Source: Acidobacteriota bacterium
GTDB taxonomy: Bacteria > Acidobacteriota > UBA6911 > RPQK01 > JADFOI01
Direction: 5' to 3'
Assembly (NCBI GenBank): GCA_963663035.1
Contig: OY760074.1
Coordinates: forward strand, 3,258,967 to 3,322,966
Length of the DNA: 64,000 bases
A model generated the notes under the pieces. It had not been told where the DNA came from, made no database searches, and saw nothing but the letters and a program-made list of their open reading frames with translations. Within the stretch, counting starts at the first letter, position 1, and the number at the start of each line of letters is the position of its first letter. This document shows positions 1 through 64,000 of the stretch, one piece after another. The position numbers were made by a program, and so were the translations under genes.

Positions 1-119
1 GTTTTCTGGTGGTGGGTGACTCACCCGGATCAAAGCTGGAAAAGGCCAAGCAGTTGAACATTCCCCGGATTAGCGAAGAAGAGTTGAAGACAATGGCACA
101 AGCCAAGTCCAGGTTGTGA
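1..119 (+). CDS. ligA: 3' end of NAD-dependent DNA ligase (C-terminal BRCT domain), 5'-partial
   Basis: Frame starting at nt 3 translates to ...VVGDSPGSKLEKAKQLNIPRISEEELKTMAQAKSRL*, typical of the LigA BRCT C-terminus; stop at 117-119. Confidence 0.5.
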   Translation, partial: FLVVGDSPGSKLEKAKQLNIPRISEEELKTMAQAKSRL

Positions 120-173
120 GCCCGTTTATTCTATTGCACTTTCTCAGAGAACCATCTATCGTTCTGATGCCCT

Positions 174-1199
174 GTGAAATTGAGAGTTCGAGCACCCACT
201 CGCATTACCCTGGCCGGATCGACCCTCGATATCTATCCTCTCTACCTGTTTGAGGGCGGTGGACTGACTCTTAATGCTGCAATTGACCTGTGCAGTGAGG
301 TGGAACTCGAGAGGCGATCAGACCAGAGGATTCGCATCGAGGCCACTGATCTGGATCTCGTCCTTGAAGGTCCTGACTTAGAGGCATTGCACAGTACCGG
401 AGAATTCGCCCCGCTGGATCTGATCTTGCGAATTTTAAGATTCTACAGGCCCAGGCATGGGCTCGTAGTGCGGACGCACAGCAGCGTTCCTCCCGGTTCC
501 GGATTAGGAGGCTCCTCCTCTCTGTTGATCTGTTTGAGCACAGCTCTGGTCCAGTTGGAGAATCTCCCTGTCAACAAACAACAGATGATAGATTGTGGAG
601 CGAATATTGAAGCACAGTCCATTCGTGTTCCCACCGGCAAACAGGATTATTTCCCAGCGGCCTATGGAGGATTCAATGCTCTGTGGTTCGAAATCCAAGG
701 TATTCGCCGAGAACCGCTCACTTTTTCAGCTAAGTTGAAGTCCCAGCTTCAAGATCAGATGCTGTTGGGTTACTCTGGCGTGTCACGTTTTTCCGGAAGC
801 AGTAATTGGAGCGTCATGAGAAGGTACATTGAGAACGAAGGCGCAACAGTACTCAGGCTGGGGAAGATCAAGGAGATAGCACTGGCCATGTACCAGAGTC
901 TTAAGGAGGAAGATCTGGACAAGTTCGCCGACTGTCTGGCCGCGGACTGGGAAAACCAGAAGGGCTTAGCCGAAGGGGTGACAACTCCACAGATCGAGAG
1001 GATTTTCAAGGCAGCCCAGCGGGCAGGTGCCCTGGCCAGCAAGATTTGCGGCGCTGGGGGTGGAGGATGTTTTTTCACATTGGCTGGCGAGGGCTCTCAG
1101 GAGGCGGTAAAGAAGGCCATCGAGGAGAACGGGGGAGAGGTTCTGGATTATCACTTTTCGGACTCCGGCGTGCAAGTTGTGGAGGAAGAGCCTTTATAG
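174..1199 (+). CDS. GHMP-family sugar kinase
   Basis: 341 aa; GHMP motif II PPGSGLGGSSS and motif III GAGGGGCFF; GTG start. Confidence 0.7.
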   Translation: MKLRVRAPTRITLAGSTLDIYPLYLFEGGGLTLNAAIDLCSEVELERRSDQRIRIEATDLDLVLEGPDLEALHSTGEFAPLDLILRILRFYRPRHGLVVRTHSSVPPGSGLGGSSSLLICLSTALVQLENLPVNKQQMIDCGANIEAQSIRVPTGKQDYFPAAYGGFNALWFEIQGIRREPLTFSAKLKSQLQDQMLLGYSGVSRFSGSSNWSVMRRYIENEGATVLRLGKIKEIALAMYQSLKEEDLDKFADCLAADWENQKGLAEGVTTPQIERIFKAAQRAGALASKICGAGGGGCFFTLAGEGSQEAVKKAIEENGGEVLDYHFSDSGVQVVEEEPL

Positions 1200-1397
1200 A
1201 TGTCTCGAGTGGATCTGGAAAGTTGTCCCAACTGTCACTATGCACTCCTGGACAGGAGCACCTATTGCCCTTATTGTGGAACACAATTGACATATCCGGT
1301 GTGGAAGAAACTGGGCGCCTGGATTTTGTTGATTTTAATCGGCTATGGACTTCTCAGGTGTCACGTGCAGATGCTGGATGGATTGGAAGGTTTTTAA
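1200..1397 (+). CDS. small zinc-ribbon protein with C-terminal TM helix
   Basis: CPNCHYAL...CPYCGT followed by a hydrophobic segment; start overlaps the stop of the upstream gene. Confidence 0.45.
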   Translation: MSRVDLESCPNCHYALLDRSTYCPYCGTQLTYPVWKKLGAWILLILIGYGLLRCHVQMLDGLEGF

Positions 1398-2156
1398 ATG
1401 AGCGAGCCTAAGGTCTGTAAGAGGGGCTCCCTGCAGTATGCGTATCAGGCTCGAACTGATGTGGGACAGGTAAGAAGTAATAACGAGGACTCTCTGATTG
1501 AAGCACCCGACATGGGGCTCTTCGGAGTGTGCGATGGACTGGGAGGCCATGTTGCAGGTGAGATCGCCAGTTCAATTGCGGCGGCGACTTTAGAAGAGGC
1601 TGTCAAGGCCGAATCAGAGTTTCCCGATAAGGTCCTGAGAGCAGGAATCCAAGATGCCAACCAACGGATTCTGCGTGACCAAGCTGAAAATCCTGAGCAC
1701 CGGGGAATGGGAACCACTGTCAGTTCTCTCTGGTTGATGCCTGAGGCCTCAGGACTAGGATGGATTGGGCATGTGGGAGACAGCCGGATGTATCTGCAGC
1801 GGGGAGATGTGCTCGATCAGGTGACCCATGACCACTCTCCCGTCTTTCGCCTGTATCAGCAAGGCGTCCTGACCAAGGAGCAAATGCAACATCATCCCCA
1901 GAAGAATCTCTTGGACAGGTCTCTCGGTGTTTTCCCCAACCTGAAAGTGGATGTCTTCTCGCTATCTTTGAACTCGCAAGACATCGTTTTAATTTGCACC
2001 GATGGGTTGACTGACTCTCTCTCTGACTCAGAGATTCAGTCTATTTTGACAACTTCTTCACTGAGCGAGGGAGCGGATCAACTGATCGCGATGGCCAACA
2101 AAAGTGGAGGGTTGGATAATATTACCTTGGTTTTGGTACAGATTCTCGAGACATAG
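1398..2156 (+). CDS. PP2C-family Ser/Thr protein phosphatase (Stp/PrpC-like)
   Basis: DVGQVRSNNEDS, CDGLGGHVAGE, GMGTTV, GDSRMY and CTDGLTD motifs. Confidence 0.8.
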   Translation: MSEPKVCKRGSLQYAYQARTDVGQVRSNNEDSLIEAPDMGLFGVCDGLGGHVAGEIASSIAAATLEEAVKAESEFPDKVLRAGIQDANQRILRDQAENPEHRGMGTTVSSLWLMPEASGLGWIGHVGDSRMYLQRGDVLDQVTHDHSPVFRLYQQGVLTKEQMQHHPQKNLLDRSLGVFPNLKVDVFSLSLNSQDIVLICTDGLTDSLSDSEIQSILTTSSLSEGADQLIAMANKSGGLDNITLVLVQILET

Positions 2157-2158
2157 CC

Positions 2159-2446
2159 GCGGGCATCCAGGAAGGCCAAGCTCTTCGTTCTCCGCGCCCT
2201 TCGATCCTCGACGTAGCTGAGTACTCACTTTCATAAATACGATAGCGTTTGTTGGGAGCGCGACGGAGCCCAGATCGAGGCGCGACGACGAGTCGATGTC
2301 AGGAACATCGGCGAGGAGAAGCAACAAAGAGATCGCCCGCAACCCCCATCCGCAAACGTTACCGTATTTATGAAAGGGAGTACTGAGGCTACGCCTGCGG
2401 TCGAAGGCCTTGTGCGGTCTCGATCTTGACCTTCCTGAATGCCCGC
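2159..2446. repeat. family-2 foldback repeat, copy 1 (22-bp TIR GCGGGCATCCAGGAAGGCCAAG; long imperfect palindrome)
   Basis: Near-identical to 18121-18518; ends are inverted repeats; internal subterminal IR GTACTCACTTTCATAAATACG / CGTATTTATGAAAGGGAGTAC; begins 2 nt after a stop codon. Confidence 0.75.
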
Positions 2447-2711
2447 ATTGGGGGATTGGATAAGGGCACCCCTGAATAATCCAGCTTAATCGGGGCTAAT
2501 GCCACAGGACCGGAGGAAAGCCCTGTCTTCTTCGGTTAACTTCCATCCTGCCGGGGTCTTCTTCTTCTCTTCAGCTGCTTTGGTACGGCTGTTTTTCCTC
2601 GGTTTCTCGTGCATAGGACACCCTTATCGGATTTTTCTCACTCTTCTCATGTTCTATGATGCCAGGAGCCTCTGAAAGTTTTTGAAATTCGGGGAATTGA
2701 AGGCTCACTGT

Positions 2712-2973
2712 TAGCCCGGATTATGCATAAATTCTCTACTGCAGCGACGCAATCATCCGCCCTGACTGCGTTGCGCGACCCGCAAGCGGGTACCCCTCAG
2801 CTCCTCAACGTACTCAAGAGTACGTTTGCGGCGGTCGACCCGCAAGCGGGTACCCCTCGCGCGCCAGTCGGAGCCGCAGGCTTTAACCTGCGGGCCCGTG
2901 GGCTAAAGCCCACGGCTCTGTTTTCCGGCGCTTCCGTTGCTTCGTGACAAGAACCTATGCATAAACCGGGCTA
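2712..2973 (+). repeat. family-1 MITE-like structured repeat, copy A (full-length modular version)
   Basis: TA-GCCCGGATTATGCATA ... TATGCATAAACCGGGC-TA terminal inverted repeats; internal dyads GACCCGCAAGCGGGT (x2), ACGTACTCAAGAGTACGT, CCGCAGGCTTTAACCTGCGG and CCGTGGGCTAAAGCCCACGG; seven copies in the window. Confidence 0.8.
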
Positions 2974-3420
2974 GGGGGAGAAGGCTTCGAGGAGGAACCT
3001 GCAAGCCTCACCATAAATGCCCGGACTGCCGCTCTCTCTTGGCCCTGCAACGTTCAGAGTTCGGATTCGGTGCTGCCTGATCCAGTCAAGAAGTTTCTGG
3101 GATGGGGAGGTGGACAGGTCGATGACCAGACAGGGCTTGTTGTTTTCCTTGGTAAGCTCTACCGTTAAGGCAGTACCCCCTGAGAGAGAGCCTCTGTGCA
3201 AGACCAGCGTTCCATCCGAGTCTCGAACGTTCCATTCAGTTCGCTGGGCATAGGCTTTCGAGGGTGTCTCTTTGAGTGGATAGATTTCCTGGAGTGGTCC
3301 ATCCTCGGCAAGCCGGCCACTGGGACACCATCCACCGCAAGGGAATCCTAGCTCCAGTGCCACGTCCAGAGCAGCTCTGTCCACTCCTGTCTGCCCTCCT
3401 GAGAACACTCTCTGAATCAT
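2971..3420 (-). CDS. SLOG/LOG-like protein, putative molybdenum-cofactor-carrier family (YpsA-like)
   Basis: N-terminal SGGQTGVDRAALDVALELG...GGWCPSGR motif recalled from the MoCo-carrier/SLOG family. Confidence 0.45.
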   Translation of the reverse strand: MIQRVFSGGQTGVDRAALDVALELGFPCGGWCPSGRLAEDGPLQEIYPLKETPSKAYAQRTEWNVRDSDGTLVLHRGSLSGGTALTVELTKENNKPCLVIDLSTSPSQKLLDWIRQHRIRTLNVAGPRESGSPGIYGEACRFLLEAFSP

Positions 3421-4013
3421 TCTTTGCTGGCAATCGATTGCAATGAAAAGGGTATGACCGGGATTGTTCCACCTTTTAACAGAGCTGAAATTTCCTTCTG
3501 GAAGCCAGCGACGGTCTTCTCTTGAAAGCCTTGGGAAACATGAGCAGAATCGGTGAGATAGAGTTGTCTGTCATAGACAAGTTGTGCTTGAACAGCTTTT
3601 CCTTTAAGGGCCTGTGCAATGAGAAGGCAACTGGCTTGCTCAGCGTATGATCGGAGGATCCTGCTTCCCTGGGGGCTGAGCTCGCCTATGAGGTAAATTC
3701 CCTGTAACAAGCTTGAGACTTCTTCGAAAAGGCTCGAGAGAAGGTTTTGTGTCTCCGACCATACCGACTGGGAAGTCAGCTGTCGGGCAACTTGCATGTA
3801 AAGGGTTCTAGCCCCCTCAGCTACCGTGGAGGCGAGGACGAGATCTTGACCGGCAGATTTCTCCCCAGCTTCCAGCAAACGCTGTTCCGTTTTTCCCATT
3901 CCTGCAACCAGAACAAGGAGTTGCTCTTGCGAGGAGTTCAGCACAGATTCCACCGCTTGAGAAACTCCCGCTATATCTGGCAGAACGGAACTTTCAAATT
4001 TCAGGATCGTCAC
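3417..4013 (-). CDS. truncated aspartokinase-like amino-acid-kinase domain protein (KFGGxS loop changed to KFESSV; no C-lobe or ACT domains)
   Basis: MTILKFESSV...LVLVAGMGKTEQ...GGTIPVIPF aligns to the aspartokinase N-lobe; only 198 aa; 4-bp overlap with the downstream SLOG gene. Confidence 0.5.
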   Translation of the reverse strand: MTILKFESSVLPDIAGVSQAVESVLNSSQEQLLVLVAGMGKTEQRLLEAGEKSAGQDLVLASTVAEGARTLYMQVARQLTSQSVWSETQNLLSSLFEEVSSLLQGIYLIGELSPQGSRILRSYAEQASCLLIAQALKGKAVQAQLVYDRQLYLTDSAHVSQGFQEKTVAGFQKEISALLKGGTIPVIPFSLQSIASKE

Positions 4014-4085
4014 TTTGCCCTTCCCAAAATTCGATCATGTCACAATTTGAAATTTGTTTCGAGTTTCCAGTTTGTGATCCTGGAC

Positions 4086-4853
4086 TTATCGCGGACCCAT
4101 TCGCAAGGCCCCGTCCAGACGAATCGTCTCGCCATTGAGAGTAACGTTTTCTACAATGTGTTGGACCAGTGCAGCAAACTCGTCGGGCCGGCCCAAACGA
4201 GGGGGGAAGGGAACTTGCTCCCCAAGTGAGAGCCGTGCAGGTTCAGGGAGTCCGGCCAAAAGAGGAGTATCAAAAATGCCGGGGGCGATGCTAACGACCC
4301 GGATGCCAGGGCGGGCAAGCTCCCGAGCAGCCGGCAGGGTCAATGCCACGATCCCACCCTTGGAGGCCGCGTAGGCCGCCTGACCGATTTGTCCTTCAAA
4401 AGCAGCGACTGAGGCCGTGTTGACGATGATCCCTCGTTCTCCCTCTTCATTCGGCTGATTTTGAGCCATGGCTGCAGCGGCCAGCCGCAGAGTGTTGAAG
4501 GTGCCGATAAGATTGACTTGAATGACACGGGTGAAGTGCTCCAGGTCGTGTGGTCTTTCCTTACCCAGGATCTTCTCGGCAATGGCTATACCGGCGCAGT
4601 TGACCAAGAGGTGAATGCCTCCGTGCTGCTTGACGGCAAGTTCGACCGCCCCTTTGACCGATGTCTCCTGGGTAACATCGGTCTCGACAAAGAGTGCCCC
4701 CTCACCGAGTTCGTGTTCCAAGGTCTTACCCGCCTCCTGGTTCAAGTCGGCGATGAGTACTTTTGCGCCTAAGGAGTGAAGCATTCGCACAGTAGCCAAG
4801 CCCAATCCCGAGGCTCCCCCTGTAACCATTGCGCTTTTCCCTTTGATGAACAT
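4086..4853 (-). CDS. short-chain dehydrogenase/reductase (3-hydroxyacyl-CoA dehydrogenase type-2-like)
   Basis: Start [20 protein letters not shown] (Rossmann TGxxxGxG); YxxxK region; ORF-track start at 4946 probably too long. Confidence 0.75.
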
Positions 4854-4923
4854 AGCAAGTGTTATAAGGGTGTCAGGGGAGAAATTCAATACCGAAAGGT
4901 AACGCACGAGTTCGGAACCTGAG

Positions 4924-6198
4924 GTGCCTCCCACGCACAAATGCACGAATTACGGTACTATGGGCCTCATGCCTACCATTGATACTCAGCGGCTGAAGCG
5001 CTTGCCGCCCTATCTGCTTGGGGTTCTCAATGACATCAAACTTCGTCTGCGCCAGGAGGGAGCCGATGTCATCGACCTGGGCATGGGCAACCCCGACCAG
5101 CCCACCCCCCAGCACATCGTCAACAAATTGATTGAGGTCGTCCAGGACCGCAAAACACATCGCTATTCCGCCTCCAAGGGTATTCCAGGCTTACTGCGGG
5201 CCATCTGCCGCTTTTACAAGAAGCGCTTTGGCGTGGATCTGGACTGGCAGTCCGAGTGCATCGCCACCATCGGCAGCAAGGAGGGTCTGGCCCACCTGAT
5301 GCTGGCTATACTGGACCCGGGCGACTTGGCGCTGATTCCCAACCCCTCTTATCCGATTCATATCTACAGCGTGGCCATGGCCGGTGGAAACGTTGTGTCC
5401 ATTCCTCTGCGCGAGGAGGAGGACTTCGTTCCCGACCTGGAGTACATTACCAGAGAGATCTGGCCCAGACCCAAAGTTATGACCTTGAATTTCCCTCATA
5501 ATCCGACTACCGCCACCGTCAGCCTGGACTTCTTCGAGGAGATCGTCCGCTTCGCCCGCGATAACCACATTATGGTCATCCACGATATGGCGTATGCCGA
5601 TATCACCTTCGATGACTGTAACGCTCCCAGTTTTTTGCAAGTGCCGGGTGCCAAGGATGTAGGGGTGGAATTTTACACCATGTCGAAATCTTACAACATG
5701 GCCGGATGGCGGCTCGGCTTCTGCGTGGGCAATCGAGACATCGTGGCAGCTTTGGCCAAGATCAAGGGCTATCACGACTATGGTATTTTTACTCCGATTC
5801 AGGTCGCCGGCATCGCCGCGCTGGACGGTCCGCAGGACTGTGTTGTAGAGCAGGCCAAGATCTACCAGAACCGACGGGACGTCCTGTGCGATGGGCTCAA
5901 CCGCATCGGCTGGTCGGTCAAGGCGCCCAAGGCCAGTATGTTTACCTGGGCGCCGATTCCGGAGCCCTATCGAGAAATGGGCTCGATGGAGTTCTCTACC
6001 CTGCTGATGCAGGAGGCCCATGTGGCGGTGCTGCCTGGAGTCGGCTTCGGGGACCTGGGTGAGGGGTATGTGCGCATTGCCATGGTGGAAAATGAGCACC
6101 GGCTTCGCCAGGCCATTCGAAACATTCGCCGCTGCTTGACGAAGCTCGAGCCCAGCGATCCACAACTGGAGCAACAACAAATGAGGGTGAGGAGTTAA
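4924..6198 (+). CDS. class I/II PLP-dependent aminotransferase (AlaT/AspC/DapL-like)
   Basis: [21 protein letters not shown]-lysine context [13 protein letters not shown]; true start probably M at 4960. Confidence 0.75.
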
Positions 6199-6428
6199 AG
6201 TCCCATCAAAAGGGATCCAAAACTGGCCATGGGATGGTTTGCCAAACCGGATTGAAAACTAGTAACATGGGTCGGGTGAGGAGCTGGATCTCGGGCGCAG
6301 AGAGCGGATACCATTCGGGCCAAGAGGATGACCATTCTCTGTAACCCTATACCCAAACACTCGGCCAGGAGAGAATTTGTGTTTGCCTATATCGGAGTTT
6401 ATCCTCGAGCCGAAAGTGGAAAGACTTT

Positions 6429-8204
6429 ATGAGCCCAAAAAGATTTGATCTAGCCATCGCCATTGGCGGTGCTGCCGGACAGGGAATCGCGACCCCCGGT
6501 AATATCCTGGCCCGGTTGTTTGTCCGCCGTGGTCTGCATCTTTACGCCTACAATGCCTATCAATCGATCATCCGAGGCGGGCACATTTTTCTGACTTTGC
6601 GTGTCAGTGACCAGAAGGTTCGCAACCACGGGGATAAACTGGACCTCCTGCTGTGTCTGAATCAGGACACTATGAATCGGCACCTGGTCCTGATGGGAGA
6701 GGGCAGCCGGGTGCTCTTTAACAGCGACGCCATTCAGGCGGGCCAAGCCGCCAAAGGTGCTCATTTGTGCCCCTTACCCGTTGCTGAGTTGACCAGCGGT
6801 GCGCGACAGGTCCAGAACACCGTTGCCCTGGGAACCATCACATCTATGCTGGGGCTGGAGTTTCAAGTCCTCGAGGATGCCTTGACCCTTCAGTTCAAGC
6901 GAAAGGGCCAGGCTGTGGTCGATGGGAACGTTAGCGCAGGTCGTGCCGGCTTTGACCACGCAAAGGCCAACTTCGAGCCTTTTCCGGATCCGCTTCCCAC
7001 TGGTCCCAAACCACTAGGGGTCTGGACCGGAAATGAGGCTTTGGCGATGGGTGGCGCCGCCGCCGGCGTTAAGTTTTACTGTGCCTACCCCATGAGTCCT
7101 GCAACCGGAGTGCTCCATTGGATGGCCAAGAATGCTCGCGAGCTGGGAATTATGGTTCGGCAGGTGGAGGACGAAATCGCAGTGGCCAATATGGCCGTCG
7201 GGGCAGCCCATGCCGGTTGCCGGGCCATGTGTGCCACCTCCGGCGGAGGGTTCGCATTGATGACCGAAGCTATAGGCATGGCGGGAATGATGGAGGTTCC
7301 CGTAGTGTTTATTAACGTTCAGCGAGCCGGTCCCTCCACGGGCGTGCCCACCAAGACCGAACAGGGGGATCTGTGGCAGGTGCTGGGCGCCAGCCAGGGG
7401 GACTTCGAGCGCCTCATCGTGGCCCCGAAAGATGCCCTGGACGCCTTTGATACCATCCCCGAGCTGTTCAATCTGGTGGACAAATATCAGTGCCCTGGCA
7501 TTGTCATCTCCGATCTGCTGATCTCAGAAGGCACCTTCAGCGTTGATCCCGACAAGATTAGCCTGCGTCCAGAGATCGATCGGGGGGATTTGATTACTTC
7601 CTCCTCCCAGGACGACGGCTATATGCGCTACAAGAATACAGAAAGTGGGATCTCTCCGCGCGCCTTGCCAGGCCTGGAGGGTTATATCCACGTCGTGGCC
7701 ACCGACGAGCACGACGAGGACAGTATTTTGATCAGCGACGAGTTCACCAACCCACATAAGCGCCGCAAGATGGTCGAAAAAAGAGCCCGAAAGTTCAAAG
7801 ACATCGGCAAAGCGATGGCAGCGCCACAGTTGGAGGGTCCGGAGGATGCCCAGGTCACGCTCATCGGATGGGGATCCACTTACGGTGTCATCAAAGAGGC
7901 GGTGGAGCAGTTGAGCCACCAGGGGATTACCGCCAATCAGCTTGCCATCAAATGGATCGTTCCCCTTCACGCAGAAGTGGTGAGCGAGATCATCTCTCGC
8001 TCCAAGCGAACGATTATTGTCGAGAACAACTACTCCGGCCAGTTTTTCCGCTATCTGCGGAGTGAAACCGGACTCAGCGTGGACGGACACATCCGCAAGT
8101 ACGATGGTGAGCCCTTTATGCCCCATCACATTGTGGAAGGTGTGCTGGAGCAGCTTTCCGGGACGACCGATCACTCCGTACCGATTCAGGAAATCATGGT
8201 CTAA
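6429..8204 (+). CDS. korA: 2-oxoacid:ferredoxin oxidoreductase alpha subunit (KorA-like)
   Basis: 591 aa; AIAIGGAAGQGIATPG start typical of KorA/PorA fusions. Confidence 0.8.
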   Translation: MSPKRFDLAIAIGGAAGQGIATPGNILARLFVRRGLHLYAYNAYQSIIRGGHIFLTLRVSDQKVRNHGDKLDLLLCLNQDTMNRHLVLMGEGSRVLFNSDAIQAGQAAKGAHLCPLPVAELTSGARQVQNTVALGTITSMLGLEFQVLEDALTLQFKRKGQAVVDGNVSAGRAGFDHAKANFEPFPDPLPTGPKPLGVWTGNEALAMGGAAAGVKFYCAYPMSPATGVLHWMAKNARELGIMVRQVEDEIAVANMAVGAAHAGCRAMCATSGGGFALMTEAIGMAGMMEVPVVFINVQRAGPSTGVPTKTEQGDLWQVLGASQGDFERLIVAPKDALDAFDTIPELFNLVDKYQCPGIVISDLLISEGTFSVDPDKISLRPEIDRGDLITSSSQDDGYMRYKNTESGISPRALPGLEGYIHVVATDEHDEDSILISDEFTNPHKRRKMVEKRARKFKDIGKAMAAPQLEGPEDAQVTLIGWGSTYGVIKEAVEQLSHQGITANQLAIKWIVPLHAEVVSEIISRSKRTIIVENNYSGQFFRYLRSETGLSVDGHIRKYDGEPFMPHHIVEGVLEQLSGTTDHSVPIQEIMV

Positions 8205-8216
8205 TGAGGTAAGAAT

Positions 8217-9134
8217 ATGACAGTTGGAGATAGCACCCGGGATGTAACCGCGGACAAGCCCATCACTTCACTGCAGGCGAAGGATTTTAAGGGACCAGTG
8301 GAACCTGACTGGTGTCCGGGCTGTGGCGACTTTGGAGTCCTGAAGGGCCTTCAGAAAGCCTGTGCGGAGCTGGGGCTCCTGCCCCATCAGATCCTGACCG
8401 TCAGCGGGATCGGCTGTTCCTCCAATCTTCCCGGGTACGTCAACGCCTATGGGATGCACACTCTTCATGGCCGGCCCTTGGCCGTGGCCACTGGTGCCCA
8501 AATGGCGAATCACGAGCTCACCGTTATTGCAACGGGTGGAGACGGCGATGGATACGGCATTGGTGGGAACCACTTTGTGCACACGGCGCGCCGCAACGTA
8601 GACCTGACCTATATCGTCATGAACAACCAGATTTATGGTCTCACCACCGGACAGATTTCTCCCACCAGCACCCAGGACATGAAAACCAAGAGTACGCCCT
8701 TTGGCAGCGTGGAGCTTCCCATCAATCCCATCACGGCGGCCATCATGAACGGAGCGACTTTTGTGGCTCGTGGCTACAGCGGTCAGGGCAAGCATATGGT
8801 GGAGTTGATGAAGAAGGCGATCCAGCATAAGGGGTTTGCTCTTGTTGACATCTTCAGCCCTTGTGTTACGTTCAACCATGACAACGACTACCAATTTTTC
8901 AAACCACGCATTAAGAAGCTCGAAGACGAAGGCCACGACACCAGCGATTGGAAGACGGCCTGCGAGAAAGCCATGGAGTGGGGCGACACGATCTATATCG
9001 GACTGTTCCTGCAAAAGGACCAACCGACTCTCAGCCAACTGGAGCCTGTCCTGGATGAAGGCGGTCCTCTAGCCTATCGTCCTCTGGGTCTCAGCCAGGA
9101 GCAGAGTCAACGGATCCTCAAAAGAATGATGTGA
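8217..9134 (+). CDS. korB: 2-oxoacid:ferredoxin oxidoreductase beta subunit (TPP-binding, KorB-like)
   Basis: DWCPGCGDFG and GIGCSS motifs, TPP-binding GDG; immediately downstream of korA. Confidence 0.8.
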   Translation: MTVGDSTRDVTADKPITSLQAKDFKGPVEPDWCPGCGDFGVLKGLQKACAELGLLPHQILTVSGIGCSSNLPGYVNAYGMHTLHGRPLAVATGAQMANHELTVIATGGDGDGYGIGGNHFVHTARRNVDLTYIVMNNQIYGLTTGQISPTSTQDMKTKSTPFGSVELPINPITAAIMNGATFVARGYSGQGKHMVELMKKAIQHKGFALVDIFSPCVTFNHDNDYQFFKPRIKKLEDEGHDTSDWKTACEKAMEWGDTIYIGLFLQKDQPTLSQLEPVLDEGGPLAYRPLGLSQEQSQRILKRMM

Positions 9135-9138
9135 AGGA

Positions 9139-9215
9139 AAGTTCCAGGCTCCAGGCTCCAGGCTCCAGGTTCCAAGTTTCAGGTTCCGGAACATCTTCTA
9201 CCTCCTGACTCCTGA
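9139..9215. repeat. tandem heptamer microsatellites (TCCAGGC)x~6 then (CTCCTGA)x3
   Basis: tccaggctccaggctccaggctccaggttccaagtttcaggttccgg ... ctcctgactcctgactcct in a convergent intergenic region. Confidence 0.8.
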
Positions 9216-9224
9216 CTCCTTCTC

Positions 9225-10472
9225 CTATAGCATTCCTTTGAAGCGCTTCGGATCTACCCTGTAATCCGGGAAAATGGCGTCTGCATCTGAAGATCCAAGG
9301 TGCCGGACCAGCACTTCTGCAAACACATCCCGAAAATCTGTGGTGAGAGCCAGATCCCGACCCTGGTAAAGTTGTTCAGGTGCAAGACCTGGCCACTGCC
9401 CGTAGACCTTTCCACCCTTGATATCTCCACCCAGGAGAAACATCACGTTGGCGTGGCCATGATCGGTACCGGCGTTCCCGTTCTCGCGAGCCGTTCGTCC
9501 AAATTCCGACATGGTGAGAACCAGCACGTCTTCCATGCGATCCCCCAGATCCCGATAGAGGGCCGCCAGACCTTGTCCGAACTCTCTCAGCCGGTTGCTC
9601 AGCTGACCGTTGACTCCCCCCTCATTGATATGGTGATCCCACCCACCGATATCCAGGAACGCTACCTCTAACCCGATGTTGGCCTTGATCAATTGGGCGA
9701 TCTGCCCGAGATTTCGGCCGAAGCGACCTTGCGGATACTCCACTCCCGCCTCAGGGCGATACTGGCCGGGGTTGGCTTTCTTGAGAAAATCAATCGCTTG
9801 GAACATTTCCTGAGCTGTGCCCGATAACAGAGAGTCTGTCTCCTGGTCGTAAAGGGTCTCGTAGGCGGTACGGGCCTGTTGTTGGAGCGCTCCCGCTCTC
9901 AGGTCAAAAGAATCGATGTTCCCCAAGGCGATAGCCGGGGTCTCACCTTTGAGGGAGCGAGGCAGGCTCGTTCCCATGGCAACCCCTCGAAAGGAGGTGG
10001 CTTCTGGATCCGGATTGTGCTCCAGATAACGACTCAACCATCCGTCGGAAATACTCTTGGTCCCGGGAGCGGCCGACTCCATAAAGTCTTGAGCATCGAA
10101 GTGAGAACGCGTGGAATCGGGAGAGCCTGCTGCATGTACGATCGCCATTTGCCCCTCTTGGTAAAGACGGTGAAGAGGCTTCAGCGAGGGATGGAGTCCG
10201 AAAAAGCCGTTCAGGTCGACCGCAGACTCCTGCCCTGAGGTGGGAGCTGGGATGGCAATGGTGGGACGACTCGCGTAGTAGGCCTGCTCCCCAAAGGGCA
10301 CGACGGTATTGAGACCGTCAGCTCCGCCTCGTTGAAAGACGGCGATGAGAACCTTTCTTCGCCGAGTGTCCGCGGGGACCGCCTGCACGGTGCGAAGCAC
10401 GAAACTGGGCACTGTTCCCATTCCTACAAGGGCAATCCCGCCGTTTTTGAGAAGGATGCGTCGGGTAATCAT
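9225..10472 (-). CDS. DUF1501 family protein (Tat-signal, sulfatase-like fold)
   Basis: Tat-like N-terminus MITRRILLKNGG; GGWDHH and HGHANVMFLLGGDIKGG motifs; paired with DUF1800 gene. Confidence 0.7.
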   Translation of the reverse strand: MITRRILLKNGGIALVGMGTVPSFVLRTVQAVPADTRRRKVLIAVFQRGGADGLNTVVPFGEQAYYASRPTIAIPAPTSGQESAVDLNGFFGLHPSLKPLHRLYQEGQMAIVHAAGSPDSTRSHFDAQDFMESAAPGTKSISDGWLSRYLEHNPDPEATSFRGVAMGTSLPRSLKGETPAIALGNIDSFDLRAGALQQQARTAYETLYDQETDSLLSGTAQEMFQAIDFLKKANPGQYRPEAGVEYPQGRFGRNLGQIAQLIKANIGLEVAFLDIGGWDHHINEGGVNGQLSNRLREFGQGLAALYRDLGDRMEDVLVLTMSEFGRTARENGNAGTDHGHANVMFLLGGDIKGGKVYGQWPGLAPEQLYQGRDLALTTDFRDVFAEVLVRHLGSSDADAIFPDYRVDPKRFKGML

Positions 10473-10483
10473 CAGGATGTCTC

Positions 10484-12220
10484 CTATCTCTTTTGGAATT
10501 GTGGTGAGCCCAGCATAAAAGCAGCAGCAATCACCTGCTTGGAAAAGCGAGTCTGACGCAGACCATCTCGCCGATCCTGCTCTTCTCCGGCCTGCCCGAG
10601 AAGGGTGCGGGTCTGCTCGAGTTGTTGGGTGTTGGGTTCAGGAAGCCTGAGCTGCTGGAACAGCGGCCCGGCTGATGCAAGATCTACCCGAATCTGAGGA
10701 ATCCTGTCAGCGGCTAGAACGAGGGCGAAGTTCAATCGCTGTAGCAGCGAGTTGGTATTAATCCAGGCAGAAGCCACATCCGGGTAACCAGTGGGTTCCT
10801 GGCACAGGTAGAGCGCCTCCCCCATTTCGGCCAAGACCTGCATCAGCCGACGGGCCGGGCGCATCTCAGCTTCTGTAGCGCGTAGAGAACTCACCACCAG
10901 TTCAAGAGGCTTCTTGACTTTGGCCTGATAGGCGTCGCGGGAGAAGAAGTGAGGATGAGTAAAGATTGTCCATAATACCTCTCGGATGTCTCCGCCCGTC
11001 CGCTCGAAGGTGAGACTTGCCGCATCCACCAGGTCCTCGGGAGGATCGTCGGCGACGAAGCGCCGAACCAGTTTTGTGGAAATAAAGCGAGCGGTGGAGG
11101 GATGGCGAGCCAGCATCTTGATCACCTGCTCACCCTCTTGAACTCCACCGGATCGAATAGTCTGCCCCAGCACCACTTTGTCGCCCTCTTCGTGCAGAAG
11201 AGGTTGGAACTGAAAGGGGCCTCCCTGTCGGGGAGCCGTAATGGTCCAGCCCGTTAAAGCCCTGGCCACCTGGATGACATCCTCCTGGCTGTATCCTCCC
11301 TCGACACCGAGAGTGTGAAGCTCCATTAGCTCTCGGGCATAGTTCTCATTGAGGCCCTTGGCACGCTGTAAATTCCTCAGGATTGCCCGGTCTGCCGGCT
11401 GGCGGGTACTCTGCTGGCGCCGCCTGCGAGAGCGCGGTGCCAGACGACTTCTTAAAGTGGCGACGCGTTCTTCCATGACCTGGGCAGGTGCAGAACTGAT
11501 CCAGTTGTCCAGGTAAAAAAGCATGGCCGGGCTCTTGGCGGTTGCCATCAGGAGATCTTCGAATTTTCCCAGGACCAGGGGACGCACGACGCTTTGCTCG
11601 AAATCGGTCGTGTACACTCGATCCTGACCCTTGGACAGGAAGATATTGAAGTGGTTCATCCAGAAGTCAGCCATCACTTCCTGAAGCTGGCGCTCACTGT
11701 AAAGAGCCCGGAGCAGCTTGGCCTGGGTGAGCTCGAACCGAATCTGCTGCATACCCTCTCGCATCTGTCGGCGAGCCGCTTGCATTTCCTCGGTGACCTC
11801 AGGGACTGAATCGGATCCAGACATCTGCTCTGGGTCGTTCTGTCTTTCCGCCTGGAGGGTCTGCATTTGGCGTCTCAGCTCATTGGTACCGGAAGAGAGT
11901 TCGGCCAGCTCTGGCGGGGTCATGGTCAAGGTCTTGAAACCGGCCAGTTTTTCCTCCACGACGGTCTCGGGAATGAGCTGGGGACGAAGCTGCTGCTCGA
12001 TATAGGCTTGAATCCCCATGGCCGCGACTCGTTCGATATCTCCCGGTCGAGGTCCAAAGCTCAAGCGATTCAGTACGTGGATGATTTTCTCCTCTTCTGT
12101 CAGTGTCATCTCCTCAGGGCCGGCCCAGGAAAAGACAGACGCTCCAGGAGCAATCAATAAAGAGCAAAGCACCAAAGCCAAAATGGACTGTCCTGTTCTT
12201 GCTGAAGCCAAACTCTCCAT
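10484..12220 (-). CDS. DUF1800 family protein (partner of DUF1501)
   Basis: Signal peptide MESLASARTGQSILALVLCSLLIAPGA with GGAG RBS; ORF-track N-terminal extension (to 12346) runs into repeat B and is rejected. Confidence 0.65.
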   Translation of the reverse strand: MESLASARTGQSILALVLCSLLIAPGASVFSWAGPEEMTLTEEEKIIHVLNRLSFGPRPGDIERVAAMGIQAYIEQQLRPQLIPETVVEEKLAGFKTLTMTPPELAELSSGTNELRRQMQTLQAERQNDPEQMSGSDSVPEVTEEMQAARRQMREGMQQIRFELTQAKLLRALYSERQLQEVMADFWMNHFNIFLSKGQDRVYTTDFEQSVVRPLVLGKFEDLLMATAKSPAMLFYLDNWISSAPAQVMEERVATLRSRLAPRSRRRRQQSTRQPADRAILRNLQRAKGLNENYARELMELHTLGVEGGYSQEDVIQVARALTGWTITAPRQGGPFQFQPLLHEEGDKVVLGQTIRSGGVQEGEQVIKMLARHPSTARFISTKLVRRFVADDPPEDLVDAASLTFERTGGDIREVLWTIFTHPHFFSRDAYQAKVKKPLELVVSSLRATEAEMRPARRLMQVLAEMGEALYLCQEPTGYPDVASAWINTNSLLQRLNFALVLAADRIPQIRVDLASAGPLFQQLRLPEPNTQQLEQTRTLLGQAGEEQDRRDGLRQTRFSKQVIAAAFMLGSPQFQKR

Positions 12221-12234
12221 GGTGATCTCCTGAC

Positions 12235-12415
12235 TAGCCCGCATTATGCATAGGTTTACGTAGCAAAGTGGCGAAAGCGCCGCGATGACAAGGCGTGCTA
12301 CGAAGCGCCCCGCAGGCGTACTCTTGCAGTACGCCGAGGAGCGCAAGGAAGCACAACGCCGTCAGCGCGGATGATTGCGACACTATTGCAGAAAATTTAT
12401 GCATAATGTGGGCTA
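12235..12415 (-). repeat. family-1 MITE-like repeat, copy B (short variant, reverse orientation)
   Basis: TA-GCCCGCATTATGCATA ... TATGCATAATGTGGGC-TA; the two ends co-vary (GCAT/ATGT). Confidence 0.75.
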
Positions 12416-12536
12416 AAAAGCACTTCCTTCATCCTTGCTGCTTGTTAATACGGACCGCAACCAGAAATGTTTCTGACCGGGCCGGGTGTTCCTATCCTCC
12501 CTTCAGGTTATACTCAGTACAAAGGCTACCGTATTG

Positions 12537-13652
12537 ATGAAGCGAGGCACTGAGGCTATTTTCCTTGACGTTGGTGGGACTCTACTGGAGTTGGGAGACC
12601 CGGCCCAGGCCTACCGGGCTATCTTGGAAAGACATGGCTATCACGCCACCAAAGACCAGGTTCGCTCCTGGGTCAGACAGGCACAAGAGGAGACCGGCCC
12701 CGTCTCCAGTGGGTGCGCGTCGGACTTGTGTGGGTCTGACTTCACAATCTCCGCCAGCAAAGAGGAAGCACGGCGTCAGGACCTGATTGCCGCTATTCTC
12801 CGCAAGGCAGGCGTCAAGAAACACTTCGATAGTTGCCGGAAGGAAATCTGGGATTCATGGCTGAAAGAACCCGTTTTCCGACTCTTCCCGGAGACTATCT
12901 CCACTTTGAAGCAACTCAAAGAATCCGGATTTCTCCTGGGGGCGGTCTCCAATTGGGAACCGAGACTGCTCGAGTTGTGTGAGAACCTGGGAATTGGCCG
13001 ATATTTCGACTTCATGTTGATTTCCGAGACTCAAGGATACGCCAAACCGGGCATTCGACTCTTTGAGCTGGCATTGGAACGAGCCGCAACCCGGCCGGAG
13101 AAAGTCATACACGTGGGGAATGATGCGGTAGAAGACATCCAGCCTGCGGAGTCGCTGGGTATTCGTGCAGTCCTCCTCCAGCGAAATGGCTCCAAGGGAA
13201 TGGAACATTCGCCGCGGATTCCCTCGCTGAAAGAGGTGCTGCCTCTTGCCCGGGCCTCGGCCTGGATTCGTGGGAGGGTGGTGAGTGGTAAGGGTGAGGC
13301 AGCTGGCTTCACCGGGCTACCATGGGTCCGGGAACAGGTGGCAAGGGGCTTCAACTTTAAGCCATTTCCCGGGACTCTCAATCTGCGGCTGGAAAGGGCG
13401 CAGGACCTGGCAATGTGGAAGGAGCTCCGCAGCCAGCCCGGTCAGTTTCTGGAACCGGAGAAGGGTTATTGTGCCGCGAAGTGTTTTCCAGTCAGCGTGG
13501 AAGGACAGGTTTCGGGTGCCATTGTGCTTCCGGCAGTTCCCTCCTATCCGAGCAACGTGGTTGAGTTATTGGCCCCTGTTAACCTCCGCGAGGCGCTGGG
13601 ACTGGGCGACGGTGGGGCGGTCACGATTGCCCTTGTCCCGCCTGCGACGTGA
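12537..13652 (+). CDS. HAD-family hydrolase fused to archaeal-type CTP-dependent riboflavin kinase-like domain
   Basis: N-terminal FLDVGGTLL (HAD motif I), GNDAVEDI (motif IV); C-terminal RGRVVSGKGEAAGF...GFNFKPFPGTLNLRL resembles the MJ0056-type RibK domain. Confidence 0.6.
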   Translation: MKRGTEAIFLDVGGTLLELGDPAQAYRAILERHGYHATKDQVRSWVRQAQEETGPVSSGCASDLCGSDFTISASKEEARRQDLIAAILRKAGVKKHFDSCRKEIWDSWLKEPVFRLFPETISTLKQLKESGFLLGAVSNWEPRLLELCENLGIGRYFDFMLISETQGYAKPGIRLFELALERAATRPEKVIHVGNDAVEDIQPAESLGIRAVLLQRNGSKGMEHSPRIPSLKEVLPLARASAWIRGRVVSGKGEAAGFTGLPWVREQVARGFNFKPFPGTLNLRLERAQDLAMWKELRSQPGQFLEPEKGYCAAKCFPVSVEGQVSGAIVLPAVPSYPSNVVELLAPVNLREALGLGDGGAVTIALVPPAT

Positions 13653-13753
13653 GAGGGGGCCGCGAGGTAAACAGGAATTGAAAACGCACTTTTCTCGAAA
13701 AGTTTTCGTTCAAGAGCAGGGCGCGAGCAACATCGGTTGCCTTCTCACTATTA

Positions 13754-14091
13754 TGGTGCTGATCATCCTCGGGTACGGGGGGTACAAATTTGGCCCGCCA
13801 CTTGTAGACGATTTCCAGCTCAGGAATGCAGTGAGCCAAATTGCCCAATACAGCGCGGCTGGAGTCCTATCTGAAACCACATATGCTTCCGGCGGGCGAT
13901 CGGGATCGGTTGAGGAGATTGAGCAGGCAGTTGTGGCAGAGGCCAGGGAGCTGAGAATACCATTGCTCCTGGAGAACGTCAGCGTGCAGAAAGGAGCAGA
14001 TACCGTTTTCATTACAGTGGAATACACGGTGCCCATCTACGTGCTGGGTCGAATAGTTAATTGGCAGTTCAGATTCACCGGACAGAGCTGA
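13754..14091 (+). CDS. small membrane-anchored hypothetical protein
   Basis: MVLIILGYGGYKFGPP TM helix; start placed after the upstream stop (ORF-track 13285 start overlaps the HAD gene). Confidence 0.4.
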
Positions 14092-14105
14092 TACCGACCG
14101 GGATG

Positions 14106-15188
14106 AGAATTCATGAATTGGAAACCCCCGCCTTAGTCGTCGATCTGGACAGGATGGAAAGAAACCTGCAAGGCATGGCCGGTTATTGCCAGCAGCACGG
14201 CCTCAATCTTCGACCCCACGCCAAAACCCATAAAATCCCTGAGCTCGCCAAGAAGCAGATTGAGTTAGGAGCCTGTGGAATCACGGTCGCCAAAGTTGGT
14301 GAAGCGGAGGTCATGACTCAAGAAGGCCTGGATGATCTCATGCTGGCTTATCCTCTCTTCGGAGCTGCCAAAGCTCTTCGTCTGGGTGTTCTTCTGGAAA
14401 GAGCCCGCATCACGGTCGCTCTTGACTCTGAAGAATCCCTGAGCTGGGTTGCTCAGGCCGCCAGCGGGAAATCGATCGATGTTTTAGTGGAGATCGATTT
14501 GGGCATGAGGCGCTGCGGGGTGAGGCCAGGAACAGATGCAGTGGAACTGGCGCGGTTGATCGATTCTACAGCCGGGCTCCGCTTTCAGGGGCTCATGTTT
14601 TACCCCGGGCATATCCGCCCCGATTGGAATGGCAGTACTCGAGAATTGGAGCAGTTAAACCTGGATCTCCAGCGCCAGTTGGAGCTCTTTGAAAAGGAAA
14701 AGATCCCCGTTCGACGGGTCAGTGGTGGGAGCACTCCCTCAGCCTTTCACTCACATCGCATAGAGGGTCTGACCGAGATCCGGCCGGGCACCTATATCTT
14801 TAACGACCGCAACAGCATTGAATGGAAGACCTGCAGCAGTGAAGATTGTGCGGCCTCTCTACTGACTACGGTGGTCAGTACGGCAGTTCCCGGCCAGGCT
14901 ATCATTGACGCGGGCTCGAAGACCTTCTCCAGTGACCCGCTCAGACCCGGAGAAAAAAGAGGTTACGGTCTGGTGAAGGACTGTCCGGAGGTCCAGTTCT
15001 TGAGCATGAATGAAGAACATGGTTATTTAAAGGTTCCAGCTGAGGTCAAACTGGAGGTTGGTCAGGCTCTCGAAATCATCCCCAATCATATCTGCGCTAC
15101 TGTCAATATGCATGATGTCATCTTCGGCTATCGGGGTGAGGAAGTTGTGGAATCGTGGATCGTCAAAGCACGTGGGAAGATCCGTTAA
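14106..15188 (+). CDS. D-serine deaminase / D-threonine aldolase-like PLP enzyme (alanine racemase N-domain, DSD1 family)
   Basis: LVVDLDRMERNL...RPHAKTHK (PLP lysine) ...GITVAKVGEAE. Confidence 0.7.
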   Translation, partial: RIHELETPALVVDLDRMERNLQGMAGYCQQHGLNLRPHAKTHKIPELAKKQIELGACGITVAKVGEAEVMTQEGLDDLMLAYPLFGAAKALRLGVLLERARITVALDSEESLSWVAQAASGKSIDVLVEIDLGMRRCGVRPGTDAVELARLIDSTAGLRFQGLMFYPGHIRPDWNGSTRELEQLNLDLQRQLELFEKEKIPVRRVSGGSTPSAFHSHRIEGLTEIRPGTYIFNDRNSIEWKTCSSEDCAASLLTTVVSTAVPGQAIIDAGSKTFSSDPLRPGEKRGYGLVKDCPEVQFLSMNEEHGYLKVPAEVKLEVGQALEIIPNHICATVNMHDVIFGYRGEEVVESWIVKARGKIR

Positions 15189-15194
15189 TGGGTC

Positions 15195-15407
15195 TAGCCG
15201 GGATTATGAATAAGTTTCCTACTGCAGTGCCGCAATCATCCACGCTGACTGCGTTATGCGACCCGCAAAGCGGGTACCCCTTGGGCTCCTCGGCGTACTG
15301 CATGAGTACGCCTGCGGGGCCCGACCCGCAAGCGGGTGCCCTCGCATGCCTTGTCATCGCGGCGCCAGCGGCACTTCGTCACGAAAACCTATGCATGATC
15401 CCGGCTA
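15195..15407 (+). repeat. family-1 MITE-like repeat, copy C
   Basis: TA-GCCGGGATTATGAATA ... TATGCATGATCCCGGC-TA (CCGGG/CCCGG compensatory swap versus copy A). Confidence 0.75.
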
Positions 15408-15527
15408 AGCATCTTTCCTGGTTGCTATTTTTCCTTTTATTGGAGACCATTGGTTTGATGTTTCTGCCAGGTATCCGCCCGCTTTTTTGTGTGCCCGATT
15501 CACCCTTCCACCGTTGAGGAGAGCAAG

Positions 15528-15980
15528 ATGCGCATTTCCGTTGGGGCTGATCATGCAGGGTTTCCCTTGAAGGACCTAGTTCTTGAGTTGCTCGAAAAGG
15601 AGGGACATTCGGTTGTGGATCTTGGGACGCACAGCACCCAGTCGGTGGATTACCCGGACTATGCACAGGCCGTGGGCGAGTCAGTGGTCAAGGGAGAGAC
15701 CCAGCTTGGAATTCTTCTCTGTGGTAGTGGTGTGGGGACTAGCATTGCGGCCAACAAGGTGCCGGGTATTCGGGCTGCCCTCTGTCACGATGTGTTCTCT
15801 GCCCGCCAGAGCCGTGAGGATGATGACGCCAATGTTCTCTGTCTGGGCCCCCGGGTGATCGGCCCGGCGCTGGCCGAGGATTTGATTCTTGCTTTTCTGG
15901 CAGCTCGTTTTTCCAAGGCTGAACGGCATGTGCGCCGGCTGGAGAAGGTTGCAGAATTGGAGAAACGACCCAAGGGGTGA
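15528..15980 (+). CDS. rpiB: ribose-5-phosphate isomerase B
   Basis: MRISVGADHAGF...LLCGSGVGTSIAANK...ALCHD; RBS GAGGAG upstream. Confidence 0.85.
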   Translation: MRISVGADHAGFPLKDLVLELLEKEGHSVVDLGTHSTQSVDYPDYAQAVGESVVKGETQLGILLCGSGVGTSIAANKVPGIRAALCHDVFSARQSREDDDANVLCLGPRVIGPALAEDLILAFLAARFSKAERHVRRLEKVAELEKRPKG

Positions 15981-16009
15981 GGGTCTTCGGTTGCTAGTCA
16001 AGAGAAGCC

Positions 16010-16762
16010 ATGAGCTATCAGGGTAAAGAGTTAGAGGTCTGTCGTGACGCTGAGGACCTGTACCAGAAGGCAGCCGAGCGGTTTGTTCGGCTCGCTGGAG
16101 AGGCCGTCTCAGCCACCGGTAGATTCACGGTGGCGCTCTCAGGAGGCACCACTCCACAGGCACTTTATTCCCTGTTGGCCAGCGACCAGTTTCAACCGTT
16201 GATGGCATGGTCAAAGATACACCTCTTCTTCGGCGATGAGCGTTGCGTGCCTCCCGATCATCCCGACAGCACTTTTGGCATGGTACGAGTGTCTCTGCTG
16301 GCTCCGGTTCCTATCCCCTGGGAGAACGTTTACCCGATTCAGACCGAGAAAGGGGATGCCCCGAGCGTGGCCGCTGAGTATGAGAAGACGCTAAAAGGCT
16401 TCTTTGGTCTGAGTGAGGGCCAAAAACCTCGCTTTGATCTGATCTTGCTGGGCATGGGAACGGATGGACATACGGCTTCTCTTTTTCCAGGGACCACCGC
16501 TCTCGAGAAAACTGCGGGGCTGGTTACCGCAACTTACGTGCAGAGGTTGCAATCCCATCGCATCTCACTCACCGCTTCCGCCATTAACCAGGCAGCCAAT
16601 ATCATCTTCTTGATCTCAGGACAGTCCAAGGCCTCAGTTTTGAAAGAGGTGCTTGAGGGTCAGGACCAGCCGATGCGCTTGCCCGCGCAGCGCATTGCGC
16701 CAGTGGAAGGCAAGCTCCTTTTCATGGTAGATCAGGCTGCCGGAAGCAAACTGGAGAACTAG
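16010..16762 (+). CDS. pgl: 6-phosphogluconolactonase
   Basis: TVALSGGTTPQ...HLFFGDERCVPPDHPDS...LLGMGTDGHTASLFP. Confidence 0.85.
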   Translation: MSYQGKELEVCRDAEDLYQKAAERFVRLAGEAVSATGRFTVALSGGTTPQALYSLLASDQFQPLMAWSKIHLFFGDERCVPPDHPDSTFGMVRVSLLAPVPIPWENVYPIQTEKGDAPSVAAEYEKTLKGFFGLSEGQKPRFDLILLGMGTDGHTASLFPGTTALEKTAGLVTATYVQRLQSHRISLTASAINQAANIIFLISGQSKASVLKEVLEGQDQPMRLPAQRIAPVEGKLLFMVDQAAGSKLEN

Positions 16763-16776
16763 CCGGGAGACGAGAT

Positions 16777-18120
16777 ATGCCTGTCAGTGGCAAGGAGCTG
16801 AGCCAACTCAACGACCAGCTGTCGCACCATATGCAGATCATTCTGAAGTGCACCTTGCCTTCAGAAAAATATGGCCGGCTGTTGCTGGCCTCTCCACCGG
16901 AATCAAGATACCCCTACATCTACCCCAGGGACACAAGCTGCGCTGTGCAGTTGCTCCGGCGGGTGGCAGGCTCTCCCCTTGGCTATGACATAGGACCTCA
17001 GGCCCTCGAGTTGATGAAGTCCACGGCCCACTTCATGAAAGACATTGCTTCTGATGGAGGCAAGTGGGGACAGCGTTACAACGCCAAGGGAGAAGATAAG
17101 AGCATCTATAAGCAGGAAGATAACGTTGCTCATGGGATTTCCATTTTGTGTAACTACCTGCTGGCGGCGCGAAGATTGCAAAAAGAGATCGATGACCTGG
17201 AAGGCTTTCTGAGTTGTATCGACAATGCTCTGAGATACAGTCTTGAGAATCTTTACCAGAAAGAACTGAATCTCTTCCGTTCCACCACTGCCATTCATGA
17301 GTCGTTGCTGGAGGAGGGTTACACCTGTTGGGTGAACTTCTCCTTTCTCTATGCGTATTCCCTGGCTGTTGAGGTCGCCAGTGAGATGGATAAGAAGGGA
17401 ATCATCTCGAGTACACATCTGAACTTTCGGAAGCATTTTCTCCATAGCATCAGTGAACTGTTTATGTCCGGCCACAGGTTTGTCCGCCGCATCAACCCAA
17501 ATGGATACATGGACATGAGACCTGATTTCACCCTGCTTTCCCCCTTCTATTACGGTTTCTCGCACTACAAGACTGAGTTGCTCAACAGTGTCCGCTTCCT
17601 GGAGAAGCAACTCTGGGATCCGGAGTTGGGTATGATTATGCGGTATCTTCCTTTCCACAAAGATTTCGCCACCCATGTCCATGCTGGAAATGGTCCCTGG
17701 CTGCAATACACGGCTGTTTTGGCCCAATTTCATTTCTGGTGTGGAGACACCCAGGAGGGTGACAAACTGCTTCAAATGATTGACCAATATAAGGGCGAAA
17801 ACGGAGAGCTGCCCGAGCATCTTTCAACCTGCAAGAGATTTGAAGAGTTCATGGAAAGAGAATGGCAAACCGGGATCGATTTCGAGAAGGAATTTCACAA
17901 GCCCATCTTGTCGGACGACTGTCAGTTTGACACCATCCTGGAAGAGGCAAACAACATGGCTCGCTCTTATGCGCAGACGGCCCAGCAATGCATGGTCCGG
18001 GATGACGCCTACTCTGAAGGGGGCTATATTCAGTTTGCCGCCCCGCTCATGTGGACACACGTTGAATACGCTCGCGCACTGATGTATCGGGCCAAGGACT
18101 GGTGGAAAGTCCCGAGTTAG
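16777..18120 (+). CDS. GH15-like (glucoamylase/trehalase-type six-hairpin) glycoside hydrolase
   Basis: YPYIYPRDTSCAVQLL resembles the GH15 catalytic-domain start; 447 aa. Confidence 0.45.
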   Translation: MPVSGKELSQLNDQLSHHMQIILKCTLPSEKYGRLLLASPPESRYPYIYPRDTSCAVQLLRRVAGSPLGYDIGPQALELMKSTAHFMKDIASDGGKWGQRYNAKGEDKSIYKQEDNVAHGISILCNYLLAARRLQKEIDDLEGFLSCIDNALRYSLENLYQKELNLFRSTTAIHESLLEEGYTCWVNFSFLYAYSLAVEVASEMDKKGIISSTHLNFRKHFLHSISELFMSGHRFVRRINPNGYMDMRPDFTLLSPFYYGFSHYKTELLNSVRFLEKQLWDPELGMIMRYLPFHKDFATHVHAGNGPWLQYTAVLAQFHFWCGDTQEGDKLLQMIDQYKGENGELPEHLSTCKRFEEFMEREWQTGIDFEKEFHKPILSDDCQFDTILEEANNMARSYAQTAQQCMVRDDAYSEGGYIQFAAPLMWTHVEYARALMYRAKDWWKVPS

Positions 18121-18518
18121 GGCGGGTGTCCAGGAAGGCCAAGCTCGTCGTTCTCCGCGCCCTTCGATCCTCGACGTAACGTAGTACTCACTTTCATAAA
18201 TACGATAACGTTTGTTGGGAGCGCGACGGAGCCCAGATCGAGGCGCGACGACGAGTCGATGTCGAGACATCGGCGAGGAGAAGCAACAAAGAGATGGGTC
18301 CGTCGCGCCCCAACCCTTCGGGCGGACGGGGGTTGCGAGCGATCTCTTTGTCTCTCGTCGTCGTCGATGTCCCTGACATCGCCTCCTCCTCCCTTCGCGA
18401 CCTCGCCTCGCAAGCCCCATCCGTAAACATTACCGTATTTATGAAAGGGAGTACGTAGACTACGTCTGCGGTCGAAGGGCTTGTGCGGTCTCGATCTTGA
18501 CCTACCTGAACACCCGCC
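18121..18518. repeat. family-2 foldback repeat, copy 2 (with ~100-bp internal palindromic insertion)
   Basis: Starts 1 nt after the GH15 stop; TIR GGCGGGTGTCCAGGAAGGCCAAG / CTTGACCTACCTGAACACCCGCC; shares >90% identity with copy 1 over the shared parts. Confidence 0.75.
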
Positions 18519-18597
18519 AACAACTCACCTGTCCGCGGCCTCGCTACATTCGTTATAATGGTTTCAGAGAAGTAATGACCTTCCCCAGAGAAACCCA

Positions 18598-18806
18598 AGC
18601 CCGTATTATGCATAAATTCTCTACTGCAGCGACGAAATCATCCGCCCTGCCCATGTTGCGCGACCCGCAAGCGGGTACCCCTCAGCTCCTCAACGTACTC
18701 AAGAGTACGTTTGCGGGGGCCGACCCGTGGCGGGTACCCCTCGCGCGCCTTGTCAGGTCGGCGCTTTCGTCGCTTCGTGACAAGAACCTATGCATAATCC
18801 GGGCTA
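18598..18806 (+). repeat. family-1 MITE-like repeat, copy D
   Basis: GCCCGTATTATGCATA ... TATGCATAATCCGGGC-TA; lacks the two distal hairpin modules present in copy A. Confidence 0.75.
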
Positions 18807-19660
18807 GCCTCCTCGCCATTGGCCTGTTCTATGTGACGGTGAGCTTCACCCCGTTGTCCGCCACCGGCCAGGATGAGGGTGCCCTCAGGACAGAGGCTGG
18901 GACTTGGCCGTCTCAGAGCTCTCGCCTGGTTCGCTTTGCCAACGATGCCCTGACAGTGGAAGTAAAAGATGCTCCGCTGGAGGAGGTGCTTCGGGAAGTT
19001 GCCCGTCAGAGCGGTCTCAGTATCGTGTGGTATGGCACAATCTCAGAGAGTATCTCCATAAGCTTTCAGCGGCTCTCCCTGGAGAAGGCCTTGACTCGGA
19101 TCTTGCGCAATCACAGTTTTGCCCTGGCCTACTCTCAGGCTCGAGAGGGTCCCTCCAAGGATGCACGACTGAGGGAGCTGTGGATTATCCCCAAAGGAGC
19201 AAAAGGCGCTCCGGTCCCATCCACTGTTGTTGTGTCCAAGACCGAAGAGGACCTTCTCCGGGAAGAAGCCACAGATTTCGCCCTGTTGCGAGCTGCCCTC
19301 AGGAGTGACGATTCCTGGGAACGGGAAGATGCAGTGGAGGCCTTGGCAGAGATAGGACGCCCCGAGGCTGTACAGTTCCTGCGTCCGGCCCTGAGGGACG
19401 AGGATGAGGATGTGCGGGAGGCAGCCATTGCCGCTCTTGCTAACATCGGTGGAGATGAGGCAGCCCTGGCCTTGGCCATCGTCCTGCAAGACGAGGATGA
19501 GTGGTTCCGTGAGGAGGCTGTAGAGGCTCTGGGTGAGATCGGCGGAGAGAGTGCCATTCGGCTTCTGGAGCAAGCCTTGGAAGATGAAAACGAAGACGTC
19601 CGCGAGATCGCTGCAGACCTGCTGGAAGAGCTGAGAGAGAACTCTAGCGAAAGGCCCTAA
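18803..19660 (+). CDS. secreted protein with STN-like domain and HEAT/PBS-lyase repeats
   Basis: Signal-like LLAIGLFYVTVSFTPLSATGQ; VEVKDAPLEEVLREVARQSGLSIV (STN-like); four EDVREAAIAAL-type HEAT repeats; 5' end lies in repeat D, start codon uncertain. Confidence 0.5.
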   Translation, partial: ASLLAIGLFYVTVSFTPLSATGQDEGALRTEAGTWPSQSSRLVRFANDALTVEVKDAPLEEVLREVARQSGLSIVWYGTISESISISFQRLSLEKALTRILRNHSFALAYSQAREGPSKDARLRELWIIPKGAKGAPVPSTVVVSKTEEDLLREEATDFALLRAALRSDDSWEREDAVEALAEIGRPEAVQFLRPALRDEDEDVREAAIAALANIGGDEAALALAIVLQDEDEWFREEAVEALGEIGGESAIRLLEQALEDENEDVREIAADLLEELRENSSERP

Positions 19661-21282
19661 TCAATCATTTCCAATAAAAGACGCGAATCATTCTCGCGGG
19701 GATAGTCCAAACCCAGAAGTATGGCAAGGGTGGGGGCAATATCCTCAGGCCCGCAGGGGTCTGGATAGGATCCGGGCTCAATTCCCGGACCCATGAAGAG
19801 GATGGGAACGTGCCGGTCGTAATCGTATGGGGTGCCGTGACCGGTTCCTCCGACATAAGAATCGAGGTAAAGGAATTTTTTAACCAGGACCATCAGGTGA
19901 GGGCTTCTCGGTTGGAAAAAGGAATTCCGGAACAGCTCGATGTAGGGATCGCTTGAAGGTTCGTTACTCAAGAGCTGGGCATGAGTGTAGACGGCCTCCA
20001 CCAGACCCGTCGAGAGAAGCGCACTGATGATCGTAGTCTCCACCTCCGTGCGATCCAGCCGGTGTCTTTGAAGCACCTCCTCGTCAAGATAGATATCCCT
20101 GGAAGAATCAGCGATCAAGTTCTCTACACCCGGATATTGATTCTCCAGCGCCTGCTCCACTGCTGCCTCCAAAACCTGGGGATGGGCTCGTCGGGCCTCG
20201 ATGCCCTTGCCTTGTAGAGTTTCCACCAGAGGGAGAACCCCGTGATCTGCTGTCAGGACCACCAGAGTCTTGTCCAGACCAACGCTGGCTTCAATCTCCT
20301 GAAACAGGCTCTCCAGAATGAGGTCCAGTCGGAGAAGCTGATCCATCATCTCCTGGCTCGCAGGTCCATAGGTGTGGCCCACAATGTCGGTTGAGGAAAA
20401 TCCGATGGCCAGAATATCAGTCGAGGTGTCCACACCGAGTTGGTGGGCTCTCATTGCCTGAAGCGCCACCGACAGTGTCAGTTCGTCGGCAAAGGGTGTG
20501 CGCCCCAGATCGTCATAGAATCCCCTTTCGGGAGGAGTTCCGCGGATGGAATGGGGAAAAACGGTATCCTTGCGGTCCCACTCCCCCTCGATTGCGTCGG
20601 GTCCCGCATATCTCTCATACAGGTTCTCCTCCAGCAGGCGGGTCCACTTCTGACCCGCATAGCGGTCCGCCAAACGCTGTTTGTTCCATTCTTCCAGCCA
20701 GGCGGGAGCTTTGTTCATATAGTAAGTACTGGTGATGAAGTTGCCCCCCGAGGCTTCGTACCAGTAGGCGGCATCCCCTCGATGCCCGGCCATGAGGATA
20801 GCTGAACGATCCTTAAAAGCCACAGCGACCACGCGGGACTCCGGACTCTTCTGCTTCAGCACATCGCCCACTGTGAAACCTAAAAAGTTGACCGGAGAGG
20901 CCTTCCGCCCCTCGCCCCCAAGCGGTGACTGCACGGGATCTTCCACCACGTTGATCGTTCTCTTTAGGAACGGATCGTACCAGGCGTCGGCAACAATTCC
21001 CGAGTGGCTGGGATGACGGCCCGAAAGGATCACCGAATGACCGGGACCTGTTGCGGTCATGGCATGCCGAAAATGGGCGTTAGGGAAGACCGCAGCCTGC
21101 TCCTGCAGAGTGCGAAAACCTCCTTTGAAGAGATCACCGAAGCGCGTCAAGTAATCAAAGCGCATCTGGTCGATGGAGAGGACCAGGATCAGCTTGGGCT
21201 GGGCGGCACTCTGCTCCTGCCCCAGCGATGGCAAAAGGATCATCGCTGTCAACACTACAGCTGCCAGCCCGAATCTCTTCAT
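19657..21282 (-). CDS. PafA-like alkaline phosphatase / nucleotide pyrophosphatase-phosphodiesterase family protein
   Basis: Signal peptide MKRFGLAAVVLTAMILL; LILVLSIDQMRFDY...ATGPGHSVILSGRHPSHSGIV; metal ligands DHG, HGT. Confidence 0.7.
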   Translation of the reverse strand: MKRFGLAAVVLTAMILLPSLGQEQSAAQPKLILVLSIDQMRFDYLTRFGDLFKGGFRTLQEQAAVFPNAHFRHAMTATGPGHSVILSGRHPSHSGIVADAWYDPFLKRTINVVEDPVQSPLGGEGRKASPVNFLGFTVGDVLKQKSPESRVVAVAFKDRSAILMAGHRGDAAYWYEASGGNFITSTYYMNKAPAWLEEWNKQRLADRYAGQKWTRLLEENLYERYAGPDAIEGEWDRKDTVFPHSIRGTPPERGFYDDLGRTPFADELTLSVALQAMRAHQLGVDTSTDILAIGFSSTDIVGHTYGPASQEMMDQLLRLDLILESLFQEIEASVGLDKTLVVLTADHGVLPLVETLQGKGIEARRAHPQVLEAAVEQALENQYPGVENLIADSSRDIYLDEEVLQRHRLDRTEVETTIISALLSTGLVEAVYTHAQLLSNEPSSDPYIELFRNSFFQPRSPHLMVLVKKFLYLDSYVGGTGHGTPYDYDRHVPILFMGPGIEPGSYPDPCGPEDIAPTLAILLGLDYPRENDSRLLLEMID

Positions 21283-21337
21283 GAACCAATAGGATCTCAT
21301 AAAATGTGGGGACAGCCCACATTTTCCGCCCCAGCCC

Positions 21338-22006
21338 TTGCCTGAGGATGAGTTGTTTATCATAATAGGTTCCAATAATATGCTGCCCCGTTCAGACTAT
21401 TACAGAATGCCGGCCAATCCCTGGATTAGCTTCAAGTACTGTGACCTCACGAAGCTGATCAAGCTGCGCGTGAGCCCGAGCATCAGAAAGCGCTACAAGA
21501 ACTTCGACGGCGCCATAGCCCTGGGAGAGATGGCTCCTGAAATCGACCTCAAGGGCGATAACGGTGAGGGGTTCCGCCTTTCTGACAGAATTGGCAAGAA
21601 GAACGTGGTTCTGGTCTTTGGCGCCATAACCTGACCGCCCTATCGCGGGCAGGTGTCCGCCATAGAGGAGGTGGCCAGGAAATACCATGATGCCGAGATC
21701 TGGCACCTGTATGTCCGGGAGCCGCATGCCCAGGAACGCGGATTCAAGAAGTATTTCAAGCACAAGGACTACCAGGATCGGGTTGCCTATGCTCAGGAAT
21801 TGCGCGAGGTCATGAACATCAAAAGCCCCATTGTGCTGGACGGCATGGATGAGAAAATTCATCTCCAGTACGGGAACATGCCCAATGCTGTCTATGTCGT
21901 CGACAAGGAGGGGAAGGTCGTCTACAAGGCCAACTGGACTGACTCAGCTGTGGTGGACCAGGTCCTGGCTGAGTTACAGGCTGAGGAAGCCAGTCCGGGG
22001 CTCTAG
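21338..22006 (+). CDS. iodothyronine-deiodinase-like thioredoxin-fold selenoprotein candidate (in-frame TGA at 21632-21634 read as Sec)
   Basis: Two same-frame ORFs separated only by TGA; context VVLVFGAIT-U-PPYRGQ matches the deiodinase active site FGSxT-U-PPF; thioredoxin-fold C-terminus; candidate SECIS hairpin GCGG-GCAGGUGU-CCGC 12 nt downstream. Confidence 0.6.
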
Positions 22007-22207
22007 CCCGGATTATGCATAGGTTCTCGTCATGAAGCGGCGAAAGCGCCGGAAAACAGAGCCGCGGGCTTTAGCCCACGGGCCCGCAGGCTAAAGCCTG
22101 CGGGCCCGACTGGCGCGCGAGGGGTACCCCGCTTGCGGGTCGCGCAACGCTGGCAGGGCGGATGATTTCGCCGATGCAGTAGAGAATTTATGCATAATCC
22201 GGGCTTA
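22004..22207 (-). repeat. family-1 MITE-like repeat, copy E (reverse orientation; its terminal TAG is the stop codon of the upstream gene)
   Basis: TA-GCCCGGATTATGCATA ... TATGCATAATCCGGGC-TTA; carries the distal hairpin modules but only one GACCCGCAAGCGGGT dyad. Confidence 0.75.
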
Positions 22208-22237
22208 AACCTGGAACTTATAGAGAGGGAGGAACTT

Positions 22238-22684
22238 ATGAAAAAAGGATTTCTGTTATTGATGGTTCTACCGCTTGGACTCACTTTCTGTGGTTCCGGC
22301 GAGCAGCAGGTGGCCAGCGCCGAGCAGCAGGCCGTCGTCACTTCATTTCAGTCCTACGTCGCTTCTCAGGTAGCTCTGGCTGGCGACAATTTTAGTGCAG
22401 CCGGGACTGCTCTTGCAGAGTTGGCCACGGAGAGCACCGGTGATCTGAAAGTGCTGGCTGAGGAGGCTGCCCAAGCCGAGGATATCGAAAGTATGCGCAC
22501 GGCCTTTATACCCCTTTCCGAGGAGGTTGCGAAGCTGGACCTCCCTGAAGGATTAGTGGTGGCCTTTTGTCCCATGGCCAATAACAGCCAGGGTGCAAAC
22601 TGGGTTCAAGCAGACGGAGCCATCAATAATCCCTACTTTGGATCTGCCATGCTGGACTGTGGCGAGATCGTGCAAGAGAACTAG
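22238..22684 (+). CDS. DUF3347-like lipoprotein
   Basis: Lipobox LTFCGS; conserved CPM ... NPYFG ... MLDCG pattern. Confidence 0.5.
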   Translation: MKKGFLLLMVLPLGLTFCGSGEQQVASAEQQAVVTSFQSYVASQVALAGDNFSAAGTALAELATESTGDLKVLAEEAAQAEDIESMRTAFIPLSEEVAKLDLPEGLVVAFCPMANNSQGANWVQADGAINNPYFGSAMLDCGEIVQEN

Positions 22685-23340
22685 ATTCTGGATCCCCGGC
22701 CCGATTGTAGTTGGCCGAGTTGGCTGAAAAGCAAGTAAAAACCCCAGAGCAGGGAGAGAGCAACCACAGCGATTCCAGAGTAGTGAGCCAGCTCTGCCAG
22801 GAAGTGATCGTATTCGAGCCATCCGAGTTGGGTCAGTAGGTTGTTCCAGTCATGATAGCCGGGCCGATCCCGGCCGGTCACTCCCCCCAGCAGCATCAGC
22901 TCTTGGGCACGAGCGTCGTTGATGTAAGGTGCAAGCTCAATCAGACTTTGCCCTGTCCACCACAGCGTCACCGATGCCGCAAAAGTGTCCAGGTGGCGGG
23001 TCAGGAATGCCACCGTGCAGATTAATGGCACCAGTACCTGAAGAAGTGATCCACCCAGAATTGTCATGAAGCGGCCCAGTGGCAGGAATACCACGTGCCC
23101 AGCTTCGTGAAAGACAAGATTGACCCTGGACAGGATGAAATGGGGGAGAGAGGGCAACATCTGGGAACGTTCGATACTCAACGTCATGAAGGTCCAGCCC
23201 ATCACCAGCAGGGCTAGCCAGATAATGCCGCAGGCCACGATTTGGCCTCCGTTGGATTTTTCAGGCAGCGTGAGAGCACGCTGAACAACTCGGACCAGCG
23301 GACCCCCGGAATCAGCTTCCCATTCCTCTCTTCCCTCCAT
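22681..23340 (-). CDS. multi-pass membrane protein with HExxH motif (putative intramembrane metalloprotease)
   Basis: FHEAGHVVF within a hydrophobic protein of ~6 predicted helices. Confidence 0.4.
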   Translation of the reverse strand: MEGREEWEADSGGPLVRVVQRALTLPEKSNGGQIVACGIIWLALLVMGWTFMTLSIERSQMLPSLPHFILSRVNLVFHEAGHVVFLPLGRFMTILGGSLLQVLVPLICTVAFLTRHLDTFAASVTLWWTGQSLIELAPYINDARAQELMLLGGVTGRDRPGYHDWNNLLTQLGWLEYDHFLAELAHYSGIAVVALSLLWGFYLLFSQLGQLQSGRGSRI

Positions 23341-23444
23341 ACTTCCATCCTACCAGGTGCCCAGCCCTTTCTGAGGGATCGGTCGGAGAAGTAACGGGGT
23401 CAGGAAAGATAGAGAGGAAACGAAAGGTTGCAAGGCCGATCTTT

Positions 23445-24266
23445 TCAGTTTCCTGAACTTGCAGGCTGCTTCAGGGCCCTGTTCAGGAATGCAACAGTCT
23501 TGATCCAGGCATCCTCTGTCTTTTCAGCATCGTGCCCTGGGTTGGATGGGTTGGCAAAGGCATGGCCAACACCTTCATAGAGGTAGATCTCGTTTTCAAT
23601 TCCCAGCTGATTTAAGGCTTGCTCAAACTCCTGGACTGACTCCACAGAGATGACCGCGTCCTGGTCGGCAAAGACTCCCAGGACCGGCCACTGAATACTG
23701 GAAAGCTGTTCCGGATCAGTCTCCAAAGCTCCATAATAAATAACCGTGGCCGCCAAGCTCTCATTGAGTGAGAGCTGCATGGACATGCCTCCCCCAAAGC
23801 ACCAGCCCATGGAGGCGACGGCCTCTGCCATGACGAAGTCCGCTTCCCTCAGAAAGGAGACGGCACTTTTCATATGCTCGACCGCCTCACCTGTATTTTG
23901 CCTGACCTCAGAAGCAAATTCCCCTGCCTCTTCGGACGTCGAGGCGACTCTGCCGTCATATAAATCAACAGCCAAAACGACATAGTCCTCCTCAGCCAGG
24001 GCATGAGCCATCTCCTGGATATTGTCGTTGACTCCCCACCACTCGTGGATCATGACTACGGCCGGGAGTTTGCCCTCTACCGCAGGCCTCACTAAATAGC
24101 CTCTCTGGTCGTCACCAAAGGTCACCCACTCGCCACTCATAATCTCCTCCCGAGTCTCCTGCAAACTTTCCGCTCCCTGCTCTCCGGCCGATTCCGAGCC
24201 GGAAGGAACCTCACTTTGGCAGGCAGATAGAATCAATATCATGGATAGAAAAAAAACGTTTTTCAT
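23445..24266 (-). CDS. dienelactone hydrolase family lipoprotein
   Basis: LPAVVMIHEWWGVND...; nucleophile context GWCFGG; lipobox LSACQ. Confidence 0.75.
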   Translation of the reverse strand: MKNVFFLSMILILSACQSEVPSGSESAGEQGAESLQETREEIMSGEWVTFGDDQRGYLVRPAVEGKLPAVVMIHEWWGVNDNIQEMAHALAEEDYVVLAVDLYDGRVASTSEEAGEFASEVRQNTGEAVEHMKSAVSFLREADFVMAEAVASMGWCFGGGMSMQLSLNESLAATVIYYGALETDPEQLSSIQWPVLGVFADQDAVISVESVQEFEQALNQLGIENEIYLYEGVGHAFANPSNPGHDAEKTEDAWIKTVAFLNRALKQPASSGN

Positions 24267-24319
24267 TTAGGTGCCTCTTTTCTCCTGATCCTGGGGGATG
24301 TAATCTGGAGCAGAATAAC

Positions 24320-24646
24320 ATGTTCTGTCCTGAATGTAGTGCCGAATATCGAGAAGGCATTCTAGAGTGTTCGGATTGCCAGACTGCACTGGTCCCGGAA
24401 CTTCCACCCGAACCGCAGCTAGAGCCCACGCCAGAGCTGGAACTGGTCACCGTGCTGGCCACTGGCAATCCAGCCCGGATTGCGGTCGCAAAATCGCTTC
24501 TGGAGGACTCCGGGATCGAATACCTGACCAAGGATGAGGGGTTCCATGACCTCTTCCCTGTATCGAGATTCAGGATTAAGATCCAGGTCAGGCAAGAGGA
24601 TAAGGAAGAAGCTGGAGAACTGCTGGCAGATTTAGTGGAAGAGTGA
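24320..24646 (+). CDS. zinc-ribbon plus DUF2007-like small protein
   Basis: CPECSAEY...CSDCQ ribbon; LVTVLATGNPARIAVAKSLLEDSGIEY resembles DUF2007. Confidence 0.45.
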   Translation: MFCPECSAEYREGILECSDCQTALVPELPPEPQLEPTPELELVTVLATGNPARIAVAKSLLEDSGIEYLTKDEGFHDLFPVSRFRIKIQVRQEDKEEAGELLADLVEE

Positions 24647-24686
24647 TCACCGGGGTTTTTCCAACCAAGCTGAGCCTCCCCAGCTC

Positions 24687-27103
24687 TTATGGCATCAGGG
24701 GCATCCGCAGCAGCAGGTCGGTAAAGCGTGGATCGTCGCGGAGGGGGTCCCACGCTGGGCTTACTTTGAGAAAAGTCAAACCAGTTTCTCGTTCCGCGAA
24801 TGCCTTCTCCAACCACTCAAAGGCTTGGTCCTTTTCACCCAGGTAAGTATAGATGCCGGCAAATGTGACAGGTGAGACAGACTCACCCCGTTTTAGGCTT
24901 TCTGTCTCGTAGTCCAGCCACCACCGACTGAAGGCCTCTTTACCCGAAGCCGCGGCATCTGCAAGTCCTGCTACCTCTTCCTGGCTGGCTCCCCCAAGGA
25001 TCTGATCTCTTTGAAAAGCCACCGCTGCTTCCTGGTACTGCCCCATTAGAAAATATGCATAGCCCATCCTGTTCCAGGCCAGCTGGAAGTCTGGATTGAT
25101 CTCCAGCGCCGCCTCACTCTGCTCTATGGCTTCACTGTATCTACGGGCGTTAATAAAGTGTAGTGCTACAGCTTGTCTAGCCTCCAGGCTGAGTGGATCA
25201 AGCTCCTGAGCGCGCCTGATCTGAGCGATCGCTTCATCATGCTGACCCATTGTTGACAGGGCAAAGGAATAACCATAATGGGCCCGGTAAGAGCTGGGGT
25301 CGAGCTCAAGGGCTATTTTGTATTCCCTTTCCGCCCCCAGGTCGTCCCAATAGTAAGCACGTTTGAAATCTCCCAGGGCTGCGTAAGCTTCGGCCAGCGT
25401 GTTGTCGATCTCCAGTGCTCTCTTCGCCATCTCCTCCGCTAATGGCATGCCTTCCTGTACAGGTATGGCATCAAGAAAGACTGCAAGCGAATAGTAGGAT
25501 CGGGATAGGGCTGTGTAGGCTCGGGCGTAGTTTGGATCTTTTTCAATCGCTTTCTTGAAGTGCTGGATTGCGTTATCTACAGTCTCTCCCGTCAACTTTG
25601 CGTATTCAGCCTGACCCTTCAGATAGGCTTCATGTGCTTCGCTATTGTTGGTATAGCGTTTTGCTAGTTGTTCTTGCTCCTTGCCACTCAACTGGAGTCC
25701 CAGAGCATCGGCAATCTCCTTGCTGAGGGATTCTTCCATTTCATACAGTGCTGATCGTGGCCGGGTGTAGGTTTTCCCCCACAGCGTGCTGTTGTTCTGT
25801 GCATCCACCAGTTCCACATAAATCCTCAGGTTCTCTCCCTGGGAGGTCATGTTCCCGGTGACGACGGCTCCTACATCGACCTCTTGTACTACGGTCCCGG
25901 CATCTACGTCCTGATCCTTGTAGCGCCTCATTGAGGTACTGGAAATGACCTTCTCCAGTTCAGACAGCTGAGAGAGCCGGCTGATAATCCCCTCGGCAAG
26001 CCCGTCACTCACGTACTCCAACTCAGGGTCACCACTGCGGTTTTCAAACGGCAGGATGGCAATGGAATCGATGGCCTCGGCAGGAGCAGCAGTGAACGGC
26101 CAAAACAAGCAGCAGTGAACGGCCAAAACAAGGCGAGAAGCAAAAGGACAGCTAAGACCACTCCTCCACCCACCCCAGGCCAAAAGTAAATCCGCTTAGC
26201 TGGAATAGCTGCGGGTACGGTTGCAGTGGCGACTGACTCACCCGATGTATCTCTCTTCAACCTCTTCAGATCCACTAACAACTCTTTGGAAGACTGGCAA
26301 CGAATCTCCCTGTCTTTCTCCAGAGACTTGTTGATGATGTCCTCCAGCTTGTCAGGCAAATCCGGATTCAGTCGCACTGGAGCTGTAGGGGCTTTATTCA
26401 GAATCTCATCAAAGACGACCGCTGTCGTGCTTCCCTGAAACGGTAAACTCCCGGTCGCCATCTCATATAACACCACACCCAAAGAGAAAAGATCTGTCCG
26501 AGCATCCAGTTCCTCACCCCGCGCCTGCTCAGGCGACATGTAAGCGACTGTTCCCAAGGCCGTCCCAGGACTGGTGAGAGCCTGCTCCGACACCTGAGCG
26601 GTGGGCATTCTGGAGTCCACTTCCGTTTGCTCCTGGGTCAGCTTGGCCAGGCCGAAGTCCAGGACCTTGGCGTCGCCCCGCTGGGTGATGAAGATATTGC
26701 CCGGTTTGATGTCTCTGTGGACAATGCCCTTGGAATGAGCGGCATCTAAAGCATCGGCAATCTGGCTCCCCAGATCCAGCAGCTCGTCCGTTTGCATGGA
26801 GCTTCCCTGGATGCGGTGCTTGAGTGTCTGCCCTTCCAAAAACTCCATGACGATGAAGGGCTGGCTCTGGTGTTCGCCAATATCATGGATCACACAGATA
26901 TTCGGGTGGTTGAGGGCCGAGGCCGCCCTGGCTTCTCTTTGGAACCGTTCCAGGGCCTGTTTGTTCTGGGCGAACTTCTCAGGCAGAAACTTCAGGGCCA
27001 CATTGCGGCCCAGCCTGGTGTCTTCGGCCTTGTAGACGACACCCATTCCTCCGCTACCGAGTTTCTCCAGGATTTCGTAGTGTGAAATGGTTTGGCCGAT
27101 CAC
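24687..27103 (-). pseudogene. Ser/Thr protein kinase - TM - TolB-N-like - TPR protein, frame broken by a perfect 23-bp tandem duplication at 26086-26131
   Basis: Hanks kinase motifs ([25 protein letters not shown]) in 26009-27103; TolB-N-like plus about 8 TPR repeats in 24687-26183; the peptide LFWPFTAA is encoded twice; deleting one 23-bp unit restores one ORF. Confidence 0.65.
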
Positions 27104-27175
27104 TATTTGACTCCCCCTCCAGGCGGGTGTGATATCTCCTAGATGTTAAGCCTTAAGGGGTCTGAATGCAGTATA

Positions 27176-27260
27176 AAGAAAGGAGTCAGGAGAAAGGAGT
27201 CAGGAGATAGGAGGAGCTGTCAGCTGTCAGCGGGCCAGTTGTCAGTGGTCAGTGGTTCCG
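27176..27260. repeat. tandem short repeats (AAAGGAGTCAGGAG)x2, (CTGTCAG)x2, (TTGTCAGTGGTCAGTGG)
   Basis: Reverse complement of the CTCCTGA heptamer array at 9196-9214. Confidence 0.7.
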
Positions 27261-28080
27261 TGGTCAATTGCCAGCTTTCCAGGATGGGTATCAGCCCGTG
27301 GTCGGTGGTGTCCAATTGCAAAGGAGTGATGGCAATATAACCCTCCAGCAGGGCCCGCAGGTCGGTGTTGGGTGCGCCACCAGTTGCTGGCTGGTAACTC
27401 TGCCAAAAATAGTCCTGCCCGCCCGGCATCTCTCCCTTCACGTAAAAAGAACGGGAGACCTCCAGGCTGAGGGATACGATTCTCCCTCCCTTGACTTGAT
27501 CTTCCGGCAGCGCCGGGTAATTGACATTGAGGAAGGTTTTGGGTGGAAGCTTCTCTTTCAAGTACTTTTCCACCAGGTGGGCAGTGAATTCCGCTGCCGC
27601 CTTAAAGTCCATGTGGGAACCGGATTGAACGGAAACGGCGATAGAGGGAATCCCCTGAAAGGCAGCCTCACGGGCTGCAGCCACGGTGCCGGAGTAATAA
27701 CTCACCAGTCCCAGATTGTCACCATTGTTGCTGCCAGAGACCACAATATCCGGTCTGTCAGACAACAGACTTTCCAGTGCCAGGCTCACGCAAGTGGCTG
27801 GCCGGGCAGTGATGGCGTGCCAAACAGAACCTCCCTCATCTGTCCGCGTGGTCACGAAAATCGGAGTGCGTCCCGAGGTCAAACCATGGCTGCTAAGGCT
27901 CTGATTGGTGGCCGGAGCTGCCACGGTCACTGTGCCCACTCGACTGAGGGCCTGGTGCATGGCCAATAACCCGGGAGCGTCAATCCCATCGTCGTTGGTG
28001 AGGAGAATGTGGGGCAGGTTTTGAGAAAGACCGAAGACAGAGAAGGACAGTGTTACCAAGACAAGAAGCAGTTTTCTCAT
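27220..28080 (-). CDS. surE: 5'/3'-nucleotidase SurE (with signal peptide)
   Basis: ILLTNDDGIDAPGL...SGSNNGDNLG. Confidence 0.8.
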   Translation of the reverse strand: MRKLLLVLVTLSFSVFGLSQNLPHILLTNDDGIDAPGLLAMHQALSRVGTVTVAAPATNQSLSSHGLTSGRTPIFVTTRTDEGGSVWHAITARPATCVSLALESLLSDRPDIVVSGSNNGDNLGLVSYYSGTVAAAREAAFQGIPSIAVSVQSGSHMDFKAAAEFTAHLVEKYLKEKLPPKTFLNVNYPALPEDQVKGGRIVSLSLEVSRSFYVKGEMPGGQDYFWQSYQPATGGAPNTDLRALLEGYIAITPLQLDTTDHGLIPILESWQLTTEPLTTDNWPADS

Positions 28081-28145
28081 TCGATCACCTCCGATGGGAA
28101 AGGGTCAGCTGCGGGGCCTGCTTGCATCACACTTCTGTGTGCGAC

Positions 28146-29573
28146 TCACCGGAGGTATTTATCCATCCACTCTCCGTAAACCTCTTCATGTTCCTTGGCG
28201 ATCCAGCTCCCCGGATCCGCCACGTAATCTCTTTGATAGTCCCCTTCGACATTGATCCCGGGTATGGCCGGGATCCATGCCTCCTTGAGCACCTCATCGG
28301 GATCTCCGTACTTGGCGGCTAATTGCCTGATTTCCGGATCATCCAGGACGGTTAAATGGCCCTTGTCGATGAGCTTGATGGTCTCACCATCCTCGGTTTC
28401 CATCTCAAAGGTGTTGAAGTAGGTGTGAACATGAAAATGGCCGTCAGGCATGTTGTTGTCTATTGCCCACTGCCCTCCTCCTTGAACGCCGATGCCCCAG
28501 TGAATGATCCCGGTTCTTGCTCTTTCCCAGCTTAAGATTCGGCTGGGCTGAATCATGACATTGGCGGGTCGTGCAGACTTTGGATTGGTTCCGATAGCCA
28601 CTTCATACAGCCAACCCATTCCCGGGCCGGGCATGCCCGGCCACTGGACATCCTTATATTTGTCCAGGACAGACTTCCAGTTTTCCCCATAGCTGCCGCC
28701 GGCTTCGATTCGGGTGATGTTGTTCCCGCTAATGTAAACTTTGATTTGAGGGAAAAATCCGGTGTGGTTGGAGGATCCGGCAATCACCCCTTCGGCGTCC
28801 AGAATACTCTTGGTGTCAAAAGGAGGATAAGCCGCGATATGACCTCTGCTCTGAATCCGCTCTGGATGCTCACGGTCTTCTCTTCTCACCGTCCAGGTAA
28901 TATCGGTCCCCTCCGGATCGGTGACTCTGACCTTTCTTGCCTTCAGCAGTGTGTCCCAAGTCTTCTGGTCTATAGCTTCAACGATCTCAGCAGGGTACTC
29001 GGCCGTACCCGAAATGAACTCGTCCAGCGTTTGCCATGGGATTTTTTCCCATCGAAATCCTGAATGTTCCGGGTTGCCTCCACCGGTTCCGTGGATCACC
29101 ACATGATATTCAGCAACTCCCCTGGCCAGGTCAGCAATGAAAGTCTTGGAGCGCATGGCGTTGTCTCTCAGGAAAAGGAAATATTCCAACTCCTTGATCG
29201 CTTCCCCGGGCTTCATCTCTGGGAAAAAGCTGTGATAGTCCAAAAAGAGCACATCTACTTTCCCCCCGGCTTCTCGGATCGCCATCTCCAGGGCTGCCAC
29301 AACGTTACGATCAAAGGCACTGTCCGGGGCCAGCAGAACTCTCTGGCCAGGTTGGATGCCCCAACCCACAGCAAACCCCGTCCCCTCCCTGGAGGGTCGG
29401 TTCACGATGGTTCGGGCAATCTCCAGCAAATCCTCCGGGCCGTCAACATCCCTCAGATTGGGATAGGTCGGCGCCGGATAATCAAAGGTCCGTTGTGCCA
29501 TCAGTGGAGTACTCAGAGCCACAATGGCCCACACCAGGAGCAAGCCACTTCCGGTCAAGTGTTTTGTTTTCAT
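28146..29573 (-). CDS. secreted hypothetical protein (possibly aminopeptidase-like)
   Basis: Signal peptide MKTKHLTGSGLLLVWAIVALSTPLMAQ; no family recognised with confidence. Confidence 0.4.
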   Translation of the reverse strand: MKTKHLTGSGLLLVWAIVALSTPLMAQRTFDYPAPTYPNLRDVDGPEDLLEIARTIVNRPSREGTGFAVGWGIQPGQRVLLAPDSAFDRNVVAALEMAIREAGGKVDVLFLDYHSFFPEMKPGEAIKELEYFLFLRDNAMRSKTFIADLARGVAEYHVVIHGTGGGNPEHSGFRWEKIPWQTLDEFISGTAEYPAEIVEAIDQKTWDTLLKARKVRVTDPEGTDITWTVRREDREHPERIQSRGHIAAYPPFDTKSILDAEGVIAGSSNHTGFFPQIKVYISGNNITRIEAGGSYGENWKSVLDKYKDVQWPGMPGPGMGWLYEVAIGTNPKSARPANVMIQPSRILSWERARTGIIHWGIGVQGGGQWAIDNNMPDGHFHVHTYFNTFEMETEDGETIKLIDKGHLTVLDDPEIRQLAAKYGDPDEVLKEAWIPAIPGINVEGDYQRDYVADPGSWIAKEHEEVYGEWMDKYLR

Positions 29574-29661
29574 GTCGTTGCCTCCTCGAAGGCCTGATGA
29601 TTCATTAAATAGAGTTATGACGGAAAGTATAGTCGTTGAGATCGATTAAGGAAAACAATTA

Positions 29662-29838
29662 TAGCCCGCACTATGCATAACTTTTCTGCTACAGTGTCGC
29701 AATCATTCGCGCTGACGGCGTTGTGCGACCCGCAAGCGGGTACCCCTCACACGCCTTGTCATCGCGGCGCTTGCGCCACGTCGCTACGAAAACCTAAGCA
29801 TAGTGCGGGCTAGCCGGGACCTTTGCATAATCCCGGCT
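29662..29838 (+). repeat. family-1 MITE-like repeat, copy F (shortest) plus adjacent 27-bp TIR-only mini-element (29812-29838)
   Basis: TA-GCCCGCACTATGCATA ... AAGCATAGTGCGGGC-TA-GCCGGGACCTTTGCATAATCCCGGC-TA. Confidence 0.7.
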
Positions 29839-29880
29839 AGTGCCTTCTGTGGTGACTGGGTGGGTAGCTGTTGAGAGGGG

Positions 29881-30588
29881 CTAAGCGGCAGCCAAAGACT
29901 GCAGGAGTTGGCGCTGGTCCTGGCTGTCGCACTGAAGGAATTCCAAAGCTACTGAGTTGAGTGTTTCTCCTCCACGCTCGACCTGTTTTGAGCGCAAGAT
30001 CGAGCCCACGGCATCGATTTCACAGGAGGGTTTGAAGTGGACTTTCAGCGCCAGTTTATCTCTCACTTTCAAGGGAAGGTTGGTTTCAAATTCCAATCCC
30101 CCCACACCGATATTCTGGGTCGTGAAGTTGACAAAGTGCTCACCGACCAGCTGGGAGACGGCAGCATCGATCACGGTGAGGAACAAAGGGATTCGTGCGC
30201 GAACCCGGTAAGATTTCCTGCCCTGTGCTGTTACGCCTTCGCTCCTGACCCACACTGCCACCAGCTGGCCAGGCGCGCCCATGATCTTGACAACCTTTGC
30301 ATCCCAGAAGAAGGCAACCGGCCCTTCATCCCAGTACTGGATTCGTACTCGTTCTCCTTCTCCGAAAGGGAGTTGCGAGGCCGGTTTGGCAAGCTCCAGG
30401 CAGATTTCCTCCGAGGAGCTGTGGGTCACAGTGGCCGCGACCTCTCCTTTTGATTCTGTATGGATGGATAAAACTAAGCCTGTCTTGAAGAACAGGTTTG
30501 GGTAATGACCGGAGCCTGTCTCTGGCTCTTGGCTGACTTGCGATGCTGGGTAGGGCACTTGGGGTGCCCCATGCTTTTTCAAGTTCAT
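29881..30588 (-). CDS. PilZ-domain protein (YcgR-N-like plus PilZ)
   Basis: RVRARIP (RxxxR) and NIGVGGLEF (D/NxSxGG) c-di-GMP-binding motifs. Confidence 0.6.
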   Translation of the reverse strand: MNLKKHGAPQVPYPASQVSQEPETGSGHYPNLFFKTGLVLSIHTESKGEVAATVTHSSSEEICLELAKPASQLPFGEGERVRIQYWDEGPVAFFWDAKVVKIMGAPGQLVAVWVRSEGVTAQGRKSYRVRARIPLFLTVIDAAVSQLVGEHFVNFTTQNIGVGGLEFETNLPLKVRDKLALKVHFKPSCEIDAVGSILRSKQVERGGETLNSVALEFLQCDSQDQRQLLQSLAAA

Positions 30589-30746
30589 GACTTGTCCCTC
30601 CCGCTGGTGTTTAATGCAGGAATGGGGCCAATTCCTTGCGAAGCAACTAAATCATTGAACTATTGGAAGTTATGGGATTCAAGGGAAAACTCCTGAGAAG
30701 GTGTTTTTGACAATTTTTGTCACCTTATCTAACCCTTCCTCTCACT

Positions 30747-33503
30747 CTACCGCACCGGGTTACCGGCGGCATCAACCTGATAAATCTCGCCCAGGTTCAG
30801 TTCACGAATTCCTTCTTCGATCTTAGCGAGATCGCCGACAATCACCCAAACCAGATTATCCGCATGAATGAGACTCTGCGCAGCCTGCGAGATCTGAGAG
30901 AGCTTGAGGGCCCGAAGTCTCTCCGGATAGGTCTCGTAATGATCGTCGGGGAGACCGTAGCGAACGATTGCAGCAATGGAATTGCCGATCGCGGCAATGG
31001 TTTCCCAGGAGCCAGGAAGCCTGAGAATTCGGTTCTCCCGAGTTTTGACGAACTCTTCCTCTGTGGGTGGGCGATTGGCTGTCATCTCCCGCAGTTCCTT
31101 GAGAATCTCCACGATGGACTCTTTGGTTCGGTCCGTTTGAACAGGCGCACGTACAACGAAAGGCCTCTGGCCCCGTGCGCCATAGAGGCTCGACCTGGCC
31201 CCATAGGACCAGCCCTTGTCCTCGCGCAGGTTCATATTGATGCGGGAGGTGAAGGTACCTCCAAGAATATGGTTCATGGTGTCGATGGCAAGTTCGTCCG
31301 GATTATTGGTGGGGGGTGCGATATGGGTGGCGTATATGATCGACTGTTCAGCAGCCGGTTTATTCACCAGGTAGACGGCAGATCTTACGCGGTGCTCCAC
31401 CACAGGAAGATTCTTGGCCGGGACAGGACCCGTTTGCCAAGGCTGGAAATGCTCCTCCAGCCTGGGGATGATCTCCTCCAGGGTGGTGTCGCCCACAACC
31501 ACCAGGGTGGCATTGTTGGGTTTAAACCAGGTCCGGTAGAAGTTGATCAGGTCTTCATTTCTCAGGCTGCTGACAGATTCCTCTGTTCCCGAACCGGTAT
31601 AGGGCCCTCCGTAAGGATGATTTTTCCCATAGAGGAGACCTGGAAAGACCCGAAGGCCCATTTGCGTGGGAGTGGTCTTCTCCCGCTGAATGCGGGCCAA
31701 CTGCTCTTTTTGAAGTCGTGTGAACTCCTGCTCTGGAAAAGCCGGATCGAGAATCACATCGGCGTAGAGTTCGAGTGAAGAGTCCAACTCTGACTTGAGC
31801 ACGGACAGGGAGACCGAGGAGTGATCCAGATTGGAGCCGGTCCGTAAGCGGGCACCTAGATTAGCCAGTTCCTCGCTGATCTCCAGCGCAGAACGCTTTG
31901 AGGTGCCCTCATCCAGCATGTCCATCGCCAGGCTGGCCACACCCGGCACCGAGTCCCGGTCGGCAGCATAACCCGCATCCACCAACAGGTTAAAGTTGAT
32001 CAAGGGAACGGAGCTGCGTCTGGACACGATCACCTTCAACCCATTGGCCAGTGTCGTTCTTCTCAGCTCGGGAAAATCAGGCTGGGGAGGTATTCCAGGT
32101 TGAGGGAGCTTGGAGCGGTCGACTTCAGTTCCCGTGGTTTTGAGATCGGGAAAGGGGTGAACTTCAAGAATGTAAACCCCATCTGAAAGCCACCGCCTGG
32201 CTGCCCCTGTCAAATCAGAGGGTTGGGCACTCCCCACCCTCTGCAAGGTTGTTTTGTAATAGTCGGGGCGGCCGCCATAGACCTCGTTGCTGGCCAAAAT
32301 GTCGGACTTGCCGCCAAATCCTCCCACCCGCTCGATACCTCGGATGAAACGGGACATAAACTGGGTCTGGACGCGTTGCAGTTCCCTCTCGGTTGGTCCC
32401 TGCTCGAGAAATCTTTCCAACTCTTGGTCGATGGCGGCTTCCACCCTGGCAAGCTCTTCCCCGGGACGAGCTGTGGCTCGAATCCGAAACTGGCCGCCAA
32501 TCTCCAGGAGGTCAGCGAAGGCGGACACATCCGTTGCAATCTGGTCGTCGTACACCAGCCGCTTGTAGAGTCGAGAGGTTTTTCCCGAAGCCAGAACACT
32601 TCCCACCAGGCTCAAGTAGTCGGCATCGGCCGAACCCCACTCGGGAATATTCCAGACCTTCTCAATGCGAGCCTGGGGGACATGATCCTGGACGGTCTGG
32701 CGATGGGTCCCGGTCATCTTGGCAACCCAAACCTTTTGTCGAGCCACTGGCGGTCCGGCCGGGATGTTTCCAAAATATCTTTTCACCGTGCTGAGGGCTG
32801 TTTGGGCGTCAACGTCCCCGGCAATGGCTATCACAGCATTGTTAGGACCATAGTAGCTCCTGAACCACTCCCGGACATCGTCCAGTTTCGCTGCATTCAA
32901 ATCCTCCATGGAACCGATGACCGTCCACGAATAGGGGTGGCCGGCAGGATAAGTGTTCTTAACAATCAACTCGTAGGCGACGCCGTAGGGCCGATTCTCA
33001 CCCTGGCGCTTTTCGTTTTGAACCACTCCCCGTTGTTCATCGAGCTTTTCCTGGGTGATGGCCCCCAGCAAATGTCCCATGCGATCCGATTCCATCCAGC
33101 TCGCCAGGTCCAGTGCAGAACTGGGAACATTCTGGAAATAGTTGGTCCTGTCGTTGCTGGTGGTCCCGTTGAGATCGGTGGCTCCTACGCGCTCCAAGGC
33201 CTGAAAGTAATCATTGTCGAAGTGTTCACTTCCGTTGAACATGAGATGTTCAAAGAGGTGTGCAAAACCACTTCTGCCCGGACTCTCGTCCTTGGAGCCG
33301 ACGTGATACCACACATTGACCGCCACGATCGGCACCTTGTGATCCTCATGGACGATAAGAGTCAATCCATTCTCGAGCACAAATCTCTGATACGGAATGT
33401 CAATCTCGCTGATCATGTCTTCCACACCAGTGGAGGAAGCCATGGCCAGGGTGGGCAGGCAGAAAAGGCTGAAAAGGAACGTGGTTGCTTTATGCGATTT
33501 CAT
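30747..33503 (-). CDS. secreted M16-family (pitrilysin/insulinase-like) zinc peptidase, tandem M16 units
   Basis: 918 aa; inverted zinc motif HLFEHLMF...E; signal peptide. Confidence 0.8.
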   Translation of the reverse strand: MKSHKATTFLFSLFCLPTLAMASSTGVEDMISEIDIPYQRFVLENGLTLIVHEDHKVPIVAVNVWYHVGSKDESPGRSGFAHLFEHLMFNGSEHFDNDYFQALERVGATDLNGTTSNDRTNYFQNVPSSALDLASWMESDRMGHLLGAITQEKLDEQRGVVQNEKRQGENRPYGVAYELIVKNTYPAGHPYSWTVIGSMEDLNAAKLDDVREWFRSYYGPNNAVIAIAGDVDAQTALSTVKRYFGNIPAGPPVARQKVWVAKMTGTHRQTVQDHVPQARIEKVWNIPEWGSADADYLSLVGSVLASGKTSRLYKRLVYDDQIATDVSAFADLLEIGGQFRIRATARPGEELARVEAAIDQELERFLEQGPTERELQRVQTQFMSRFIRGIERVGGFGGKSDILASNEVYGGRPDYYKTTLQRVGSAQPSDLTGAARRWLSDGVYILEVHPFPDLKTTGTEVDRSKLPQPGIPPQPDFPELRRTTLANGLKVIVSRRSSVPLINFNLLVDAGYAADRDSVPGVASLAMDMLDEGTSKRSALEISEELANLGARLRTGSNLDHSSVSLSVLKSELDSSLELYADVILDPAFPEQEFTRLQKEQLARIQREKTTPTQMGLRVFPGLLYGKNHPYGGPYTGSGTEESVSSLRNEDLINFYRTWFKPNNATLVVVGDTTLEEIIPRLEEHFQPWQTGPVPAKNLPVVEHRVRSAVYLVNKPAAEQSIIYATHIAPPTNNPDELAIDTMNHILGGTFTSRINMNLREDKGWSYGARSSLYGARGQRPFVVRAPVQTDRTKESIVEILKELREMTANRPPTEEEFVKTRENRILRLPGSWETIAAIGNSIAAIVRYGLPDDHYETYPERLRALKLSQISQAAQSLIHADNLVWVIVGDLAKIEEGIRELNLGEIYQVDAAGNPVR

Positions 33504-33662
33504 GGTCTTCTCCCCTTTTACCCAAAGGATAAGCCTTCAGAGATTCGAAGGCAACAAGGGAAACCGAACACAAAAGTCAGAAGTCAGAGGCAAAATATCC
33601 TTTGCTGGCTTGTTCAGTGTGCAGACTTCGGTCACTATATATAGAGCCACAGAGGCACTGTT

Positions 33663-34001
33663 ATGAAAAGAAAAGAGAAAAGGGTAGCAACTCGGGTTCA
33701 GGTACCGCTTGCAGGAAGCGTGACTTTTGAGGCTAAAGGAAAAGGGCTGCAAACGATTCAAGTGGTCGCTAAGGATGTTAGCGAAGACGGCACTTTCCTG
33801 TGGGTGGACAATCCCGAAACCTTCCCTCTTGTGGGTGACAAGGTAGGAATCAATCTGAGCTGCTCTTCTGATCTCAAGCGGGTGAAGCTAGCCATGGAAG
33901 CCTCTGGGATCGTTACCCGTGTGACTCGGCCCAAAGGGGGTCAACCTGGATTTGCAATCCGGTTCGAGGAAGTTCCGATCTGGGGTAAAGGAGCCAGCTA
34001 G
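33663..34001 (+). CDS. PilZ-domain protein
   Basis: RVATRVQV (RxxxR) and DVSEDGTFL (DxSxxG). Confidence 0.55.
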   Translation: MKRKEKRVATRVQVPLAGSVTFEAKGKGLQTIQVVAKDVSEDGTFLWVDNPETFPLVGDKVGINLSCSSDLKRVKLAMEASGIVTRVTRPKGGQPGFAIRFEEVPIWGKGAS

Positions 34002-34048
34002 CCCCCTCAGCCTTCCAATCTCAGACCCATCCAACTTCGGCCATACCA

Positions 34049-36647
34049 GTGGGAACCCGTATGTCGGAGGACATCTCTAAAATAAAAGAGAAGAGGAGTT
34101 TTACCCTACCAATCCGGAAGAGGCGTGCAGCTGTGAGATCCGAAGGCTATCAGGAAGTAGTGAGAAGGCCCTGGGAGGTTCTTGACCAAGAGATCTTCCC
34201 TTACCTCAATGTTGAGAGATTGTTTGCAGATGTTCGAGGGTTGAAACGCTACGGTCGCTTCTGGCATGGTTCCTGTCCCATCCACGGCGACCTGCAAGGT
34301 GCCTTCTCGATTGATCCGGAAAGACTGGAGTGGAGCTGTGCTCTGGGGTGCGGGGGAGGTGGTCCGGTCCAGTACCTGCAGAAGCTGCGCGGGCTGTCCT
34401 GGATGGACGCTGCGCGAGAACTGGCCAGTCTGGCCGGAGTAGAGCCATCAATTTTCGATCCTTGGCAAGAACACTGGACAGAAGAAGACTTTCTCCTGCA
34501 CGCGAGGTTGGAAAGCCGGTCCAGCCTGCTGGGATTCTTTATGACCTATACCCGATCTTTTTATCGGTCTCTGGCCGGTCAGACAGTCCGCAGTCATCTC
34601 ATCACCCGACAGGGTTTCCCCGAGAACAAGCTCGAGGAGCTTGATCTCGGGCTGTACACCGCCCCGGAAGACGTGTGGCACTGCCTGAAGAAGACAGGAC
34701 GTGATTTGGAAGAGGTCCGTTCGTGGGGCTTGTTTGAGGCGCCATGGAGCGGTCGCATAGTGGGTTGCTGGAAGGACCTTCAGGGCAGAAGAATTAATAT
34801 CTGGGGTTGGCAGCCCAAGGAGACTTCCACCGGACAGGCCAGTATGGAGGGACGCATCCTTTTTGAACAGGGCGATGCTTTAGGTGGGAAAAGCGTCCCC
34901 TTCAATCTGGATGTTGCTGCTGGTTTGGAAAAGCGTGATCTGCTCCTGTTGGAGAGCCCTATCAAGGCCCTCTTTACCCAGTCCCTGGGTCTTGAAGACC
35001 CCTTTCCCGTGGCGGCAGGAGGAGACCTGAACAGCGTGCAGATTGAGGCTATGCAGAAGCACCTTCGCTTGGGCGGCGCGCTGACCGTCTGTTGGGACTA
35101 TGATCCTGAGACTGACGGAACCAAAAAGGACAGAGCCTTTACCACGCTGCAACGATTGAAGAAAGCAAACTTTCCTATCTACGTCGTGAATCCGGCATGC
35201 CTGGCAGATCAGAGCAGGCCAAAGCAAAAGGTTACGGTCAATGACTTTATCCTGAGACACGGAGGAGGTGAGAAAGGGCTTCAAGCTTTTCAAGAGCTTC
35301 TTGAGAAACCAGAGAAGTATGAAGCGGAAATGATTGTCGACGGAACAGCTTTAGGAAACCAGAGCGGGATCTGGCCAGGGGTCTTGGAGATCTTTCACAG
35401 TTTCTCCTCCAGAAACTCTAGAGCCTCCGCCAAAGCAGATGAAGACGAGATCATCTCCGAACGCCTTCAAGCTCTGGAGCCCATGTTCCAAGCAGCTGAA
35501 GAGATCGGACGCAGTATAGCCAAAGGTTTCTTAGGTGGTCTACCCAGGCGTCTTGCCAATGAGTTGGCGGGCGAGGCCTCTAATGGACTGCAGCTCGCCT
35601 CACATTCCGCCGGAGAATTGGCCAGTCTTCCCGTTCAGATTTCGAGTCCCCCCACTTTCTCCGTTGATCGCCTGGGAGAGGAAACCCGTGCGGCTCCACT
35701 AGTCGAACTTTCGGGTTGGCAGGCACTGGACAATCTGGAGGTTCGCTTCAACCCGGGAGAGCTGGCCGTTTTAGGGGGGCGCACAGGGCACGGAAAAACC
35801 TCGATGCTCCTGGGTCTACTCCTGGAGTGGCTCGAGAAGGCCGCTGTACAGGGGACAGACAAGCTTTTTCTTTTCTATTCCGTGGAGGAACCGGAGGTTC
35901 GCATCTATCACCGCCTGTTGAGTCTTTTAACGGCCAGAAATGGAACGGGCTGGACCATCCATCAAGTCGAAGACTATCTGAAACAGAAAAATGGTCATCC
36001 GGTTGAGTATTCGCCCCTTGATCCGGAAACCTTGGAGGCTGCCGAAGGACGTTTCCACTCTTGGGAAGAATGTCTTCAGATTCTCTACCAGCCCACCTGG
36101 ACCATAGCAGAACTGGAGACCTATGCTCGGAATTTATCCGAGAGCCGAAAAGTGGGGGCGATTCTTGTGGATCACCTACAGCGCATTCCACCACCAAAGG
36201 GAACGCATGGCCGCCGCGATGTGGAGATTTCCACCGTCGCTCATCGCCTTAAGACCTTGGCGGTCGACCTGTCCTGTCCCATAGTCACAACTGCTCAAAT
36301 TGGGCGGCAGGCTCTTCAGCGAGCACATAAAATCCCTGCCAAACAAGCCCCTTGGGGATGTGAATGTGCTGGGAGCCATCAAAATGCGTCGTCCCCAGCT
36401 CCAACACCTGAGAGAGGGTGGAATTGAGCAAGAGGCGGACCTGGTCCTTGGACTGCTGAACTACGCGGCCGATTACCAGGCTGAGATGGAGGAACCAGGG
36501 TCGATCGCCGCCACCACACCTTTCGAGGTGGGCACCCTCAAGAACCGGTATGGGCCTGTGGGCTGTTGGGCTTCCCTTCGCTTCCAAGGGCGATTCGGAT
36601 TTTTGCAAGATCCGGGAATCCTAGCCCACCTGATGCTGGCCCTTTGA
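34049..36647 (+). CDS. T7 gp4-like primase-helicase (DnaG zinc finger plus Toprim plus DnaB-like helicase), +1/-1 frameshift near 36300-36340
   Basis: CHC2 finger CPIHGD...CALGCGGGG; Toprim E...WDYDPETDG; Walker A GGRTGHGKTS; VDHLQRI, TTAQIGRQ; the DnaB C-terminal motifs (RRPQLQHLREGGIEQEADLV, NRYGPVG) continue only in the other frame. Confidence 0.65.
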
Positions 36648-36696
36648 ATCACCAAGACGTGTTCCGGGCTAGCCCACCTGATGCTGGCCCTTTCCA

Positions 36697-36943
36697 AGCC
36701 CGCATTTCTCACACCAGGTCGTCGCGAAGCGGTGAAAGGACCGGAAAACAGAGCCGTGGGCTTTAGCCCACGGGCCCGCAGGTTAAAGCCTGCGGGCCCG
36801 ACTGGCGCGCGACAGAGTCCCCCCGCAGACGTACTCTTGAGTACGTCGAGGAGGCCGAGGGGTACCCGCTTGCGGGTCGCGCAACACAGTCAGGTCGGTT
36901 CATTGCGCCGATGCAGTAGATCGGGTGTGAGAAACGCGGGCTA
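36697..36943 (-). repeat. family-1 MITE-like repeat, copy G (variant termini AGCCCGCATTTCTCACACC / GGTGTGAGAAACGCGGGCT)
   Basis: Internal modules (CCGTGGGCTTTAGCCCACGG, CCGCAGGTTAAAGCCTGCGG, ACGTACTCTTGAGTACGT, ACCCGCTTGCGGGT) match copies A and E; termini differ but remain mutually inverted. Confidence 0.7.
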
Positions 36944-39900
36944 AAAGAAAAGTGCGGGCACCCAGGGTAAGACTGAATAGAGCAGGCACCAGGAAGATGG
37001 TGAAGATGGTGGAAACAACCATACCACCGATGACGACACCACCCAGACCTCGATAGAGTTCCGAACCGGCCCCCGGGAAAAGAACCAGCGGCAGCATCGC
37101 TAGAACGCTGGTGGAAACACTCATGAAAATGGGCCGAATGCGGTTTTCCACAGCTTTTCCAATGGCTTCGTCCGAAGGCAGCCCTTCTTCACGAATGTGG
37201 TTGAGTGACTGGTGGACGATCAAAATCGCATTATTCACGACTGTACCAATCAGGATGATGAAGCCCAGCATGGTCAGAACATCCATCGGCTGATAGGTCA
37301 GAAAAAGATTGATGGCCTTCAGCCCGAGAAAGCCTCCCAAGGCTGCCAATGGTACGCTAAACATGATCACGAAGGGATAGAGAAAACTCTCGAACAGAGC
37401 CGAAAGTAAGAGATAGGTAATCACCAAAGCCAGAATCATATTCAACTGGAGGGCACGGCCGGCCTGGGCCAGCTTGTCGGCGGTTCCGCTGAGGGACACG
37501 CGGTATAGACCGCCCAATTGGCCAGCCTCCGTCATGGGTCCGAGAACTTGCTCTTCGATCAGCTCCATCGCCAATTCGATGGGCATCCGTTCGGCTGGGT
37601 TCACGCGCAGCGTAATGACTCGCTCCCGCTCACGGTGGTTGATCTGTACCGGTCCATCGACTCGGGAAATCTCTGCCACTGAACCAAGCGTGACCAGCTG
37701 CCCCGATGGAGTGGCGATGGGCAGCTGCTCAAGCAAATGGGTGCGTCTCTCGTAATCCTCCTCCAACATGATCTTCAGATCGATTTCCTGGCTCTGGTAT
37801 CGAAAATCACTGGCTTTGACTCCGTCAATGAGTGCGCTGACCGTAAAGCCGAGATCCCGATTGGAAAGGCCCACTTCAGCCGCTCTTTGTCGGTGGATCA
37901 ACACTTGAAGTTCGGGGTTTCCAAGGTCCAGACTCGGAATGGGAAGGATCTGGGCATCCGGCATGATTCCCAGCAGCCTGCCAAATGCCTCGCCCCCCAG
38001 CTCAATGAGTCTTTCCAGCTCGGGGCCCGTAAATTCGATGTCGATGTTTCGCCCCTCGTTCATGGCGGTCTGAAAAATACTGTACTGGCTGAGTACCACA
38101 AACGACCCGGGAAGCTGGAAACCGACCTTCTGAAACTCTGGAAGCAGTTCCCGAACCCGCAGCGGATCGCGCGATTGCACTCCCATGAAAGCACTGTCAC
38201 TCAGGGCCACGGTAAAGAACCCACTGATGCCGCCCCCCGGCTGGGCCTCAGCTTCAGGGGAACCGGGTGTACTTTCCCACAGATGTGAGAGCGCCTGCAC
38301 ATAGGGTTGGCGCATCTCGGCGACTTGATCCACGCTGTAGCCTGGCGGGGGAAGGATGAAACCGAACAGGAAGTTCTGATTTCCCACCGGTAGATACTCT
38401 GCACTGGGCATGAGCCGATAACTGAATCCGAGGGCGGCAGCGGTTAAAATGACGATCACCGCCAGGCGCGCCAGTGTCGATCTGTTGATCCAGGTGACGA
38501 CATGGACGATCAGGCGGGTAAAGGCCCGGCCTGGGTGGAACCTTCTCCAGGTGCTGGAAGGAACACCAGCATCGGACTTGTTCGTTCCCGCTTTCAGGAT
38601 TTTAGCCGACAGGGAAGGGATCACGGTGATGGAAACGATCAAACTCAGTCCCACTGCACAGGTGACAGCGATGGCGATGTCGCCAAAGAGTTGACCCACT
38701 TCCTCCTGCATGAAAGCTATCGGCAAAAAGACGGCGATGGTGGTCAGGGTGCTGGCCAGAACCGCCCCCCACACTTCTCTGGTGGCCTCAAAGGCTGCCC
38801 TCCGGCGAGACTCTCCACCCTGGCGATGGCGATGGATGTTCTCCAGCACCACGATGGAGTTGTCCACCACCATGCCAACGGCAAAAGCCAGACCCGCCAT
38901 ACTGACCACGTTCAGTGTCCGTCCGAACCAGTACATCATCAGCAGGCTGCCGACAAGGCTGATGGGAATGGCCACAGAGATGATCAGTGTGGAGGAAAAG
39001 CTGCGCAAAAAGAGAAGCAGTACCAGGATAGCCAGAATCCCCCCAATAAAGAGGCTCTGACTAACCAGCTCTATAGCGCTGTGGATGTATTCTGTCTGGT
39101 CGTAGACCTGGGCCAACTCCAAGCCCCGGCCAGCCAGCAGGTCGCCGTTAAGGCGCTCGACGGTCTGCTTCACTTCGGCCATCACCTGGAGGACGTTTGC
39201 GCCGGGCGTCCGGATGGCGTTGAGGATGATGATCTCTGTGCCCATCATAAAGACCCTGGCCGCCGGTTTGCGGAAGCCGAGTTCGGCCCGAGCCACATCT
39301 CTTAGGTAGACGGGAATCCCGTTGCGAACCGCCACAACAATGTTTTCGATATCTTCGGTCGAGCGATATTCGCCTACCGTGCGAACGATATAACGGCGTT
39401 TTCCCTCCTCGAAGTCGCCGCCGCTGTAGTTGCGATTTTCCCGGTCCAAAGCGTCGCCCAGTTCATTGATCGTCACCCGGCGAGCGGCCAGCTCCGCAGG
39501 ATCGAAGATGACCTGCATTTCACGCGGCTCTCCCCCGTAGAAGTTGGACTGGGCCACTCCGGGAACCCGTTCCAGCTCGGGCTTTATCGAATCGTTCACA
39601 AAGTCATACAGTGAGACAATATCTCCCACAAAACCGCTCTCTTGAGTGGGGCGAAGCGCGAACCAGGCCATGGCACTTTCGTCAACATTGGTAGTGGCGA
39701 GAACCGGCTTTTCCGCGTTATCCGGATAGGCGGGAACCTGTTCTAGCCGATTGGCGACCTGCAAGAGCGCGGTATCGCTCCTGGTGCCCACCACGAAGGT
39801 CAGGGTCAGGGTACCCGTGCTGTCACGGCTGGAACTCTCCATTTTGACCAGGCCTTCCAGCGATTTCAGCTGTTCCTCCTGCTCATCAATGATCTCGTGC

Positions 39901-40079
39901 TCAATTTCCTGGGGACTTGCTCCTGGCCAGAGAGTGGTGACCAAGACCCGGGGAAGTTCAACCTCGGGAGTCAACTGGACTGGAATTTGGGTCAAGGCCA
40001 GCCCGCCGAACAAGAGCATCAGGATCACGCCCACGGCCGTCGTCACGGGATAACGGATGGATTCCTGGATGATCTTCAC
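36900..40079 (-). CDS. RND efflux transporter permease (AcrB/CzcA family); last ~14 codons and the stop lie inside repeat G
   Basis: 1059 aa, 12-TM RND topology, typical AcrB family architecture. Confidence 0.85.
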   Translation of the reverse strand: MKIIQESIRYPVTTAVGVILMLLFGGLALTQIPVQLTPEVELPRVLVTTLWPGASPQEIEHEIIDEQEEQLKSLEGLVKMESSSRDSTGTLTLTFVVGTRSDTALLQVANRLEQVPAYPDNAEKPVLATTNVDESAMAWFALRPTQESGFVGDIVSLYDFVNDSIKPELERVPGVAQSNFYGGEPREMQVIFDPAELAARRVTINELGDALDRENRNYSGGDFEEGKRRYIVRTVGEYRSTEDIENIVVAVRNGIPVYLRDVARAELGFRKPAARVFMMGTEIIILNAIRTPGANVLQVMAEVKQTVERLNGDLLAGRGLELAQVYDQTEYIHSAIELVSQSLFIGGILAILVLLLFLRSFSSTLIISVAIPISLVGSLLMMYWFGRTLNVVSMAGLAFAVGMVVDNSIVVLENIHRHRQGGESRRRAAFEATREVWGAVLASTLTTIAVFLPIAFMQEEVGQLFGDIAIAVTCAVGLSLIVSITVIPSLSAKILKAGTNKSDAGVPSSTWRRFHPGRAFTRLIVHVVTWINRSTLARLAVIVILTAAALGFSYRLMPSAEYLPVGNQNFLFGFILPPPGYSVDQVAEMRQPYVQALSHLWESTPGSPEAEAQPGGGISGFFTVALSDSAFMGVQSRDPLRVRELLPEFQKVGFQLPGSFVVLSQYSIFQTAMNEGRNIDIEFTGPELERLIELGGEAFGRLLGIMPDAQILPIPSLDLGNPELQVLIHRQRAAEVGLSNRDLGFTVSALIDGVKASDFRYQSQEIDLKIMLEEDYERRTHLLEQLPIATPSGQLVTLGSVAEISRVDGPVQINHRERERVITLRVNPAERMPIELAMELIEEQVLGPMTEAGQLGGLYRVSLSGTADKLAQAGRALQLNMILALVITYLLLSALFESFLYPFVIMFSVPLAALGGFLGLKAINLFLTYQPMDVLTMLGFIILIGTVVNNAILIVHQSLNHIREEGLPSDEAIGKAVENRIRPIFMSVSTSVLAMLPLVLFPGAGSELYRGLGGVVIGGMVVSTIFTIFLVPALFSLTLGARTFLLARVSHTRSTASAQ

Positions 40080-41146
40080 GGTAAAGGATACTCCAGCTGC
40101 TCGGCTCGGACTCGCTGACCGTCCTGCAGGCGTTCATTTCCCTGGGTGACAACCTTGTCACCCTGAAGCGTCCCTTCTACCTGCACCCACCCTCCAACTC
40201 CAACCCCGCTTCGAACCGCGGTGCGGCGAACCGAATCGTCTTCGTTCAACAGGTAGACAAATTGCTGTGTACCTTGGGTGACGACGGCATCCTTGGGAAC
40301 GAGCGTACCGGTGTAGGGGTCGCCCATGGGAAGGGTGACGCGGGCCAGCATGCCGACTGCAATCCGACCCTGGGGATTGGAAAGACTCAGCTTAATGGGT
40401 AAGGTGCGTGCCTGTGGATCGGCCCGCGGGATGATGCTCTGGACCTGGCCGTCGAACTCTATTCCCAGCAGTGACTCGAAGCTGATCCGGACTGGCGCTT
40501 TCATGCTGAGGGCATCAAAGTATCGCTCCGGAAGGTCCACTGACACCTCCAGCTGCTCCAGCGACAACAACTCCACCACCGCTCCTCCTGCTTCCAGCCA
40601 CTCGCCGACCTGGGTACTTTCGACAACCACCACCCCGTCATAGGGGGCACGGATGGTCGTCTGTTCAATGTCGTGCTTGAATTGCTCGATCTCTGCCCTG
40701 AGCCGTTCAATTCGGCCCTGCCAGGCATTAAATTCGAAAAGGGCGTCGTCCAGCTGCTGTCGGCTGTAGACTCCGCCTTCGGACAGCTCGCGAGCTCGCT
40801 CGAGTGTCCTCTCGGCCAGCTTTTGGCGGGCTTCGTCTTCCTTCAGTTGGGCCACCGCCGCACGCAGCCGCAGTTCCAGACTGGTTTGTCGAAGCTGGGC
40901 CAGAACCTGTCCTTGTTTGACCTCCTGGCCTTCCCGAGCCAGGAAACTCTCAACCACGCCCGAGATTTCGCCGGCCACCGTACTGACCAGTCGCGACTCC
41001 ACCGTGCCAGGCAGTCGCACCGATGGCTTGATGAGCTGAGAACGAACTTCGGTGAACCGAATCAAGACCCCTTCGGGGGCTTGCCCCAGGACAGGGAGCA
41101 GAGTGAAGCTCAAGAAGAGGCCGAGTCGAAACACCGAGAAAAGCAT
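40076..41146 (-). CDS. RND efflux periplasmic adaptor (HlyD/MFP family)
   Basis: Signal anchor, coiled-coil ...LELRLRAAVAQLKEDEARQ..., 4-bp overlap with the pump gene. Confidence 0.8.
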   Translation of the reverse strand: MLFSVFRLGLFLSFTLLPVLGQAPEGVLIRFTEVRSQLIKPSVRLPGTVESRLVSTVAGEISGVVESFLAREGQEVKQGQVLAQLRQTSLELRLRAAVAQLKEDEARQKLAERTLERARELSEGGVYSRQQLDDALFEFNAWQGRIERLRAEIEQFKHDIEQTTIRAPYDGVVVVESTQVGEWLEAGGAVVELLSLEQLEVSVDLPERYFDALSMKAPVRISFESLLGIEFDGQVQSIIPRADPQARTLPIKLSLSNPQGRIAVGMLARVTLPMGDPYTGTLVPKDAVVTQGTQQFVYLLNEDDSVRRTAVRSGVGVGGWVQVEGTLQGDKVVTQGNERLQDGQRVRAEQLEYPLP

Positions 41147-41201
41147 GACATTTACTCAAGATAAATTGCTCACTACACAGTTCCAATCAGGAGACCCCAT
41201 T

Positions 41202-42047
41202 CTACATGGGTTCATCTTCCCTGGCATTCTCCCAAACGAACTTGAGCAAACGGTAGAACTCGACTGTGCCTTCCTTGAGGTGTCCAAGCCGAATGGTTTG
41301 GCCAATGCGAAGACGAACCACGATGCCTTCGCCTCCTTGTTCACCGAGACCGATCCAGCTGATTTCCGCATAAGGGATTTCAGAGAGTTTTAGCAAGTAC
41401 GTGACCATCAAATTCTCAGCGGTGACCGTGACTCGTCTGACACCAGGCCCCAGGGTACTAACCATGAGCGCCAAAAAGGCCCCTACCAGGAGCAAGTCAC
41501 CTCCGGTCGCCCCCTCGCACCACATCCAGAACATCGCAACAGTCAAAGCGACCACTAAACCTACCGTGAAAGAGGCGCGAACACCCGCATCTCGGTGAAA
41601 CTCTCTCGGTAGCGACGAGTTTAGTGCGAGATTTTCAGTACGTTCCACGATTAGATCTCGCAGACGGTGGAAATTTTCCAACGCGTAATCCAGCATCACG
41701 GACCTTCCCTGGGCATCGGTCACCCTTAGTCTGGTCGTCTTGTGTTTCACACTTCGGATATCGAGCCACTTCAGGTGAGTTTTCTGACCGCGCACGACAT
41801 GAGTGACTCCGCTATCATCCGCCACCACGTAGTCATCAACATGTCTCAGACCCCAGGCTACCAGCCCACTCAAGCCTAGAGCTATTAAGGCCAGGGGCGC
41901 GATTGTCCAGCTGTTCTCTTTCGGATCAAGGACTGGCAGGAGAAAAGTATAGACAGTCAGAGCTAGAAAAAAGGCAAAGCCGACCCTGAATACCCCTTTG
42001 TACCCCTTCGGAAGCCGAAAGATGTATTGTCGTTCTTCTCTGGTCAT
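41202..42047 (-). CDS. hypothetical membrane protein (bacterial PH-like)
   Basis: Two N-terminal TM helices then soluble domain; C-terminal hydrophobic segment. Confidence 0.4.
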   Translation of the reverse strand: MTREERQYIFRLPKGYKGVFRVGFAFFLALTVYTFLLPVLDPKENSWTIAPLALIALGLSGLVAWGLRHVDDYVVADDSGVTHVVRGQKTHLKWLDIRSVKHKTTRLRVTDAQGRSVMLDYALENFHRLRDLIVERTENLALNSSLPREFHRDAGVRASFTVGLVVALTVAMFWMWCEGATGGDLLLVGAFLALMVSTLGPGVRRVTVTAENLMVTYLLKLSEIPYAEISWIGLGEQGGEGIVVRLRIGQTIRLGHLKEGTVEFYRLLKFVWENAREDEPM

Positions 42048-42759
42048 CGAACGTCAGCGAAGATTCGAAAAGATCTCTGCCCCCTTGTTTCCTGCCCTAT
42101 TAGCTTAGCCGAAGGAGTGCATCGGCTGACGAGTCAGCCTACCTGACAAGGTGATACCCATCACAGCCTGCTAGCCTATCGCTGTGTAGACTGCTCTGGA
42201 GGTTACACCTCGCATCTGTTTCGAAAGTGGACTGTGGATTTGGATAGATGGAAACAGATTCTGTAAACATTCCCAGAGTTACAGTACAGGGGTTATCTCC
42301 TTTAGCGATGGCACTGATTGCGGCCATTCTGGTACCGCTGTTGGAAGTGCTTGTCTTGGATTGGGACCTATTTACGATCATGTTTATCTTCTGACTGGAG
42401 AACGCTGTCGTGGGTCTGTATAAGGCCTTGAAGTTACTTTTTTTCTGTACCTTGGAAAGCTTCTTCCTGAGCCACGGTGTGTCCTTTTCTTATAACTTCG
42501 TTGGGAAGCAGGACTTTCTCCGTACGGAACCCGAAGGGCAAATGATGGCGCCCTATAAGAGGATTGCTTTGATGCATTTCACGGTCCTTTTTGGGGGCAT
42601 CGGCTTTCAAACAGCACGGCGCTAGCTGGCAGGGCTGACAGTTCTTCTTCTCACCAATAGCCAATGAGGTAGAAACACCAGCACATCAATCACCAGTACA
42701 ATGGCCATCATCGTAAGGCTTTGCCCCGCTCTCCTCTGCTCTGACCTGAGTGCCGTTTG

Positions 42760-43038
42760 CTAGCTTGCTTCCCGCTGTCTGGTTTGCTCCTCTTCTGACT
42801 GTTCTGTCGGTCCTACAGGAATCGCTGGAGAAATTCCACGAAATTCTCTAACAGAAGTGGGTCTAAACGCCTCATTTGACTGATGTCTCTCGTATTCGTA
42901 CGCACTGAGGGTAAACTCCGGATTAGCGATCTGTATCAGATCATAAACCCCAATTCCTAGCGCAGTGATCAAGCAGAGCAGTGCTACAAAGCATATGGCT
43001 AAGGCGTAGACTTCAAGAAGTGTTTTTTTCATCATGTG
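42760..43038 (-). CDS. small hypothetical membrane protein
   Basis: MMKKTLLEVYALAICFVALLCLITALGIGV TM helix; low-GC region. Confidence 0.3.
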   Translation of the reverse strand, partial: HMMKKTLLEVYALAICFVALLCLITALGIGVYDLIQIANPEFTLSAYEYERHQSNEAFRPTSVREFRGISPAIPVGPTEQSEEEQTRQREAS

Positions 43039-43255
43039 AGTGCCCATTTCCAAAATCGAACAATGCATCCTACGGTCAGTGAAAAATCTAGCACAAAGCT
43101 CAAGACGTTGACGCTCATTGAAAAGTTTCAAAGGTGAGCCAGCCTTGTCGAATTTCCAACAAAAGTCTTCATCCCTTGTCGCAGAGACACGCAATTTCTA
43201 CCACATTTCTAGCACAGATTCTTATTTACTCCTGTGCTACCATATCCTCATTCCT

Positions 43256-45148
43256 ATGATGCGAAACCGTTCTCGATTCGGCCCGTTTCTCGCCGCGCTG
43301 GTTCTCCTTCTGTTGGCGTCCACGGTCAACGCGCAGGAAGGCGATCGCGCGCAGATCCCGGAGAAGTACACCTGGGATCTCACCCACCTCTATCCCACCA
43401 CCGTCGCCTGGCGTTCGGCCAAGGACGCTCTACAGGCAAAGATCCCCGATCTCGGCGGTTTCAAGGGCCAACTAGCGACCTCAGCGGAAACGCTGGCCGA
43501 CGCGCTCGACAGGATGTACACGCTAGACAAGGATCTGGCGCGACTGGCGGGCTATGCGAGCATGCTGGCCGATCAGGACACACGCGATTCCGAGCACCAA
43601 GGCATGCGGCAGGAGATACAGCAGCTCAGGGCGGCATTCAGGGCCGAGGTCTCGTATTTGCGCCCCGAGATCCTTCGAATCGACACGGTGCGGCTGCAGA
43701 CATTCCTGGCCTCTGAGCCCCGCCTCTCGGTCTACCGCTTCTTCATCGAAAACGTGGTCCGCCGGAGAGCACATGCGCTCGATGATGCGGAAGAGAAAAT
43801 TCTCGCCGACGTGGGGCCCCTCTCAACCTCCGCGTCGAGTATCTTTCGCATCCTGTCCAATGCCGACCTGCCCTACCCGACGGTGACGCTTGGAGATGGC
43901 CGCACTGCCAGGCTCGACCAGTCTGCCTACACCGAGCTTCGCGCGCTGCCGGACCGATCCGATCGCCAGAAGGTGATGTCGTTGTTCTTTCAGACGCTGG
44001 GAAGCTTTGGCCGCACCTTCGGGACCACCATGAACGGCGAGGTCCAGAAGGTAATGTTCTTCGCCAAGACGCGGAACTATACTTCGGCGCTGGAAGCAAC
44101 GCTCGACTGGCCGAATATTCCCGCGTCCGTTTACATGCGGCTGATCGAGGGCGTGAATCGCCACCTGGCTACTTTCCACCGGTATCTGAAACTTCGCAAG
44201 CGGATGATGGGGGTCGACCAGTTCCATTACTATGATCTCTATGCGCCGCTGGTCGGGTCAGTCCAGCTCCGATACACGCCGGAAGACGCCCAGGCTCTCG
44301 TTCTCGCAGCTGTCGAGCCCCTCGGTCTGGACTACGCTGCGGTCGTCGGGCGAAGCTTTCGTGATCGTTGGATCGACTGGTATCCGGCCGAGGGGAAGTG
44401 GGCCGGCGGTTACTCGACCGGTGCCGCTTACGACGTCCATCCCTACATTCTCCTGAACTACAACGGCCAGTACGCGGACGTCAGCACGCTGGCACACGAG
44501 CTGGGTCATTTGATGCACAGCTACTATACGAACAAGACTCAACCATACGCGCTAAAGGCCTACCCGATCTTCGTGGCTGAGGTCGCCTCTACTTTCAACG
44601 AGGTGCTGCTCATGGACCATATGCTGAAGAACATCCGGGACAGGGACACCCGGCTGGCGCTCCTCGGCAATTACCTCGAGAAGGTCAGGACGACGGTGTT
44701 CCGCCAGACGCTGTTCGCCGAGTTCGAGCTGGGCATGCACGAGATGGCCTGGCGTGGCGAGCCCGTGACCGGCGAGGCGCTCTCCAGTCTTTACCTCAAC
44801 ATTACAAGAAGGTACTACGGCCACGACCAGGGTGTTTCGATTGTGGACGACTACGTCGCCCATGAATGGAGCTACGTTCCGCATTTCTACTCGGAGTTCT
44901 ACGTCTTCCAGTACGCCACATCGTTTTCCGCCTCGATAGCGCTGGCCCAGAAAGCCAAAGCGAGCGGACCGGCCGGCGTCGAAGCGACCAAGCGGTTTCT
45001 TGCCTTCCTCGCGTCCGGTGGATCCAAGTATCCGATCGATCTGCTAAAGGACGCGGGCGTCGACATGACGACTGACGAGCCACTAGAGCTCACGATGCGG
45101 GAAATGAACCGGGTCATGGACGAGATGGAGACGCTACTGGCGCCCTGA
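43256..45148 (+). CDS. secreted M3-family oligoendopeptidase (PepF-like)
   Basis: Signal peptide MMRNRSRFGPFLAALVLLLLASTVNA; HELGHLMHSYY zinc motif; GC3 much higher than neighbouring genes. Confidence 0.8.
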   Translation: MMRNRSRFGPFLAALVLLLLASTVNAQEGDRAQIPEKYTWDLTHLYPTTVAWRSAKDALQAKIPDLGGFKGQLATSAETLADALDRMYTLDKDLARLAGYASMLADQDTRDSEHQGMRQEIQQLRAAFRAEVSYLRPEILRIDTVRLQTFLASEPRLSVYRFFIENVVRRRAHALDDAEEKILADVGPLSTSASSIFRILSNADLPYPTVTLGDGRTARLDQSAYTELRALPDRSDRQKVMSLFFQTLGSFGRTFGTTMNGEVQKVMFFAKTRNYTSALEATLDWPNIPASVYMRLIEGVNRHLATFHRYLKLRKRMMGVDQFHYYDLYAPLVGSVQLRYTPEDAQALVLAAVEPLGLDYAAVVGRSFRDRWIDWYPAEGKWAGGYSTGAAYDVHPYILLNYNGQYADVSTLAHELGHLMHSYYTNKTQPYALKAYPIFVAEVASTFNEVLLMDHMLKNIRDRDTRLALLGNYLEKVRTTVFRQTLFAEFELGMHEMAWRGEPVTGEALSSLYLNITRRYYGHDQGVSIVDDYVAHEWSYVPHFYSEFYVFQYATSFSASIALAQKAKASGPAGVEATKRFLAFLASGGSKYPIDLLKDAGVDMTTDEPLELTMREMNRVMDEMETLLAP

Positions 45149-45291
45149 AAAGCCCAAAGGAGTCGGTCCAAATGAAGCGTCCCCACCTCTCCCCGTAAAG
45201 ACGCTTGTCGGAAAAGTAACACTTTAGTCGCTAGACTTTTCTGGCACCTCCCGCTAGGCTTAGGCGGACCAAACTTAAGATAGGAGGTTTC

Positions 45292-45951
45292 ATGACGTTA
45301 CGCATAGGTGCAGAAGCACCCGATTTCAGCGCGGAGACGACAGAAGGGAACATCAACTTTCACGAATGGATTGGGGACGGATGGGCGCTCCTGTTTTCGC
45401 ATCCGAAAGATTTCACCCCGGTCTGCACCACCGAGCTCGGCGCAGTGGCCGGTCTCAAGGGGGAGTTTGAAAAACGTAATTGCAAGATCCTGGGCATCAG
45501 TGTGGATGGTGTCGCTGATCATCAGGCCTGGTCAAAGGACATCGAGGCGTCCCAAGGCCATGCCCTAAACTACCCGTTAATCGGAGATCCCGGACTCAAA
45601 GTGGTCAAGCTTTACGACATGTTGCCGGCTGAGGCGGGCGACACGTGTGAGGGGCGAACGGCGGCCGACAACGCCACTGCCCGGTCGGTTTTCGTGATCG
45701 GTCCAGACAAGAAGATTAAGGCAACGCTCACCTATCCGATGAGTACGGGTCGCAATTTCGTTGAGATTCTCCGTCTATTGGACTCTTGCCAGCTGACGGC
45801 CACCGAGAAGGTAGCGACGCCGGCCAATTGGGAACAGGGCAAGGACGTGATCATCCTTCCGGCGGTGTCCGATGAGGACGCCAAGGCGAAGTACCCAGAC
45901 GGCTGGCAGCAGCCCTTGCCTTACATCCGGATAGTGCCTCAGCCAAAGTAG
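45292..45951 (+). CDS. 1-Cys peroxiredoxin (Prx6-like)
   Basis: FTPVCTTELG peroxidatic motif. Confidence 0.85.
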   Translation: MTLRIGAEAPDFSAETTEGNINFHEWIGDGWALLFSHPKDFTPVCTTELGAVAGLKGEFEKRNCKILGISVDGVADHQAWSKDIEASQGHALNYPLIGDPGLKVVKLYDMLPAEAGDTCEGRTAADNATARSVFVIGPDKKIKATLTYPMSTGRNFVEILRLLDSCQLTATEKVATPANWEQGKDVIILPAVSDEDAKAKYPDGWQQPLPYIRIVPQPK

Positions 45952-46062
45952 TCGAGAATTCGCAAACTGCTGAGAATCTTCCCTGACCCGCTTCGACCAT
46001 CGCTCATCCGGTGACGTTTCGGAAGGCTTTTTCTGGAGGGGAGGGGCCTGCCCCGCACTCTT

Positions 46063-46533
46063 TTACTGCTTATCGAAAACCTCTACCCTGCTAAACGGCT
46101 TACCCTCCGAATTGGTCCCCATCGTTTTGAAGGTGAAGGTTTTTCCATCCAGAGAGACGGAGCGCATAAAAACCGTGATCAACTTCCCGCCCTTCATGGA
46201 CATCCCCTCCAGATTATAGGCATCAATGCGCCTATCCATCGTGGCGTCACTTCTGGGAGAAGGATTTGCCCTGGGGTGCTCTTCGCCGTCGAAAGCGAGT
46301 ATGAGCTCGGTGTGGGACGATTTCCCATTGGCATCAACCGTATCGCGGGTATTCTTATATGTATCTTCGCCCACTGACTCATACTGGTGTACCAGACTCC
46401 GCGGCGCCGGACCCGGGTCGTATATCGATTTGGACAGATTGAGCTTCCAAGTACCGATCAATGGGTCGCTCTGCGCCCAGACACTACTAGCCAGGGCCAG
46501 GAAAGCCACGGCCGCAATTCCGCTGTACTTTTT
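46063..46533 (-). CDS. secreted lipocalin-like hypothetical protein
   Basis: Signal peptide; GTWKLNLSKS motif. Confidence 0.4.
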   Translation of the reverse strand, partial: KKYSGIAAVAFLALASSVWAQSDPLIGTWKLNLSKSIYDPGPAPRSLVHQYESVGEDTYKNTRDTVDANGKSSHTELILAFDGEEHPRANPSPRSDATMDRRIDAYNLEGMSMKGGKLITVFMRSVSLDGKTFTFKTMGTNSEGKPFSRVEVFDKQ

Positions 46534-46675
46534 CATGGGCTGCTCCTTTACAATTTCTCCACGCATAGACTTCACCTGCCCGATAGTCTAGCCTCCTCAT
46601 TAAAATAAAGATACACCTCCGCTTGAGTTTCCTAGGTGGACGAAAAGTGAACGGATGTCTTCACGAAAATGGCTC

Positions 46676-48043
46676 TTATCCTTGAACTTTCTCATCGGTC
46701 TTGAGTGAATACCAATCCACCTTCCGAGTTAGGTACATCACCCCGGCTAAGATCAGGAATAGACCGATTGACCCTACCAGCAGCGCGTAGTCCTGATTTC
46801 TTAGGAGAATGTAGAGATACAAATAGAGCGCTGTCAGGATAAAGCCCATTATCGAAGCGCGCTGTAAGCCGCCAAGGACTGCAGCACTGTACCCAAAGAT
46901 CAGAGCAACGACTGATGCCGTCGCGATAACGTATGCTGCAAGAAAACCGAGCTGTTCCGAAAGCGAGAGCTCAAGCAAATAAAAAAGACACATGCCCGCT
47001 CCTACAAGGAGGTATTGAAGCGAGTGGACGCGAATTCCAGCCAGCACTTCAAAGAGCCATAGTGATCCGAATGTTAGAAAGAGGAAAAGCGCTGAATACT
47101 TTACGCTTCGCTGGGCCATGCGGTAGTGATCGACCGGAGTGATGAGGTTCACACCGAATCGGGAGGCAGAGATTGCTTCGCCGACACTGGAACTGGAATC
47201 CCATTTCTGAGGATAATTCCTGCCAAGAGAAGGGATTTTCCATGTCGCCTCAAATCCATCTTTATCTATCGACCGATCCGTGGGTAGCCAGCTTCCCTGA
47301 AAACTCGGATCACTCCAGGTGGATTCAAGCTGCACGGTCGTATCTCGGCCGAAGGGCACAAAGAAAACGCCGACACTCCCATTGAGGGACAACGAAAAGT
47401 TGAATTCTCCGTTCTCGACTTGTGCAAGCTTTGCTACGGGTGCATGGATCCCGGGATCTGGAACTTCTGACTCACCTGGACCGGGGAGGAAGCCGATTTT
47501 CGATCCGTTCCAGGAGAGTGTTGCCTGCTCTTGAATTGATCGGGCATCAGAGATCTTGACCACCAGGTGCGATCGTTCCCACAAGATCTCGTCTGGCTCC
47601 ACCTCCCAATCGGAGAAGTCAGGTTGTCCAAAATCGCCGCTGAACTCGAGATCCAGCCGGTAGACCGGCACTTCGAAGATGCCCCGATACCGAACTTCGC
47701 TGGCAACCCTTCCGGAGATCGCCAAAGTGTTTGGAAGGAAGTGTGCGTACCCAATCTCGGTTCTTGTACGGGATCCTGTCGATGTCTCCTCAATCCATTT
47801 CTTGAGATACGGAACGATGAGTTTAGGGCCAACGATAGACTGCTCACCGCCCCACTTTCCGGTTACCTCCTCAATTGCCTCCGCGCGGGTCGATTCGCGT
47901 TCGCTGATCACACCACTAATCATCAAAGCTGGAATTTGAAGCAGTAGCACTAAGAAGACGATCAGTAAAATTCGAAGAAGCGGTAAGTTATTTCTTTTCG
48001 GACCGGTCATCGAATCTCCTTGTGGATCTCCAAGCTTGGCCAA
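46676..48043 (-). CDS. creD: inner-membrane protein CreD
   Basis: ISGVISERESTRAEAIEEVTGKWGGEQSIVGPKLIVPY aligns to E. coli CreD N-terminus; C-terminal TM cluster; low GC. Confidence 0.8.
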   Translation of the reverse strand: MAKLGDPQGDSMTGPKRNNLPLLRILLIVFLVLLLQIPALMISGVISERESTRAEAIEEVTGKWGGEQSIVGPKLIVPYLKKWIEETSTGSRTRTEIGYAHFLPNTLAISGRVASEVRYRGIFEVPVYRLDLEFSGDFGQPDFSDWEVEPDEILWERSHLVVKISDARSIQEQATLSWNGSKIGFLPGPGESEVPDPGIHAPVAKLAQVENGEFNFSLSLNGSVGVFFVPFGRDTTVQLESTWSDPSFQGSWLPTDRSIDKDGFEATWKIPSLGRNYPQKWDSSSSVGEAISASRFGVNLITPVDHYRMAQRSVKYSALFLFLTFGSLWLFEVLAGIRVHSLQYLLVGAGMCLFYLLELSLSEQLGFLAAYVIATASVVALIFGYSAAVLGGLQRASIMGFILTALYLYLYILLRNQDYALLVGSIGLFLILAGVMYLTRKVDWYSLKTDEKVQG

Positions 48044-48229
48044 AAATGATTTGCGCCGTAATAAGTGATTCTATCAGTATTACCGGGATCGTAATTTCCG
48101 AAGGCCCTCCTGACACGAGCGTCTTGGATGTGATAGAGCGCGAAGACAAGTTGTCAGGTTGCTCGAAGGTTTGACTCGTGACTTCTTGAGGCACACCTGA
48201 TGCACTCTGTGCCAGGCTGGAGGGAAACA

Positions 48230-48362
48230 TGGTGCCGGAGGGGGGAGTCGAAACCTCACGAGAGTCACCCTTCGCCGTATTTATGAAGTGAGCCACTAAG
48301 GTGAGTCCACTCGACTAGTGAAGAAAAGCTAATGTTTTCAATCGCTTCCCTGATTTATCGCC
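48230..48362. repeat. degenerate copy of tRNA-Leu 3' segment plus island arm (oldest att remnant), fused to a family-2-like motif
   Basis: TGGTGCCGGAGGGGGGAGTCGAAACCTCACGAGAGTCACCCTTCGCC then CGTATTTATGAAGTGAG (family-2 subterminal motif) then a diverged R-arm. Confidence 0.55.
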
Positions 48363-48620
48363 AATCATAAATAGGAAGAACGAGTTTTCGGAAGCCACCG
48401 GAAAGAGTCCTCACGCCTTGGTGGTGGGGTCATCCAGGATGTGTCGGGTTCGGGGAGGAAACGAGCATCGCGTACTACAAGCCAGCCTTGCGGAAGAGGC
48501 ATGCGCGAGAGTGTTCCTCTGCGCGTCACCCACTTCATAGCACCACGATCCTGGCATAGTCTTGCGAGCTCAAGTGTTGCCGTTGCATCGCGTGTGTTGT
48601 AATCGAGCACCTCAGCATGT

Positions 48621-49887
48621 TGACCTTGCCCCCTAAAACGAGTCCAGTTTGAATGTTAGGATTTCCGGTTTAGGAAGGAGGCAAGGATGGCAGGGAAGCG
48701 GTTTAGGGCAGAACAGATCATCATGAAGCTGCGTGAGGCAGAGGTGGGTCTGGCCCAAGGACAGAGGGTGGGACAGGTGTCGAAGCAGATGGGGGTGAGC
48801 GAGCAGACCTACTACCGGTGGCGCAAAGAGTACGGAGGGCTCCGGTTGGACCAGGCCAAGAGGTTGAAGGTGTTGGAGAAGGAGAATACCCGGTTGAAGA
48901 AGCTGGTGGCGGATCTGTCTTTGGACAAGCAGATCCTGAAGGAAGTGTCCTCGGGAAACTTCTAGGCCCGGCGAACAGGAGACGAGCGGTGATGTGGGTA
49001 CGAGAGCGATTAGGAGCAGAGCGAGTCTCCGAACGTCGGGCCTGCCAAGTGCTGGGACAGGTTCGATCGACCCAGCGAAGGGAAAGGCAAATTCCCGATG
49101 ATGAGGCCCGATTGGTGGCCCGGATGGTGGAGTTGGCTACGCAATACGGGCGTTATGGCTACCGGCGGGTCACGGCGATACTTCATGGGGAAGGGTGGAA
49201 GGTGAATCCTAAGCGGGTGGAGAGGCTGTGGAGACAAGAAGGGCTGAAAGTCCCGTCCAGACAGCCGAAACGAAGGAGGCTGTGGCTTAATGACGGTTCC
49301 TGTGTTCGGTTACGAGCGGCTCGCAAGAACCACGTCTGGAGCTATGATTTCGTGCATGAACGGACCCATGATGGGCGAGCCTTTCGGCTATTGACGATCC
49401 TGGATGAGTACACCAGAGAGTGCCTCGCCATTGATGTGAAACGGCAGATGAATCACCAAGACGTGTTGGACCGGCTGGCGGAGTTATTCGTTGATCGGGG
49501 AGTGCCTGAGTTTATCCGGTCCGATAACGGATCGGAGTTTACGGCACAGGCGGTCCGGGACTGGCTGCAGGCTGTTGGGGTAAGGACCTTGTACATCGAG
49601 CCGGGCAGCCCCTGGGAGAATGGGTACATTGAGAGTTTCAACGGGAAACTACGGGATGAGCTGCTGAACATGGAGATCTTCGACACGCTGGGGGAAGCCA
49701 AGGTGTTGGTAGAACGCTGGCGGAGGGATTACAATCAGATCCGGCCTCACAGCGCCTTGGCCTATCGGCCGCCGGCGCCAGAGGCCAAACTACCTAGGTC
49801 GCAGGCACTGGATCCAATCCCTTGGAGTGGACTTCAAATGGTCCCGGGTCTAGCATAGAGGGTGGACTCGTTCGTGGGGGCAGGTCA
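48621..49887 (+). mobile_element. IS3-family insertion sequence (1267 bp) with imperfect 27-bp IRs and 4-bp ATGT target duplication
   Basis: IRL TGACCTTGCCCCCTAAAACGAGTCCAG; IRR rc TGACCTGCCCCCACGAACGAGTCCACC; ATGT on both flanks. Confidence 0.8.
48687..49858 (+). CDS. IS3-family transposase OrfAB (HTH OrfA plus DDE/rve OrfB via -1 frameshift at G_GGA_AAC, 48953-48959)
   Basis: OrfA 48687-48965 with HTH and leucine zipper; OrfB rve core ...DNGSEF...; slippery heptamer in correct register; post-shift peptide [15 protein letters not shown] continues OrfB. Confidence 0.8.
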
Positions 49888-50437
49888 ATGTCGACCCTCA
49901 GCCCACAAGATAGGAGCCTTCGAGCCTTTAATCCCTGAATGCTTTCCCTTAATACCCATTCCCTGTGCCGCCTTGTCAAGACTAACTAAATGTCCCAGGA
50001 CGCAAACTGCGTGAAACATAATGTCAACGTGTCCAAGCGCTAGACTGGCGCACTCCTCGACTAGACCCGACTCTTCGGCAAGAATGTTGAAGTCAAAGTT
50101 CAGACCATTCCAGGTAAGGAGAGTGAAGCCGTTGTTCACCAGGTTAACCAAGTCGAGCACCATCCGCTTGCTCTCTTCATGGCTCATAGATTCCGCGGGC
50201 TCCCCAAGTTTGGAACGACCATGCCAAATAAGTGGTGTCGCATGATCTTCTCTTACCCCAGCTGCACAGCAGATCCCAAGTGGTCTGTGAGACAGTAGAT
50301 CAGATGTGGTCTCGGGTAGTACCTTAGCCGTTTCAAGATCGAATGCCAGATATTTCCTTTTCATCCTGTGAGGCTACGGCTTGAGTCTGGTCAAAGTTTC
50401 CTTGGTTGAGGAACGACAAACAAAATAAGGAAGATGT

Positions 50438-50707
50438 TCAACGGTAAGTCTTTTCACTCCCGGAGAGAATAGCAGAGATTATAATACGACGTGGGGGTTC
50501 AGAGAGAGGAACAAAAATAAGGCGATACCGACCAACGCGTTTACGGTATCGCCCTTCCCAACCCGCACCCTTAAGAGCCTTTGAATCACCAGCGAAAGGG
50601 TCTTTCTTGAGTGTTTCAATGGCCTTGCTAATGCGTTGCTGGGTGTCACAGGGGAGTTTGCGCAACTGCTTTACAGCGGTACGGGTAAGCTGGACTGACC
50701 AGGTCAT
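50438..50707 (-). CDS. type II toxin, RelE/ParE family
   Basis: 89 aa; ...RVGRYRLIFVPLSEPPRRIIISAIL; 4-nt gap to upstream antitoxin. Confidence 0.7.
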   Translation of the reverse strand: MTWSVQLTRTAVKQLRKLPCDTQQRISKAIETLKKDPFAGDSKALKGAGWEGRYRKRVGRYRLIFVPLSEPPRRIIISAILSGSEKTYR

Positions 50708-50711
50708 TTCG

Positions 50712-50975
50712 TTAGAGCTTTAATTCGGTCTTCACATCTTCCCAAGCCACAACCTCACCCCGTTGGATATCTTGTTCGGCCTTGCGAACAATGGCTTCCT
50801 CTTTTGCGGTGAGAACGTCATCAGGGTCTACAAGTTTCTTAGGTTTGATGACAACAGTACCGTTTTTTGCGTTCCGGACGACCTCAACGAAATCACCTTG
50901 CTTTAGGTTAAGCGCTTCACAAATGTCTTTAGGAATGACTACCTGACGGCGTTGACCTAGCTTACTAACAGGCAT
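50712..50975 (-). CDS. type II antitoxin, AbrB/MazE (SpoVT) family
   Basis: 87 aa; RRQVVIPKDICEALNLKQGDFVEVV swapped-hairpin motif. Confidence 0.7.
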   Translation of the reverse strand: MPVSKLGQRRQVVIPKDICEALNLKQGDFVEVVRNAKNGTVVIKPKKLVDPDDVLTAKEEAIVRKAEQDIQRGEVVAWEDVKTELKL

Positions 50976-51171
50976 AGTTTATGCCCTCCTTAAGGTTGGT
51001 GTTTGCCTAGTTATCATACTGTCAGATTCACAGATTGTCAGAAATACGTCAAGCGACGAGAGTTACAGGAATTATCCCCCACTGACTTGAGGTGCCAATT
51101 TGGAGCCTCAAGTCATCAAACTCGGAGATGGGGACGAAATGGGAACAGAAGCCTTCTGTTGTGGGAAAAGA

Positions 51172-51355
51172 TGGTGCCGGAGGGGGGAGTCGAACCCCCA
51201 CGAGAGTCACCCCTCACCAGATTTTGAGTTTGAGCTAAATCCACTCGATTTGTGAAGAAAAGCTGATATTTATCAACAGGTTCTCGGATTATTCACCAAT
51301 CCAAATAAGTGAAAGATGACGAAAGATTGAGCTTTCAACCGGGCCAAAAACGGGC
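51172..51355. repeat. tRNA-Leu 3' 61-nt direct repeat plus conserved ~125-bp R-arm (island junction, no L-arm)
   Basis: TGGTGCCGGAGGGGGGAGTCGAACCCCCACGAGAGTCACCCCTCACCAGATTTTGAGTTTG (59/61 identical to tRNA 3' end) followed by arm AGCTAAATCCACTCGATTTGTGAAGAAAAGCTGATATTTATCAAC... Confidence 0.75.
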
Positions 51356-51945
51356 AATAATAATCGGGTAGTAAAGGGATACAACAAGCTTAGTACCGAA
51401 AAGATTCGGAAAGCGTTAGGAATGTGGAGAGTCCATACCGTTGGGTTCCTCACCCAAAGACGCAGAATGCCCCCATCCATCTTTCTGATTCGTATATACA
51501 GCAGCTGATATTCCCTTCTAACCTCCCAAAGTCTTACTTAACATCTCGGAACAATCCGAGGGAGGCTCCGATGCTCGGGACGACCATTTTCCATTACCGC
51601 ATTCTGGAGAAAATCGGAGAAGTGAGGTGGGGGAAGTGTCTCGCGTGGAGGATACCAATCTGAAGCGACGGTATAACAGTGCCGTTCAGCGGCGAACGGC
51701 GCGTCTGCATGAAGCCCTTTTGGCCATAACCGCGCCGGTCGTCCGCTGCAACGGCGAGTTAGATGCCGGTGTCACGAAGTGCCAAACCCACAGCGCCAAA
51801 AGACCCTCATCTGACCCGTTTCCACCTTATCTGAAAGTGCGAAATCTAATAGTAAGCTCTGGCTCTCGCCACTAATATCCTCCACGATCATGCTTCATGT
51901 ATGATGCGGCGGGAGCCACATTTTTCCTTTTTCCACTCCGTGGCG

Positions 51946-52773
51946 TTAGCCAGTATCTTGGCCCCCATGACGGACCGCCACTAGTGGGCGTGGAAGACAG
52001 ATATCAACTTTTCTCTCAGTCTCCATAGTCAACCATAACTTCGGTAGAGGAAGCTTGCTAGTCGTGCTATTTTCCTTCTCTTCACAGCGTTCCTCCGCTT
52101 TTAAAGACGCTTCATAGGGCAATTTGGAGAGGAAAGAAGCCGAGAATAACTTAGAGGGTAAATCGTCTACGTTGATTTCAATCGAACCTCCCGGCGAAAG
52201 AAGTTGATCCACTTGATGGATGTACCCCTCTGCTTCGAGTTGTTTGACATGCACAGGGCAAGAGCCATGACTCTGGACTTGAATCGTTGAGGAGATCCTG
52301 AACTCACCAACCCGGCGAAAGTGAAGAAGAAAATCCAAATTCCGATTCACACGCAAGCGTTCCACTTCCTCGAAACTAAATCGTTCTTCTTGCCGAAGGC
52401 TCGAGTCCAAGATCTCAATCCACTGGGAGGAATACTCTTTTAGAATGCCTTCATACTCAACGGAAGTCTCCCCTTGCAATGCTTCGGCTACCACTCGATG
52501 ACCGATGTAACGCTCAAGAATAGGTTCAAAAGCATTTGGCACTGCTCCCAACACCATTTGACCCATCTGGTTCAAACGGGCATCCTGTGACTGCAAAACC
52601 GGTGATTCGACTGACCTCTTTGTTTTCGCTGCGATCACGCCAAATGATTGGGTCAATGCATCGCGAAAGGTATTTAAAAAACTCCGGAGACCTCGACGCA
52701 CAGAACGCCAGAATTTAGGAGGAGCAGCTCGCTCAATTTCTCGAATCCTCCGTCTTTGATTCTCTTGGGACAA
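51946..52773 (-). CDS. hypothetical protein (island cargo, low GC)
   Basis: 275-aa ORF; overlaps by 100 nt in another frame the upstream 130-aa membrane ORF 52674-53066, possibly one frameshifted gene. Confidence 0.35.
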   Translation of the reverse strand: MSQENQRRRIREIERAAPPKFWRSVRRGLRSFLNTFRDALTQSFGVIAAKTKRSVESPVLQSQDARLNQMGQMVLGAVPNAFEPILERYIGHRVVAEALQGETSVEYEGILKEYSSQWIEILDSSLRQEERFSFEEVERLRVNRNLDFLLHFRRVGEFRISSTIQVQSHGSCPVHVKQLEAEGYIHQVDQLLSPGGSIEINVDDLPSKLFSASFLSKLPYEASLKAEERCEEKENSTTSKLPLPKLWLTMETERKVDICLPRPLVAVRHGGQDTG

Positions 52774-53297
52774 CTCGTCATGATAACGGTAAATTGTCCG
52801 TAGGCGCGCCAGGTCGCTTTGATACAGAATAAAACTGGTCTCGATATGTCCCGCTGAGTCTGATGAGGCGTCGGATAAAGCAATTCAACACTGTTGAAAA
52901 AAACATTCAGGCGCCCCCAAACGCACTTACCGTCATTCATCTCGATTGTCACGTTGAAACCGGTGAAGTCGTTAAGGCAAAGATCTCGGCTTCGTCGCTG
53001 GATGTAAGTCCCTACCAGGGCCGTTACGAAAATAAAAAGAAGCGTGGCAATGAAGATTGAGTCCATAGCTTTTCAAGACCACCCTTTACACTACCAGGAA
53101 CAATGATCGCACCAACCGCCGCCCGCAGCACCCATCCAATGGTGCGAAGCTGAGCCGGAGGATATTTCCAATAGATTCACGCTCATTCACCCTCTTTAGA
53201 GAGAAGATTGACATTGTTGTGTTCGTTCTTGCGTCTTTGGGGCGGTAACTCTGTCTGTGCTTTGGCTCACATTCGTGAAGTCAATGCGGGGGCATCA

Positions 53298-53906
53298 TTA
53301 ATCGTTTTGACAGGCTTCACCTATTGTCTCCCCGAGTAGGCGTGTCAGGTCCTCGTTGTCGTATCTCATACCTCCCACGATTTCCTTTGCCCGTGATGAG
53401 AGTCGTTGATAGCCCCACGTACAACGGCTTTTGGTTTCCACGCAGCCTTCGCGTTGGTAGTACAAAGGCATGTTCACCTCAAAGAAGGAAATACTATCTG
53501 CATCTTTGAGCAGGTCAGAACGCGGATCACCTCCAACCTCATGAAGGGTCACCAACCGGCAAGCCTCGTCAGCCGTAGCTTTGGTTACACGGCACTTTTC
53601 CAGGATCGCTCCCAGAATATCAGCCCCATTACGCGCATGAGCAGCCTTGAAGGCGTCATAGTTGTCATAATGAGAGCGACGTACCTTTTGGGCTGTGACG
53701 GCTCGCTCAATGTCATGGGCGAGAGCGGCAATTTGCAATGCTTCGTCACTTTTGGGAGCGAGTCTTAACAGCCACTCAAGGGTATTTTCGGCATGGTGAG
53801 GGTCTTCTGGAACATCGGAGCCTGCAATAATCGCTTTGGTTCTTACTTTTGCGCATTCTATGCTATCCATGATCGCGGCAAACGATAACACGGCGGATGG
53901 TTTCAA
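53298..53906 (-). CDS. HD-domain phosphohydrolase
   Basis: H...HD motif (IAALAHDIER), 202 aa. Confidence 0.6.
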   Translation of the reverse strand: MKPSAVLSFAAIMDSIECAKVRTKAIIAGSDVPEDPHHAENTLEWLLRLAPKSDEALQIAALAHDIERAVTAQKVRRSHYDNYDAFKAAHARNGADILGAILEKCRVTKATADEACRLVTLHEVGGDPRSDLLKDADSISFFEVNMPLYYQREGCVETKSRCTWGYQRLSSRAKEIVGGMRYDNEDLTRLLGETIGEACQND

Positions 53907-55419
53907 AGTTCATCGCTATGGCAAGCACAAAGAGCGTCAAATAAGGCTGGTTGAATAGGGCACCTAAGAATATCAGCAAGAGTCGGAGGTCGCGGCCCAC
54001 ACGAAGTCCCTTGCCCCAACGGCCGAGCATGCGCTTGTCGTATTTGTCCGCGGTATAGCTCACCATGAAGGAACCGGTAATCGCCAGAAATCCAGTCAAT
54101 AGGATGAGGCTATCCAAATCGTTTGCGTAGGCGTGCCAGGTGAGGCCAAAAAGAAGGGCTGCGTCGGCATAACGGTCCAGGACCGCATCGAGCCATCCTC
54201 CGTAATGGCTGCTTTGGAACTTGAGCCGCGCTACTTCCCCATCGCATCCGTCGATGACCGAGGCGAACTGGACCAGCAAACCGCCCAGCAAAAGCATGGC
54301 ATAACTCCCCAGAGAAAACAGACCAGCGGCCAGTACCGAACACAGGAAGGAAAACAGGGAGATTTGATTGGGGGTGATCGGGTACTTCATCAATTGGCGG
54401 GAAATCCTTGCCGACAACGGTCGGTTGACGTGACGTGAGACAGGCCCATCGCTGGGCTTGTCCCCCAGATTAGCCAACAGCGCGTTCTCTGCCCGCCTAA
54501 AGGCCGTGGGATCATCTACGTCAATCACGAAGTAACCCCTAACCTCAACAGTTTTAACCCGATCCTGGCCGGCCAGGACACGCACCGCTGCGGACAGACT
54601 CGTATCGCCGTATTCCTTTGCGCAATACTCCAACGCATCAAAAATGGAAGGAGTGCAGAGGAAAATACCAGTGTCAAAGCCATTGAAGTCCGTCAAGCCC
54701 TTACCGATGTCACGTAACTTGTCCCCTTCCGTCTTGACTCGGGTGACATCCTCCATATCGATGAGGGGATTGCCAATATTACTGTCTACGCCCAGGATGA
54801 TTTCGCCGTCGGTTCGAGGAACCCTCATCAACTCGCGGGCAATGGTTGGATCAAAGAGATGATCCGCCATCAGCAACAGAAAGGATCCACGCAGATACTT
54901 CCGTGCCTTGAGCACCGAAAGGCCGTTTTCTTTTTTCCAGTCCTCGTTAACAATTGGGGTGATATGAACTTCCAGACGGTCGGTCAGACGGTTCAGAAAG
55001 TCTTGAACACGCCTCCCCTGGTATCCGGTAACTACATAAAAGTCATCCACTCCGGCCTCCAGCCCTGAGCGGATGACCCTTTCAATCAAGGGAACCCCTA
55101 AAATGGGGGTGAGCGGTTTGCAACTACCGTTCTGCCGTAGCCGGCTTCCCTCCCCAGCCGCGATAATGAGACACTTCACACTCACCGACTCAGTCGTTCG
55201 TGGCGCCCCAAGCGTGACCGCTAGCCCAGCGCAATCAGCTGGCATCTGTTTTGGAGTATCAGTGACAATCTCTGGCGATGGGCTTGCTTGGAAAACGGTC
55301 GAGTCCCGGCCCGGCTTAAAACTGCCAGGCGGTGTCAGACCCGTGCCCGTCGGTACCTCCAACACCCTTCGAGTGTTGGAGGTACCGGAACGAATCATGT
55401 GCAGCAGTGAAGTCCACAT
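53863..55419 (-). CDS. bifunctional sugar/inositol-phosphate cytidylyltransferase / CDP-alcohol phosphatidyltransferase (IPCT-DIPPS-like)
   Basis: N-terminal LIIAAGEGSRL nucleotidyltransferase motif; C-terminal DGCDGEVARLKFQSSHYGGWLDAVLD = D-x2-DG-x2-AR-x8-G-x3-D-x3-D CDP-OH transferase signature with ~6 TM helices. Confidence 0.6.
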   Translation of the reverse strand: MWTSLLHMIRSGTSNTRRVLEVPTGTGLTPPGSFKPGRDSTVFQASPSPEIVTDTPKQMPADCAGLAVTLGAPRTTESVSVKCLIIAAGEGSRLRQNGSCKPLTPILGVPLIERVIRSGLEAGVDDFYVVTGYQGRRVQDFLNRLTDRLEVHITPIVNEDWKKENGLSVLKARKYLRGSFLLLMADHLFDPTIARELMRVPRTDGEIILGVDSNIGNPLIDMEDVTRVKTEGDKLRDIGKGLTDFNGFDTGIFLCTPSIFDALEYCAKEYGDTSLSAAVRVLAGQDRVKTVEVRGYFVIDVDDPTAFRRAENALLANLGDKPSDGPVSRHVNRPLSARISRQLMKYPITPNQISLFSFLCSVLAAGLFSLGSYAMLLLGGLLVQFASVIDGCDGEVARLKFQSSHYGGWLDAVLDRYADAALLFGLTWHAYANDLDSLILLTGFLAITGSFMVSYTADKYDKRMLGRWGKGLRVGRDLRLLLIFLGALFNQPYLTLFVLAIAMNFETIRRVIVCRDHG

Positions 55420-55794
55420 TTCAGTTCTCCAAACACACTCGCACTCCGGTTGCAGTGCGGTCGAAGCAATTCATCTGACCGACTATGGTTCCGGACTTGG
55501 TGACTCGACACACCTGGTTTTGAGCTGCCTCTGTATCTTCTGCGTTGCTGTGCCTAAAAAGGAAAAAGAGGGGCAAGCTCTTGTGGTCTCCCCAGGGGAG
55601 AAGAGAGGTTCTTAACCGCCCTTATCTTCACCCGCCACCACGGCCCTGTCAAGGGGGAAGCGCTTTTCCGGTGATTCCTCCCGAACTGCGACCACTGGAG
55701 TCCTCTGATTAACAGACCGAAATAGGGGAGATCACAAAAGTAAGACGGGACGGAACTCTTTTGGTTTTTGACCAGATGGCTTGATTGTAAGCAT

Positions 55795-56196
55795 TAGGCG
55801 TGCTCAATAGTGGGCACAGTCTGGGCACATCACCCAACTAACTTACGTTTTATCAATAGGTTGAAATGCCGCACTAGATCTCCTGTCTGGAGAGCACCAG
55901 CTGAAACCCAAGGAATAAACGGGTTTCAGCCGATGTGGGAGACGGAGACAGGGGAGTCAGCTTTCTCGAGTCTGAAAAAGAGAGAAGACTTTTCTGGAGT
56001 GAAAACCATGGTGCCGGAGGGGGGGGAGTCGAACCCCCACGAGAGTCACCCCTCGCCAGATTTTGAGTCTGAGTGAGTTCCACTCGATTTGTGAAGAAAA
56101 GCTTATATTTATCAACCAGTTCCAGGATTCTTCGCCAATCCAAATAAGTGAAACATTACGAAAGATTGAGGTTTGAAGCGGGCGAAAAACGGGCGG
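55795..56196. repeat. composite island-junction repeat: ~210-bp L-arm, tRNA-Leu 3' 61-nt copy (56009-56071) and ~125-bp R-arm
   Basis: L-arm shared with 60447-60616 and 62929-63136 (GCTCAATAGTGGGCACAGTCTGGGCACA ... hairpin CTGAAACCC-AAGGAATAAAC-GGGTTTCAG); R-arm shared with 60678-60801, 51233-51355 and 48279-48362. Confidence 0.8.
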
Positions 56197-56664
56197 CGGG
56201 CACAAACCGCTTCCTTGTCATGTCTTGCCTCATTTTTAAATCGAAAAGCCTAACATGCAACCTGGACTCGTTTTAGGGTGTAAGGTCAATTTCTTGCGAG
56301 AGAATAGCCTTGATGCTGGGCTGAGTTATGATGAGAAAGATCATGAGAAGCGATTGGCAGAAGAATTTTCCTTGGTGGAAAGAAGGAAGAAGAAGAGGAA
56401 GAGGATAGGGACCCAGAAGAATTGAGGAGACGTCTTATCGAGCAACACAATCAGCAGACAAATCAAAAGTATCCAGAAATCTCCGCTGAACTTCTAGCCT
56501 TGTTATGAGACTGAAAGTGTAAGTAGTGTAATCAACCTAGAAACTGAGTCAGGTATCAGACTCGGGTTAACCGGATTGGGGATTTGCAGTCCGCACACGA
56601 TTCTTGGAGGAATGCGCTTGAACTTGGATACAACAATTTCAAAATTCGAGTGTGCTACTTCCCG

Positions 56665-58869
56665 CTAACCGCTCAGCCATGCCTGCAGAATGGCCTTGAT
56701 CTGGTTCCAAAAAAGGGCGCTCAGGAGCGCGACAGTGAGCAGAGCGGCCAGCAGGGCAACCAGGCCGACACGAGTCCAACGAAACACGCCGTATCCGGTT
56801 TGACGTAGAAAGAGGGTGACCAGGTCGCGGCGTTCCTTGCGTGCCCCTTCTGGCAAGTGGGGCGTGTGGCTGAAGAGATAGCCGAGCCGTCGCGTCATGT
56901 ACATGCGGAAATTCACCGCCCAGCCGCACGCCTCCAACAGAGCGCTCATGTCCCGCTTGCGCAGCTTGTTCCAACCCGAAAGTGCACTGAACAGGGCCAC
57001 CACCAGCACCAGGCTCACCAAGGCAATGCCGGCTTTCAGAAAGCTGATCTGCGAAAGTGTCTTGATCAGGTAGACCAGCGAGGAACCGACAGCGGCGAAG
57101 GCAATGCCGCCACCCAGCAGCAGGTCGCGCATGCCAGGGCTGGAAGGGGGTGCCGCTCCCGCCGATGGCACCTGGGTAGGCTGCTGGAGCGACTCGCCTT
57201 TTTCCATCTTCGTTGTGATCTCGGTGGTGGCCTTTTCCAGAGACCCGGCCCGGGTGCCTGCAAAGGCTTCAACCTTCTCGGAGAATAGCTTTTTTGCTTT
57301 CACAAAAGGCGACTTGATCGCCTCCCACAGGCTGATGGGATTCTCGACCATATCCACTACTCGTGCGTCCCACTCCTTGCCCTGCAGATCATAGAAGATA
57401 CCGCGCTTGCCAATTTCGAGGGCCCCCTGGCCGCCAGCCGTGAGGGCGGCGGCAATCTCGAAACTCCGCCCCTGCTCCTGGGGCATGGTGATCTCGGCGT
57501 ACACCAGAAACATCTTGCTGGTCTGGGCGATCTTCTTGTGCTCGGCGCGGTTTCGGACCTTCACTGTAAAGGCAAGTTCGCGGCCGTCAATGATCAGGTC
57601 GCCTAATTCAAACAGGGCACGGCGACTGGGGTCGTACAGCGCCGAGAAACTTACAAAGTTGTTGGCCAGTTCCAGGAGCCAGCGCTGGTACAGGATGAGC
57701 TTCTCCAGGTCAGTCACTTGCTTCACCTCATCCTTTACCGCCAGATCCTCCAGTAGGAGCTGGAGAAGTCTTTTCTGAGCCGGACCATCTAAGTATTCTT
57801 TCAGCGTGGTCTCACTCAACTCACTGACGCCATCCGATGGCTTCTCCGCCTTCCACGCACAATAGGGCTCGAAGATGGTCTTGACCTGCTGCCAGCCGAT
57901 CCGCGTGAGAGATTCGTGGGAGTCCGGCTGGGCACGGGCAAGGACCCGGTCTTGTAGTTCGTCCATCTGATCCTGGTAGTACGGATTGATGGGGCCCTGC
58001 AAGTTCAATACACCTTCAGCATTAGGCGTTTGCAGTGGCGCTTGCGCGAGCTGTTTTTCCATGGCCCCGAGGTCGGAGCCGTCCAGGTTTTGGAGATCTT
58101 GTTGACTCAGGCTGATCCGTTCGGCGGTGCGGGCATCGAGCTTTACCAGGTCGCACTGCCAGAAGAACTGTTCGATCTTGGCATCGAGTTCAGACGTGAG
58201 CTTCACGGCGGCCGCCGTGTCGTCGCCCCAGGGCAGAATCCCTGCCGCGCCGTCATCTTCGGCGAGTGCCTTCCAGGCCAGGTAATTCCTCACACCATCC
58301 AGGAATTGGCACAGGTGACCTTCGTTGATGCCGTCTGCGCCGCTCATATCCTTGGTACTGCCCACCTGCTCGAGTACGTCACTTGCCAACTGTGCCGCAG
58401 CCGGATCCGAAACGTGCTGGGGGGGGAGTACCCCGTCGCCGTTGGGAGGGGTCATCCCGTACGTATTCCGAAAGATGCGCACCTGTTCCAGGCTTATCTC
58501 GTCCAAGTTCTTGACCTTCAGTTGTCCCAGGATATGGATCGCGGCTTCCTTGAGCTTCCGGCCCTCCTCGTGGCTGGTATCCAGGTCCGCGAGGCGAAGG
58601 ACGTCTGAGGAATCGGCCATTCGGTCGCCTTTCGCTATCATACGGAACATCCATCTCACTGCCGCCCGCAAATGCTCGGCACGGATGGTCCCGCTACCGT
58701 CCTGATTCAAGTACTTGAGGAACGCGGGATCGCACTGTAGGCTTTCGATCTGCACGCTGGTGGCGGCCCAGCGAGCTGGGTGGAGCTGGTGGATGAAGGC
58801 AAGATCCTCCGCGCTCTCGATGCGCAGTTGGTGGATCCCGCCGTAATTTCGGAAGACAATGGGCTTCAT
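56665..58869 (-). CDS. large hypothetical protein (~735 aa) with C-terminal multi-TM region; no recognisable domain
   Basis: Start MKPIVFRNYGG with GGAG RBS; soluble acidic ~560-aa region then 3-4 TM helices; high GC. Confidence 0.45.
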   Translation of the reverse strand: MKPIVFRNYGGIHQLRIESAEDLAFIHQLHPARWAATSVQIESLQCDPAFLKYLNQDGSGTIRAEHLRAAVRWMFRMIAKGDRMADSSDVLRLADLDTSHEEGRKLKEAAIHILGQLKVKNLDEISLEQVRIFRNTYGMTPPNGDGVLPPQHVSDPAAAQLASDVLEQVGSTKDMSGADGINEGHLCQFLDGVRNYLAWKALAEDDGAAGILPWGDDTAAAVKLTSELDAKIEQFFWQCDLVKLDARTAERISLSQQDLQNLDGSDLGAMEKQLAQAPLQTPNAEGVLNLQGPINPYYQDQMDELQDRVLARAQPDSHESLTRIGWQQVKTIFEPYCAWKAEKPSDGVSELSETTLKEYLDGPAQKRLLQLLLEDLAVKDEVKQVTDLEKLILYQRWLLELANNFVSFSALYDPSRRALFELGDLIIDGRELAFTVKVRNRAEHKKIAQTSKMFLVYAEITMPQEQGRSFEIAAALTAGGQGALEIGKRGIFYDLQGKEWDARVVDMVENPISLWEAIKSPFVKAKKLFSEKVEAFAGTRAGSLEKATTEITTKMEKGESLQQPTQVPSAGAAPPSSPGMRDLLLGGGIAFAAVGSSLVYLIKTLSQISFLKAGIALVSLVLVVALFSALSGWNKLRKRDMSALLEACGWAVNFRMYMTRRLGYLFSHTPHLPEGARKERRDLVTLFLRQTGYGVFRWTRVGLVALLAALLTVALLSALFWNQIKAILQAWLSG

Positions 58870-59122
58870 AACGCACATTCTACTCCATTGCAGGGAATGT
58901 AAGGCAGTACGAGATCTGAACAGGTCAAGGCTCGGGCTTGGGCATGTGCAGCCGACACCTCTCCCTGACTTGGCTGAGTCCGAGAGGAAGGAAGAAGTTA
59001 TGAAAGGAGTCGTGCCAGCACGAGCAGGTTGTAGCTCAGGACCGAAAGGTGCGCGTAGCGCTGAAAGTGAGACCAAAGACCCGCTTGGCCATGGAGATGC
59101 AACCTTCAATGCCGGCTCGGAA

Positions 59123-60298
59123 TCACCTCAGCTGTTTGTAGACCCAACTGGATCGGACCAGGTCCTGGATTTTCGATCCTAATTTCTTGGCAAAGGCCAC
59201 GTCCTTGACGCCTTGCTTTTTGGCCCATTTGAGATTGCCCGAAGAAGCAAAGCCGCCATCCAAACTGGCCTGGCGAGGGTAACGCCCGTACAAGTCGCAC
59301 TGACGCTCCAGCAGGGGCTCGAGCTGTTGGCTGTCGGCTGGATTGCCTCTGAGCAAAAGAGCATCCAGGATCAGCGAGGACTTGCCAGCGGTCGGATAGA
59401 GCTTATGGCCAAAGAGGCTCTCGCGTGCGCCTTTTTCGATAATGTCGGTGTGTTCTTCAAAGATGGAGACGATCTTTTCGGTAGCCGGGACCTTCTGGCC
59501 CAGGATCACCCGACGGTGAGTTTGTTGGATCACTCGTCCCAGCAGATCCAGATGGTGGGCCAACGCACCGGCGCCAGGACTGGGCTGATGGGGTCCTGCC
59601 ACTGCGGTGCCTGCTCCAGTGCCCGGGTGCCGTAACCAAGGGTCCAGCCAGCGATCTTCAAGAGATCCCGATAATGCTTTTTGCGCTTCTCGCCCCGACT
59701 ATTTCAGATGTTCAAACAACGTTTTTTGGCATGTCTGGAATGATCCACAAAAGAGAGGGACTCAGACGGGTTCAACTGCTTTAAAAGGCGGGTCACGACC
59801 CGAATCGAATTGTAAAGCAACTGGCTATCGAGCGGATAGCGGATGTTGCTTTGGACTCCGGTGGCATCCCCTCGAATCTTACGCCCTTTTTCCAAACCTT
59901 GTCTTATCAGCCCAACTGACCAGCACCCGATTGACGGCCTGCCCAGTGGAGGCTTCAATCCGCGAGATGTTCTCCTGCAAGGTGGATTTGCTGGGGGTGA
60001 ACCCAAAGGGCAGCCGGCAGAAAGTCCGAAAGCTCTGCGAGTCGACCAGGTGAAAAGCCAGCTTTTCATAACTGAACTGGTGGGTTTGTTTGATCAGAGC
60101 ACAACGCAGGACTTGCTCAGCCGTCATGCCCCGGGCTCCCTTCTTGGAGCTGATTTTGTCACACAGATCGTGTAGAACGAGATCGGAGATCGATGGATTT
60201 TGATCCAGGATCTTGGAGATCGATTCCAGTTCCCGGGCCAGGCGATGATCGGGCCAAGAAGGGGAAAGAGGGAGTTGATTTTCTCGGTTCTTACGCAT
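59123..60298 (-). pseudogene. IS5/IS1182-like DDE transposase broken into three frames
   Basis: N-terminal fragment (59879-60298) has a transposase-like N-terminal region; middle (59704-60069) and C-terminal DDE-domain fragment (59123-59602) in other frames. Confidence 0.5.
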
Positions 60299-60446
60299 TT
60301 TCGGGCTCCTGGTTTTGTTTTAAGTCGTTTTTTTTATTGGTTTATACCAAATGACTTATCAAACGACCCCGACGAAATCAAGGCTCGAAAACGCGTACTT
60401 ACCCTTTTATTTCCAACCATTTACAGGATCCCGGATGGGATCTATC

Positions 60447-60801
60447 TAACTAACACTCTATCAATAGGTTAAAATACCGCACTAGATCTGCGGTCTGCAG
60501 AGGCACCCGCTGAAACCCAAGGAATAAGCGGGTTTCAGCCGATGTGGGAGACGGAGACAGGGGAGTCAGCTTTCTCGAGTCTGAAAAAGAGAGAGGACTT
60601 TTCTGGCGGGAAAAAATGGTGCCGGAGGGGGGAGTCGAACCCCCACGAGAGTCACCCCTCGCCAGATTTTGAGTCTGAGCTAAATTCACTCGATTTGTGA
60701 CGAAAAGCTGATATTTATCAACCAGTTCCCGGATTTGTCACCAGTCCAGAAAAGTGAAAGGTTACGAAAGATTGAGCTTTGAAGCGGGCGAAAAACGGGC
60801 G
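60447..60801. repeat. composite island-junction repeat: L-arm, tRNA-Leu 3' 61-nt copy (60617-60677, 61/61 identical) and R-arm
   Basis: See 55795-56196; tRNA-derived core is a perfect copy of 63137-63197. Confidence 0.8.
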
Positions 60802-60999
60802 CACTGTCTTGGTTAGACAGGGTTCATTCATTAGGTTACAAAGTGTAGGCCCGCCAAAACTCCGCCTCACCATAGAACGCAAAAGTCGAGTATTTGCGCT
60901 GACGCGTGGTCTGCAGAAGACGATGCTTGTGGACACCCCTGTAACGTAGTATTGTCCTTGTTGTAATTTCGGAACGGAATTGGAGGGACTCCAACCCCT

Positions 61000-62649
61000 A
61001 TGAATATTTTGCTCTATAACCCCGACAACCAGATGACGCGGAACTACATGCCCCATCTCTGGATGTTTGTTCTCAAAGCCCTGACTCCACGGCAGCATCA
61101 GGTGTTCCTGATCGATGGGAATGCCCAGCCCATCAGTGAGCAAGAGATGGCGCAGTTCATTCGAGAAAAAGAAATCCAACTGGTGGGCATCGGAGCCATG
61201 ACGCGAATGGCTGCCAGCGCCTACCGGATGGCAGATGCCATCCGCGCCGCCGGTGCTTTGGTGGTGATGGGAGGGCCCCACGTCAGCGAGGTGCCCGACG
61301 AGCCGATCGGACGAGAAGAGGAACCTCGCCACGCCGACGCCGTCGCTTTGGGTGAGGTTGACGACATCTGGGCAGACATCGTGCGAGATGCAGAGCGAGG
61401 TCAACTCCGGGAAGTCTATCGCCACACCGACGAGTCGGGCAAGGACATGAGGCCCTCGCTGGAGAACTACCCGGAGATCCCCTGGGAAGAGATCGATCTG
61501 AGGCAGTTCGACCTGCTAGGGAAGGTCCCGGCCTGGGGAAGATACCTCCTGAGACGGGTCGGCATGGACTGGAATAGTCTCTACATCCTTCCCGTCGAGT
61601 CGGGCCGCGGGTGCCCTTATGGCTGCGATTTTTGCACGGTCACAGGGTTCTTTGGCAAGTCGATCCGCTTTCGCAGCAACGAAAGCGTCATCAATGAACT
61701 TCTGCGCCTCAAAGCGCGGGCCGCTTCCGAGAAAGGCAAGGTGGGTGTCTTTTTTATCGACGACAACTTTGCCATCAACATCAAGCGAACCAAATCGCTG
61801 CTGCGGGACATGATTGCCCAGAATGCCACGCTACCTTGGGTGGCTCAGATCAGCATGAACCTGCTGCGGGATGAGGAACTGGTTGATCTGATTGCCCAGA
61901 GCGGGGGGCGTTGGATTTTTATGGGGCTGGAGTCGATCGATCCCGCGAGTCTGAAGGAAGTGAACAAGGGCTTCAATGATCCCCAGCAATACCAAGCCGT
62001 TCTTGATCGGCTGGCCAAACGGGGTGTCTACGCCATCACCTCTTTCATCTTCGGAATGGACGGAGATCGACCCGGAGTAGCCGACAAAACCCTTGAAGCG
62101 ATTGAGTCATGGCCTCCCGGCCTCCCTGTCTTTGGACTTCTCACCCCTTACCCTGCCACCCCCCTCTATGATCGTCTCCTCGAGAATAAGCGCCTCACGC
62201 GCCCCAAGCACTGGCTGGACTTTCGGCCTTTCCAGATGGCCTTCACACCGGAGCATATCAGTATCGAGCAGGCCGAGCAGGAGGTACGGCAGGCCTGGAG
62301 CCGCTGCTACAGCCCCGAAGCCATTGCCTCGGATCTGAAGAAACTCGAAGGACGCCCCTTTAACGAGCGTGCCGTCCTCTTTTTCACGCGGCTGGCTTTT
62401 CGCGGCATCTATTTCCCTCAGATGACCTTGAGGCAATGGCTGGGGTTGTTTTTCAGCAACGGCCGAAGCCTTCTGCGTCTGGTGGGAGAGGGTTTCGCGA
62501 CTCATCGCCGGCACCGGCGCAAGCAGCGCGAGACCTCTCCTGCTGACGGGTCGGTGAATCAGGCTAGTGGTGTCCCCTCGCCCGCTATTGGGATCGAGGC
62601 CACACCGGCGGGCCCCGTTGCCGAGCGCCCTGTGGTCGGCCGGACTTAG
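61000..62649 (+). CDS. B12-binding-domain radical SAM protein (class B)
   Basis: N-terminal cobalamin-binding Rossmann region; CPYGCDFC (CxxxCxxC) cluster motif; Arg-rich low-complexity C-terminal tail. Confidence 0.7.
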   Translation: MNILLYNPDNQMTRNYMPHLWMFVLKALTPRQHQVFLIDGNAQPISEQEMAQFIREKEIQLVGIGAMTRMAASAYRMADAIRAAGALVVMGGPHVSEVPDEPIGREEEPRHADAVALGEVDDIWADIVRDAERGQLREVYRHTDESGKDMRPSLENYPEIPWEEIDLRQFDLLGKVPAWGRYLLRRVGMDWNSLYILPVESGRGCPYGCDFCTVTGFFGKSIRFRSNESVINELLRLKARAASEKGKVGVFFIDDNFAINIKRTKSLLRDMIAQNATLPWVAQISMNLLRDEELVDLIAQSGGRWIFMGLESIDPASLKEVNKGFNDPQQYQAVLDRLAKRGVYAITSFIFGMDGDRPGVADKTLEAIESWPPGLPVFGLLTPYPATPLYDRLLENKRLTRPKHWLDFRPFQMAFTPEHISIEQAEQEVRQAWSRCYSPEAIASDLKKLEGRPFNERAVLFFTRLAFRGIYFPQMTLRQWLGLFFSNGRSLLRLVGEGFATHRRHRRKQRETSPADGSVNQASGVPSPAIGIEATPAGPVAERPVVGRT

Positions 62650-62928
62650 CCGCACCGGATATCTGCCTCCCTTCTGACCTACGACCCATTTCGAAAAACG
62701 GGTTCTCCTAAGCCCGTATTGGAAATTTCTCCGAGTCATTAGATATTCATTAAATGGAGGCCGTTTTTGGCCCTCTCAGGGTAGATTGGATTCTCGTAAT
62801 TTACTGATTCTATTGTGCCCGGTGGGGAATCCGCACCCTCACGAGGGAACGCTCCAACCGCTCCCCGGGCTGCAGTACGCACACAGTTCTGAGCAGAAAT
62901 GGTTTGATTTCAGGAATTAGAACAGGTC

Positions 62929-63136
62929 AATTGAGCTCAATAGTGGGCACAGTCTGGGCACACTTTCCCAATAAGTGTTTTTTTCAGAGACTTAAAATGC
63001 CGCACTAGATCTCCTGTCTGGAGAGCACCCTTGAAACCCAACGGGTTCAAGGGGTTCAGCCAAATACGGCTGAGGGAGACAGTCGAATGAGCTTTCTCGG
63101 ATTGTCAAAAGAGACAGAGGACTCTGGCGGGAAAAC
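62929..63136. repeat. L-arm copy adjoining the intact tRNA-Leu (proximal island end)
   Basis: Same ~210-bp arm as at 55795 and 60447, with the hairpin retained via compensatory changes. Confidence 0.7.
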
Positions 63137-63225
63137 ATGGTGCCGGAGGGGGGAGTCGAACCCCCACGAGAGTCACCCCTCGCCAGATTTTGAGTCTGGT
63201 GCGTCTGCCAATTCCGCCACTCCGG
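63137..63225 (-). tRNA. tRNA-Leu (anticodon CAA), class II with long variable arm, encoded CCA
   Basis: Manual fold: acceptor GCCGGAG/CTCCGGC, D-loop with GG, anticodon stem CCAGA/TCTGG, loop CT-CAA-AA, variable arm CGAGGGGTGACTCTCGTG, T-arm GGGGG-TTCGACT-CCCCC, discriminator A, CCA. Confidence 0.85.
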
Positions 63226-63291
63226 CGCGTGAAGGCAGTATAACCCGATGAATTCAAGGGGGCCAGGGGAGCGGAGGTCGAAAGCACGAAC

Positions 63292-63987
63292 TCAGTCGGG
63301 ATCTCTTCTGTTGGCCAGGGAACGGTAGTACTCTTCCACTCGCTGGCGAAACTCGGGCGGCACTTCATCTCTATCCACCAGCCTCAGCAGGTTCTCAACT
63401 TCCTCATCCAAGGTTCTGTTGATCTCCAGTTCCAGCTGGCGAAAGCCGTCGATAACCTGAGATTTCAGGTGGGCCAGTTCTTCCGCGTCAGTGAAGAGGC
63501 GCTCGGCATCCAGCTGACGCATTCTCCGGATCATACTTGCGACGTCCCTTCCCAACTCGGGACGCCCCTCCATCAGGCCGCGTAAGTCCTCGGCATCCTG
63601 CAGGCGCTCGCGCCACTCCCGTCCCACTTGGCGGGGATCGACTCCGGTAGCGTTGGGATTCCTTCCCGCTTGACGAGAGACACCGCTGGGAGATTGCCCG
63701 CCCTGGGCCGACTCCGAGCCCTGCTGTCCCTGCTGTTCTCCCGGTTGCTGTCCTTCCTGCTGGCCTTGCTGTTGCTCCTGATCCTGGCTTTCCTGACCGT
63801 TACCCGAGGCGCGGTCTTCCAGGGACTCGAGATTTTCCACCAGGGATCCAACCTGATTCAGAGCGCGCTGCAATCGTTCCCGTGGAGTTTCTTCAGTGCC
63901 CGAGCCCAAAGCTCTCTCGGCCTCTCGAATCATGTTGGCCAATTGCTCCAGATCCCCCATGATTCCCCGCTCACGCTCCTGGGCCAT
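63292..63987 (-). CDS. hypothetical protein with Gln/Glu-rich low-complexity centre
   Basis: 231-aa ORF flanking the tRNA on the presumed core side. Confidence 0.35.
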   Translation of the reverse strand: MAQERERGIMGDLEQLANMIREAERALGSGTEETPRERLQRALNQVGSLVENLESLEDRASGNGQESQDQEQQQGQQEGQQPGEQQGQQGSESAQGGQSPSGVSRQAGRNPNATGVDPRQVGREWRERLQDAEDLRGLMEGRPELGRDVASMIRRMRQLDAERLFTDAEELAHLKSQVIDGFRQLELEINRTLDEEVENLLRLVDRDEVPPEFRQRVEEYYRSLANRRDPD

Positions 63988-64000
63988 GTCTGTCCAGCCG

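Follow-up and report, generated by a model that had tools for sequence, protein, structure and literature searches.

The seven hairpin-rich repeats spread over the window (the whole 64-kb stretch of DNA that was analysed) are a MITE family of marine Acidobacteriota, abundant in uncultured members of the phylum, and most likely depend for their movement on DDE transposases of the IS1380 family supplied in trans. The autonomous partner, as judged from its sequence, is a 1650-bp IS1380-family insertion sequence (IS) with ends identical to those of the repeats. It is probable that we are dealing with a MITE carrying IS1380 end sequences, and that its two ends co-vary mainly through their fit to the same transposase. 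The family is previously undescribed; the kind of element is well known, and the notable twist is a single body with at least four end classes. In the literature searched no MITE of the IS1380 family is described, and the end sequence of the repeat appears in no paper.

The terminal inverted repeat (TIR) shared by the seven copies and by one further ends-only copy is TAGCCCGGATTATGCATAA (Table 1). Allowing up to three mismatches, the pattern GCCCGGATTATGCATA has 14 matches in the window against a mean of 0.35 in shuffles, 14 being reached in none of 100 shuffles, and the dense family of seven copies described in the original prediction could be located in full, together with the TIR-only mini-copy beside the right end of copy F and the short dyads of the body, of which each copy has a different subset. 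The copies have the size of MITEs (151-262 bp), are non-coding and lack a transposase gene, and their TIRs extend over 18-19 nt. Two of them reach into genes: the TAG stop codon of a cpYpsA gene (2971-3420, minus strand) is the terminal CTA of copy A (2971-2973), and the last 14 codons of an AcrB-family ORF (36900-40079, minus strand), then its TGA stop, are encoded by the first 41 nt of copy G.

Table 1. Repeat copies and nested hairpin doublets in the window.
Feature	Position	Strand	Description
Copy A	2712-2973	+	262 bp, flanking TA counted at both ends; class 1a; hp1 twice, hp2, nested hp3/hp4 doublet
hp3/hp4 doublet in copy A	2874-2915	+	REP-like; hp3 2874-2893, hp4 2896-2915
Copy B	12235-12415	-	181 bp; class 1a variant (GCCCRCATT); hp2 variant, without hp1
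Copy C	15195-15407	+	213 bp; class 1b ends (GCCGGG...CCCGGC); two hp1-type hairpins on either side of an hp2-type hairpin
Copy D	18597-18806	+	210 bp; class 1a; left TA changed to AA
Copy E	22004-22206	-	203 bp; class 1a; hp1 and hp3/hp4 doublet; positions 3-18 match perfectly
hp4/hp3 doublet in copy E	22062-22103	-	nested in repeat
Copy F	29662-29812	+	151 bp; minimal form, two arms and one hp1; both ends GCCCGCACTATGC
Ends-only mini-copy	29811-29839	.	29 bp; class 1b, degraded; adjoins copy F, TA common to both
Copy G	36696-36943	-	248 bp; class 2 ends (GCCCGCRTTTCTCACACC); body same as other copies
hp4/hp3 doublet in copy G	36754-36795	-	nested in repeat

Each copy has at either end a terminal block of 22-23 bp, which presumably covers the transposase binding site, and the chassis that these blocks enclose is conserved and imperfectly palindromic, folds end to end and has a variable set of small hairpins at its centre. 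The DNA fold of the entire element is one long stem (copy A, z = -8.2; copy F, z = -5.5). The nested hp3/hp4 units are like REP/BIME elements in that they are GC-rich hairpins of about 28 nt, which stand alone or in inverted doublets and are not confined to the repeats: they were found 14 times outside them in related genomes and have a dispersal of their own; the likeness is restricted to these modules and does not extend to the whole element. Hairpin modules are lost in place or gained as nested insertions. Internal deletion removes central modules at the site; at its most extreme it runs from the self-complementary TATGCATA core of one end to that of the other, and a 28-bp palindrome is left. 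The body also takes insertions of other small repeats, namely REP-like hairpins and members of a second family of palindromic repeats.

From public MAGs and metagenomes, whose assemblies can misjoin at repeats, 181 full copies were gathered (1.5 Mb of fetched loci), and the exact 19-mer end was found in 106 genome stretches, almost all of them Acidobacteriota MAGs; a segment of the window is 79% identical over 2.5 kb to the MAG B68T1B8. Related genomes contain both filled and empty sites as well as orthologous sites in different deletion states, and this polymorphism bears out the earlier description of a mobile, MITE-like repeat. At one orthologous site a full copy is present in two loci (L154 and L211) and a 28-bp mini in a third (L177), with a private variant common to all three; the 28-bp mini-copies arise from full copies by deletion. 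Whole central modules differ between orthologous full copies as well.

Evidence for the partner comes from three elements bounded by the same 20-bp ends (L007 1234-2883, L036 132-1780 and L099 4405-6053; 1649-1650 bp each), with one intact 464-aa transposase ORF apiece, which provide these repeats with an autonomous element of the same TIRs. The ORF matches Pfam PF13701 (E = 1.7e-143, 478.5 bits, cut-off 34.7) and the NCBIfam IS1380 model NF033539 (E = 1.3e-113, 379.8 bits, cut-off 180). Transposase genes of the IS1380 family lie between such ends in class 1 elements (L007, L036, L099, L034, L067 and L101) and in relatives (L009, P0014, P0032 and P0107); the ISs recovered for classes 2, 3 and 4 are close relatives, none having exactly these ends. 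A tblastn search of the 64-kb window with the partner transposases found no transposase gene. Bacterial MITEs with a cognate IS include Nezha of IS630, IS1- and IS4-derived MITEs and the Tn3-derived TIMEs (PMC3184786, PMC4133298). Like these, the present repeats are short, non-coding and multi-copy, with TIRs identical to those of an autonomous IS, an apparent short target duplication, an intergenic position and a whole element foldable into a long hairpin; unlike these, their partner is of the IS1380 family, at least four end classes sit on one body, and that body is unrelated to the IS interior, the sequence in common being the terminal 18-21 bp only. The IS1380 family (for example IS1380 and ISEcp1) comprises prokaryotic relatives of piggyBac and is its outgroup in PMC10813416. 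In its PF13701/NF033539 transposase, length of 1.65 kb, single ORF and terminal repeats of about 20 bp the partner IS is like this family, whereas the window elements differ from its autonomous members in being non-autonomous.

The ends of the repeats were assigned to classes 1a (GCCCGGATTATGCATA), 1b (GCCGGG...), 2 (GCCCGCATTTCTCACA), 3 (GCCTGCATTTCTCATC) and 4 (GCCCACATCTATTCC), and the differences that define the classes are mirrored between the two ends, as GCCGGG/CCCGGC in copy C, GCACT/AGTGC in copy F and TTTCTCACACC/GGTGTGAGAAA in copy G. Among 112 copies sampled without bias towards ends, concordant pairs were 52 of class 1a/1a, 25 of 1b/1b, 25 of 2/2 and one of 3/3, with one further copy (L216) having class 4 ends on both sides that could not be typed automatically; the discordant ones were three clear class-1/class-2 chimeras, a degraded copy typed as mixed (L166) and four mixed 1a/1b copies. 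When class 1a is compared with classes 2+3, identity is 0.80 in the chassis and 0.42 in the terminal blocks; the chassis value within class 1a is 0.83, and the terminal-block values within classes are 0.82-0.87. The different terminal blocks of 22-23 bp sit at both ends of one chassis and join it at identical positions. Ends of the IS1380 lineages begin with TAGCCCG or a close variant and then diverge by lineage, left and right being matched within each element, as in the IS1380-type relatives L009 (TAGCCGCCATTTCTCACCGAT / TAGCCCGCATAGATCACCGAT), P0014 (TAGCCCGCATATTTCACCAA / TAGCCCGCCTTTCTCACCAA), P0032 (both ends TAGCCCGCAAATTTCACC) and P0107 (both ends TAGCCCGGATATCTCATAAG). The end of copy G is identical to the right end of P0014 at 16 of 17 positions; the repeat end classes, that of copy G included, resemble the lineage-specific matched end pairs of IS1380-type elements.

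The matching is less strict than the exact complementarity within each copy that had been claimed. At positions 3-18 only E and G match, the other five window copies having one or two uncorrected mismatches there, and once the terminal TA and position 19 (part of the conserved AA/CC internal loop) are counted every window copy has 2-3 differences per 19 nt; of the 16-nt end cores in 99 scorable end-unbiased copies, 7 are perfect, 39 mismatch at one position and 36 at two. What stands of that claim is that the ends differ between copies with the class differences mirrored, and that ends and inner arms co-vary.

The main cause of the match between the two ends is probably that one transposase has to accept both. 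Ends fall into discrete specificity classes, and these resemble the pairs of matched ends found in the various IS1380-type elements. Amplification of a copy presumably requires both of its ends to fit one transposase, which would give amplified subfamilies their concordant ends. Most of the co-variation is indeed that of ends differing by subfamily, an outcome named in the original prediction as speaking against its own proposal of selection or a mechanism acting on end-to-end pairing; the part of the proposal that survives is an excess of compensated changes inside one class. Within class 1a the ends have 18 Watson-Crick doubles against 4.2 expected under independence and the inner arms 31 against 6.9, an expectation that is not tree-aware, so that small subfamilies could account for some of the excess. 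Arm position 36/13 has the pairs A-T (24), G-C (17) and C-G (17), and a mirrored double change separates the orthologous minis of L047 and L215. An excess of roughly four-fold, found in the inner arms as well as inside a single end class, allows for a process that involves hairpins, and may come from hairpin-templated (quasi-palindrome template-switch) mutation or from selection on master copies for fold-back, two options which the data do not separate. Template switching that homogenises the arms of inverted repeats is an established process (PMC8604942, PMC7202029), a mutational mechanism rather than an element family, by which the complementarity of imperfect inverted-repeat arms rises without selection. 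Mirrored double changes without strand bias, as are seen here, would follow from it, and we infer its action from that likeness.

A more far-reaching reading, which we put forward tentatively and hold to be rather unlikely, is that the chassis is a selected 'universal adaptor', on which terminal blocks of 22-23 bp would be exchanged at both ends with identical junctions, exploiting at least four IS1380-lineage transposases, the arms and the 28-bp remnant ends being kept complementary by hairpin-templated mutation. It is suggested because between classes the chassis is 80% identical, no less alike than inside a class, and the terminal blocks 42%, and because one orthologous remnant pair has a mirrored double change. 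If true, covariation of an RNA-like kind would here originate in the DNA, no selection on RNA being involved.

Less probable again, and to our mind distinctly doubtful, is that end-to-end pairing is itself selected, through a single-stranded hairpin or fold-back intermediate in transposition, replication or function, such that changes in the arms must be matched. The long single stem is in keeping with this, as are the compensated doubles, which inside a single end class are 4-4.5 times as many as independence predicts, the covariation at arm positions 21-43, beyond the terminal repeats (three kinds of Watson-Crick pair at position 36/13), the conservation of the mismatched AA/CC internal loop beside the ends while neighbouring pairs covary, and the mirrored double change between the orthologous minis L047 (class 1a/1a) and L215 (class 1b/1b), although the same pattern is expected from non-selective template switching. 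However, uncompensated cells outnumber compensated ones (79 vs 18 at the ends and 140 vs 31 in the arms), perfect end cores are as few as given above, and end-class chimeras persist; given such chimeras, and given that most changes are uncompensated, the pairing of the two ends is not strictly kept. Further, the 1.65-kb autonomous ISs have the same end matching but lack a fold-back body, and the partner enzyme is a DDE transposase, a kind of enzyme known to act on double-stranded ends.

That the repeats are structured-RNA genes or cis-elements (an sRNA, a 3'-UTR stabiliser or a terminator cassette), their covariation being due to selection on RNA structure as proposed for bcr1, is very improbable. 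A structured RNA had been offered as a possible cause, and strand asymmetry gives it no support: G·T and A·C mismatches number 30 vs 68 at the ends and 118 vs 118 in the arms, and since there is no G·T excess over A·C this is evidence against a strand-specific RNA. Copies lie in both orientations (four plus and three minus in the window), are polymorphic for insertion, lose central modules rapidly in place and have no sigma-70-like promoter inside them. RNAalifold gives 66 pairs, 19 with double changes, which would favour an RNA, but the copies are related and explanations at the DNA level fit equally well. The hp4 module followed by CTCTGTTTTC gave the top two terminator-like matches (copies A and E) in a scan of 2600-22400, copy G, positioned outside that range, has hp4 and the CTCTGTTTTC tail also, and in all three the arrangement is oriented as the upstream gene. 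Against this, the repeats match no Rfam family at gathering score, the best being Acido-Lenti-1 at 18.5 bits vs 37 required and covering a nested hairpin only; in the Rfam scan of the window a tRNA was the sole match at that score, and permissive scans gave sub-threshold generic hairpin matches only. For compensatory changes in a mobile repeat there is a precedent in bcr1 of the Bacillus cereus group (Klevan 2007, Kristoffersen 2011, summarised in PMC3184786), of about 155 bp and with 5-bp direct repeats, reported to be transcribed and with no cognate transposase named in that review. As in bcr1, compensatory base changes here keep a cruciform-like fold whose structural stability differs among copies. 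Unlike bcr1, to which they have no sequence similarity, the present repeats have an identified transposase partner and no strand bias.

The reading of the repeats as IS630/Tc1-mariner-type (Stowaway-like) MITEs, with the IS630/Tc1-like partner of the original prediction, could draw on the TA at both ends of most copies and on a preferred CTAG or YTAR context that resembles CTAG, the target of IS630, but is rejected with near certainty, every transposase gene bounded by these ends (class 1 and relatives) being of the IS1380 family, as the search by shared TIRs brought out, and no IS630-type gene adjoining any such end in the 1.5 Mb of loci. The TA target duplication proposed alongside it is plausible all the same: the flanks read Y-TA-[GCCC...GGGC]-TA-R, often CTAG, with outside bases varying as Y on the left and R on the right, and two diverged related empty sites retain a single TA, a clean empty site in a close relative having been found nowhere, so that insertion appears to occur at the TA within Y-TA-R with apparent duplication of the TA. 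Full-length IS copies whose flanks were read have CTAG on both sides, compatible with duplication of TA or of the 4-bp CTAG; the TTAG...CTAG flanks of many repeat copies fit TA only. Target duplications of 4-5 bp are described for the IS1380 family (ISfinder), unlike which the flanks here fit TA within YTAR, or CTAG in the case of the IS copies. With its four-base palindromic context, CTAG/YTAR, the insertion site is reminiscent of TTAA, at which piggyBac inserts.

Seven copies of the repeat (A to G), 151-262 bp long and oriented four against three, lie within 2712-36943 of the window, and the end motif GCCCGGATTATGCATA, at up to 3 mismatches, has 14 matches in the window against a mean of 0.35 in shuffled sequence, so the repeat family of the original prediction is real. 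The four small dyads noticed then are also found in the window copies, in subsets that vary, and the ends-only mini-copy exists in a degraded state. Neighbouring genes are ordinary chromosomal ones (PP2C phosphatase, cpYpsA, DUF1800, riboflavin kinase, RpiB, AcrB and a DnaB/primase-like protein). An exact search with the 19-mer end across one genome per prokaryotic species gave 106 stretches, nearly all from uncultured Acidobacteriota MAGs, a biased scan in that every hit must have one consensus end; the MAG B68T1B8 is 79% identical to part of the window over 2.5 kb. Because this first sample was forced to one consensus end, a second scan of metagenome contigs used the pattern TCTACTGCANYRNCGNAATSATCC, internal to the left arm, and gave at least 120 stretches. 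Collection with nhmmer profiles of the two arms yielded at least 181 full distinct copies (7 from the window, 69 from the biased genome scan and at least 105 from the unbiased metagenome scan), and class and flank counts use 112 unbiased copies from among the matches listed. The family is very abundant in marine and deep-sea Acidobacteriota genomes, and a name and mechanism for it should aid assembly, binning and annotation.

Coordinates of the repeats, partner elements and other features (L-numbers are fetched MAG or metagenome loci)
Feature	Sequence	Position	Remark
Repeat copies A, B, C, D, E, F, G (starts)	window	2712, 12235, 15195, 18597, 22004, 29662, 36696	
Ends-only mini-copy	window	29811-29839	
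Second palindromic family	window	2159-2446	just upstream of copy A
Second palindromic family	window	18122-18517	just upstream of copy D; ~110-bp extra central insert
cpYpsA gene	window	2971-3420 (-)	TAG stop 2971-2973
AcrB-family ORF	window	36900-40079 (-)	36900-36943 within copy G
25-bp direct repeat	window	36621-36645, 36669-36693	48 bp apart
Similar 42-nt segments	window	29515-29556, 41467-41508, 61967-62008	62-83% identical
rve-type (IS3-like) ORF	window	48818-49858	
tRNA-Leu(CAA)	window	63138-63226 (-)	intact
Partial 3' copies of tRNA-Leu(CAA)	window	48215-48290, 51157-51232, 55996-56071, 60602-60677	upstream of the intact gene
Larger repeats embedding partial copies	window	51147-51355, 55986-56194, 60592-60800	
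Partner IS	L007	1234-2883	one 464-aa ORF
Partner IS	L036	132-1780	one 464-aa ORF
Partner IS	L099	4405-6053	one 464-aa ORF
Palindrome arms around the L009 IS	L009	5180-5257, 7004-7081	78 nt, 77% complementary
Stand-alone CAGAGCCGYRGGCTTTAGCCYRCGGGCC hairpins, single or doublet	L121	4744-4810	
	L146	1990-2032	
	L198	4713-4779	
	L017	5595-5663	
	L043	3962	
	L061	706, 784	
	L185	8838	
	L193	1934	
	L052	27	

Across the unbiased copies discrete end classes sit on one and the same body, and a single conserved, imperfectly palindromic chassis bears at least four of them, apparently swapped as blocks at both ends. The junction between block and body is constant across classes (left block 23 nt, right block 22 nt); chassis identity between class 1a and classes 2+3 is 0.80 against 0.83 within class, whereas for the terminal blocks it is 0.42 against 0.82-0.87. 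These identity values point to block exchange and not to gradual divergence, and the chassis with its exchanged blocks offers a natural system for transposase-host switching by non-autonomous elements. The ends had been said to be exactly complementary within each copy, which is an overstatement: even over positions 3-18 it holds for E and G only, the other five copies carrying 1-2 uncorrected mismatches there; the class-defining differences are indeed mirrored at both ends in C (GCCGGG/CCCGGC), F (GCACT/AGTGC) and G (TTTCTCACACC/GGTGTGAGAAA).

End classes and their left/right pairing in the 112 unbiased copies
Pairing	End sequence	Copies	Remark
1a/1a	GCCCGGATTATGCATA	52	
1b/1b	GCCGGGATTATGCATA	25	
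2/2	GCCCGCATTTCTCACA	25	
3/3	GCCTGCATTTCTCATC	1	
4/4	GCCCACATCTATTCC	1	single copy (L216), left end unaligned by the profile
1a/1b		4	mixed
1/2		3	clear chimeras L167_8612, L134_248, L170_1191
mixed		1	degraded copy L166

Elements of 1649-1650 bp with the same 20-bp ends as the repeats, taken as the autonomous partner, occur in three MAG loci, and their ORF, matching Pfam PF13701 at E = 1.7e-143 and NCBIfam NF033539 at 379.8 bits (cut-off 180), is on this basis assigned as an IS1380-family DDE transposase. The exact 19-mer also ends elements in L034 and L101, whose transposases share 44-65% identity with the L007 enzyme. A more distant IS1380-type IS, in L009, has a transposase sharing 37% identity with the L007 enzyme and class-2-like ends (TAGCCGCCATTTCTCACCGAT / TAGCCCGCATAGATCACCGAT), and a protein search with it uncovered a very large family, three members of which were located on contigs: P0014 (left TAGCCCGCATATTTCACCAA, right TAGCCCGCCTTTCTCACCAA), P0032 (TAGCCCGCAAATTTCACC at both ends) and P0107 (TAGCCCGGATATCTCATAAG at both ends). 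Within this clade both ends start TAGCCCG (a close variant at the L009 left end) and go on into lineage-specific sequence, which is mirrored between the left and right ends of 1.7-kb elements lacking a fold-back body. The end of copy G is identical to the P0014 right end at 16 of 17 positions. Among 227 loci, no IS was found whose ends are precisely those of class 2, 3 or 4 (the candidate L171 proved to be a 70-bp deleted copy), and the L009-clade look-ups gave ends related to classes 2-4 with none identical, so that the link of these classes to IS lineages would be one of close resemblance, not identity. The L009 IS sits exactly central in a palindrome, apparently after insertion into a further hairpin-forming repeat.

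The original prediction listed ends that simply vary by subfamily as a refuting outcome, and this is what L009, P0014, P0032 and P0107 show. The co-variation is mainly a transposase-specificity (subfamily) effect, and confidence in the main explanation as a whole is high; the finding is real and largely explained. A MITE of the IS630/Tc1 type, as had been suggested, is excluded: where these ends enclose a transposase gene, it is one of the IS1380 family. Likewise, a body derived from an internally deleted IS is ruled out, since repeat and IS have the terminal 18-21 bp in common and nothing else in any of the nine ISs compared. Duplication length aside, the family shows the defining features tested of a bacterial MITE with a cognate IS, and is a new family of a known kind. 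Literature searches found no description of an IS1380-family MITE, nor of the end sequence, and as far as they show, apparently no MITE family had been linked to IS1380-type transposases before.

Both a set of 79 copies and the 112 unbiased ones have flanks of the form Y-TA-[GCCC...GGGC]-TA-R; in the latter the base preceding TAG is T in 54, C in 47, A in 9 and G in 2, and TAG/CTA hardly varies. Duplication of a 4-bp CTAG is rejected for the repeats, as it would need C before TAG and T is about as frequent there; their flanks agree with a TA duplication in a YTAR context. Full-length IS copies with flanks read have CTAG on both sides, compatible with either duplication. Only three related sites lacking the element were found: L074 and L100, 73-80% identical to filled sites, retain a single TA, and L068, whose site is filled in L017, retains a 15-nt remnant. 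Adjacent elements often have one TA in common, as do the right end of copy F and the neighbouring mini-copy. IS1380 transposases are prokaryotic relatives of piggyBac and serve as its outgroup (PMC10813416), and the YTAR/CTAG context recalls the piggyBac TTAA target, perhaps as a resemblance only.

The whole element forms one long imperfect hairpin (DNA fold z -8.2 for copy A and -5.5 for copy F), and RNAalifold on the seven window copies gives 66 pairs, 19 with double changes, some of them outside the terminal repeats. Arm position 36/13 in the first 77-copy set is A-T in 24, G-C in 17 and C-G in 17, and the arm signal is lost when the partner is shifted by 1-3 columns. Within class 1a, to which the within-class test was limited (50 unbiased copies), Watson-Crick doubles number 18 at the ends and 31 in the inner arms against 4.2 and 6.9 expected if the sides were independent, an expectation that ignores the tree, so that small subfamilies may account for part of the excess; uncompensated cells number 79 and 140. 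The excess of compensated doubles is real, about 4-fold, and most change is uncompensated, perfect 16-nt end cores being present in 7 of 99 copies. Mismatches of the G·T kind are no commoner than A·C ones (30 and 68 respectively at the ends, 118 each in the arms), and so a strand-specific RNA is not indicated. Rfam at the gathering threshold found tRNA only in the whole window, a permissive run on copies A and E gave sub-threshold generic hairpin matches only (Acido-Lenti-1 at 18.5 bits with 37 required), and a sigma-70 promoter scan found no site within the copies.

The orthologous 28-bp remnants L047 (1a/1a) and L215 (1b/1b), with a coding flank 95% identical, differ by a mirrored C-to-G / G-to-C change, an indication that a copy can be compensated in place. 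An established mutational mechanism, template switching at quasi-palindromes, homogenises inverted-repeat arms (PMC7202029, PMC8604942) and would yield exactly such strand-neutral mirrored changes. Selection on master copies for fold-back is the alternative, and the data fit either. The modest strand-neutral excess may reflect hairpin-templated mutation. Among mobile repeats of bacteria, bcr1 of the Bacillus cereus group is a precedent for compensatory change (PMC3184786). Some caution is due in covariation-based RNA discovery, given that mirrored arm changes can be produced by transposase specificity classes and by palindrome mutational processes.

Between samples, orthologous copies may carry or lack entire central modules (L198 142 bp against L162 217 bp; L054 213 against L071 146; L176 217 against L175 147; L141 185 against L202 122), so central modules are lost, and occasionally gained, in place. 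The inner part of each terminal repeat, TTATGCATAA, reads the same on both strands, so the two ends have a 10-bp direct repeat in common, and a deletion between these would leave exactly TAGCCCGGATTATGCATAATCCGGGCTA. At one site the full copies L154 (200 bp) and L211 (164 bp) stand against a 28-bp palindrome, L177, all with a private AAGCC variant, and 32 such minis (ends-only remnants) occur in 1.5 Mb of loci. Two hairpin modules of the body, hp3/hp4 (unit CAGAGCCGYRGGCTTTAGCCYRCGGGCC), have 14 occurrences outside the repeats and make up a REP-like family of their own, nested in copies A, E and G; hp4 of copies A and E gives the top two terminator-like matches in a scan of 2600-22400, and the weak Acido-Lenti-1 match, far below threshold, falls on hp4 of copy A. 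Copies of 487-489 bp hold a nested second palindromic repeat. A second palindromic family, with ends GCGGGCATYCAGGAAGGYCAAG ... CTTGRCCTTCCTGRATGCCCGC, also lies in the window, and an element related to it is nested in the 489-bp copy L199_5493.

For annotation it is relevant that copies donate stop codons and C-terminal tails to genes: the TAG stop of cpYpsA is the terminal CTA of copy A, and copy G encodes the final 14 codons of the AcrB-family ORF together with its TGA stop. An exact 25-bp direct repeat, CTAGCCCACCTGATGCTGGCCCTTT, adjoins copy G, and on the minus strand it would provide an in-frame TAG, probably the stop of the AcrB-family gene prior to the insertion of copy G.

Unrelated internal sequence is also bounded by the exact 19-nt end TAGCCCGGATTATGCATAA in MAGs labelled as other phyla (Lewinellaceae L003 and L066, Verrucomicrobia L031 and L040, Leptospiraceae L033 and L090, Alistipes L050, Latescibacterota L060). 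Either a wide IS clade whose end is unusually conserved or mis-binning of contigs may account for this. Recurrent flanks, GGAGCCTGTCCG to the right of copies in L095, L008 and L085 and GGGACAGGACAC to the left of copies in L085, L002 and L100, probably place those copies inside yet another repeat. Elsewhere in the window four partial 3' copies of tRNA-Leu(CAA) and an rve-type integrase/transposase ORF have the appearance of several islands integrated at the tRNA, and three similar 42-nt segments picked up by the repeat finder are possibly paralogous gene segments.

Follow-up and report, generated by a model that had tools for sequence, protein, structure and literature searches.

On the forward strand of the 64,000-nucleotide stretch of DNA analysed here (the window), two open reading frames at 21338-21634 and 21653-22006 lie in the same frame, with a single TGA (21632-21634) between them. 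This arrangement had been pointed out in a sequence-only reading of the window, and the read-through peptide quoted there, ...KNVVLVFGAIT*PPYRGQVSAIEEVARKYHDAEIWHLYVREPHAQ..., was recovered without change. That reading let the first frame begin at the TTG at 21338, which is a mechanical start and has to be corrected: the true start is almost certainly the ATG at 21380, because all orthologues open with M[LEQK]PRSDYY (one of them with V, from a GTG start) and the DNA similarity to more distant relatives begins at 21379/21380. The features of the locus are as follows.

21380..22006, forward strand: complete candidate selenoprotein gene, 208 codons, with Sec predicted at codon 85 and the stop TAG at 22004-22006
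21380..21631, forward strand: N-terminal half, residues 1-84, with the beta-1 strand ending in GAIT; dN/dS 0.11
21632-21634, forward strand: in-frame TGA, codon 85, the sole internal stop, probably read as selenocysteine
21635..22003, forward strand: C-terminal half, residues 86-208, with PPY, Y111, E114, H116, H128, D133-R134 and W186
21645..21660, forward strand: SECIS-like upper stem-loop, GCGGGC / AGGU loop (21651-21654) / GUCCGC, within the coding sequence
21630..21679, forward strand: extended lower stem, UAU/AUA at 21641-21643 and 21662-21664, predicted in the fold of the window sequence
21338..21366, forward strand: weak sigma-70-like promoter match, TTGCCT-17-CATAAT, immediately upstream of the ATG, a consensus match only
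22003..22206, forward strand: MITE-like repeat at the 3' end of the gene, with inverted-repeat termini and further copies in the window

The N-terminal half carries a clade-conserved extension, PRSDYY..W.SFKYCD, whose residues, including Cys21, are invariant in the orthologue alignment. Neither a signal peptide nor a transmembrane stretch is visible in the 208-codon protein sequence, and the N-terminus has no hydrophobic stretch. The promoter match is not significant (one found against 0.7 expected in shuffled sequences). The nearest relatives share, in synteny, a divergent PF01663 phosphodiesterase and a downstream DUF3347-like lipoprotein. As a guide to function, the genomic neighbourhood was considered and rejected: the synteny is limited to these nearest relatives, and the clade at 75% identity has other neighbours.

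A Pfam profile search showed that the read-through protein matches PF00837 (T4_deiodinase) with 56.3 bits, the gathering threshold being 27. The match extends over residues 41-184 and model positions 68-217 of 237 and thus straddles the TGA; the same protein scored lower with AhpC-TSA (37.9 bits) and Redoxin (32.0 bits). The best matches in the PDB were mouse Dio3 (4tr3, E = 5.7e-9) and then Dio2 (9h48), and in both alignments U85 falls on the catalytic Sec, which in Dio3 is Sec170. These results bear out the assignment to the deiodinase family that had been made from the sequence only. As regards the animal deiodinase signature proposed with it, the coincidence of the TGA with the catalytic Sec holds, whereas the segment 'EAHPSDGW' was matched only as Y..E.H. 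The family search returned 708 relatives at E <= 1e-3.

Two other family assignments were rejected. The NCBIfam equivalog NF038285 (deiodinase_rel), whose cut-off is 250 bits, gave a score of 106.1 and matched at model positions 177-324 of 347 only; therefore, the window protein is not an NF038285 equivalog. With regard to the peroxiredoxins (AhpC/TSA, PF00578), the motif PxxxTxxC is absent, the active site LVFGAIT-U-PPY having Thr at -1 instead of -3 and no Pro at -7, and the match at 37.9 bits is that of a clan relative only.

The TGA at codon 85 is present in 14 of 14 distinct orthologues, which come from Acidobacteria and Tectomicrobia MAGs and share 72-94% amino-acid identity. The closest of them lie on the contigs JAPUKI010000293.1, JACZQQ010000007.1 (assembly GCA_022545645.1), JADFOI010000047.1 and, from Tectomicrobia, JACPUC010000003.1. 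Eight distant relatives of the Sec type, with 31-47% identity in the C-terminal half, carry [GS][AIFY]T-TGA-[PD]P[YF] at the same place. The TGA is thus invariant in 22 sequences overall, with other stops absent, in agreement with the earlier argument that it is not a premature stop that arose by chance. In the orthologues, dN/dS was 0.11 upstream and 0.10 downstream of the TGA (mean pS about 0.55-0.59), which indicates strong purifying selection on either side; the conservation of the C-terminal half as coding sequence, the lack of which would have refuted the sequence-only reading by its own terms, is as clear as that of the N-terminal half. The only disrupted copies, L021 and L024, are frameshifted and lie on low-quality contigs. 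Cys counterparts at the U position, which that reading had proposed to look for, were also found: among 33 full-length homologues the residue aligned with the TGA is Cys in 29, Ser in 3 and Asn in 1, and the Cys homologues are single polypeptides. A global reassignment of TGA was rejected, as 10 of the window's 27 family-supported genes end in TGA, and so does this same gene in several orthologues.

Downstream of the UGA, a G+C-rich stem of 6-7 bp encloses the loop AGGU. The stem begins 10 nt after the A of the UGA, not 12 nt as first stated, and the loop begins 16 nt after the UGA; the GGU in the loop was seen as described before, and so were the UAU/AUA pairs that lengthen the stem past a C-C mismatch (21641-21664). 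The minimum free energy of a 75-nt fold was -27.3 kcal/mol (z = -2.1; 8 of 200 shuffles), and the upper hairpin is part of this fold. Such a value is only modestly unusual by itself, so that the weight of the SECIS case rests on conservation. The lower stem is poorly conserved, its pairings varying among orthologues, and the consensus structure retains the upper hairpin only.

In 13 close sequences, 100% of the alignment cells of the upper hairpin are paired, and the changes are from G-C to G-U only. Because these changes are one-sided, covariation within the 13 sequences is uninformative, and shuffles matched the observed values. Of the 11 synonymous codons of the whole gene that are invariant in nucleotide sequence, 5 lie within codons 87-92, that is, codons 87 and 89-92 are all invariant versus 6 of the remaining 93 comparable codons. 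A conserved [QE]-V dipeptide places a further constraint on the AGGU loop, and the constraints on RNA and on protein are therefore partly confounded at this point.

Seven of the eight distant relatives (L025-L031) have other stems, yet they retain the pairing, the GGU loop and a spacing of 16-17 nt from the UGA. Their stems include CCGGC/GCCGG, GGCGGC/GCCGUU, GGGCGA/UCGCCC, UUGAGGCA/UGCCUCAA and UAGGAAGC/GCUUCCUA, whereas in the eighth relative, L032, a comparable hairpin is missing. Altogether, 15 of 16 sequences have a stem of 6-8 bp (5 bp in L025) with a loop AGGU, GGUC or GGU at 16-17 nt after the UGA. The hairpin thus covaries, although the compensatory changes come from a handful of distant sequences only, and together with the frozen synonymous sites these changes uphold the SECIS-like character first ascribed to it. 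The pattern goes beyond chance, because of the 2219 TGAs on both strands of the window, only 2 have a GGU loop downstream at this spacing that is closed by 6 bp or more. The second of these two TGAs lies antisense to surE. No Rfam family covers the hairpin, and a search of 21580-21760 with a permissive E-value gave noise only (DicF, HOTTIP_3).

We searched for selA, selB, selD and tRNA-Sec by NCBIfam and Pfam profiles on about 40 ORFs, ARAGORN and Rfam, and all four are absent from the 64-kb window. None of them was found in the fetched loci of relatives, and the 21 related loci contain no tRNA whatsoever. Two scans of the window, one for pairs of ORFs in the same frame with a TGA between them and one for TGAs followed by a hairpin with a flanking open frame, gave no credible second selenoprotein. 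Sec users are known among the Acidobacteria (PMC1794560).

We concluded that this locus is most probably (at about 0.9) a functional selenoprotein gene of the prokaryotic deiodinase-like family PF00837, the best explanation as a whole being that it encodes a soluble protein, with a predicted thioredoxin fold, of an uncultured Acidobacteria-type bacterium. The internal TGA almost certainly encodes selenocysteine, as far as this can be judged from sequence. From the anatomy of the locus, the hairpin downstream of UGA85 would be bound by SelB carrying Sec-tRNA(Sec); selenocysteine would then be inserted and translation would continue to the TAG at 22004. A selenoprotein at this place implies selenium use in the uncultured Acidobacteria and Tectomicrobia of the clade.

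The UGA might instead be recoded to a residue other than Sec, either by a SelC*-type tRNA-Cys together with a SelB-like factor or by an opal-suppressor allo-tRNA inserting Cys, Ser or another residue. tRNA-Sec-like tRNA-Cys species that may be opal suppressors, and allo-tRNAs of Acidobacteria that are possibly nonsense suppressors, have been described (PMC5389517). Sec and Cys insertion look alike in sequence, and the window holds no Sec machinery. We nevertheless regard such recoding as improbable: the TGA and the hairpin are kept across 31-94% identity while many relatives use TGC or TGT, which is the genuine pattern of a Sec/Cys family, and general suppression clashes with the use of TGA to end 10 of 27 genes in the window.

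Somewhat less probable still is that the gene encodes a selenoprotein but that its hairpin serves mainly in regulation or termination control, the 84-residue peptide being the main product and read-through incidental. Bacterial Sec insertion is inefficient and some truncated product is to be expected, and the fold of the window sequence is just modestly more stable than shuffles. A C-terminal half that is rarely made is implausible, however, because this half is constrained as strongly as the N-terminal half and bears the conserved catalytic relay, and the 84-residue fragment would be without most of the fold.

That the TGA is a true stop, in a pseudogene or between two independent small genes of 84 aa and about 117 aa, as the gene callers annotate them, is hardly tenable. 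In its favour, 31 of 31 database proteins consist of the C-terminal half alone, an 84-aa ORF is called upstream in the relatives' contigs examined, and the second ORF could mechanically start at a GTG or ATG (codon 92). Against it, this putative start sits in the conserved hairpin loop, one predicted thioredoxin-fold domain crosses the TGA, and the stop coincides precisely with the catalytic residue. In addition, all 22 sequences keep the TGA without further stops and with dN/dS of about 0.1 in both halves, the Cys homologues are single polypeptides, and the sole disrupted copies are the two frameshifted ones on low-quality contigs.

The proton relay of deiodinases consists of Ser, Thr, Tyr, Glu, His and His (PMC11592359). 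Five of these six positions are kept in the predicted selenoprotein (T84, Y111, E114, H116 and H128), the Ser position being Ala82. The five residues are invariant in the orthologue clade; across the 33 homologues, Y111 and E114 are invariant, and H116 and T84 are each present in 31. By homology to Dio2/Dio3, Sec85 in the turn T-U-P-P-Y would be the selenolate nucleophile, backed by these five residues. The selenolate may take an electrophilic atom from the substrate, which could be the halogen of an aromatic halide or a peroxide oxygen, and the relay would protonate the leaving group. An external thiol or thioredoxin would probably then reduce the oxidised selenium again; an external reductant is proposed because the family as a whole lacks a conserved resolving cysteine. 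Cys21 was considered as a family-wide resolving cysteine and rejected, since it is invariant in the clade but absent in the distant Sec forms and in the Cys homologues.

In the bacterial homologues, the Dio3 clamp Arg275/Glu259 is replaced by W186 (33 of 33) and N169 (30 of 33), the alignment of W186 with Arg275 being approximate, as the phmmer alignment stops just short of this residue and the Dio3 fragment has a gap in the column concerned. To judge from these residues, the substrate is not thyroid hormone, and a strict iodothyronine deiodinase is not claimed because the Arg275/Glu259 clamp and the N-terminal membrane anchor are missing. A tentative suggestion, which we hold to be possible rather than probable, is that the clade may be a cytoplasmic Sec-dependent reductive dehalogenase of natural halogenated phenolics (iodo- or bromo-aromatics) in uncultured Acidobacteria and Tectomicrobia, because the T-U-P-P-aromatic turn and the proton relay are kept while the hormone clamp is lost. 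If so, the enzyme would represent a non-corrinoid, oxygen-tolerant dehalogenation, and also the ancestral chemistry that was recruited for the animal deiodinases. With its relay kept and the hormone-binding residues lacking, the protein is a reasonable candidate for addressing the question of ancestral dehalogenation versus generic thiol/peroxide redox function.

In 2005 Zhang, Fomenko and Gladyshev published prokaryotic deiodinase-like selenoproteins, with their SECIS elements of the bacterial type, from the Sargasso Sea (PMC1088965), and the family is listed in the 2022 and 2026 reviews of prokaryotic selenoproteomes. As in that family, we found here a PF00837 domain, an active-site UGA, a bacterial SECIS-like element just downstream whose small apical loop contains G, and Cys homologues alongside the Sec forms; the presumed function is likewise redox. 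The family representative given in the reviews, compared by description, has the redox motif UxxC, whereas the motif of this clade is U-P-P-Y, which lacks a Cys at +3 and is in this respect nearer to the animal T-U-P-P-F. The members found here come from Acidobacteria and Tectomicrobia MAGs, not from Sargasso Sea surface plankton, and have the clade-specific N-terminal extension with the conserved Cys21. Because deiodinase-like prokaryotic selenoproteins have been listed since 2005, the gene is a mis-annotated member of an already known family, and represents neither a new mechanism nor a new family.

The protein shares with Dio1-3 the T-Sec-P-P-aromatic turn and the D-R after the second His, and its closest solved structures are 4tr3/4tr4 (Dio3) and 9h48 (Dio2). 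Thr169, Tyr197, Glu200, His202 and His219 of Dio3 correspond to T84, Y111, E114, H116 and H128, respectively. Unlike Dio1-3, it has no membrane anchor, has Ala in place of Ser167 of Dio3, and has a loop between the two His residues (the loop-D insertion, between H116 and H128) that is 5 residues shorter by sequence alignment only. The distal Cys239 of Dio3 is replaced by P150, in addition to the replacement of the clamp, and the overall identity is low (E = 6e-9). The putative SECIS is a bacterial hairpin within the coding region, whereas that of the vertebrate Dio genes is a kink-turn element in the 3'-UTR. The Cys-type bacterial PF00837 proteins, including NF038285, have in common with the window protein the pattern T-C-P-x-aromatic (with Cys for Sec), Y..RE.HP and the invariant Trp (W186 here), but they use Cys (or Ser/Asn), and additional domains, membrane segments or a signal peptide occur in many of them.

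In bacterial SECIS elements, such as that of E. coli fdhF, and in the bSECISearch consensus, a hairpin with a small G/GU apical loop and a G+C-rich upper stem lies in the coding sequence about 11 nt after the UGA. The hairpin of the window resembles the fdhF element in its spacing, small G/GU loop, G+C-rich upper stem and coding location; it differs from it in that the sequence is unrelated, that its upper stem shows no obvious bulged U and that the binding of SelB is putative here.

The database search gave 31 matches, all of which cover about 54% of the query, namely the C-terminal half, and bear a precomputed PF00837 assignment and the name 'hypothetical protein'; gene finders call the N-terminal half as an ORF of its own, of 84 aa, in the relatives' contigs examined. 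Reading the two halves as a single selenoprotein would correct the record of an uncultured Acidobacteria and Tectomicrobia lineage. The related hairpins, with their common GGU loop and spacing and their varied stems, form a small but clean set of training data for models of bacterial SECIS elements. The MITE-like repeat inserted where the gene ends stands outside the selenoprotein system. The relatives L005 and L015, at about 91% identity, lack it, and in the window it provides the TAG stop and alters the final few residues of the predicted selenoprotein.

The sequence-only reading had proposed that an in-frame TGA encodes selenocysteine (Sec) and is followed by a SECIS-like hairpin. The ORFs at 21338-21634 and 21653-22006 do share a frame with a single TGA (21632-21634) between them, and the read-through peptide is as had been quoted (...VVLVFGAIT-[TGA]-PPYRGQV...YVREPHAQ...). 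The TTG at 21338, a mechanical ORF start only, was rejected as the true start: the orthologues begin at the position of ATG 21380, their N-termini all reading M[LEQK]PRSDYY (one with V, from a GTG start), and DNA similarity with more distant relatives starts at 21379/21380. On these two grounds the gene was assigned to 21380-22006, and its features are as follows.

21380-22006, + strand: putative selenoprotein gene of 208 codons with TGA as codon 85, its start set by orthologue starts and the limit of DNA similarity
21632-21634, + strand: in-frame TGA, codon 85, between the two ORFs
21645-21660, + strand: hairpin GCGGGC-AGGU-GUCCGC, stem and loop 3' of the UGA

A protein search returned 31 relatives, every one consisting of the C-terminal half alone (some 54% of the query), since gene callers take the TGA as an end; directly upstream, and in frame with it, their contigs have an ORF of 84 codons. 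A further 20 loci came from scanning species-representative genomes and metagenome contigs. The metagenome contigs carry no taxon name; the named genome-scan loci are Acidobacteria/Acidobacteriota MAGs and one Tectomicrobia MAG. Codon 85 is TGA in all 14 distinct full-length sequences, which are 72-94% identical at the amino-acid level, and mean synonymous divergence among full-length orthologues is 0.54-0.59. With the TGA invariant in these 14 orthologues and both halves coding (dN/dS is 0.11 over codons 1-84, 0.10 over codons 86-200), a premature stop arising by chance is unlikely, as had been argued. TGA otherwise serves as a normal stop in this genome: 10 of the window's 27 family-supported ORFs terminate with it, as do several orthologues of the gene itself.

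Two metagenome copies, L021 (1501-2119, two compensating frameshifts around the Sec codon) and L024 (1501-2107, one frameshift after codon ~110), were left out of the orthologue comparison as frameshifted contigs; the frameshifts could be sequencing errors or mark decaying copies. Two contigs of one MAG, L012 (JAZFTY010000061.1) and L013 (JAZFTY010000053.1), both end exactly at the gene's TGA, and a third contig, L014, begins within the C-terminal half. These ends are probably an assembly break, with two near-identical copies or strains converging on the conserved hairpin region.

With the stop replaced by Cys, the protein scored 56.3 bits with PF00837 (T4_deiodinase), whose gathering score is 27, over residues 41-184 and hence on both sides of the TGA, with AhpC-TSA and Redoxin ranking below. 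NF038285 'deiodinase family protein' was the top NCBIfam match, yet it scored 106 against a cut-off of 250 bits. The closest solved structures are mouse Dio3 (4tr3, E = 5.7e-9) and Dio2 (9h48), and codon 85 aligns with their catalytic selenocysteine position. With the C-terminal half as query, an exhaustive search gave 708 relatives; many begin just past the Sec position, presumably being Sec forms that were likewise split, while others are full-length. Homologues with Cys at the Sec position, for which the sequence-only reading had advised a search, were indeed found: of 33 full-length homologues, 29 have Cys there, 3 have Ser and 1 has Asn (active-site strings of the Cys forms include FAAMTCPPAR and GSITCPMY).

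The hairpin had been placed 12 nt after the UGA. It is present, but at a different distance, its stem starting at 10 nt and its loop at 16 nt; the UAU/AUA extension around a C-C mismatch and the GGU in the loop (AGGU) were found as described. All six upper-stem pairs are formed (100%) in 13 distinct orthologue sequences, where the stem changes are from G-C to G-U only, which alone says nothing on covariation. At 98 codons the amino acid is both degenerate and invariant; only 11 of these codons are nucleotide-invariant, and five of the 11 (codons 87 and 89-92) make up the hairpin 5' arm and loop. As a caveat on loop conservation, the AGGU also lies where the codons of a conserved [QE]-V dipeptide meet; the Cys homologues do not conserve this dipeptide.

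Eight distant Sec-type relatives (31-47% identity), fetched one by one, all have an in-frame TGA within ..[GS][AIFY]T-U-[PD]P[YF].. and in seven of them the hairpin loop contains GGU and begins 16-17 nt past the UGA. The stems of these hairpins differ and are compensated (CCGGC/GCCGG, GGCGGC/GCCGUU, CGGCGGC/GCCGCUG, GGGCGA/UCGCCC, UUGAGGCA/UGCCUCAA and UAGGAAGC/GCUUCCUA). No comparable GGU-loop hairpin was found at the usual spacing in the eighth, L032, whose recoding signal, if any, must be different; this gene (1225-1854) reads GSYT-TGA-PPF, has a signal-peptide-like N-terminus and adjoins a multihaem cytochrome gene. Only 2 of the 2219 TGA trinucleotides in the window are followed at SECIS-like spacing by a GGU-loop hairpin whose stem has 6 bp or more. 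The other one, at 27522 (+), is antisense to surE, a minus-strand gene at 27220-28080, and was put down to chance. The weight of the hairpin comes from the frozen synonymous sites, the compensatory changes in distant relatives and its rarity by chance. Its behaviour fits that of a bacterial SECIS, and its features agree with the bacterial consensus (Zhang and Gladyshev's bSECISearch). No Rfam family matched the hairpin region.

Neither selA, selB, selD nor tRNA-Sec was found in the 64-kb window or the fetched relatives' loci, nor was a second selenoprotein gene found within the window. Sec-decoding organisms exist among Acidobacteria (PMC1794560). SelB with Sec-tRNA(Sec) would bind the hairpin, and Sec would be inserted at UGA85. 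Apart from the decoding machinery, for which the search covered the window and the fetched loci, both the observation and its interpretation as a selenoprotein are supported.

The deiodinase proton relay consists of Ser, Thr, Tyr, Glu, His and His (PMC11592359). The corresponding residues here are A82, T84, Y111, E114, H116 and H128, so that five of the six are kept; among the 33 bacterial homologues Y111 and E114 never vary, 31 have H116 and likewise 31 have T84, and H128 is less conserved (17). The Dio3 clamp Arg275/Glu259 and distal Cys239 are not conserved (equivalents W186, N169 and P150), the protein has no membrane anchor, and Cys21 is conserved only in its own clade. From the retained relay and the missing clamp and anchor, we read the protein as a probable soluble Sec-dependent reductase using a deiodinase-type half-reaction. 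By homology, the selenolate would take an electrophilic atom from the substrate, the relay would protonate the leaving group and an external thiol would regenerate the enzyme. Thyroid hormone would not be the substrate; the enzyme may instead dehalogenate a different aryl halide.

The family is already known: the 2005 Sargasso Sea selenoproteome (PMC1088965) reported deiodinase-like selenoproteins from bacteria (Pfam00837), together with Cys homologues and SECIS elements of the bacterial type, and the family appears in prokaryotic selenoprotein reviews of 2022 and 2026. The present clade differs in its motif (U-P-P-Y, against UxxC in the reviews' representative), its N-terminal extension and its origin in Acidobacteria and Tectomicrobia MAGs. 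No database entry found for the clade is annotated as a selenoprotein. We regard this as a textbook-quality selenoprotein gene call within a known family.

The window is about 91% DNA-identical to and syntenic with two 'Acidobacteria bacterium' MAG contigs, L005 and L015. Genomic context was rejected as a clue to function, synteny of the neighbouring PF01663 phosphodiesterase and DUF3347-like lipoprotein being limited to the closest relatives. The surrounding features are listed below.

22238-22684, + strand: small downstream lipoprotein gene (lipobox LTFC, weak DUF3347 match, CPM...W.Q...NPYFG..M.DCG motif)
22003-22206 (+), 18597-18807 (-), 12234-12419 and 2716-2969: MITE-like repeat of ~205 nt with inverted-repeat ends
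22681-23340, - strand: membrane-protein-like ORF of 219 aa, no Pfam match
34049-36427, + strand: 792-aa ORF with DnaG-primase-like and DnaB-helicase-like matches
48818-49858, + strand: IS3-family transposase

The lipoprotein gene is syntenic in closer relatives, and in one related locus, L001, it starts before the selenoprotein gene has ended. The repeat, with terminal inverted repeats CCGGATTATGCATAGGTTC, has at least four copies in the window, where its ends match 9 times against 0.01 expected; stray ends lie near 15385 and 29817, and it also occurs in the related locus L002 (about 10867-11053). The copy at 22003-22206, absent from L005 and L015, abuts the selenoprotein gene, gives it its TAG stop and alters its last residues (ASPGL* versus AKAAT*). 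A 755-bp stretch (22681-23435) that holds the 219-aa ORF, likewise absent from L005 and L015, which align on both sides, is a second insertion/deletion difference beside the gene. The primase-helicase combination is typical of mobile elements, and this ORF together with the IS3-family transposase suggests mobile DNA in the window.

Follow-up and report, generated by a model that had tools for sequence, protein, structure and literature searches.

The gene at the centre of this analysis probably represents, in this lineage, an Acidobacteriota gene that is conserved, is inherited with the chromosome and encodes a protein of about 828 aa; here it carries private lesions, and the site itself probably contains no remnant of a mobile element. 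A DnaG-like half and a DnaB-type helicase half are joined in a single chain (referred to below as the fusion protein). The window is the whole 64,000-nucleotide stretch of DNA analysed, from an Acidobacteriota bacterium; its relevant features are as follows.

33663..34001, plus strand: PilZ-domain gene, 112 aa (Pfam PilZ, E 2.8e-5, above cutoff; motifs RVATR, of the RxxxR type, and DVSEDG, of the DxSxxG type)
34057..34132, plus strand: conserved non-coding 5' leader (clade-wide DNA conservation; indels and in-frame stops in relatives)
34133..36338, plus strand: part of the fusion gene in the original frame (probable start GTG 34133, matching the start of the 828-aa call in the near-identical assembly L037)
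~34214-34444, plus strand: zinc ribbon of the fusion gene
~34457-35314, plus strand: DnaG-like RNA-polymerase/Toprim-fold domain of the fusion gene
~35321-35650, plus strand: disordered linker of the fusion gene, with a conserved helix
From ~35711, plus strand: DnaB-type RecA domain of the fusion gene
36339, plus strand: extra C (GCA to GCCA) giving a +1 frameshift, absent from the near-identical assemblies L036 and L037
36340..36647, plus strand: remainder of the helicase in the +1 frame (DnaB_C profile positions 187-250)
36617..36668, plus strand: private 52-bp insertion with a TCCGGG direct repeat on either side (36611-36616 and 36663-36668), absent from L037
36621..36645, plus strand: copy 1 of a 25-bp direct repeat, inside the 52-bp insertion
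36669..36693, plus strand: copy 2 of the 25-bp repeat, the original one, containing TAG 36670-36672, the native stop of the sister strain
36694..36947, strand unassigned: MITE-like repeat copy G, both terminal inverted repeats altered in concert
36900..40079, minus strand: convergent RND (AcrB-type) pump gene (Pfam ACR_tran, E 1e-216)
48620..49882, plus strand: IS3-family insertion sequence (Pfam rve, rve_3 and HTH_21; inverted repeats)

A preliminary description of the sequence had placed a DnaG-type zinc finger, a Toprim domain and a DnaB-family helicase in one gene. Profile searches confirm the first and the last of these, the open reading frame 34049-36427 (plus strand) matching Pfam Zn_ribbon_DnaG and DnaB_C (profile positions 4-191), but the Pfam Toprim models are unmatched, and the Toprim assignment comes from the fold and a weak DnaG profile match. 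The N-terminal domain of DnaB and the C-terminal helicase-binding domain of DnaG are both missing. Translation is likelier to begin at GTG 34133 than at 34049, the start first given, because the former is the start in L037 and positions 34057-34132 are conserved as DNA and not as a reading frame. RNAalifold analysis of 10 of these leaders yielded -7.65 kcal/mol with a positive covariation term, and no convincing conserved fold; a scan of the window with Rfam at the gathering threshold detected only a tRNA-Leu, and no riboswitch in the conserved leader.

The family to which the gene belongs has a typical size of about 825 aa and includes 26 homologues with 89 to 35% identity, on contigs of up to 7.6 Mb; 16 family loci were found in GTDB, nearly all in Acidobacteriota, with matches also in Planctomycetota, Binatia and Desulfarculales. 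One of the carriers is Kolteria novifilia Pan216 (NZ_CP036279.1). Acidobacteriota chromosomes carry conserved members with identities as low as 35%, the gene standing alone or with a PilZ gene among housekeeping genes, and the dN/dS of the family is 0.19–0.24. The 89% identical orthologue L001 is intact and syntenic (M16 peptidase, PilZ, fusion gene, RND pump), and in a second clade the neighbourhoods of L004 and L024 match at 48-55% identity. PADLOC defence models gave no credible match, only marginal P-loop and zinc-ribbon matches (E 2e-4 or weaker). Further afield, unnamed proteins of ~820-890 aa (P0159, P0162, P0165, P0170, P0175) have an equal length and the same domain order (zinc ribbon, DNAG_N, Toprim, DnaB_C), with a primase half 28-37% identical to that of the acidobacterial family, and a protein encoded by the Geminocystis plasmid NZ_AP014816.1 is a full-length tblastn match to the fusion protein.

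The helicase motifs continue in another frame, as originally described: the ORF 36300-36647 (+1) corresponds to the end of the DnaB_C profile, and removing one base gives a continuous DnaB_C match over positions 4-250. Alignment to the 89% identical orthologue puts the gap at G 36338, a placement superseded by the near-identical assemblies, which locate the extra base at C 36339. Relatives read KIP(A/P)NKPLGD unbroken across this site. The +1 frame carries RRPQLQHLREGGIEQEADLVLGL and the arginine finger in KNRYG, followed by a foreign tail of 9 aa (ILAHLMLAL) and TGA. When JGI metagenomes were scanned for the exact sequence of the frameshift site, both in the version containing the extra base and in the version lacking it, there were 0 matches, and the loci recovered from these metagenomes by protein seeding are all relatives with 77-91% identity, all in a single frame.

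The assemblies L036 and L037 are 99.9-100% identical to the window, with 3 and 0 substitutions, respectively, in ~6 kb. Over 6.4 kb, the extra C and the 52 bp are the only differences between the window and L037, whose gene encodes 828 aa. L036 likewise has no extra C, and its gene is cut by an IS3 element, the junction of which equals window positions 48620-49149 at 99.8%; this is the same insertion sequence as the window element at 48620-49882. With the extra C absent from both assemblies and the 52 bp absent from L037, the lesions are private, pointing to either a very recent inactivation or an assembly error; the gene is not an old pseudogene. On balance, a very recent loss-of-function event is the reading we favour, by a modest degree of confidence. 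It is also quite possible that the frameshift and the 52-bp insertion are both assembly or consensus errors, and that the organism's 828-aa gene is as intact as that of its sister strain. Two private indels with 0 substitutions relative to L037 in 6.4 kb fit such an origin, as do the lack of decay downstream of the shift (dN/dS 0.13) and the absence of the frameshifted product from the gene-position index, and mixtures of strains with and without the insertion sequence 140 bp away (L036) could have disturbed the consensus locally. However, the extra C lies outside any long homopolymer (C to CC), and about 20 other genes of the window have full-length Pfam coverage. Only two of ~55 genes in the window are broken, and the other one carries a perfect 23-bp tandem duplication, atypical of a base-calling error. 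The 52-bp insertion looks biological, being flanked by a 6-bp repeat and containing a 19-mer that derives from an active insertion sequence, and the copy of a sister strain is truly broken by an insertion sequence.

At the 3' end, several of the details first reported are exact. The 25-bp repeat CTAGCCCACCTGATGCTGGCCCTTT occurs without mismatch at 36621-36645 and 36669-36693 (shuffled sequences give 0 matches), the stop codon TGA 36645-36647 spans the end of the first copy, and the second lies 2 nt from MITE copy G. The proposal that a repeat insertion had remodelled the end of the gene was right in that remodelling occurred beside a repeat element, but it was the convergent RND gene whose 3' end the MITE entered. 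The final 16 codons of that gene and its stop now come from the MITE, its C-terminal tail being replaced relative to L001; the window and L001 differ here by 337 bp versus 107 bp, between bounds 36613 and 36951. The 25-bp duplication arises not from the MITE, but from the separate private insertion at 36617-36668, and L037 has a single 25-mer, a stop at GGC-TAG and no 52-bp insertion. The 19-mer at 36645-36663 within the insertion is identical to 49449-49467 in the IS3 transposase gene, and a 17-mer inside the 25-bp repeat to 5290-5306 in an aminotransferase gene. If real, the 52-bp insertion would be a trace, rarely visible in bacteria, of templated repair or template switching, combining a local copy with a 19-mer from an active insertion sequence. 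A CRISPR-like repeat-spacer-repeat arrangement (25 nt/23 nt) was considered and rejected, as there are no cas genes, the repeat contains the aminotransferase 17-mer and only one copy exists in the sister strain. There is a weak indication, from 23/31 identities to L001, that the 25-mer may be only a relic of the old C-terminal tail of the RND gene.

The preliminary description took this gene for a stranded and decayed replication module, left by a phage, plasmid or ICE once located here, a reading that now appears very unlikely. The description had itself named conserved synteny with an intact orthologue as evidence against such a remnant, and this is what the closest relative, L001, and the near-identical L037 carry. 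Orthologues are intact, under purifying selection and in conserved chromosomal neighbourhoods without mobile genes; searches of 50,697 phage records and of IMG/VR uncovered no relative of full length; and the frameshift, days to years old on an evolutionary scale, is no relic. The statement that no other mobile genes lie nearby is correct locally, but the window contains seven MITE copies and the IS3-family element. Several observations do connect the family with mobile elements: fusions of DnaG with DnaB recur in phages (PMC4889955), the N-terminal module has relatives joined to DUF927 and DUF3987, both helicases of mobile elements, a full-length relative (24% identity) is encoded on a cyanobacterial plasmid, and the most divergent orthologues, L022 and L025, adjoin an island with ERF, Sipho_Gp157, HTH_17 and integrase genes. 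Only in the deep ancestry of the family is a mobile origin plausible.

A programmed +1 ribosomal frameshift yielding the full-length protein is scarcely credible: the +1 frame is open from 36285, a slip up to ~36345 would restore the protein and CAT-AAA-A is a weak Lys slip site, but no relative shifts here, not even the 100%-identical sister, which effectively refutes the idea, the A site has no rare or stop codon, there is no known +1 motif, and in L002 and L013 the frame breaks elsewhere, in L013 in the opposite direction.

The N-terminal half is well modelled by AF2 (pLDDT 90.5), and Foldseek matches the model to DnaG RPD structures at E 1e-5 to 3e-14 (TM 0.5-0.6), ZBD and RPD structures from Aquifex, S. 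aureus and E. coli DnaG superposing on the N-terminal 390 aa. The best PDB match is the Aquifex DnaG ZBD+RPD (E 3e-14), with T7 primase reaching only ~1e-2, and a profile match to the S. aureus DnaG RPD has an E-value of 2.8e-7. The protein nevertheless scores far below the DnaG equivalog cutoff (TIGR01391: 46.5 bits versus 283.6, covering model positions 27-340 of 414), and its Toprim acidic residues are not conserved. The zinc ligands CxH...CxxxC are invariant in acidobacterial members, whereas the EGxxD, DxD and DPDE motifs are degenerate family-wide and do not form a canonical catalytic Toprim centre. Some family members have D, V, P or Q in place of the Toprim Glu, the DxD site reads DYN, NYH, NHD, SYD or SYE, and DPDE has disappeared. 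By contrast, distant relatives sharing the architecture keep LVEGxxDA, DxD-GG and DPDE and match Pfam Toprim. The corresponding sites in the window are ESPIK, DYD and VND; in the window's own clade, where the Toprim Glu and DYD are retained, residual primase activity is possible.

The C-terminal half matches DnaB at E ~1e-18, DnaB being the top match, and the DnaB C-terminal domain superposes on its last 300 aa, including both Walker motifs and the arginine finger. Intact orthologues have kept Walker A/B and the KxR finger, as has the window sequence once its frame is repaired; as assembled, the frameshift cuts the arginine-finger segment off the rest of the window's RecA domain. In one subclade, the Walker A Lys is replaced by Arg, so ATPase activity is not universal in the family. 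By homology, the fusion protein would assemble into a ring that translocates on single-stranded DNA, powered by ATP. It differs from DnaB in having no N-terminal domain, in its score (TIGR00665: 98 bits versus a cutoff of 385, with only model positions 180-427 covered) and in being dispensable, copies disrupted by insertion sequences existing.

The gene had been likened to T7 gp4, which is apt for the architecture, but the N-terminal half is closer to cellular DnaG and the C-terminal half to DnaB. T7 gp4 and Twinkle have the same parts in the same order in one chain (zinc ribbon, Toprim-type primase fold, linker, DnaB-family RecA), and they too are without the DnaB N-terminal domain. Unlike theirs, the linker of the fusion protein is long and disordered (~110 aa), and the fusion gene, unlike that of T7 gp4, is chromosomal and outside any replication module. 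The zinc ribbon, which animal Twinkle has lost, is kept in the fusion protein. The degeneration of the Toprim acidic motifs, together with the retention of the zinc-ribbon and helicase motifs, suggests that the fusion protein may be a helicase with a pseudo-primase, like animal Twinkle, in which decay has likewise affected the primase catalytic motifs but spared those of the helicase (PMC3610141, PMC2241861). Animal Twinkle is helicase-only owing to changes in its primase domain (PMC3610141), and its N-terminal domain helps in ssDNA binding (PMC2241861). Having lost the canonical metal-binding motifs, the primase-like half probably functions in DNA binding or loading rather than primer synthesis. 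In this unnamed family, bacteria have a chromosomally fixed counterpart to the situation in Twinkle. A frameshifted primase-helicase gene alone is ordinary; a gene family that keeps its zinc ribbon and helicase motifs while the primase active site decays is more interesting.

Independent disruptions are found elsewhere in the family, in L002 (+T), L013 (-C), L019 (IS256-like insertion) and L036 (IS3 insertion). Independent disruption of five of ~33 loci shows that the fusion gene is dispensable, and it is probably accessory. Some members are labelled 'replicative DNA helicase' in JGI and the architecture would be sufficient in principle, but it is barely conceivable that the fusion protein is the sole replicative helicase-primase, replacing separate DnaB and DnaG, given the disruption of L019 and L036 by insertion sequences and of others by indels, the scores far below both NCBIfam equivalog cutoffs and the degenerate Toprim motifs. 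As a side observation, five disruptions in ~33 loci are not clearly above background for a gene of 2.5 kb, in a window in which two of ~55 genes are broken.

The 112-aa neighbour is a putative c-di-GMP-binding PilZ protein, on the basis of its Pfam match (24.8 bits versus a cutoff of 22.5) and of both motifs, which read R(A/T/I)ATR and E(A/S)SE(D/E)G in relatives. The PilZ gene lies upstream of the fusion gene in the window, L001, L006 and L028, and downstream in L003, L007-L011 and L030-L033, so the linkage is present in two clades with the order swapped. This linked partner hints at second-messenger control of the fusion protein. It is conceivable, if doubtful, that the two form a c-di-GMP-responsive accessory DNA-helicase module, a domesticated mobile-element primase-helicase the primase half of which is now a non-catalytic DNA-recognition domain, and which is costly under some conditions. 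Such a cost would account for its repeated knock-outs, even among near-clonal strains, by insertion sequence, frameshift and mosaic insertion. The three near-identical assemblies differ essentially only at the fusion gene, and they thus constitute a natural test of conditional harm.

The fusion gene (from a probable start at 34133 to about 36647, + strand) is broken in the window as assembled. Its longest ORF, 34049–36427 (+), matches Zn_ribbon_DnaG and positions 4–191 of the DnaB_C profile in Pfam, and an ORF in the +1 frame, 36300–36647, matches DnaB_C positions 187–250; deleting one base in silico yields an unbroken DnaB_C match over positions 4–250. The preliminary description gave the fusion-gene layout, the frame break and a 25-bp repeat at the stop codon accurately, as judged from ORF, Pfam and repeat data; of the domains it named, DnaB_C and the DnaG zinc ribbon were matched in HMM searches, and none of the Pfam Toprim models was. 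A leader of about 75–100 nt lies 5' of the gene (34057–34132; likewise in relatives' loci L001–L003, L007–L011, L015 and L030) and is conserved at the DNA level across the clade, with frame-breaking indels and a TAAAAT box; neither a conserved RNA fold nor an Rfam match was found.

Rather than a mobile module left stranded, the fusion gene is a chromosomal gene that has been conserved. Protein searching returned 26 intact relatives, each about 825 aa long, at 89% to 35% identity; those named are Acidobacteriota MAGs, and contigs of 5–7.6 Mb carry some of the 26. With each GTDB species represented by a single genome, a scan located 16 loci with a family member, nearly all in Acidobacteriota; outside that phylum, Kolteria novifilia, of the Planctomycetota, has one that aligns end to end at 30% identity, a Binatia MAG has another, and Desulfarculales gave a partial match. 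In L001, the nearest orthologue (89%), the gene is intact and the order of M16 peptidase, PilZ, fusion gene and RND pump is the same, the sole difference in the neighbourhood being an extra PemK/MazE pair. This toxin–antitoxin pair lies between M16 peptidase and PilZ (L001 711–1282; window breakpoint 33568/33602). Orthologues at 48–55% identity have a common neighbourhood of their own (AMP-binding enzyme upstream, FAD oxidase downstream), and other members are solitary, surrounded by housekeeping genes. The dN/dS of the gene, 0.19–0.24 for the three closest orthologues, is similar to that of the adjacent PilZ gene (0.27), and neither IMG/VR nor a set of 50,697 phage records yielded a full-length relative. 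The intact syntenic orthologue, the Acidobacteriota chromosomes, the low dN/dS and the lack of full-length relatives in those phage and viral collections leave the earlier reading as a mobile-element relic unsupported at this locus. The deep ancestry of the family may nevertheless be mobile, because a full-length relative (24% identity) is found on one cyanobacterial plasmid, the primase half has relatives that occur as fusions with DUF927 and DUF3987, helicases of mobile elements, and the two most divergent complete-genome orthologues (L022 5486–7584; L025 1166–6196) adjoin a prophage-like island (DUF6551, ERF, Sipho_Gp157, HTH_17 and tyrosine integrase; in each case MatE follows downstream).

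The full-length AlphaFold model (pLDDT 78.7) consists of two well-folded halves separated by a disordered stretch (residues 388–497), within which lies a near-invariant helix, AAEEIGRRxAxGF. The C-terminal half resembles cellular DnaB structures (Foldseek E ~1e-18, profile E 2e-24). The N-terminal 390 aa (pLDDT 90.5) have the ZBD and RPD of Aquifex DnaG as a structural match (E 3e-14); against other DnaG polymerase domains E is 1e-5 to 1e-9, and against the T7 gp4 primase only ~1e-2; matches to the NCBIfam DnaB and DnaG models fall far under the equivalog cutoffs. Given these DnaB and DnaG matches against the weak T7 score, the fusion is gp4-like in its design but made of cellular-type parts, so that the label "T7-gp4-like" holds for the design and not for the parts. 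Such a design is common among phages (PMC4889955); this family is an unnamed variant of it, of modest interest.

In the family alignment, the zinc ligands are invariant, the Walker B Asp and KxR finger are conserved, and Walker A is mostly intact, one subclade having Arg in place of its Lys. The Toprim centre is unconserved, with motif correspondence taken from the match to S. aureus DnaG:

Toprim motifs, canonical and in the family
EGxxD motif: canonical EGxxD; family E(G/D/S)P(I/L)x, Glu replaced by D, V, P or Q in some
DxD motif: canonical DxD; family with a 4-residue insertion and DYD, DYN, NYH, NHD, SYD or SYE
DPD cluster: canonical DPD(E); family TVNDF and variants

The corresponding acidic residues of E. 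coli DnaG, E265 and D269 (EGxxD), D309 and D311 (DxD) and D345 and D347 (DPD cluster), bind metal. Distant relatives of about 820 aa with the same architecture keep LVEGxxDA, DxD-GG and DPDE and match Pfam Toprim, whereas the acidobacterial family does neither. We infer from sequence that the product is probably a ring helicase with a non-catalytic, or nearly non-catalytic, primase-like half. Animal Twinkle offers a parallel, as alterations in its primase domain have left helicase function alone (PMC3610141); its N-terminal domain still helps ssDNA binding (PMC2241861).

Two near-identical sister assemblies of the locus, L036 and L037, were reached by looking up the identical PilZ protein. Along 6.4 kb, L037 matches the window except that it lacks the C at 36339 and the 52 bp of 36617–36668, and its gene encodes an intact product of 828 aa, from the equivalent of GTG 34133 to QDPG-TAG. 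L036 shows three substitutions and likewise lacks the C; an IS3-family element (L036 5816–6339) cuts its fusion gene where position 36477 of the window would fall. This copy is 99.8% identical to that of the window, and the element appears active in the population.

Repeats and mobile elements of the window
2708–2976, MITE-like copy
12228–12433, MITE-like copy
15196–15410, MITE-like copy
18597–18809, MITE-like copy
22003–22209, MITE-like copy
29644–29819, MITE-like copy
36694–36947, MITE-like copy (G)
48620–49882, IS3-family element (orfB: HTH_21, rve, rve_3; 33-nt imperfect inverted repeats)
48215–48290, tRNA-Leu gene piece
51157–51232, tRNA-Leu gene piece
55996–56071, tRNA-Leu gene piece
60602–60677, tRNA-Leu gene piece
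63123–63198, tRNA-Leu gene piece
63138–63226 (−), tRNA-Leu

The lesion is private, and either a very recent mutation or an artefact; the former is slightly better than an even bet. The codons 3' of the shift show no decay (dN/dS 0.13). An assembly error, for which the chances are somewhat below even, would fit the absence of substitutions alongside two indels relative to L037, both near the IS-polymorphic site, but the extra C lies outside any long homopolymer, about 20 other genes of the window have full-length domain coverage and the sole other broken gene bears a perfect 23-bp tandem duplication. Programmed frameshifting is excluded, since no relative is shifted at this position. The finding is real yet for the most part ordinary: an accessory gene carrying either a newly arisen frameshift or an error.

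Independent disruption was found at five of about 33 loci examined:

Disrupted loci
Window: +C at 36339
L002: +T near codon 178
L013: −C, short-read MAG
L019: insertion of an IS256-like transposase gene (427 aa)
L036: IS3 insertion

The fusion protein cannot be the only replicative helicase. How often the gene is disrupted suggests a conditional cost. Given its length of 2.5 kb, the rate does not clearly exceed the background in the window.

The 25-bp repeat (36621–36645 and 36669–36693) is exact and beyond chance expectation; the stop codon overlaps the end of copy 1, and copy 2 lies 2 nt from MITE copy G. Homology to L001 ends at 36613 and restarts at 36951, spanning 107 bp in L001 against 337 bp in the window. 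The bulk of the excess is copy G, also present in L037; it went into the 3' end of the RND gene (36900–40079, −), which converges on the fusion gene, and now supplies the final 16 codons of the RND gene (FLLARVSHTRSTASAQ). A repeat insertion had been proposed to have remodelled the 3' end of the fusion gene; the MITE does adjoin it but entered the RND gene, and the 25-bp duplication is a separate event, arising from the 52-bp insertion, which is flanked by a TCCGGG direct repeat, shifts the stop codon and adds nine residues. Within this insertion, the neighbouring 25-mer is copied, and a 19-mer (36645–36663) exactly matches an internal stretch of the IS3 transposase gene (49449–49467). No other isolated 19-mer pair occurs in the window (chance expectation about 0.015 per window); all other recurring 19-mers fall in known repeat families. 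A 17-mer inside the 25-mer (36624–36640, 36672–36688) recurs in the same frame (LAHLMLA) in an aminotransferase gene (5290–5306). Templated filler at a repaired break and template switching are candidate origins of this mosaic.

The MITE-like family (about 180–270 bp; terminal inverted repeats TAGCCCGGATTATGCATAGG) has seven copies in 64 kb. Both terminal repeats of copy G are altered in concert (TTTCTCACACC), and copy F has an additional partial terminal repeat in tandem. A second, distinct family (2185–2433 and 18148–18504) comprises 142-nt and 109-nt segments, 90–95% identical, with internal inverted repeats. The five copies of the 76-nt tRNA-Leu piece lie at intervals of 2.5–4.8 kb, share further repeats in the intervening sequence, and look like tandem elements integrated at tRNA-Leu; no integrase for them was found among the ORFs scanned. 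The Ser/Thr kinase–TPR gene (25239–27103, −) is the one split into two frames by the perfect 23-bp tandem duplication (two copies of TGTTTTGGCCGTTCACTGCTGCT, near 26095–26140), and homologues at 97% and 89% identity have an uninterrupted reading frame.

A PilZ protein of 104–112 aa with RxxxR and (D/E)xSxxG motifs is encoded immediately 5' of the fusion gene in the window's lineage and immediately 3' of it in the clade that is about 76% identical, the pair being kept with its order swapped; more distant members have no PilZ partner. MITE copies also occupy intergenic gaps in relatives with the swapped order, so repeat-mediated rearrangement is a simple explanation; in all, such copies were seen in intergenic gaps of L003, L008, L015, L030 and L031. 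The linkage hints at possible control by c-di-GMP. A second PilZ-domain protein (29881–30588, −; 235 aa, Pfam E 2.6e-9) is encoded just past the M16 peptidase, so two PilZ genes lie no more than 4 kb from the fusion gene.

Follow-up and report, generated by a model that had tools for sequence, protein, structure and literature searches.

A stack of small integrase-less insertions at the tRNA-Leu(CAA) gene of an uncultured Acidobacteriota bacterium

The window (the whole 64,000-nucleotide stretch of DNA analysed here) contains one tRNA-Leu(CAA) gene called by ARAGORN and Rfam. Its 3' 61 nt run from the anticodon stem to the CCA end, and repeat analysis bore out the four further copies of them that an earlier note had described from the sequence; these lie in direct orientation at 48.2, 51.2, 56.0 and 60.6 kb. 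The approximately 14 nt past the CCA end (CTGGnGGGAAAAnA) are also common to the copies, which extends the identity block to approximately 75 nt. A 26-mer of this core has 5 matches at up to 2 mismatches, versus 0 expected from 100 shuffles. The gene itself is on the minus strand, as noted earlier, but its coordinates had been 1 nt off. The features of the locus, in which R and L denote the sequences shared on either side of the core, are as follows.

46624-48214: segment carrying a CreD gene (46676-48010/48043, minus strand; Pfam)
48215-48290: junction 1, the most decayed core (48230-48276, 44/47 identity, degraded beyond; nhmmer, 74.7 bits)
48291-51156: element A, approximately 2.9 kb, with a diverged R-arm R1 (approximately 48299-48366), an exonuclease gene, an IS3 and a toxin-antitoxin pair
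51157-51232: junction 2, core copy 51172-51232 (59/61), between an unrelated left flank peculiar to element A and R2
51233-55995: element B, approximately 4.8 kb, with R2 (51233-51355), an operon and L3 (55802-55995) (Pfam, NCBIfam, repeats)
55996-56071: junction 3, core copy 56009-56071 (61/63, with a 2-nt G insertion), between L3 and R3
56072-60601: element C, approximately 4.5 kb, with R3 (56072-56195), the gene of a 737-aa protein, an IS5-like copy and L4
60602-60677: junction 4, core copy 60617-60677 (61/61 identical to the tRNA 3' end), between L4 of element C and R4 of element D
60678-63122: element D, approximately 2.4 kb, with R4 (60678-60801), a radical SAM gene and L5 (Pfam, NCBIfam, repeats)
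62935-63122: L-arm L5, at the end of element D that faces the tRNA, 95% conserved in related genome L007
63123-63198: core copy within the tRNA gene, 61 nt plus approximately 14 nt beyond the CCA end (repeat family D2; nhmmer, 85.7 bits)
63138-63226: intact tRNA-Leu(CAA), the attachment gene, minus strand (ARAGORN; Rfam tRNA, 58.4 bits)

Searches against Pfam and NCBIfam agreed with the cargo functions proposed earlier. In element A, an IS3-family element (48627-49887), flanked by the 4-bp target duplication ATGT, has split a gene for an RNase-H-like exonuclease (48365-48610 plus 49885-50364, minus strand), the allele of which is uninterrupted in genome L002. Next to this gene lie those of a ParE/RelE toxin (50438-50707) and of its neighbour, a MazE/AbrB antitoxin (50712-50975). 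The operon of element B, on the minus strand, encodes an IPCT/DIPPS-like bifunctional enzyme (53863-55419), a DUF4202/HD protein (53298-53906) and two hypothetical proteins of 130 aa (52674-53066) and 209/275 aa (51946-52773). Element C carries the gene of the membrane-anchored protein (56665-58878, minus strand), which belongs to a large uncharacterised family, is 737 and not 735 aa long and has three C-terminal membrane helices, and a decayed IS5-like copy (58941-60448) that is 88% identical to IS copies in L001. The lone cargo of element D is the gene of a B12-binding radical SAM enzyme (61000-62649, plus strand). A stretch inside this element (62811-62847) may be a further, decayed core, but the match is weak (nhmmer, E=0.13). 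At the tblastx level, the units have only the arms in common and share no protein. They differ in function, as had been claimed, but hardly in composition, because their G+C content (0.51-0.55) is only slightly different from that of the rest of the window (0.55).

The core copies are flanked by conserved arms. The R-arms, approximately 125 nt long as described earlier, are 88-90% identical to each other at 51233-51355, 56072-56195 and 60678-60801, and that at 48299-48366 is approximately 80% like the others. The L-arms at 55802-55995 and 60446-60601 are 94% identical, and the one at 62935-63122 is approximately 77-82% like these two; they measure approximately 150-200 nt rather than the 210 bp that had been estimated, and L4 (60446-60601) is truncated distally by the IS. 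In L5 there are hairpins, and TGGGCAC is repeated directly every 11 nt. Junctions 1 and 2 indeed have only the R-arm and the intact tRNA only the L-arm, and the core copy in the tRNA together with L5 forms an attL-type junction. The L-arm has a composite make-up: in L043 and L014, copies of its distal half turn up without a tRNA core, and part of this arm may therefore not be an att component. Core and R-arm (approximately 90% identical) form an att family that crosses species borders. In three further Acidobacteriota species they adjoin three left flanks that are unrelated, and in the metagenome contig L035 they adjoin a B-like L-arm; the B-like fragment there (93% identical) is next to a different R-arm element. 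On the downstream side, the flank of the tRNA carries no arms in L052, L053, L054 and L061, which excludes the reading of the arms as ordinary tRNA-flanking sequence. Together, these sequence comparisons indicate that the arms are element DNA.

Repeats of 200-400 nt can mislead assemblers, and short-read MAG contigs break at the junctions. However, long-read contigs assembled independently from other samples, 1.2-3.4 Mb in length, contain the same array, with identical order and junctions, at 99.5-99.9% identity (ERZ28669063, ERZ28763718 and ERZ25074053, the last as the 3.44-Mb circular contig ERZ25074053:ctg471289_23x_c). Because three independent assemblies have this array, collapsed or chimeric contigs, which the earlier note had raised against its own reading, are excluded. 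The segments between the repeats are mutually unrelated, and an empty site and alternative arrays exist, so that an assembly artefact, or a plain duplication of the tRNA-flanking segment in which no mobile element took part, has a negligible probability.

The comparison with related genomes revealed both the empty site and different island combinations. In L061, the tRNA is followed after 25 nt by the homologue of window positions 46623-45172, so that it directly adjoins the gene left of CreD. Since CreD is absent from this empty site, the CreD segment is part of the inserted block. The left border given earlier has to be moved accordingly: the islands are real, but the block starts at approximately 46624, not at 48230. 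At this left edge, where the alignment is ambiguous, no recognisable att remnant was found. Element A alone is present in L001, where its left flank adjoins the intact tRNA; A and D are present in L007 and L056, and A, B, C and D in the window and three other assemblies. In L007 and L056, D directly adjoins A, and the junction is exact: within the core, the sequence changes from that of A to that of D. Element D is approximately 98.3% identical between the A+D and the A+B+C+D strains and the chromosomal flanks are equally so; D has therefore been passed on vertically, and the array appears stable. The repeats flanking the B+C difference are 200 nt long and 88% identical, and the presence or absence of B+C could equally be due to RecA-mediated deletion between them; this polymorphism is thus no proof of integrase activity.

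To look for a recombinase, we searched 60 ORFs of the window with Pfam, complemented this with NCBIfam and PHROGs, and searched the DNA by tblastn with int53, int54, xis54 and XerD. The window yielded no recombinase of the tyrosine or serine type, no excisionase and no integrase pseudogene, and an HMM of 119 integrases gave a best E of 3.6 against its six-frame translation, so the absence of a recombinase from the array stands. Integrases with matching arms were also absent from the ±10 kb flanks of the locus in eight related genomes, and from IMG/VR and plasmid and phage collections; the 7.5 kb of the X element in L011 contain no integrase, and among the best 120 relatives of the sister-lineage integrase none is on a long contig of the host species. 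In sister lineages, integrase-bearing elements with different arms do occupy the same tRNA: a tyrosine integrase follows it directly in L053, an integrase, an HTH_17 excisionase and a DUF3631 protein in L054, and an integrase pseudogene in L052. These analyses confirm that the stack is real and that it comprises four to five small inserted cassettes, none with an integrase of its own.

One of the options considered earlier was an unrecognised recombinase in the cargo. For the candidates, the 737-aa, 209/275-aa and 130-aa proteins, there is no match in Pfam, NCBIfam, PHROGs or PADLOC. But no protein is common to the units, and the A+D strains lack B and C entirely. Moreover, the confident structural model of the 737-aa protein (pLDDT 88.8) is helical and membrane-anchored, with no recombinase fold and no PDB match with E < 0.1, and its family is very large (1725 cluster representatives), with EF-hands in some members. 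A hidden recombinase is thus very unlikely.

The arrangement is probably the result of serial integration at the tRNA by a tyrosine integrase acting in trans on non-autonomous, CIME-like cassettes. The empty site, the alternative arrays and the exact A-D junction support the serial site-specific integration into a regenerated tRNA put forward in the earlier note, and core decay grows leftward, as predicted if the oldest insertions are on the left. Each unit would once have been circular, with an attP consisting of L-arm, 75-nt tRNA-derived core and R-arm, and a tyrosine integrase would have recombined this core with the tRNA gene. As the identity block begins at the anticodon stem, the anticodon loop is the most likely place of the crossover. 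The tRNA would be regenerated from the copy of the element, while the previous 3' end and all earlier inserts are displaced from the gene, which would place the older units (the CreD segment and A) distally and the younger ones (B, C and D) proximally. The shared-arm units, conserved arms around a single unrelated cargo operon, appear to be non-autonomous hitchers; lacking integrase and excisionase, they must have been served in trans, by an autonomous relative or by another resident element. Recombination between any two cores may shrink or reshuffle the array. Two features speak against this scheme: the L side of element A is different, and no att site could be recognised in the CreD segment.

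Alternatively, the units could be fossils, i.e., CIMEs in the strict sense that were once autonomous integrase-bearing islands or prophages, lost their integration module by deletion, with the help of the very active ISs of the host species, and are now immobile chromosomal DNA. Module loss is the standard CIME route (PMC5704250), IS3, IS5, IS1595, Mutator and IS4-type copies vary among strains at this locus, and the integrase-only or integrase-pseudogene remnants beside the same tRNA in L053 and L052 are cut by IS3; the vertical inheritance of D and the decay of the older cores also fit. However, no integrase or excisionase pseudogene fragment is left in any unit, and three units keep both arms, the same boundaries and compact single operons, so that several independent clean deletions would be needed. 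In the autonomous elements seen at this tRNA, 49 nt separate the end of the integrase gene from the tRNA, and the units have a 150-200-nt non-coding arm in this place; the R-arms remain approximately 90% identical across species around unrelated cargo. We therefore regard a fossil origin as possible but clearly less likely than mobilisation in trans.

Small units (2.4-4.8 kb) with unrelated single-operon cargo between conserved arms, a toxin-antitoxin pair as in large integron arrays, and the absence of an integrase from every family member seen (including L011 and L035) are also what a fixed integron-like platform would produce, in which a host integrase encoded elsewhere in the chromosome repeatedly takes up promoter-less or single-operon cassettes with conserved attP arms at the tRNA. 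This is improbable: no integrase adjoins the site on either side in eight genomes, an attC-like structure is absent, cargo orientation is mixed, only six or seven distinct units are known, and nothing separates such a platform from ordinary trans-mobilisation.

The closest precedents of the tRNA-Leu stack are the Dehalococcoides ssrA island arrays, the streptococcal CIMEs and the E. coli H47 island, and these published cases of integrase-less att-flanked units and of accretion support integration in trans (PMC5704250, PMC3146451, PMC3191183). Like the stack, the ssrA islands are tandem, lie downstream of one small-RNA gene and are bounded by direct repeats of its 3' end with extra conserved nucleotides beside the repeat; none is duplicated within a strain and their number varies among strains. 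Fifteen of 31, which have no integration module, were suggested to be cis-mobilizable elements (McMurdie et al. 2011, PMC3146451). Their target differs (tmRNA with a 20-bp repeat and insertion in the T-loop, versus tRNA-Leu(CAA) with a 61-75-nt repeat from the anticodon stem), half of them encode a CcrB-like serine recombinase whereas the units here have none and neighbouring lineages have tyrosine integrases, and the arms are much longer here (125-200 nt). Streptococcal CIMEs of the ICESt1/ICESt3 type, known for site-specific accretion (Pavlovic 2004; Bellanger 2011; reviewed in PMC5704250), likewise keep attL and attR while integration and transfer genes are missing. In their tandems, the incoming element enters the att site of the resident and composite units can excise (PMC5704250). 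CIMEs are by definition ICE or IME decay products mobilised in cis by an adjacent ICE (PMC5704250); unlike them, the array contains no ICE or IME, decay remnants or conjugation genes, and all units are integrase-less.

The microcin H47 island is also small, devoid of recombination proteins and flanked by direct repeats (PMC3191183); these are extensive and imperfect, and excision and integration occur via host trans-acting functions, a "parasitic strategy" (Azpiroz et al. 2011, PMC3191183). That island is single, has other att sequences and its mobility was shown experimentally, whereas here there is a stack with inferred mobility. In Prochlorococcus tycheposons, successive insertions at one tRNA similarly displace older elements inward, older events can be told by partial tRNAs and degenerate remnants, and the cargo is adaptive (Hackl et al., bioRxiv 10.1101/2020.12.28.424599), but they have a hallmark tyrosine recombinase and replication modules, both absent here. 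Tandem accretion of non-autonomous islands is therefore already known, and the tRNA-Leu stack is a further example rather than a new type of system. As in classical tDNA islands, the borders are an intact tRNA and a displaced 3' fragment; the Islander and TIGER catalogues recognise tandem arrays (PMC4383910, PMC12424338) but need at least one integrase gene per island, so that this array would go uncalled.

The sole tRNA gene in the window encodes tRNA-Leu(CAA) (63138-63226, minus strand), and four extra copies of its 3' 61 nt lie to its left in the same orientation. The copied segment, or core, begins in the 5' strand of the anticodon stem and ends with CCA. The displaced cores (J1 to J4) are the following:

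48230-48276: J1, 44/47 identical, decayed beyond
51172-51232: J2, 59/61 identical
56009-56071: J3, 61/63 identical, with a 2-nt insertion in a G run
60617-60677: J4, 61/61 identical

Decay is thus strongest in J1, followed by J2 and then J3, and J4 is intact. A core 26-mer matched the window 5 times versus 0 matches in 100 shuffles, and a profile built from the five core copies scored 75-86 bits at each copy, which confirms the five-copy, direct-orientation array described in the earlier note. Approximately 14 nt past the CCA end (CTGGnGGGAAAAnA) are also common to the copies, which gives an identity block of approximately 75 nt. Its first position lies 1 nt into the 5' strand of the anticodon stem, and its end lies beyond CCA, after these additional nucleotides. 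Identity over this span of the tRNA fits the anticodon-loop sublocation class of tyrosine-integrase att sites, and a block extending from the anticodon stem through the 3' end is reportedly the signature of strand exchange in the anticodon loop.

The cores delimit four elements, A (48291-51156), B (51233-55995), C (56072-60601), and D (60678-63122), with a segment containing CreD (46624-48214) to the left of J1. An R-arm of approximately 125 nt is located to the right of all four displaced cores (R1 to R4); R2, R3, and R4 are 88-90% alike, and R1 is approximately 80% alike over its first 70 nt. An L-arm is present to the left of the cores at 56.0 kb (L3, 55802-55995) and 60.6 kb (L4, 60446-60601) and of the tRNA itself (L5, 62935-63122), with L3 and L4 94% alike and L5 approximately 77-82% alike to both. 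This is the layout that had been read from the sequence, with the R-arm only at the two left junctions, both arms at the two internal ones, and the L-arm only at the tRNA. Elements B, C, and D are therefore bounded on each side by a core copy and conserved arms, which means that attL and attR are retained as in a cis-mobilizable element (CIME). Element A also has a core at both ends, with only the R-arm type and a different L side. Inside D, between the radical SAM gene and L5, the stretch 62811-62847 is a weak match to the core in the orientation of the other copies (nhmmer E=0.13) and a 78% match to the tRNA 3' end of L052, a locus of a more distant relative. This is suggestive, and the stretch may be a sixth, heavily decayed junction.

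Same-species long-read metagenome contigs were found through a look-up of the neighbouring proteins in public assemblies. Apart from IS insertions, identity to the window is 99.9% for ERZ28669063 ctg99371 and 99.5-99.9% for ERZ28763718 ctg125096 and for ERZ25074053 ctg471289, a circular contig of 3.44 Mb. The A-B-C-D array has an identical order in the three contigs, which rules out that it is an assembly artefact. Two strains of approximately 98% identity (L007 and L056) carry A and D only, joined by a junction that consists of A's left flank, a perfect core, and D's R-arm, and a more distant relative (L001) has A alone next to the intact tRNA. In the related locus L061, only 25 nt separate the end of the tRNA-Leu gene from the homologue of window position 46623 and leftward, and both the array and CreD are absent. 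L061 thus supplies the uninterrupted site expected of a tDNA island that is absent from relatives, with partial arrays in L001, L007, and L056, and the block inserted with respect to this empty site is 46624-63137. The arms could also have been ordinary sequence flanking the tRNA, which the earlier note named as a reason to abandon its reading. The flank downstream of the tRNA in L061, L052, L053, and L054 (the last three being loci of more distant relatives) has no similarity to the L-arm, which excludes ordinary flank as the source of the arms.

The left edge of the CreD segment was searched for a decayed att site; nhmmer found none and a MAFFT alignment was ambiguous, and no such site is claimed. 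The 53 nt just after the CreD stop (46623-46675) contain a hairpin (GTGAAGACATCCGTTCAC) with TTTTCG after it on the minus strand, and match positions 1823-1874 of the sequence L014 at 90.6% identity. The matching stretch lies approximately 80 nt from an L-arm-like motif, and L014 lacks the CreD gene.

These arrangements most likely arose when a circular unit carrying L-arm, core, and R-arm recombined with the tRNA. The tRNA would be rebuilt from the core of the unit with the L-arm now downstream, and the old tRNA 3' end would come to lie next to the R-arm, at the distal boundary of the unit. Repeated rounds would yield a stack with the oldest unit distal, an order that matches both the decay of the cores, which increases to the left, and the higher divergence of R1. 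Serial integration into a regenerated tRNA-Leu, as first proposed, thus agrees with the arrays, the empty site, and the decay gradient, but the inserted block is larger than assumed because it also takes in CreD (from 46624). Between the strains with A and D and those with A, B, C, and D, element D is as diverged as the chromosome (approximately 98.3%), so D is older than the split of these strains. B and C were either lost in one step, by excision or RecA recombination, or inserted at an internal core. Repeats of 200 nt and 88% identity are available for RecA, and the presence or absence of B and C is no proof of integrase activity.

No tyrosine or serine recombinase was found in the window by Pfam, NCBIfam, PHROGs, tblastn, or a family HMM, which upholds the earlier statement that the array lacks one. 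Pfam was run on 60 ORFs of the window, including every array ORF of at least 100 aa and ten small ORFs, and returned IS transposases only and no integrase. The hypothetical proteins had no match in NCBIfam, PHROGs, or PADLOC, and the integrase check on the cargo ORFs, including the 737-aa and 209/275-aa proteins, gave no recombinase match. An HMM of 119 integrases (the family of the L054 integrase described below) found nothing in the six-frame translation (best E=3.6), and tblastn of two sister-lineage integrases, an excisionase, and XerD against the window produced only an artefact in which the antisense tRNA was read as protein. Moreover, tblastx between the five segments detected the arms alone in common, which argues against a common hidden recombinase. 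Remnants of integrase, relaxase, or transfer genes were not found in the units, which is compatible with an origin with or without decay of an integrative and conjugative or mobilizable element, and no autonomous element was present in or beside the array among eight genomes.

Two further locations for an integrase were considered. A gene beyond the right end of the window was rejected because the upstream neighbours in all relatives are a DUF4175-like protein of 1145 aa and a BatA/DUF58/MoxR operon. A split integrase of the SSV type, with the arms as int(N) and int(C), was also rejected, since the tblastn matches of the L053 integrase at the junctions come solely from the antisense tRNA. The call of this integrase ORF (L053 13488-14744) runs for approximately its last 32 codons through the antisense strand of the tRNA gene, and this over-called C-terminus generates spurious protein-level matches to every tRNA-derived junction.

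Integrases do occur at the same tRNA in sister lineages, which were reached from the conserved DUF4175-like gene upstream of the tRNA. In L054 (DUF4175-like protein 92% identical), a 363-aa tyrosine integrase ends 49 nt after the tRNA, and a gene for an HTH_17 excisionase-like protein and one for a DUF3631 protein come next. A tyrosine integrase also abuts the tRNA in L053 (78% identical), and L052 (77% identical) carries an integrase pseudogene cut by an IS3. This indicates that the 3' half of this tRNA is a genuine tyrosine-integrase attachment site in the clade. The elements of L052, L053, and L054 have no L- or R-arms of the window's family, and no integrase in them is tied to those arms. 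Of the integrase-bearing element in GCA_027295745.1, the first 3 kb are covered, up to the end of contig JAPUKI010000264.1. Among the 120 closest relatives of the L054 integrase, none was recorded on a long contig of the window's species, and none was found in IMG/VR.

The arms themselves contain several features. The L-arms have two or three hairpins (folding z-scores -1.9 to -3.1), which are placed equivalently and have stem sequences that differ between L3/L4 and L5, and a TGGGCAC direct repeat (x2) of 11-nt period. At the end of the R-arms (CACTCGAyTwGTGAmGAAAAGC...GCGGGCsAAAAACGGGCG) lies a CGGGCG repeat (x2) of the same period. An inverted 8-12-mer, AGCTTTC / GAAAAGCT, flanks the core and is the sole motif common to L- and R-arms. 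From their sequence and position, the hairpins, the 11-nt-period repeats, and AGCTTTC / GAAAAGCT are candidate accessory or arm-type binding sites. Rfam gave only the tRNA itself and sub-threshold tRNA-like noise, with no known RNA in the arms; the arms had no match in viral contigs, plasmids, or phages, and a scan of metagenomes with an L-arm 17-mer gave 40 hits, 3 of them real. The possibility that the inner edge of the R-arm is a conserved intrinsic terminator was discarded because a convincing hairpin is present in R3 and R4 only, and none in R2.

The distal half of the L-arm (62935-63025 and 55802-55898, TGGGCAC x2 ... AAAATGCCGCACTAGATCTCCTGTCTGG) also occurs without an adjacent tRNA core. 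In the sequence L043 (893-1119) it comes after a radical SAM gene 3' end that is 96% identical to that of element D, and similarity ends inside the first hairpin; in L014 (1653-1746) it comes after an unrelated ORF. The L-arm is therefore composite. The distal L-arm sequence TGGGCACAGTCTGGGCA fits the GG-N10-GC spacing of sigma-54 promoters, and this sigma-54-like motif is a further candidate arm-type site. The start of the R-arm (56072-56090 and 60678-60696; the first ~20 nt, on the tRNA strand, …AAATCGAGTGGAAyT…) resembles a shortened 5' half of tRNA-Leu (GCCGGAGTGGCGGAATTGG), and a sub-threshold tRNA-like match in Rfam (26 bits, E=0.18) covers the core and 14 nt of R3. A complete copy of the tRNA may have been part of the ancestral attP. 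Just inside R3, positions 56223-56299 resemble the left end of the IS3 of element A (48610-48686) and the ends of IS3 copies in L053, and are probably a solo IS3 terminal remnant.

The gene content assigned earlier to the segments was confirmed. B, C, and D consist of the arms and one cargo operon each, and nothing else, and the cargo of the array includes an IPCT/DIPPS-like compatible-solute enzyme, a B12 radical SAM enzyme, a toxin-antitoxin pair, and a large membrane protein that is uncharacterised. Two of these gene products are the following:

53863-55419, minus strand: bifunctional IPCT/DIPPS-like enzyme, 272 bits against the Thermococcales equivalog, below its 580-bit cut-off
56665-58878, minus strand: 737-aa protein, cargo of C

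With 1725 cluster representatives at E<=1e-3, of which 719 are at E<=1e-30, the family of the 737-aa protein is very large and is uncharacterised. Some members have an N-terminal EF-hand, and no model in Pfam, NCBIfam, PHROGs, or PADLOC matched the 737-aa protein. It has three C-terminal membrane helices, and its AlphaFold model, of high confidence (pLDDT 88.8), had no significant match in the PDB by Foldseek. The protein is cargo rather than a recognisable recombinase. The single-sequence model of the 209-aa hypothetical was of very low confidence (pLDDT 37.5) and unusable, and an exact look-up of the window's radical SAM protein showed that it is not on record. Synthesis of di-myo-inositol-phosphate is usually a hyperthermophile trait; here, an IPCT/DIPPS-like gene is carried by a mobile cassette in an Acidobacteriota genome.

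A degenerate R-arm pattern led to three further Acidobacteriota species representatives (L009, L010, and L011), in which a near-perfect 61-nt core is followed by an R-arm approximately 90% identical to that of the window. The left flank of core and R-arm differs in each, being a gene for a TonB-dependent-type outer-membrane protein in L009, a symporter gene in L010, and a third sequence in L011. In addition, a metagenome contig (L035) carries a 93%-identical element B, whose L-arm and core lead into the R-arm of an L011/L009-type element and not into C. One R-arm element beside three or four different neighbours is the expected product of site-specific tRNA insertion in different genomes. The visible 7.5 kb of the L011 element encode a Na/Ca exchanger, DUF2207, LemA, and ankyrin proteins, and no integrase. 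In L009 (MAG JAZFRU010000135), the displaced core is broken by a 25-nt insertion (CCGCCTTCATCTGAGCGAAGCGAAG) in the T-arm region (3786-3810).

Because B, C, and D are made up of arms and a single cargo operon, their integrase would have had to come from elsewhere, either from an autonomous relative with the same arms or from a resident element. It is conceivable, although we lean against it, that the shared-arm units form a dedicated Acidobacteriota family of minimal integrase-less cassettes, each a conserved attP with one exchangeable operon, captured serially at tRNA-Leu(CAA) by an integrase acting in trans. Were this so, they would be functionally analogous to integron cassettes, with a tRNA as the target, and island finders that need an integrase would not see them; only in that case would the array be mechanistically surprising. 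An integron has intI next to attI and cassettes that end in attC hairpin sites. The array differs from this in having no integrase on either side of the site, and tRNA-derived cores with long arms instead of attC.

With the amendments described, the original reading of the array is supported, and the array is a new example of a known phenomenon. Tandem islands bounded by repeats of tRNA or tmRNA 3' ends are well known (PMC4383910). The Dehalococcoides ssrA islands form tandem arrays; 15 of the 31 have no integration module, and for these a cis-mobilizable nature was proposed (PMC3146451). CIMEs and accretion were defined for streptococcal integrative and conjugative elements (PMC5704250). The E. 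coli H47 island is small, has long imperfect repeats and no recombinase genes, and was demonstrated to use trans-acting functions (PMC3191183), and Prochlorococcus tycheposons are stacked at tRNAs and leave partial tRNAs (bioRxiv 10.1101/2020.12.28.424599). The array differs from these four precedents in phylum, in its target, tRNA-Leu(CAA), and in its long conserved arms, and also in that no unit of the arm family has so far been seen with an integrase. Its units resemble CIMEs in lacking integration and transfer genes. Unlike tycheposons, they have no tyrosine recombinase or replication module, and unlike IMEX, which use XerCD at dif, their core is the 3' part of tRNA-Leu and not dif-like. 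With its intact tRNA and 3' repeats the array corresponds to a tDNA island of the Islander type, except that no integrase lies inside. Islander/TIGER require an integrase gene per island (PMC12424338), and integrase-less arrays are therefore systematically missed. The window shows that an entire array can consist of integrase-less, att-flanked units, and provides a clean, population-resolved case in an under-studied phylum: a gene-flux hot spot of an uncultured Acidobacteriota lineage, compared at population level through long-read metagenomes. It also defines an attB and an attP with conserved arms for a phylum without genetic tools, which could serve for site-specific integration once the cognate integrase is found.

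Finally, IS content near the array differs in every strain examined, against a background identity of 98-99.9%. Copies of IS3, IS1595, IS4-type, Mutator-type, and IS5-type elements each occupy a site in a single strain, with no counterpart in the others, and the strain-variable sites are these:

48627-49887, window
11508-12449, related locus L002
1338-2732 and 15299-16543, related locus L003
4658-5839, strain L007

The IPCT/DIPPS-like gene is truncated by an IS4-type insertion in two strains. The IS3 in the exonuclease gene of element A is bounded by terminal inverted repeats and a 4-bp duplication; a sister strain carries an uninterrupted allele of this gene.
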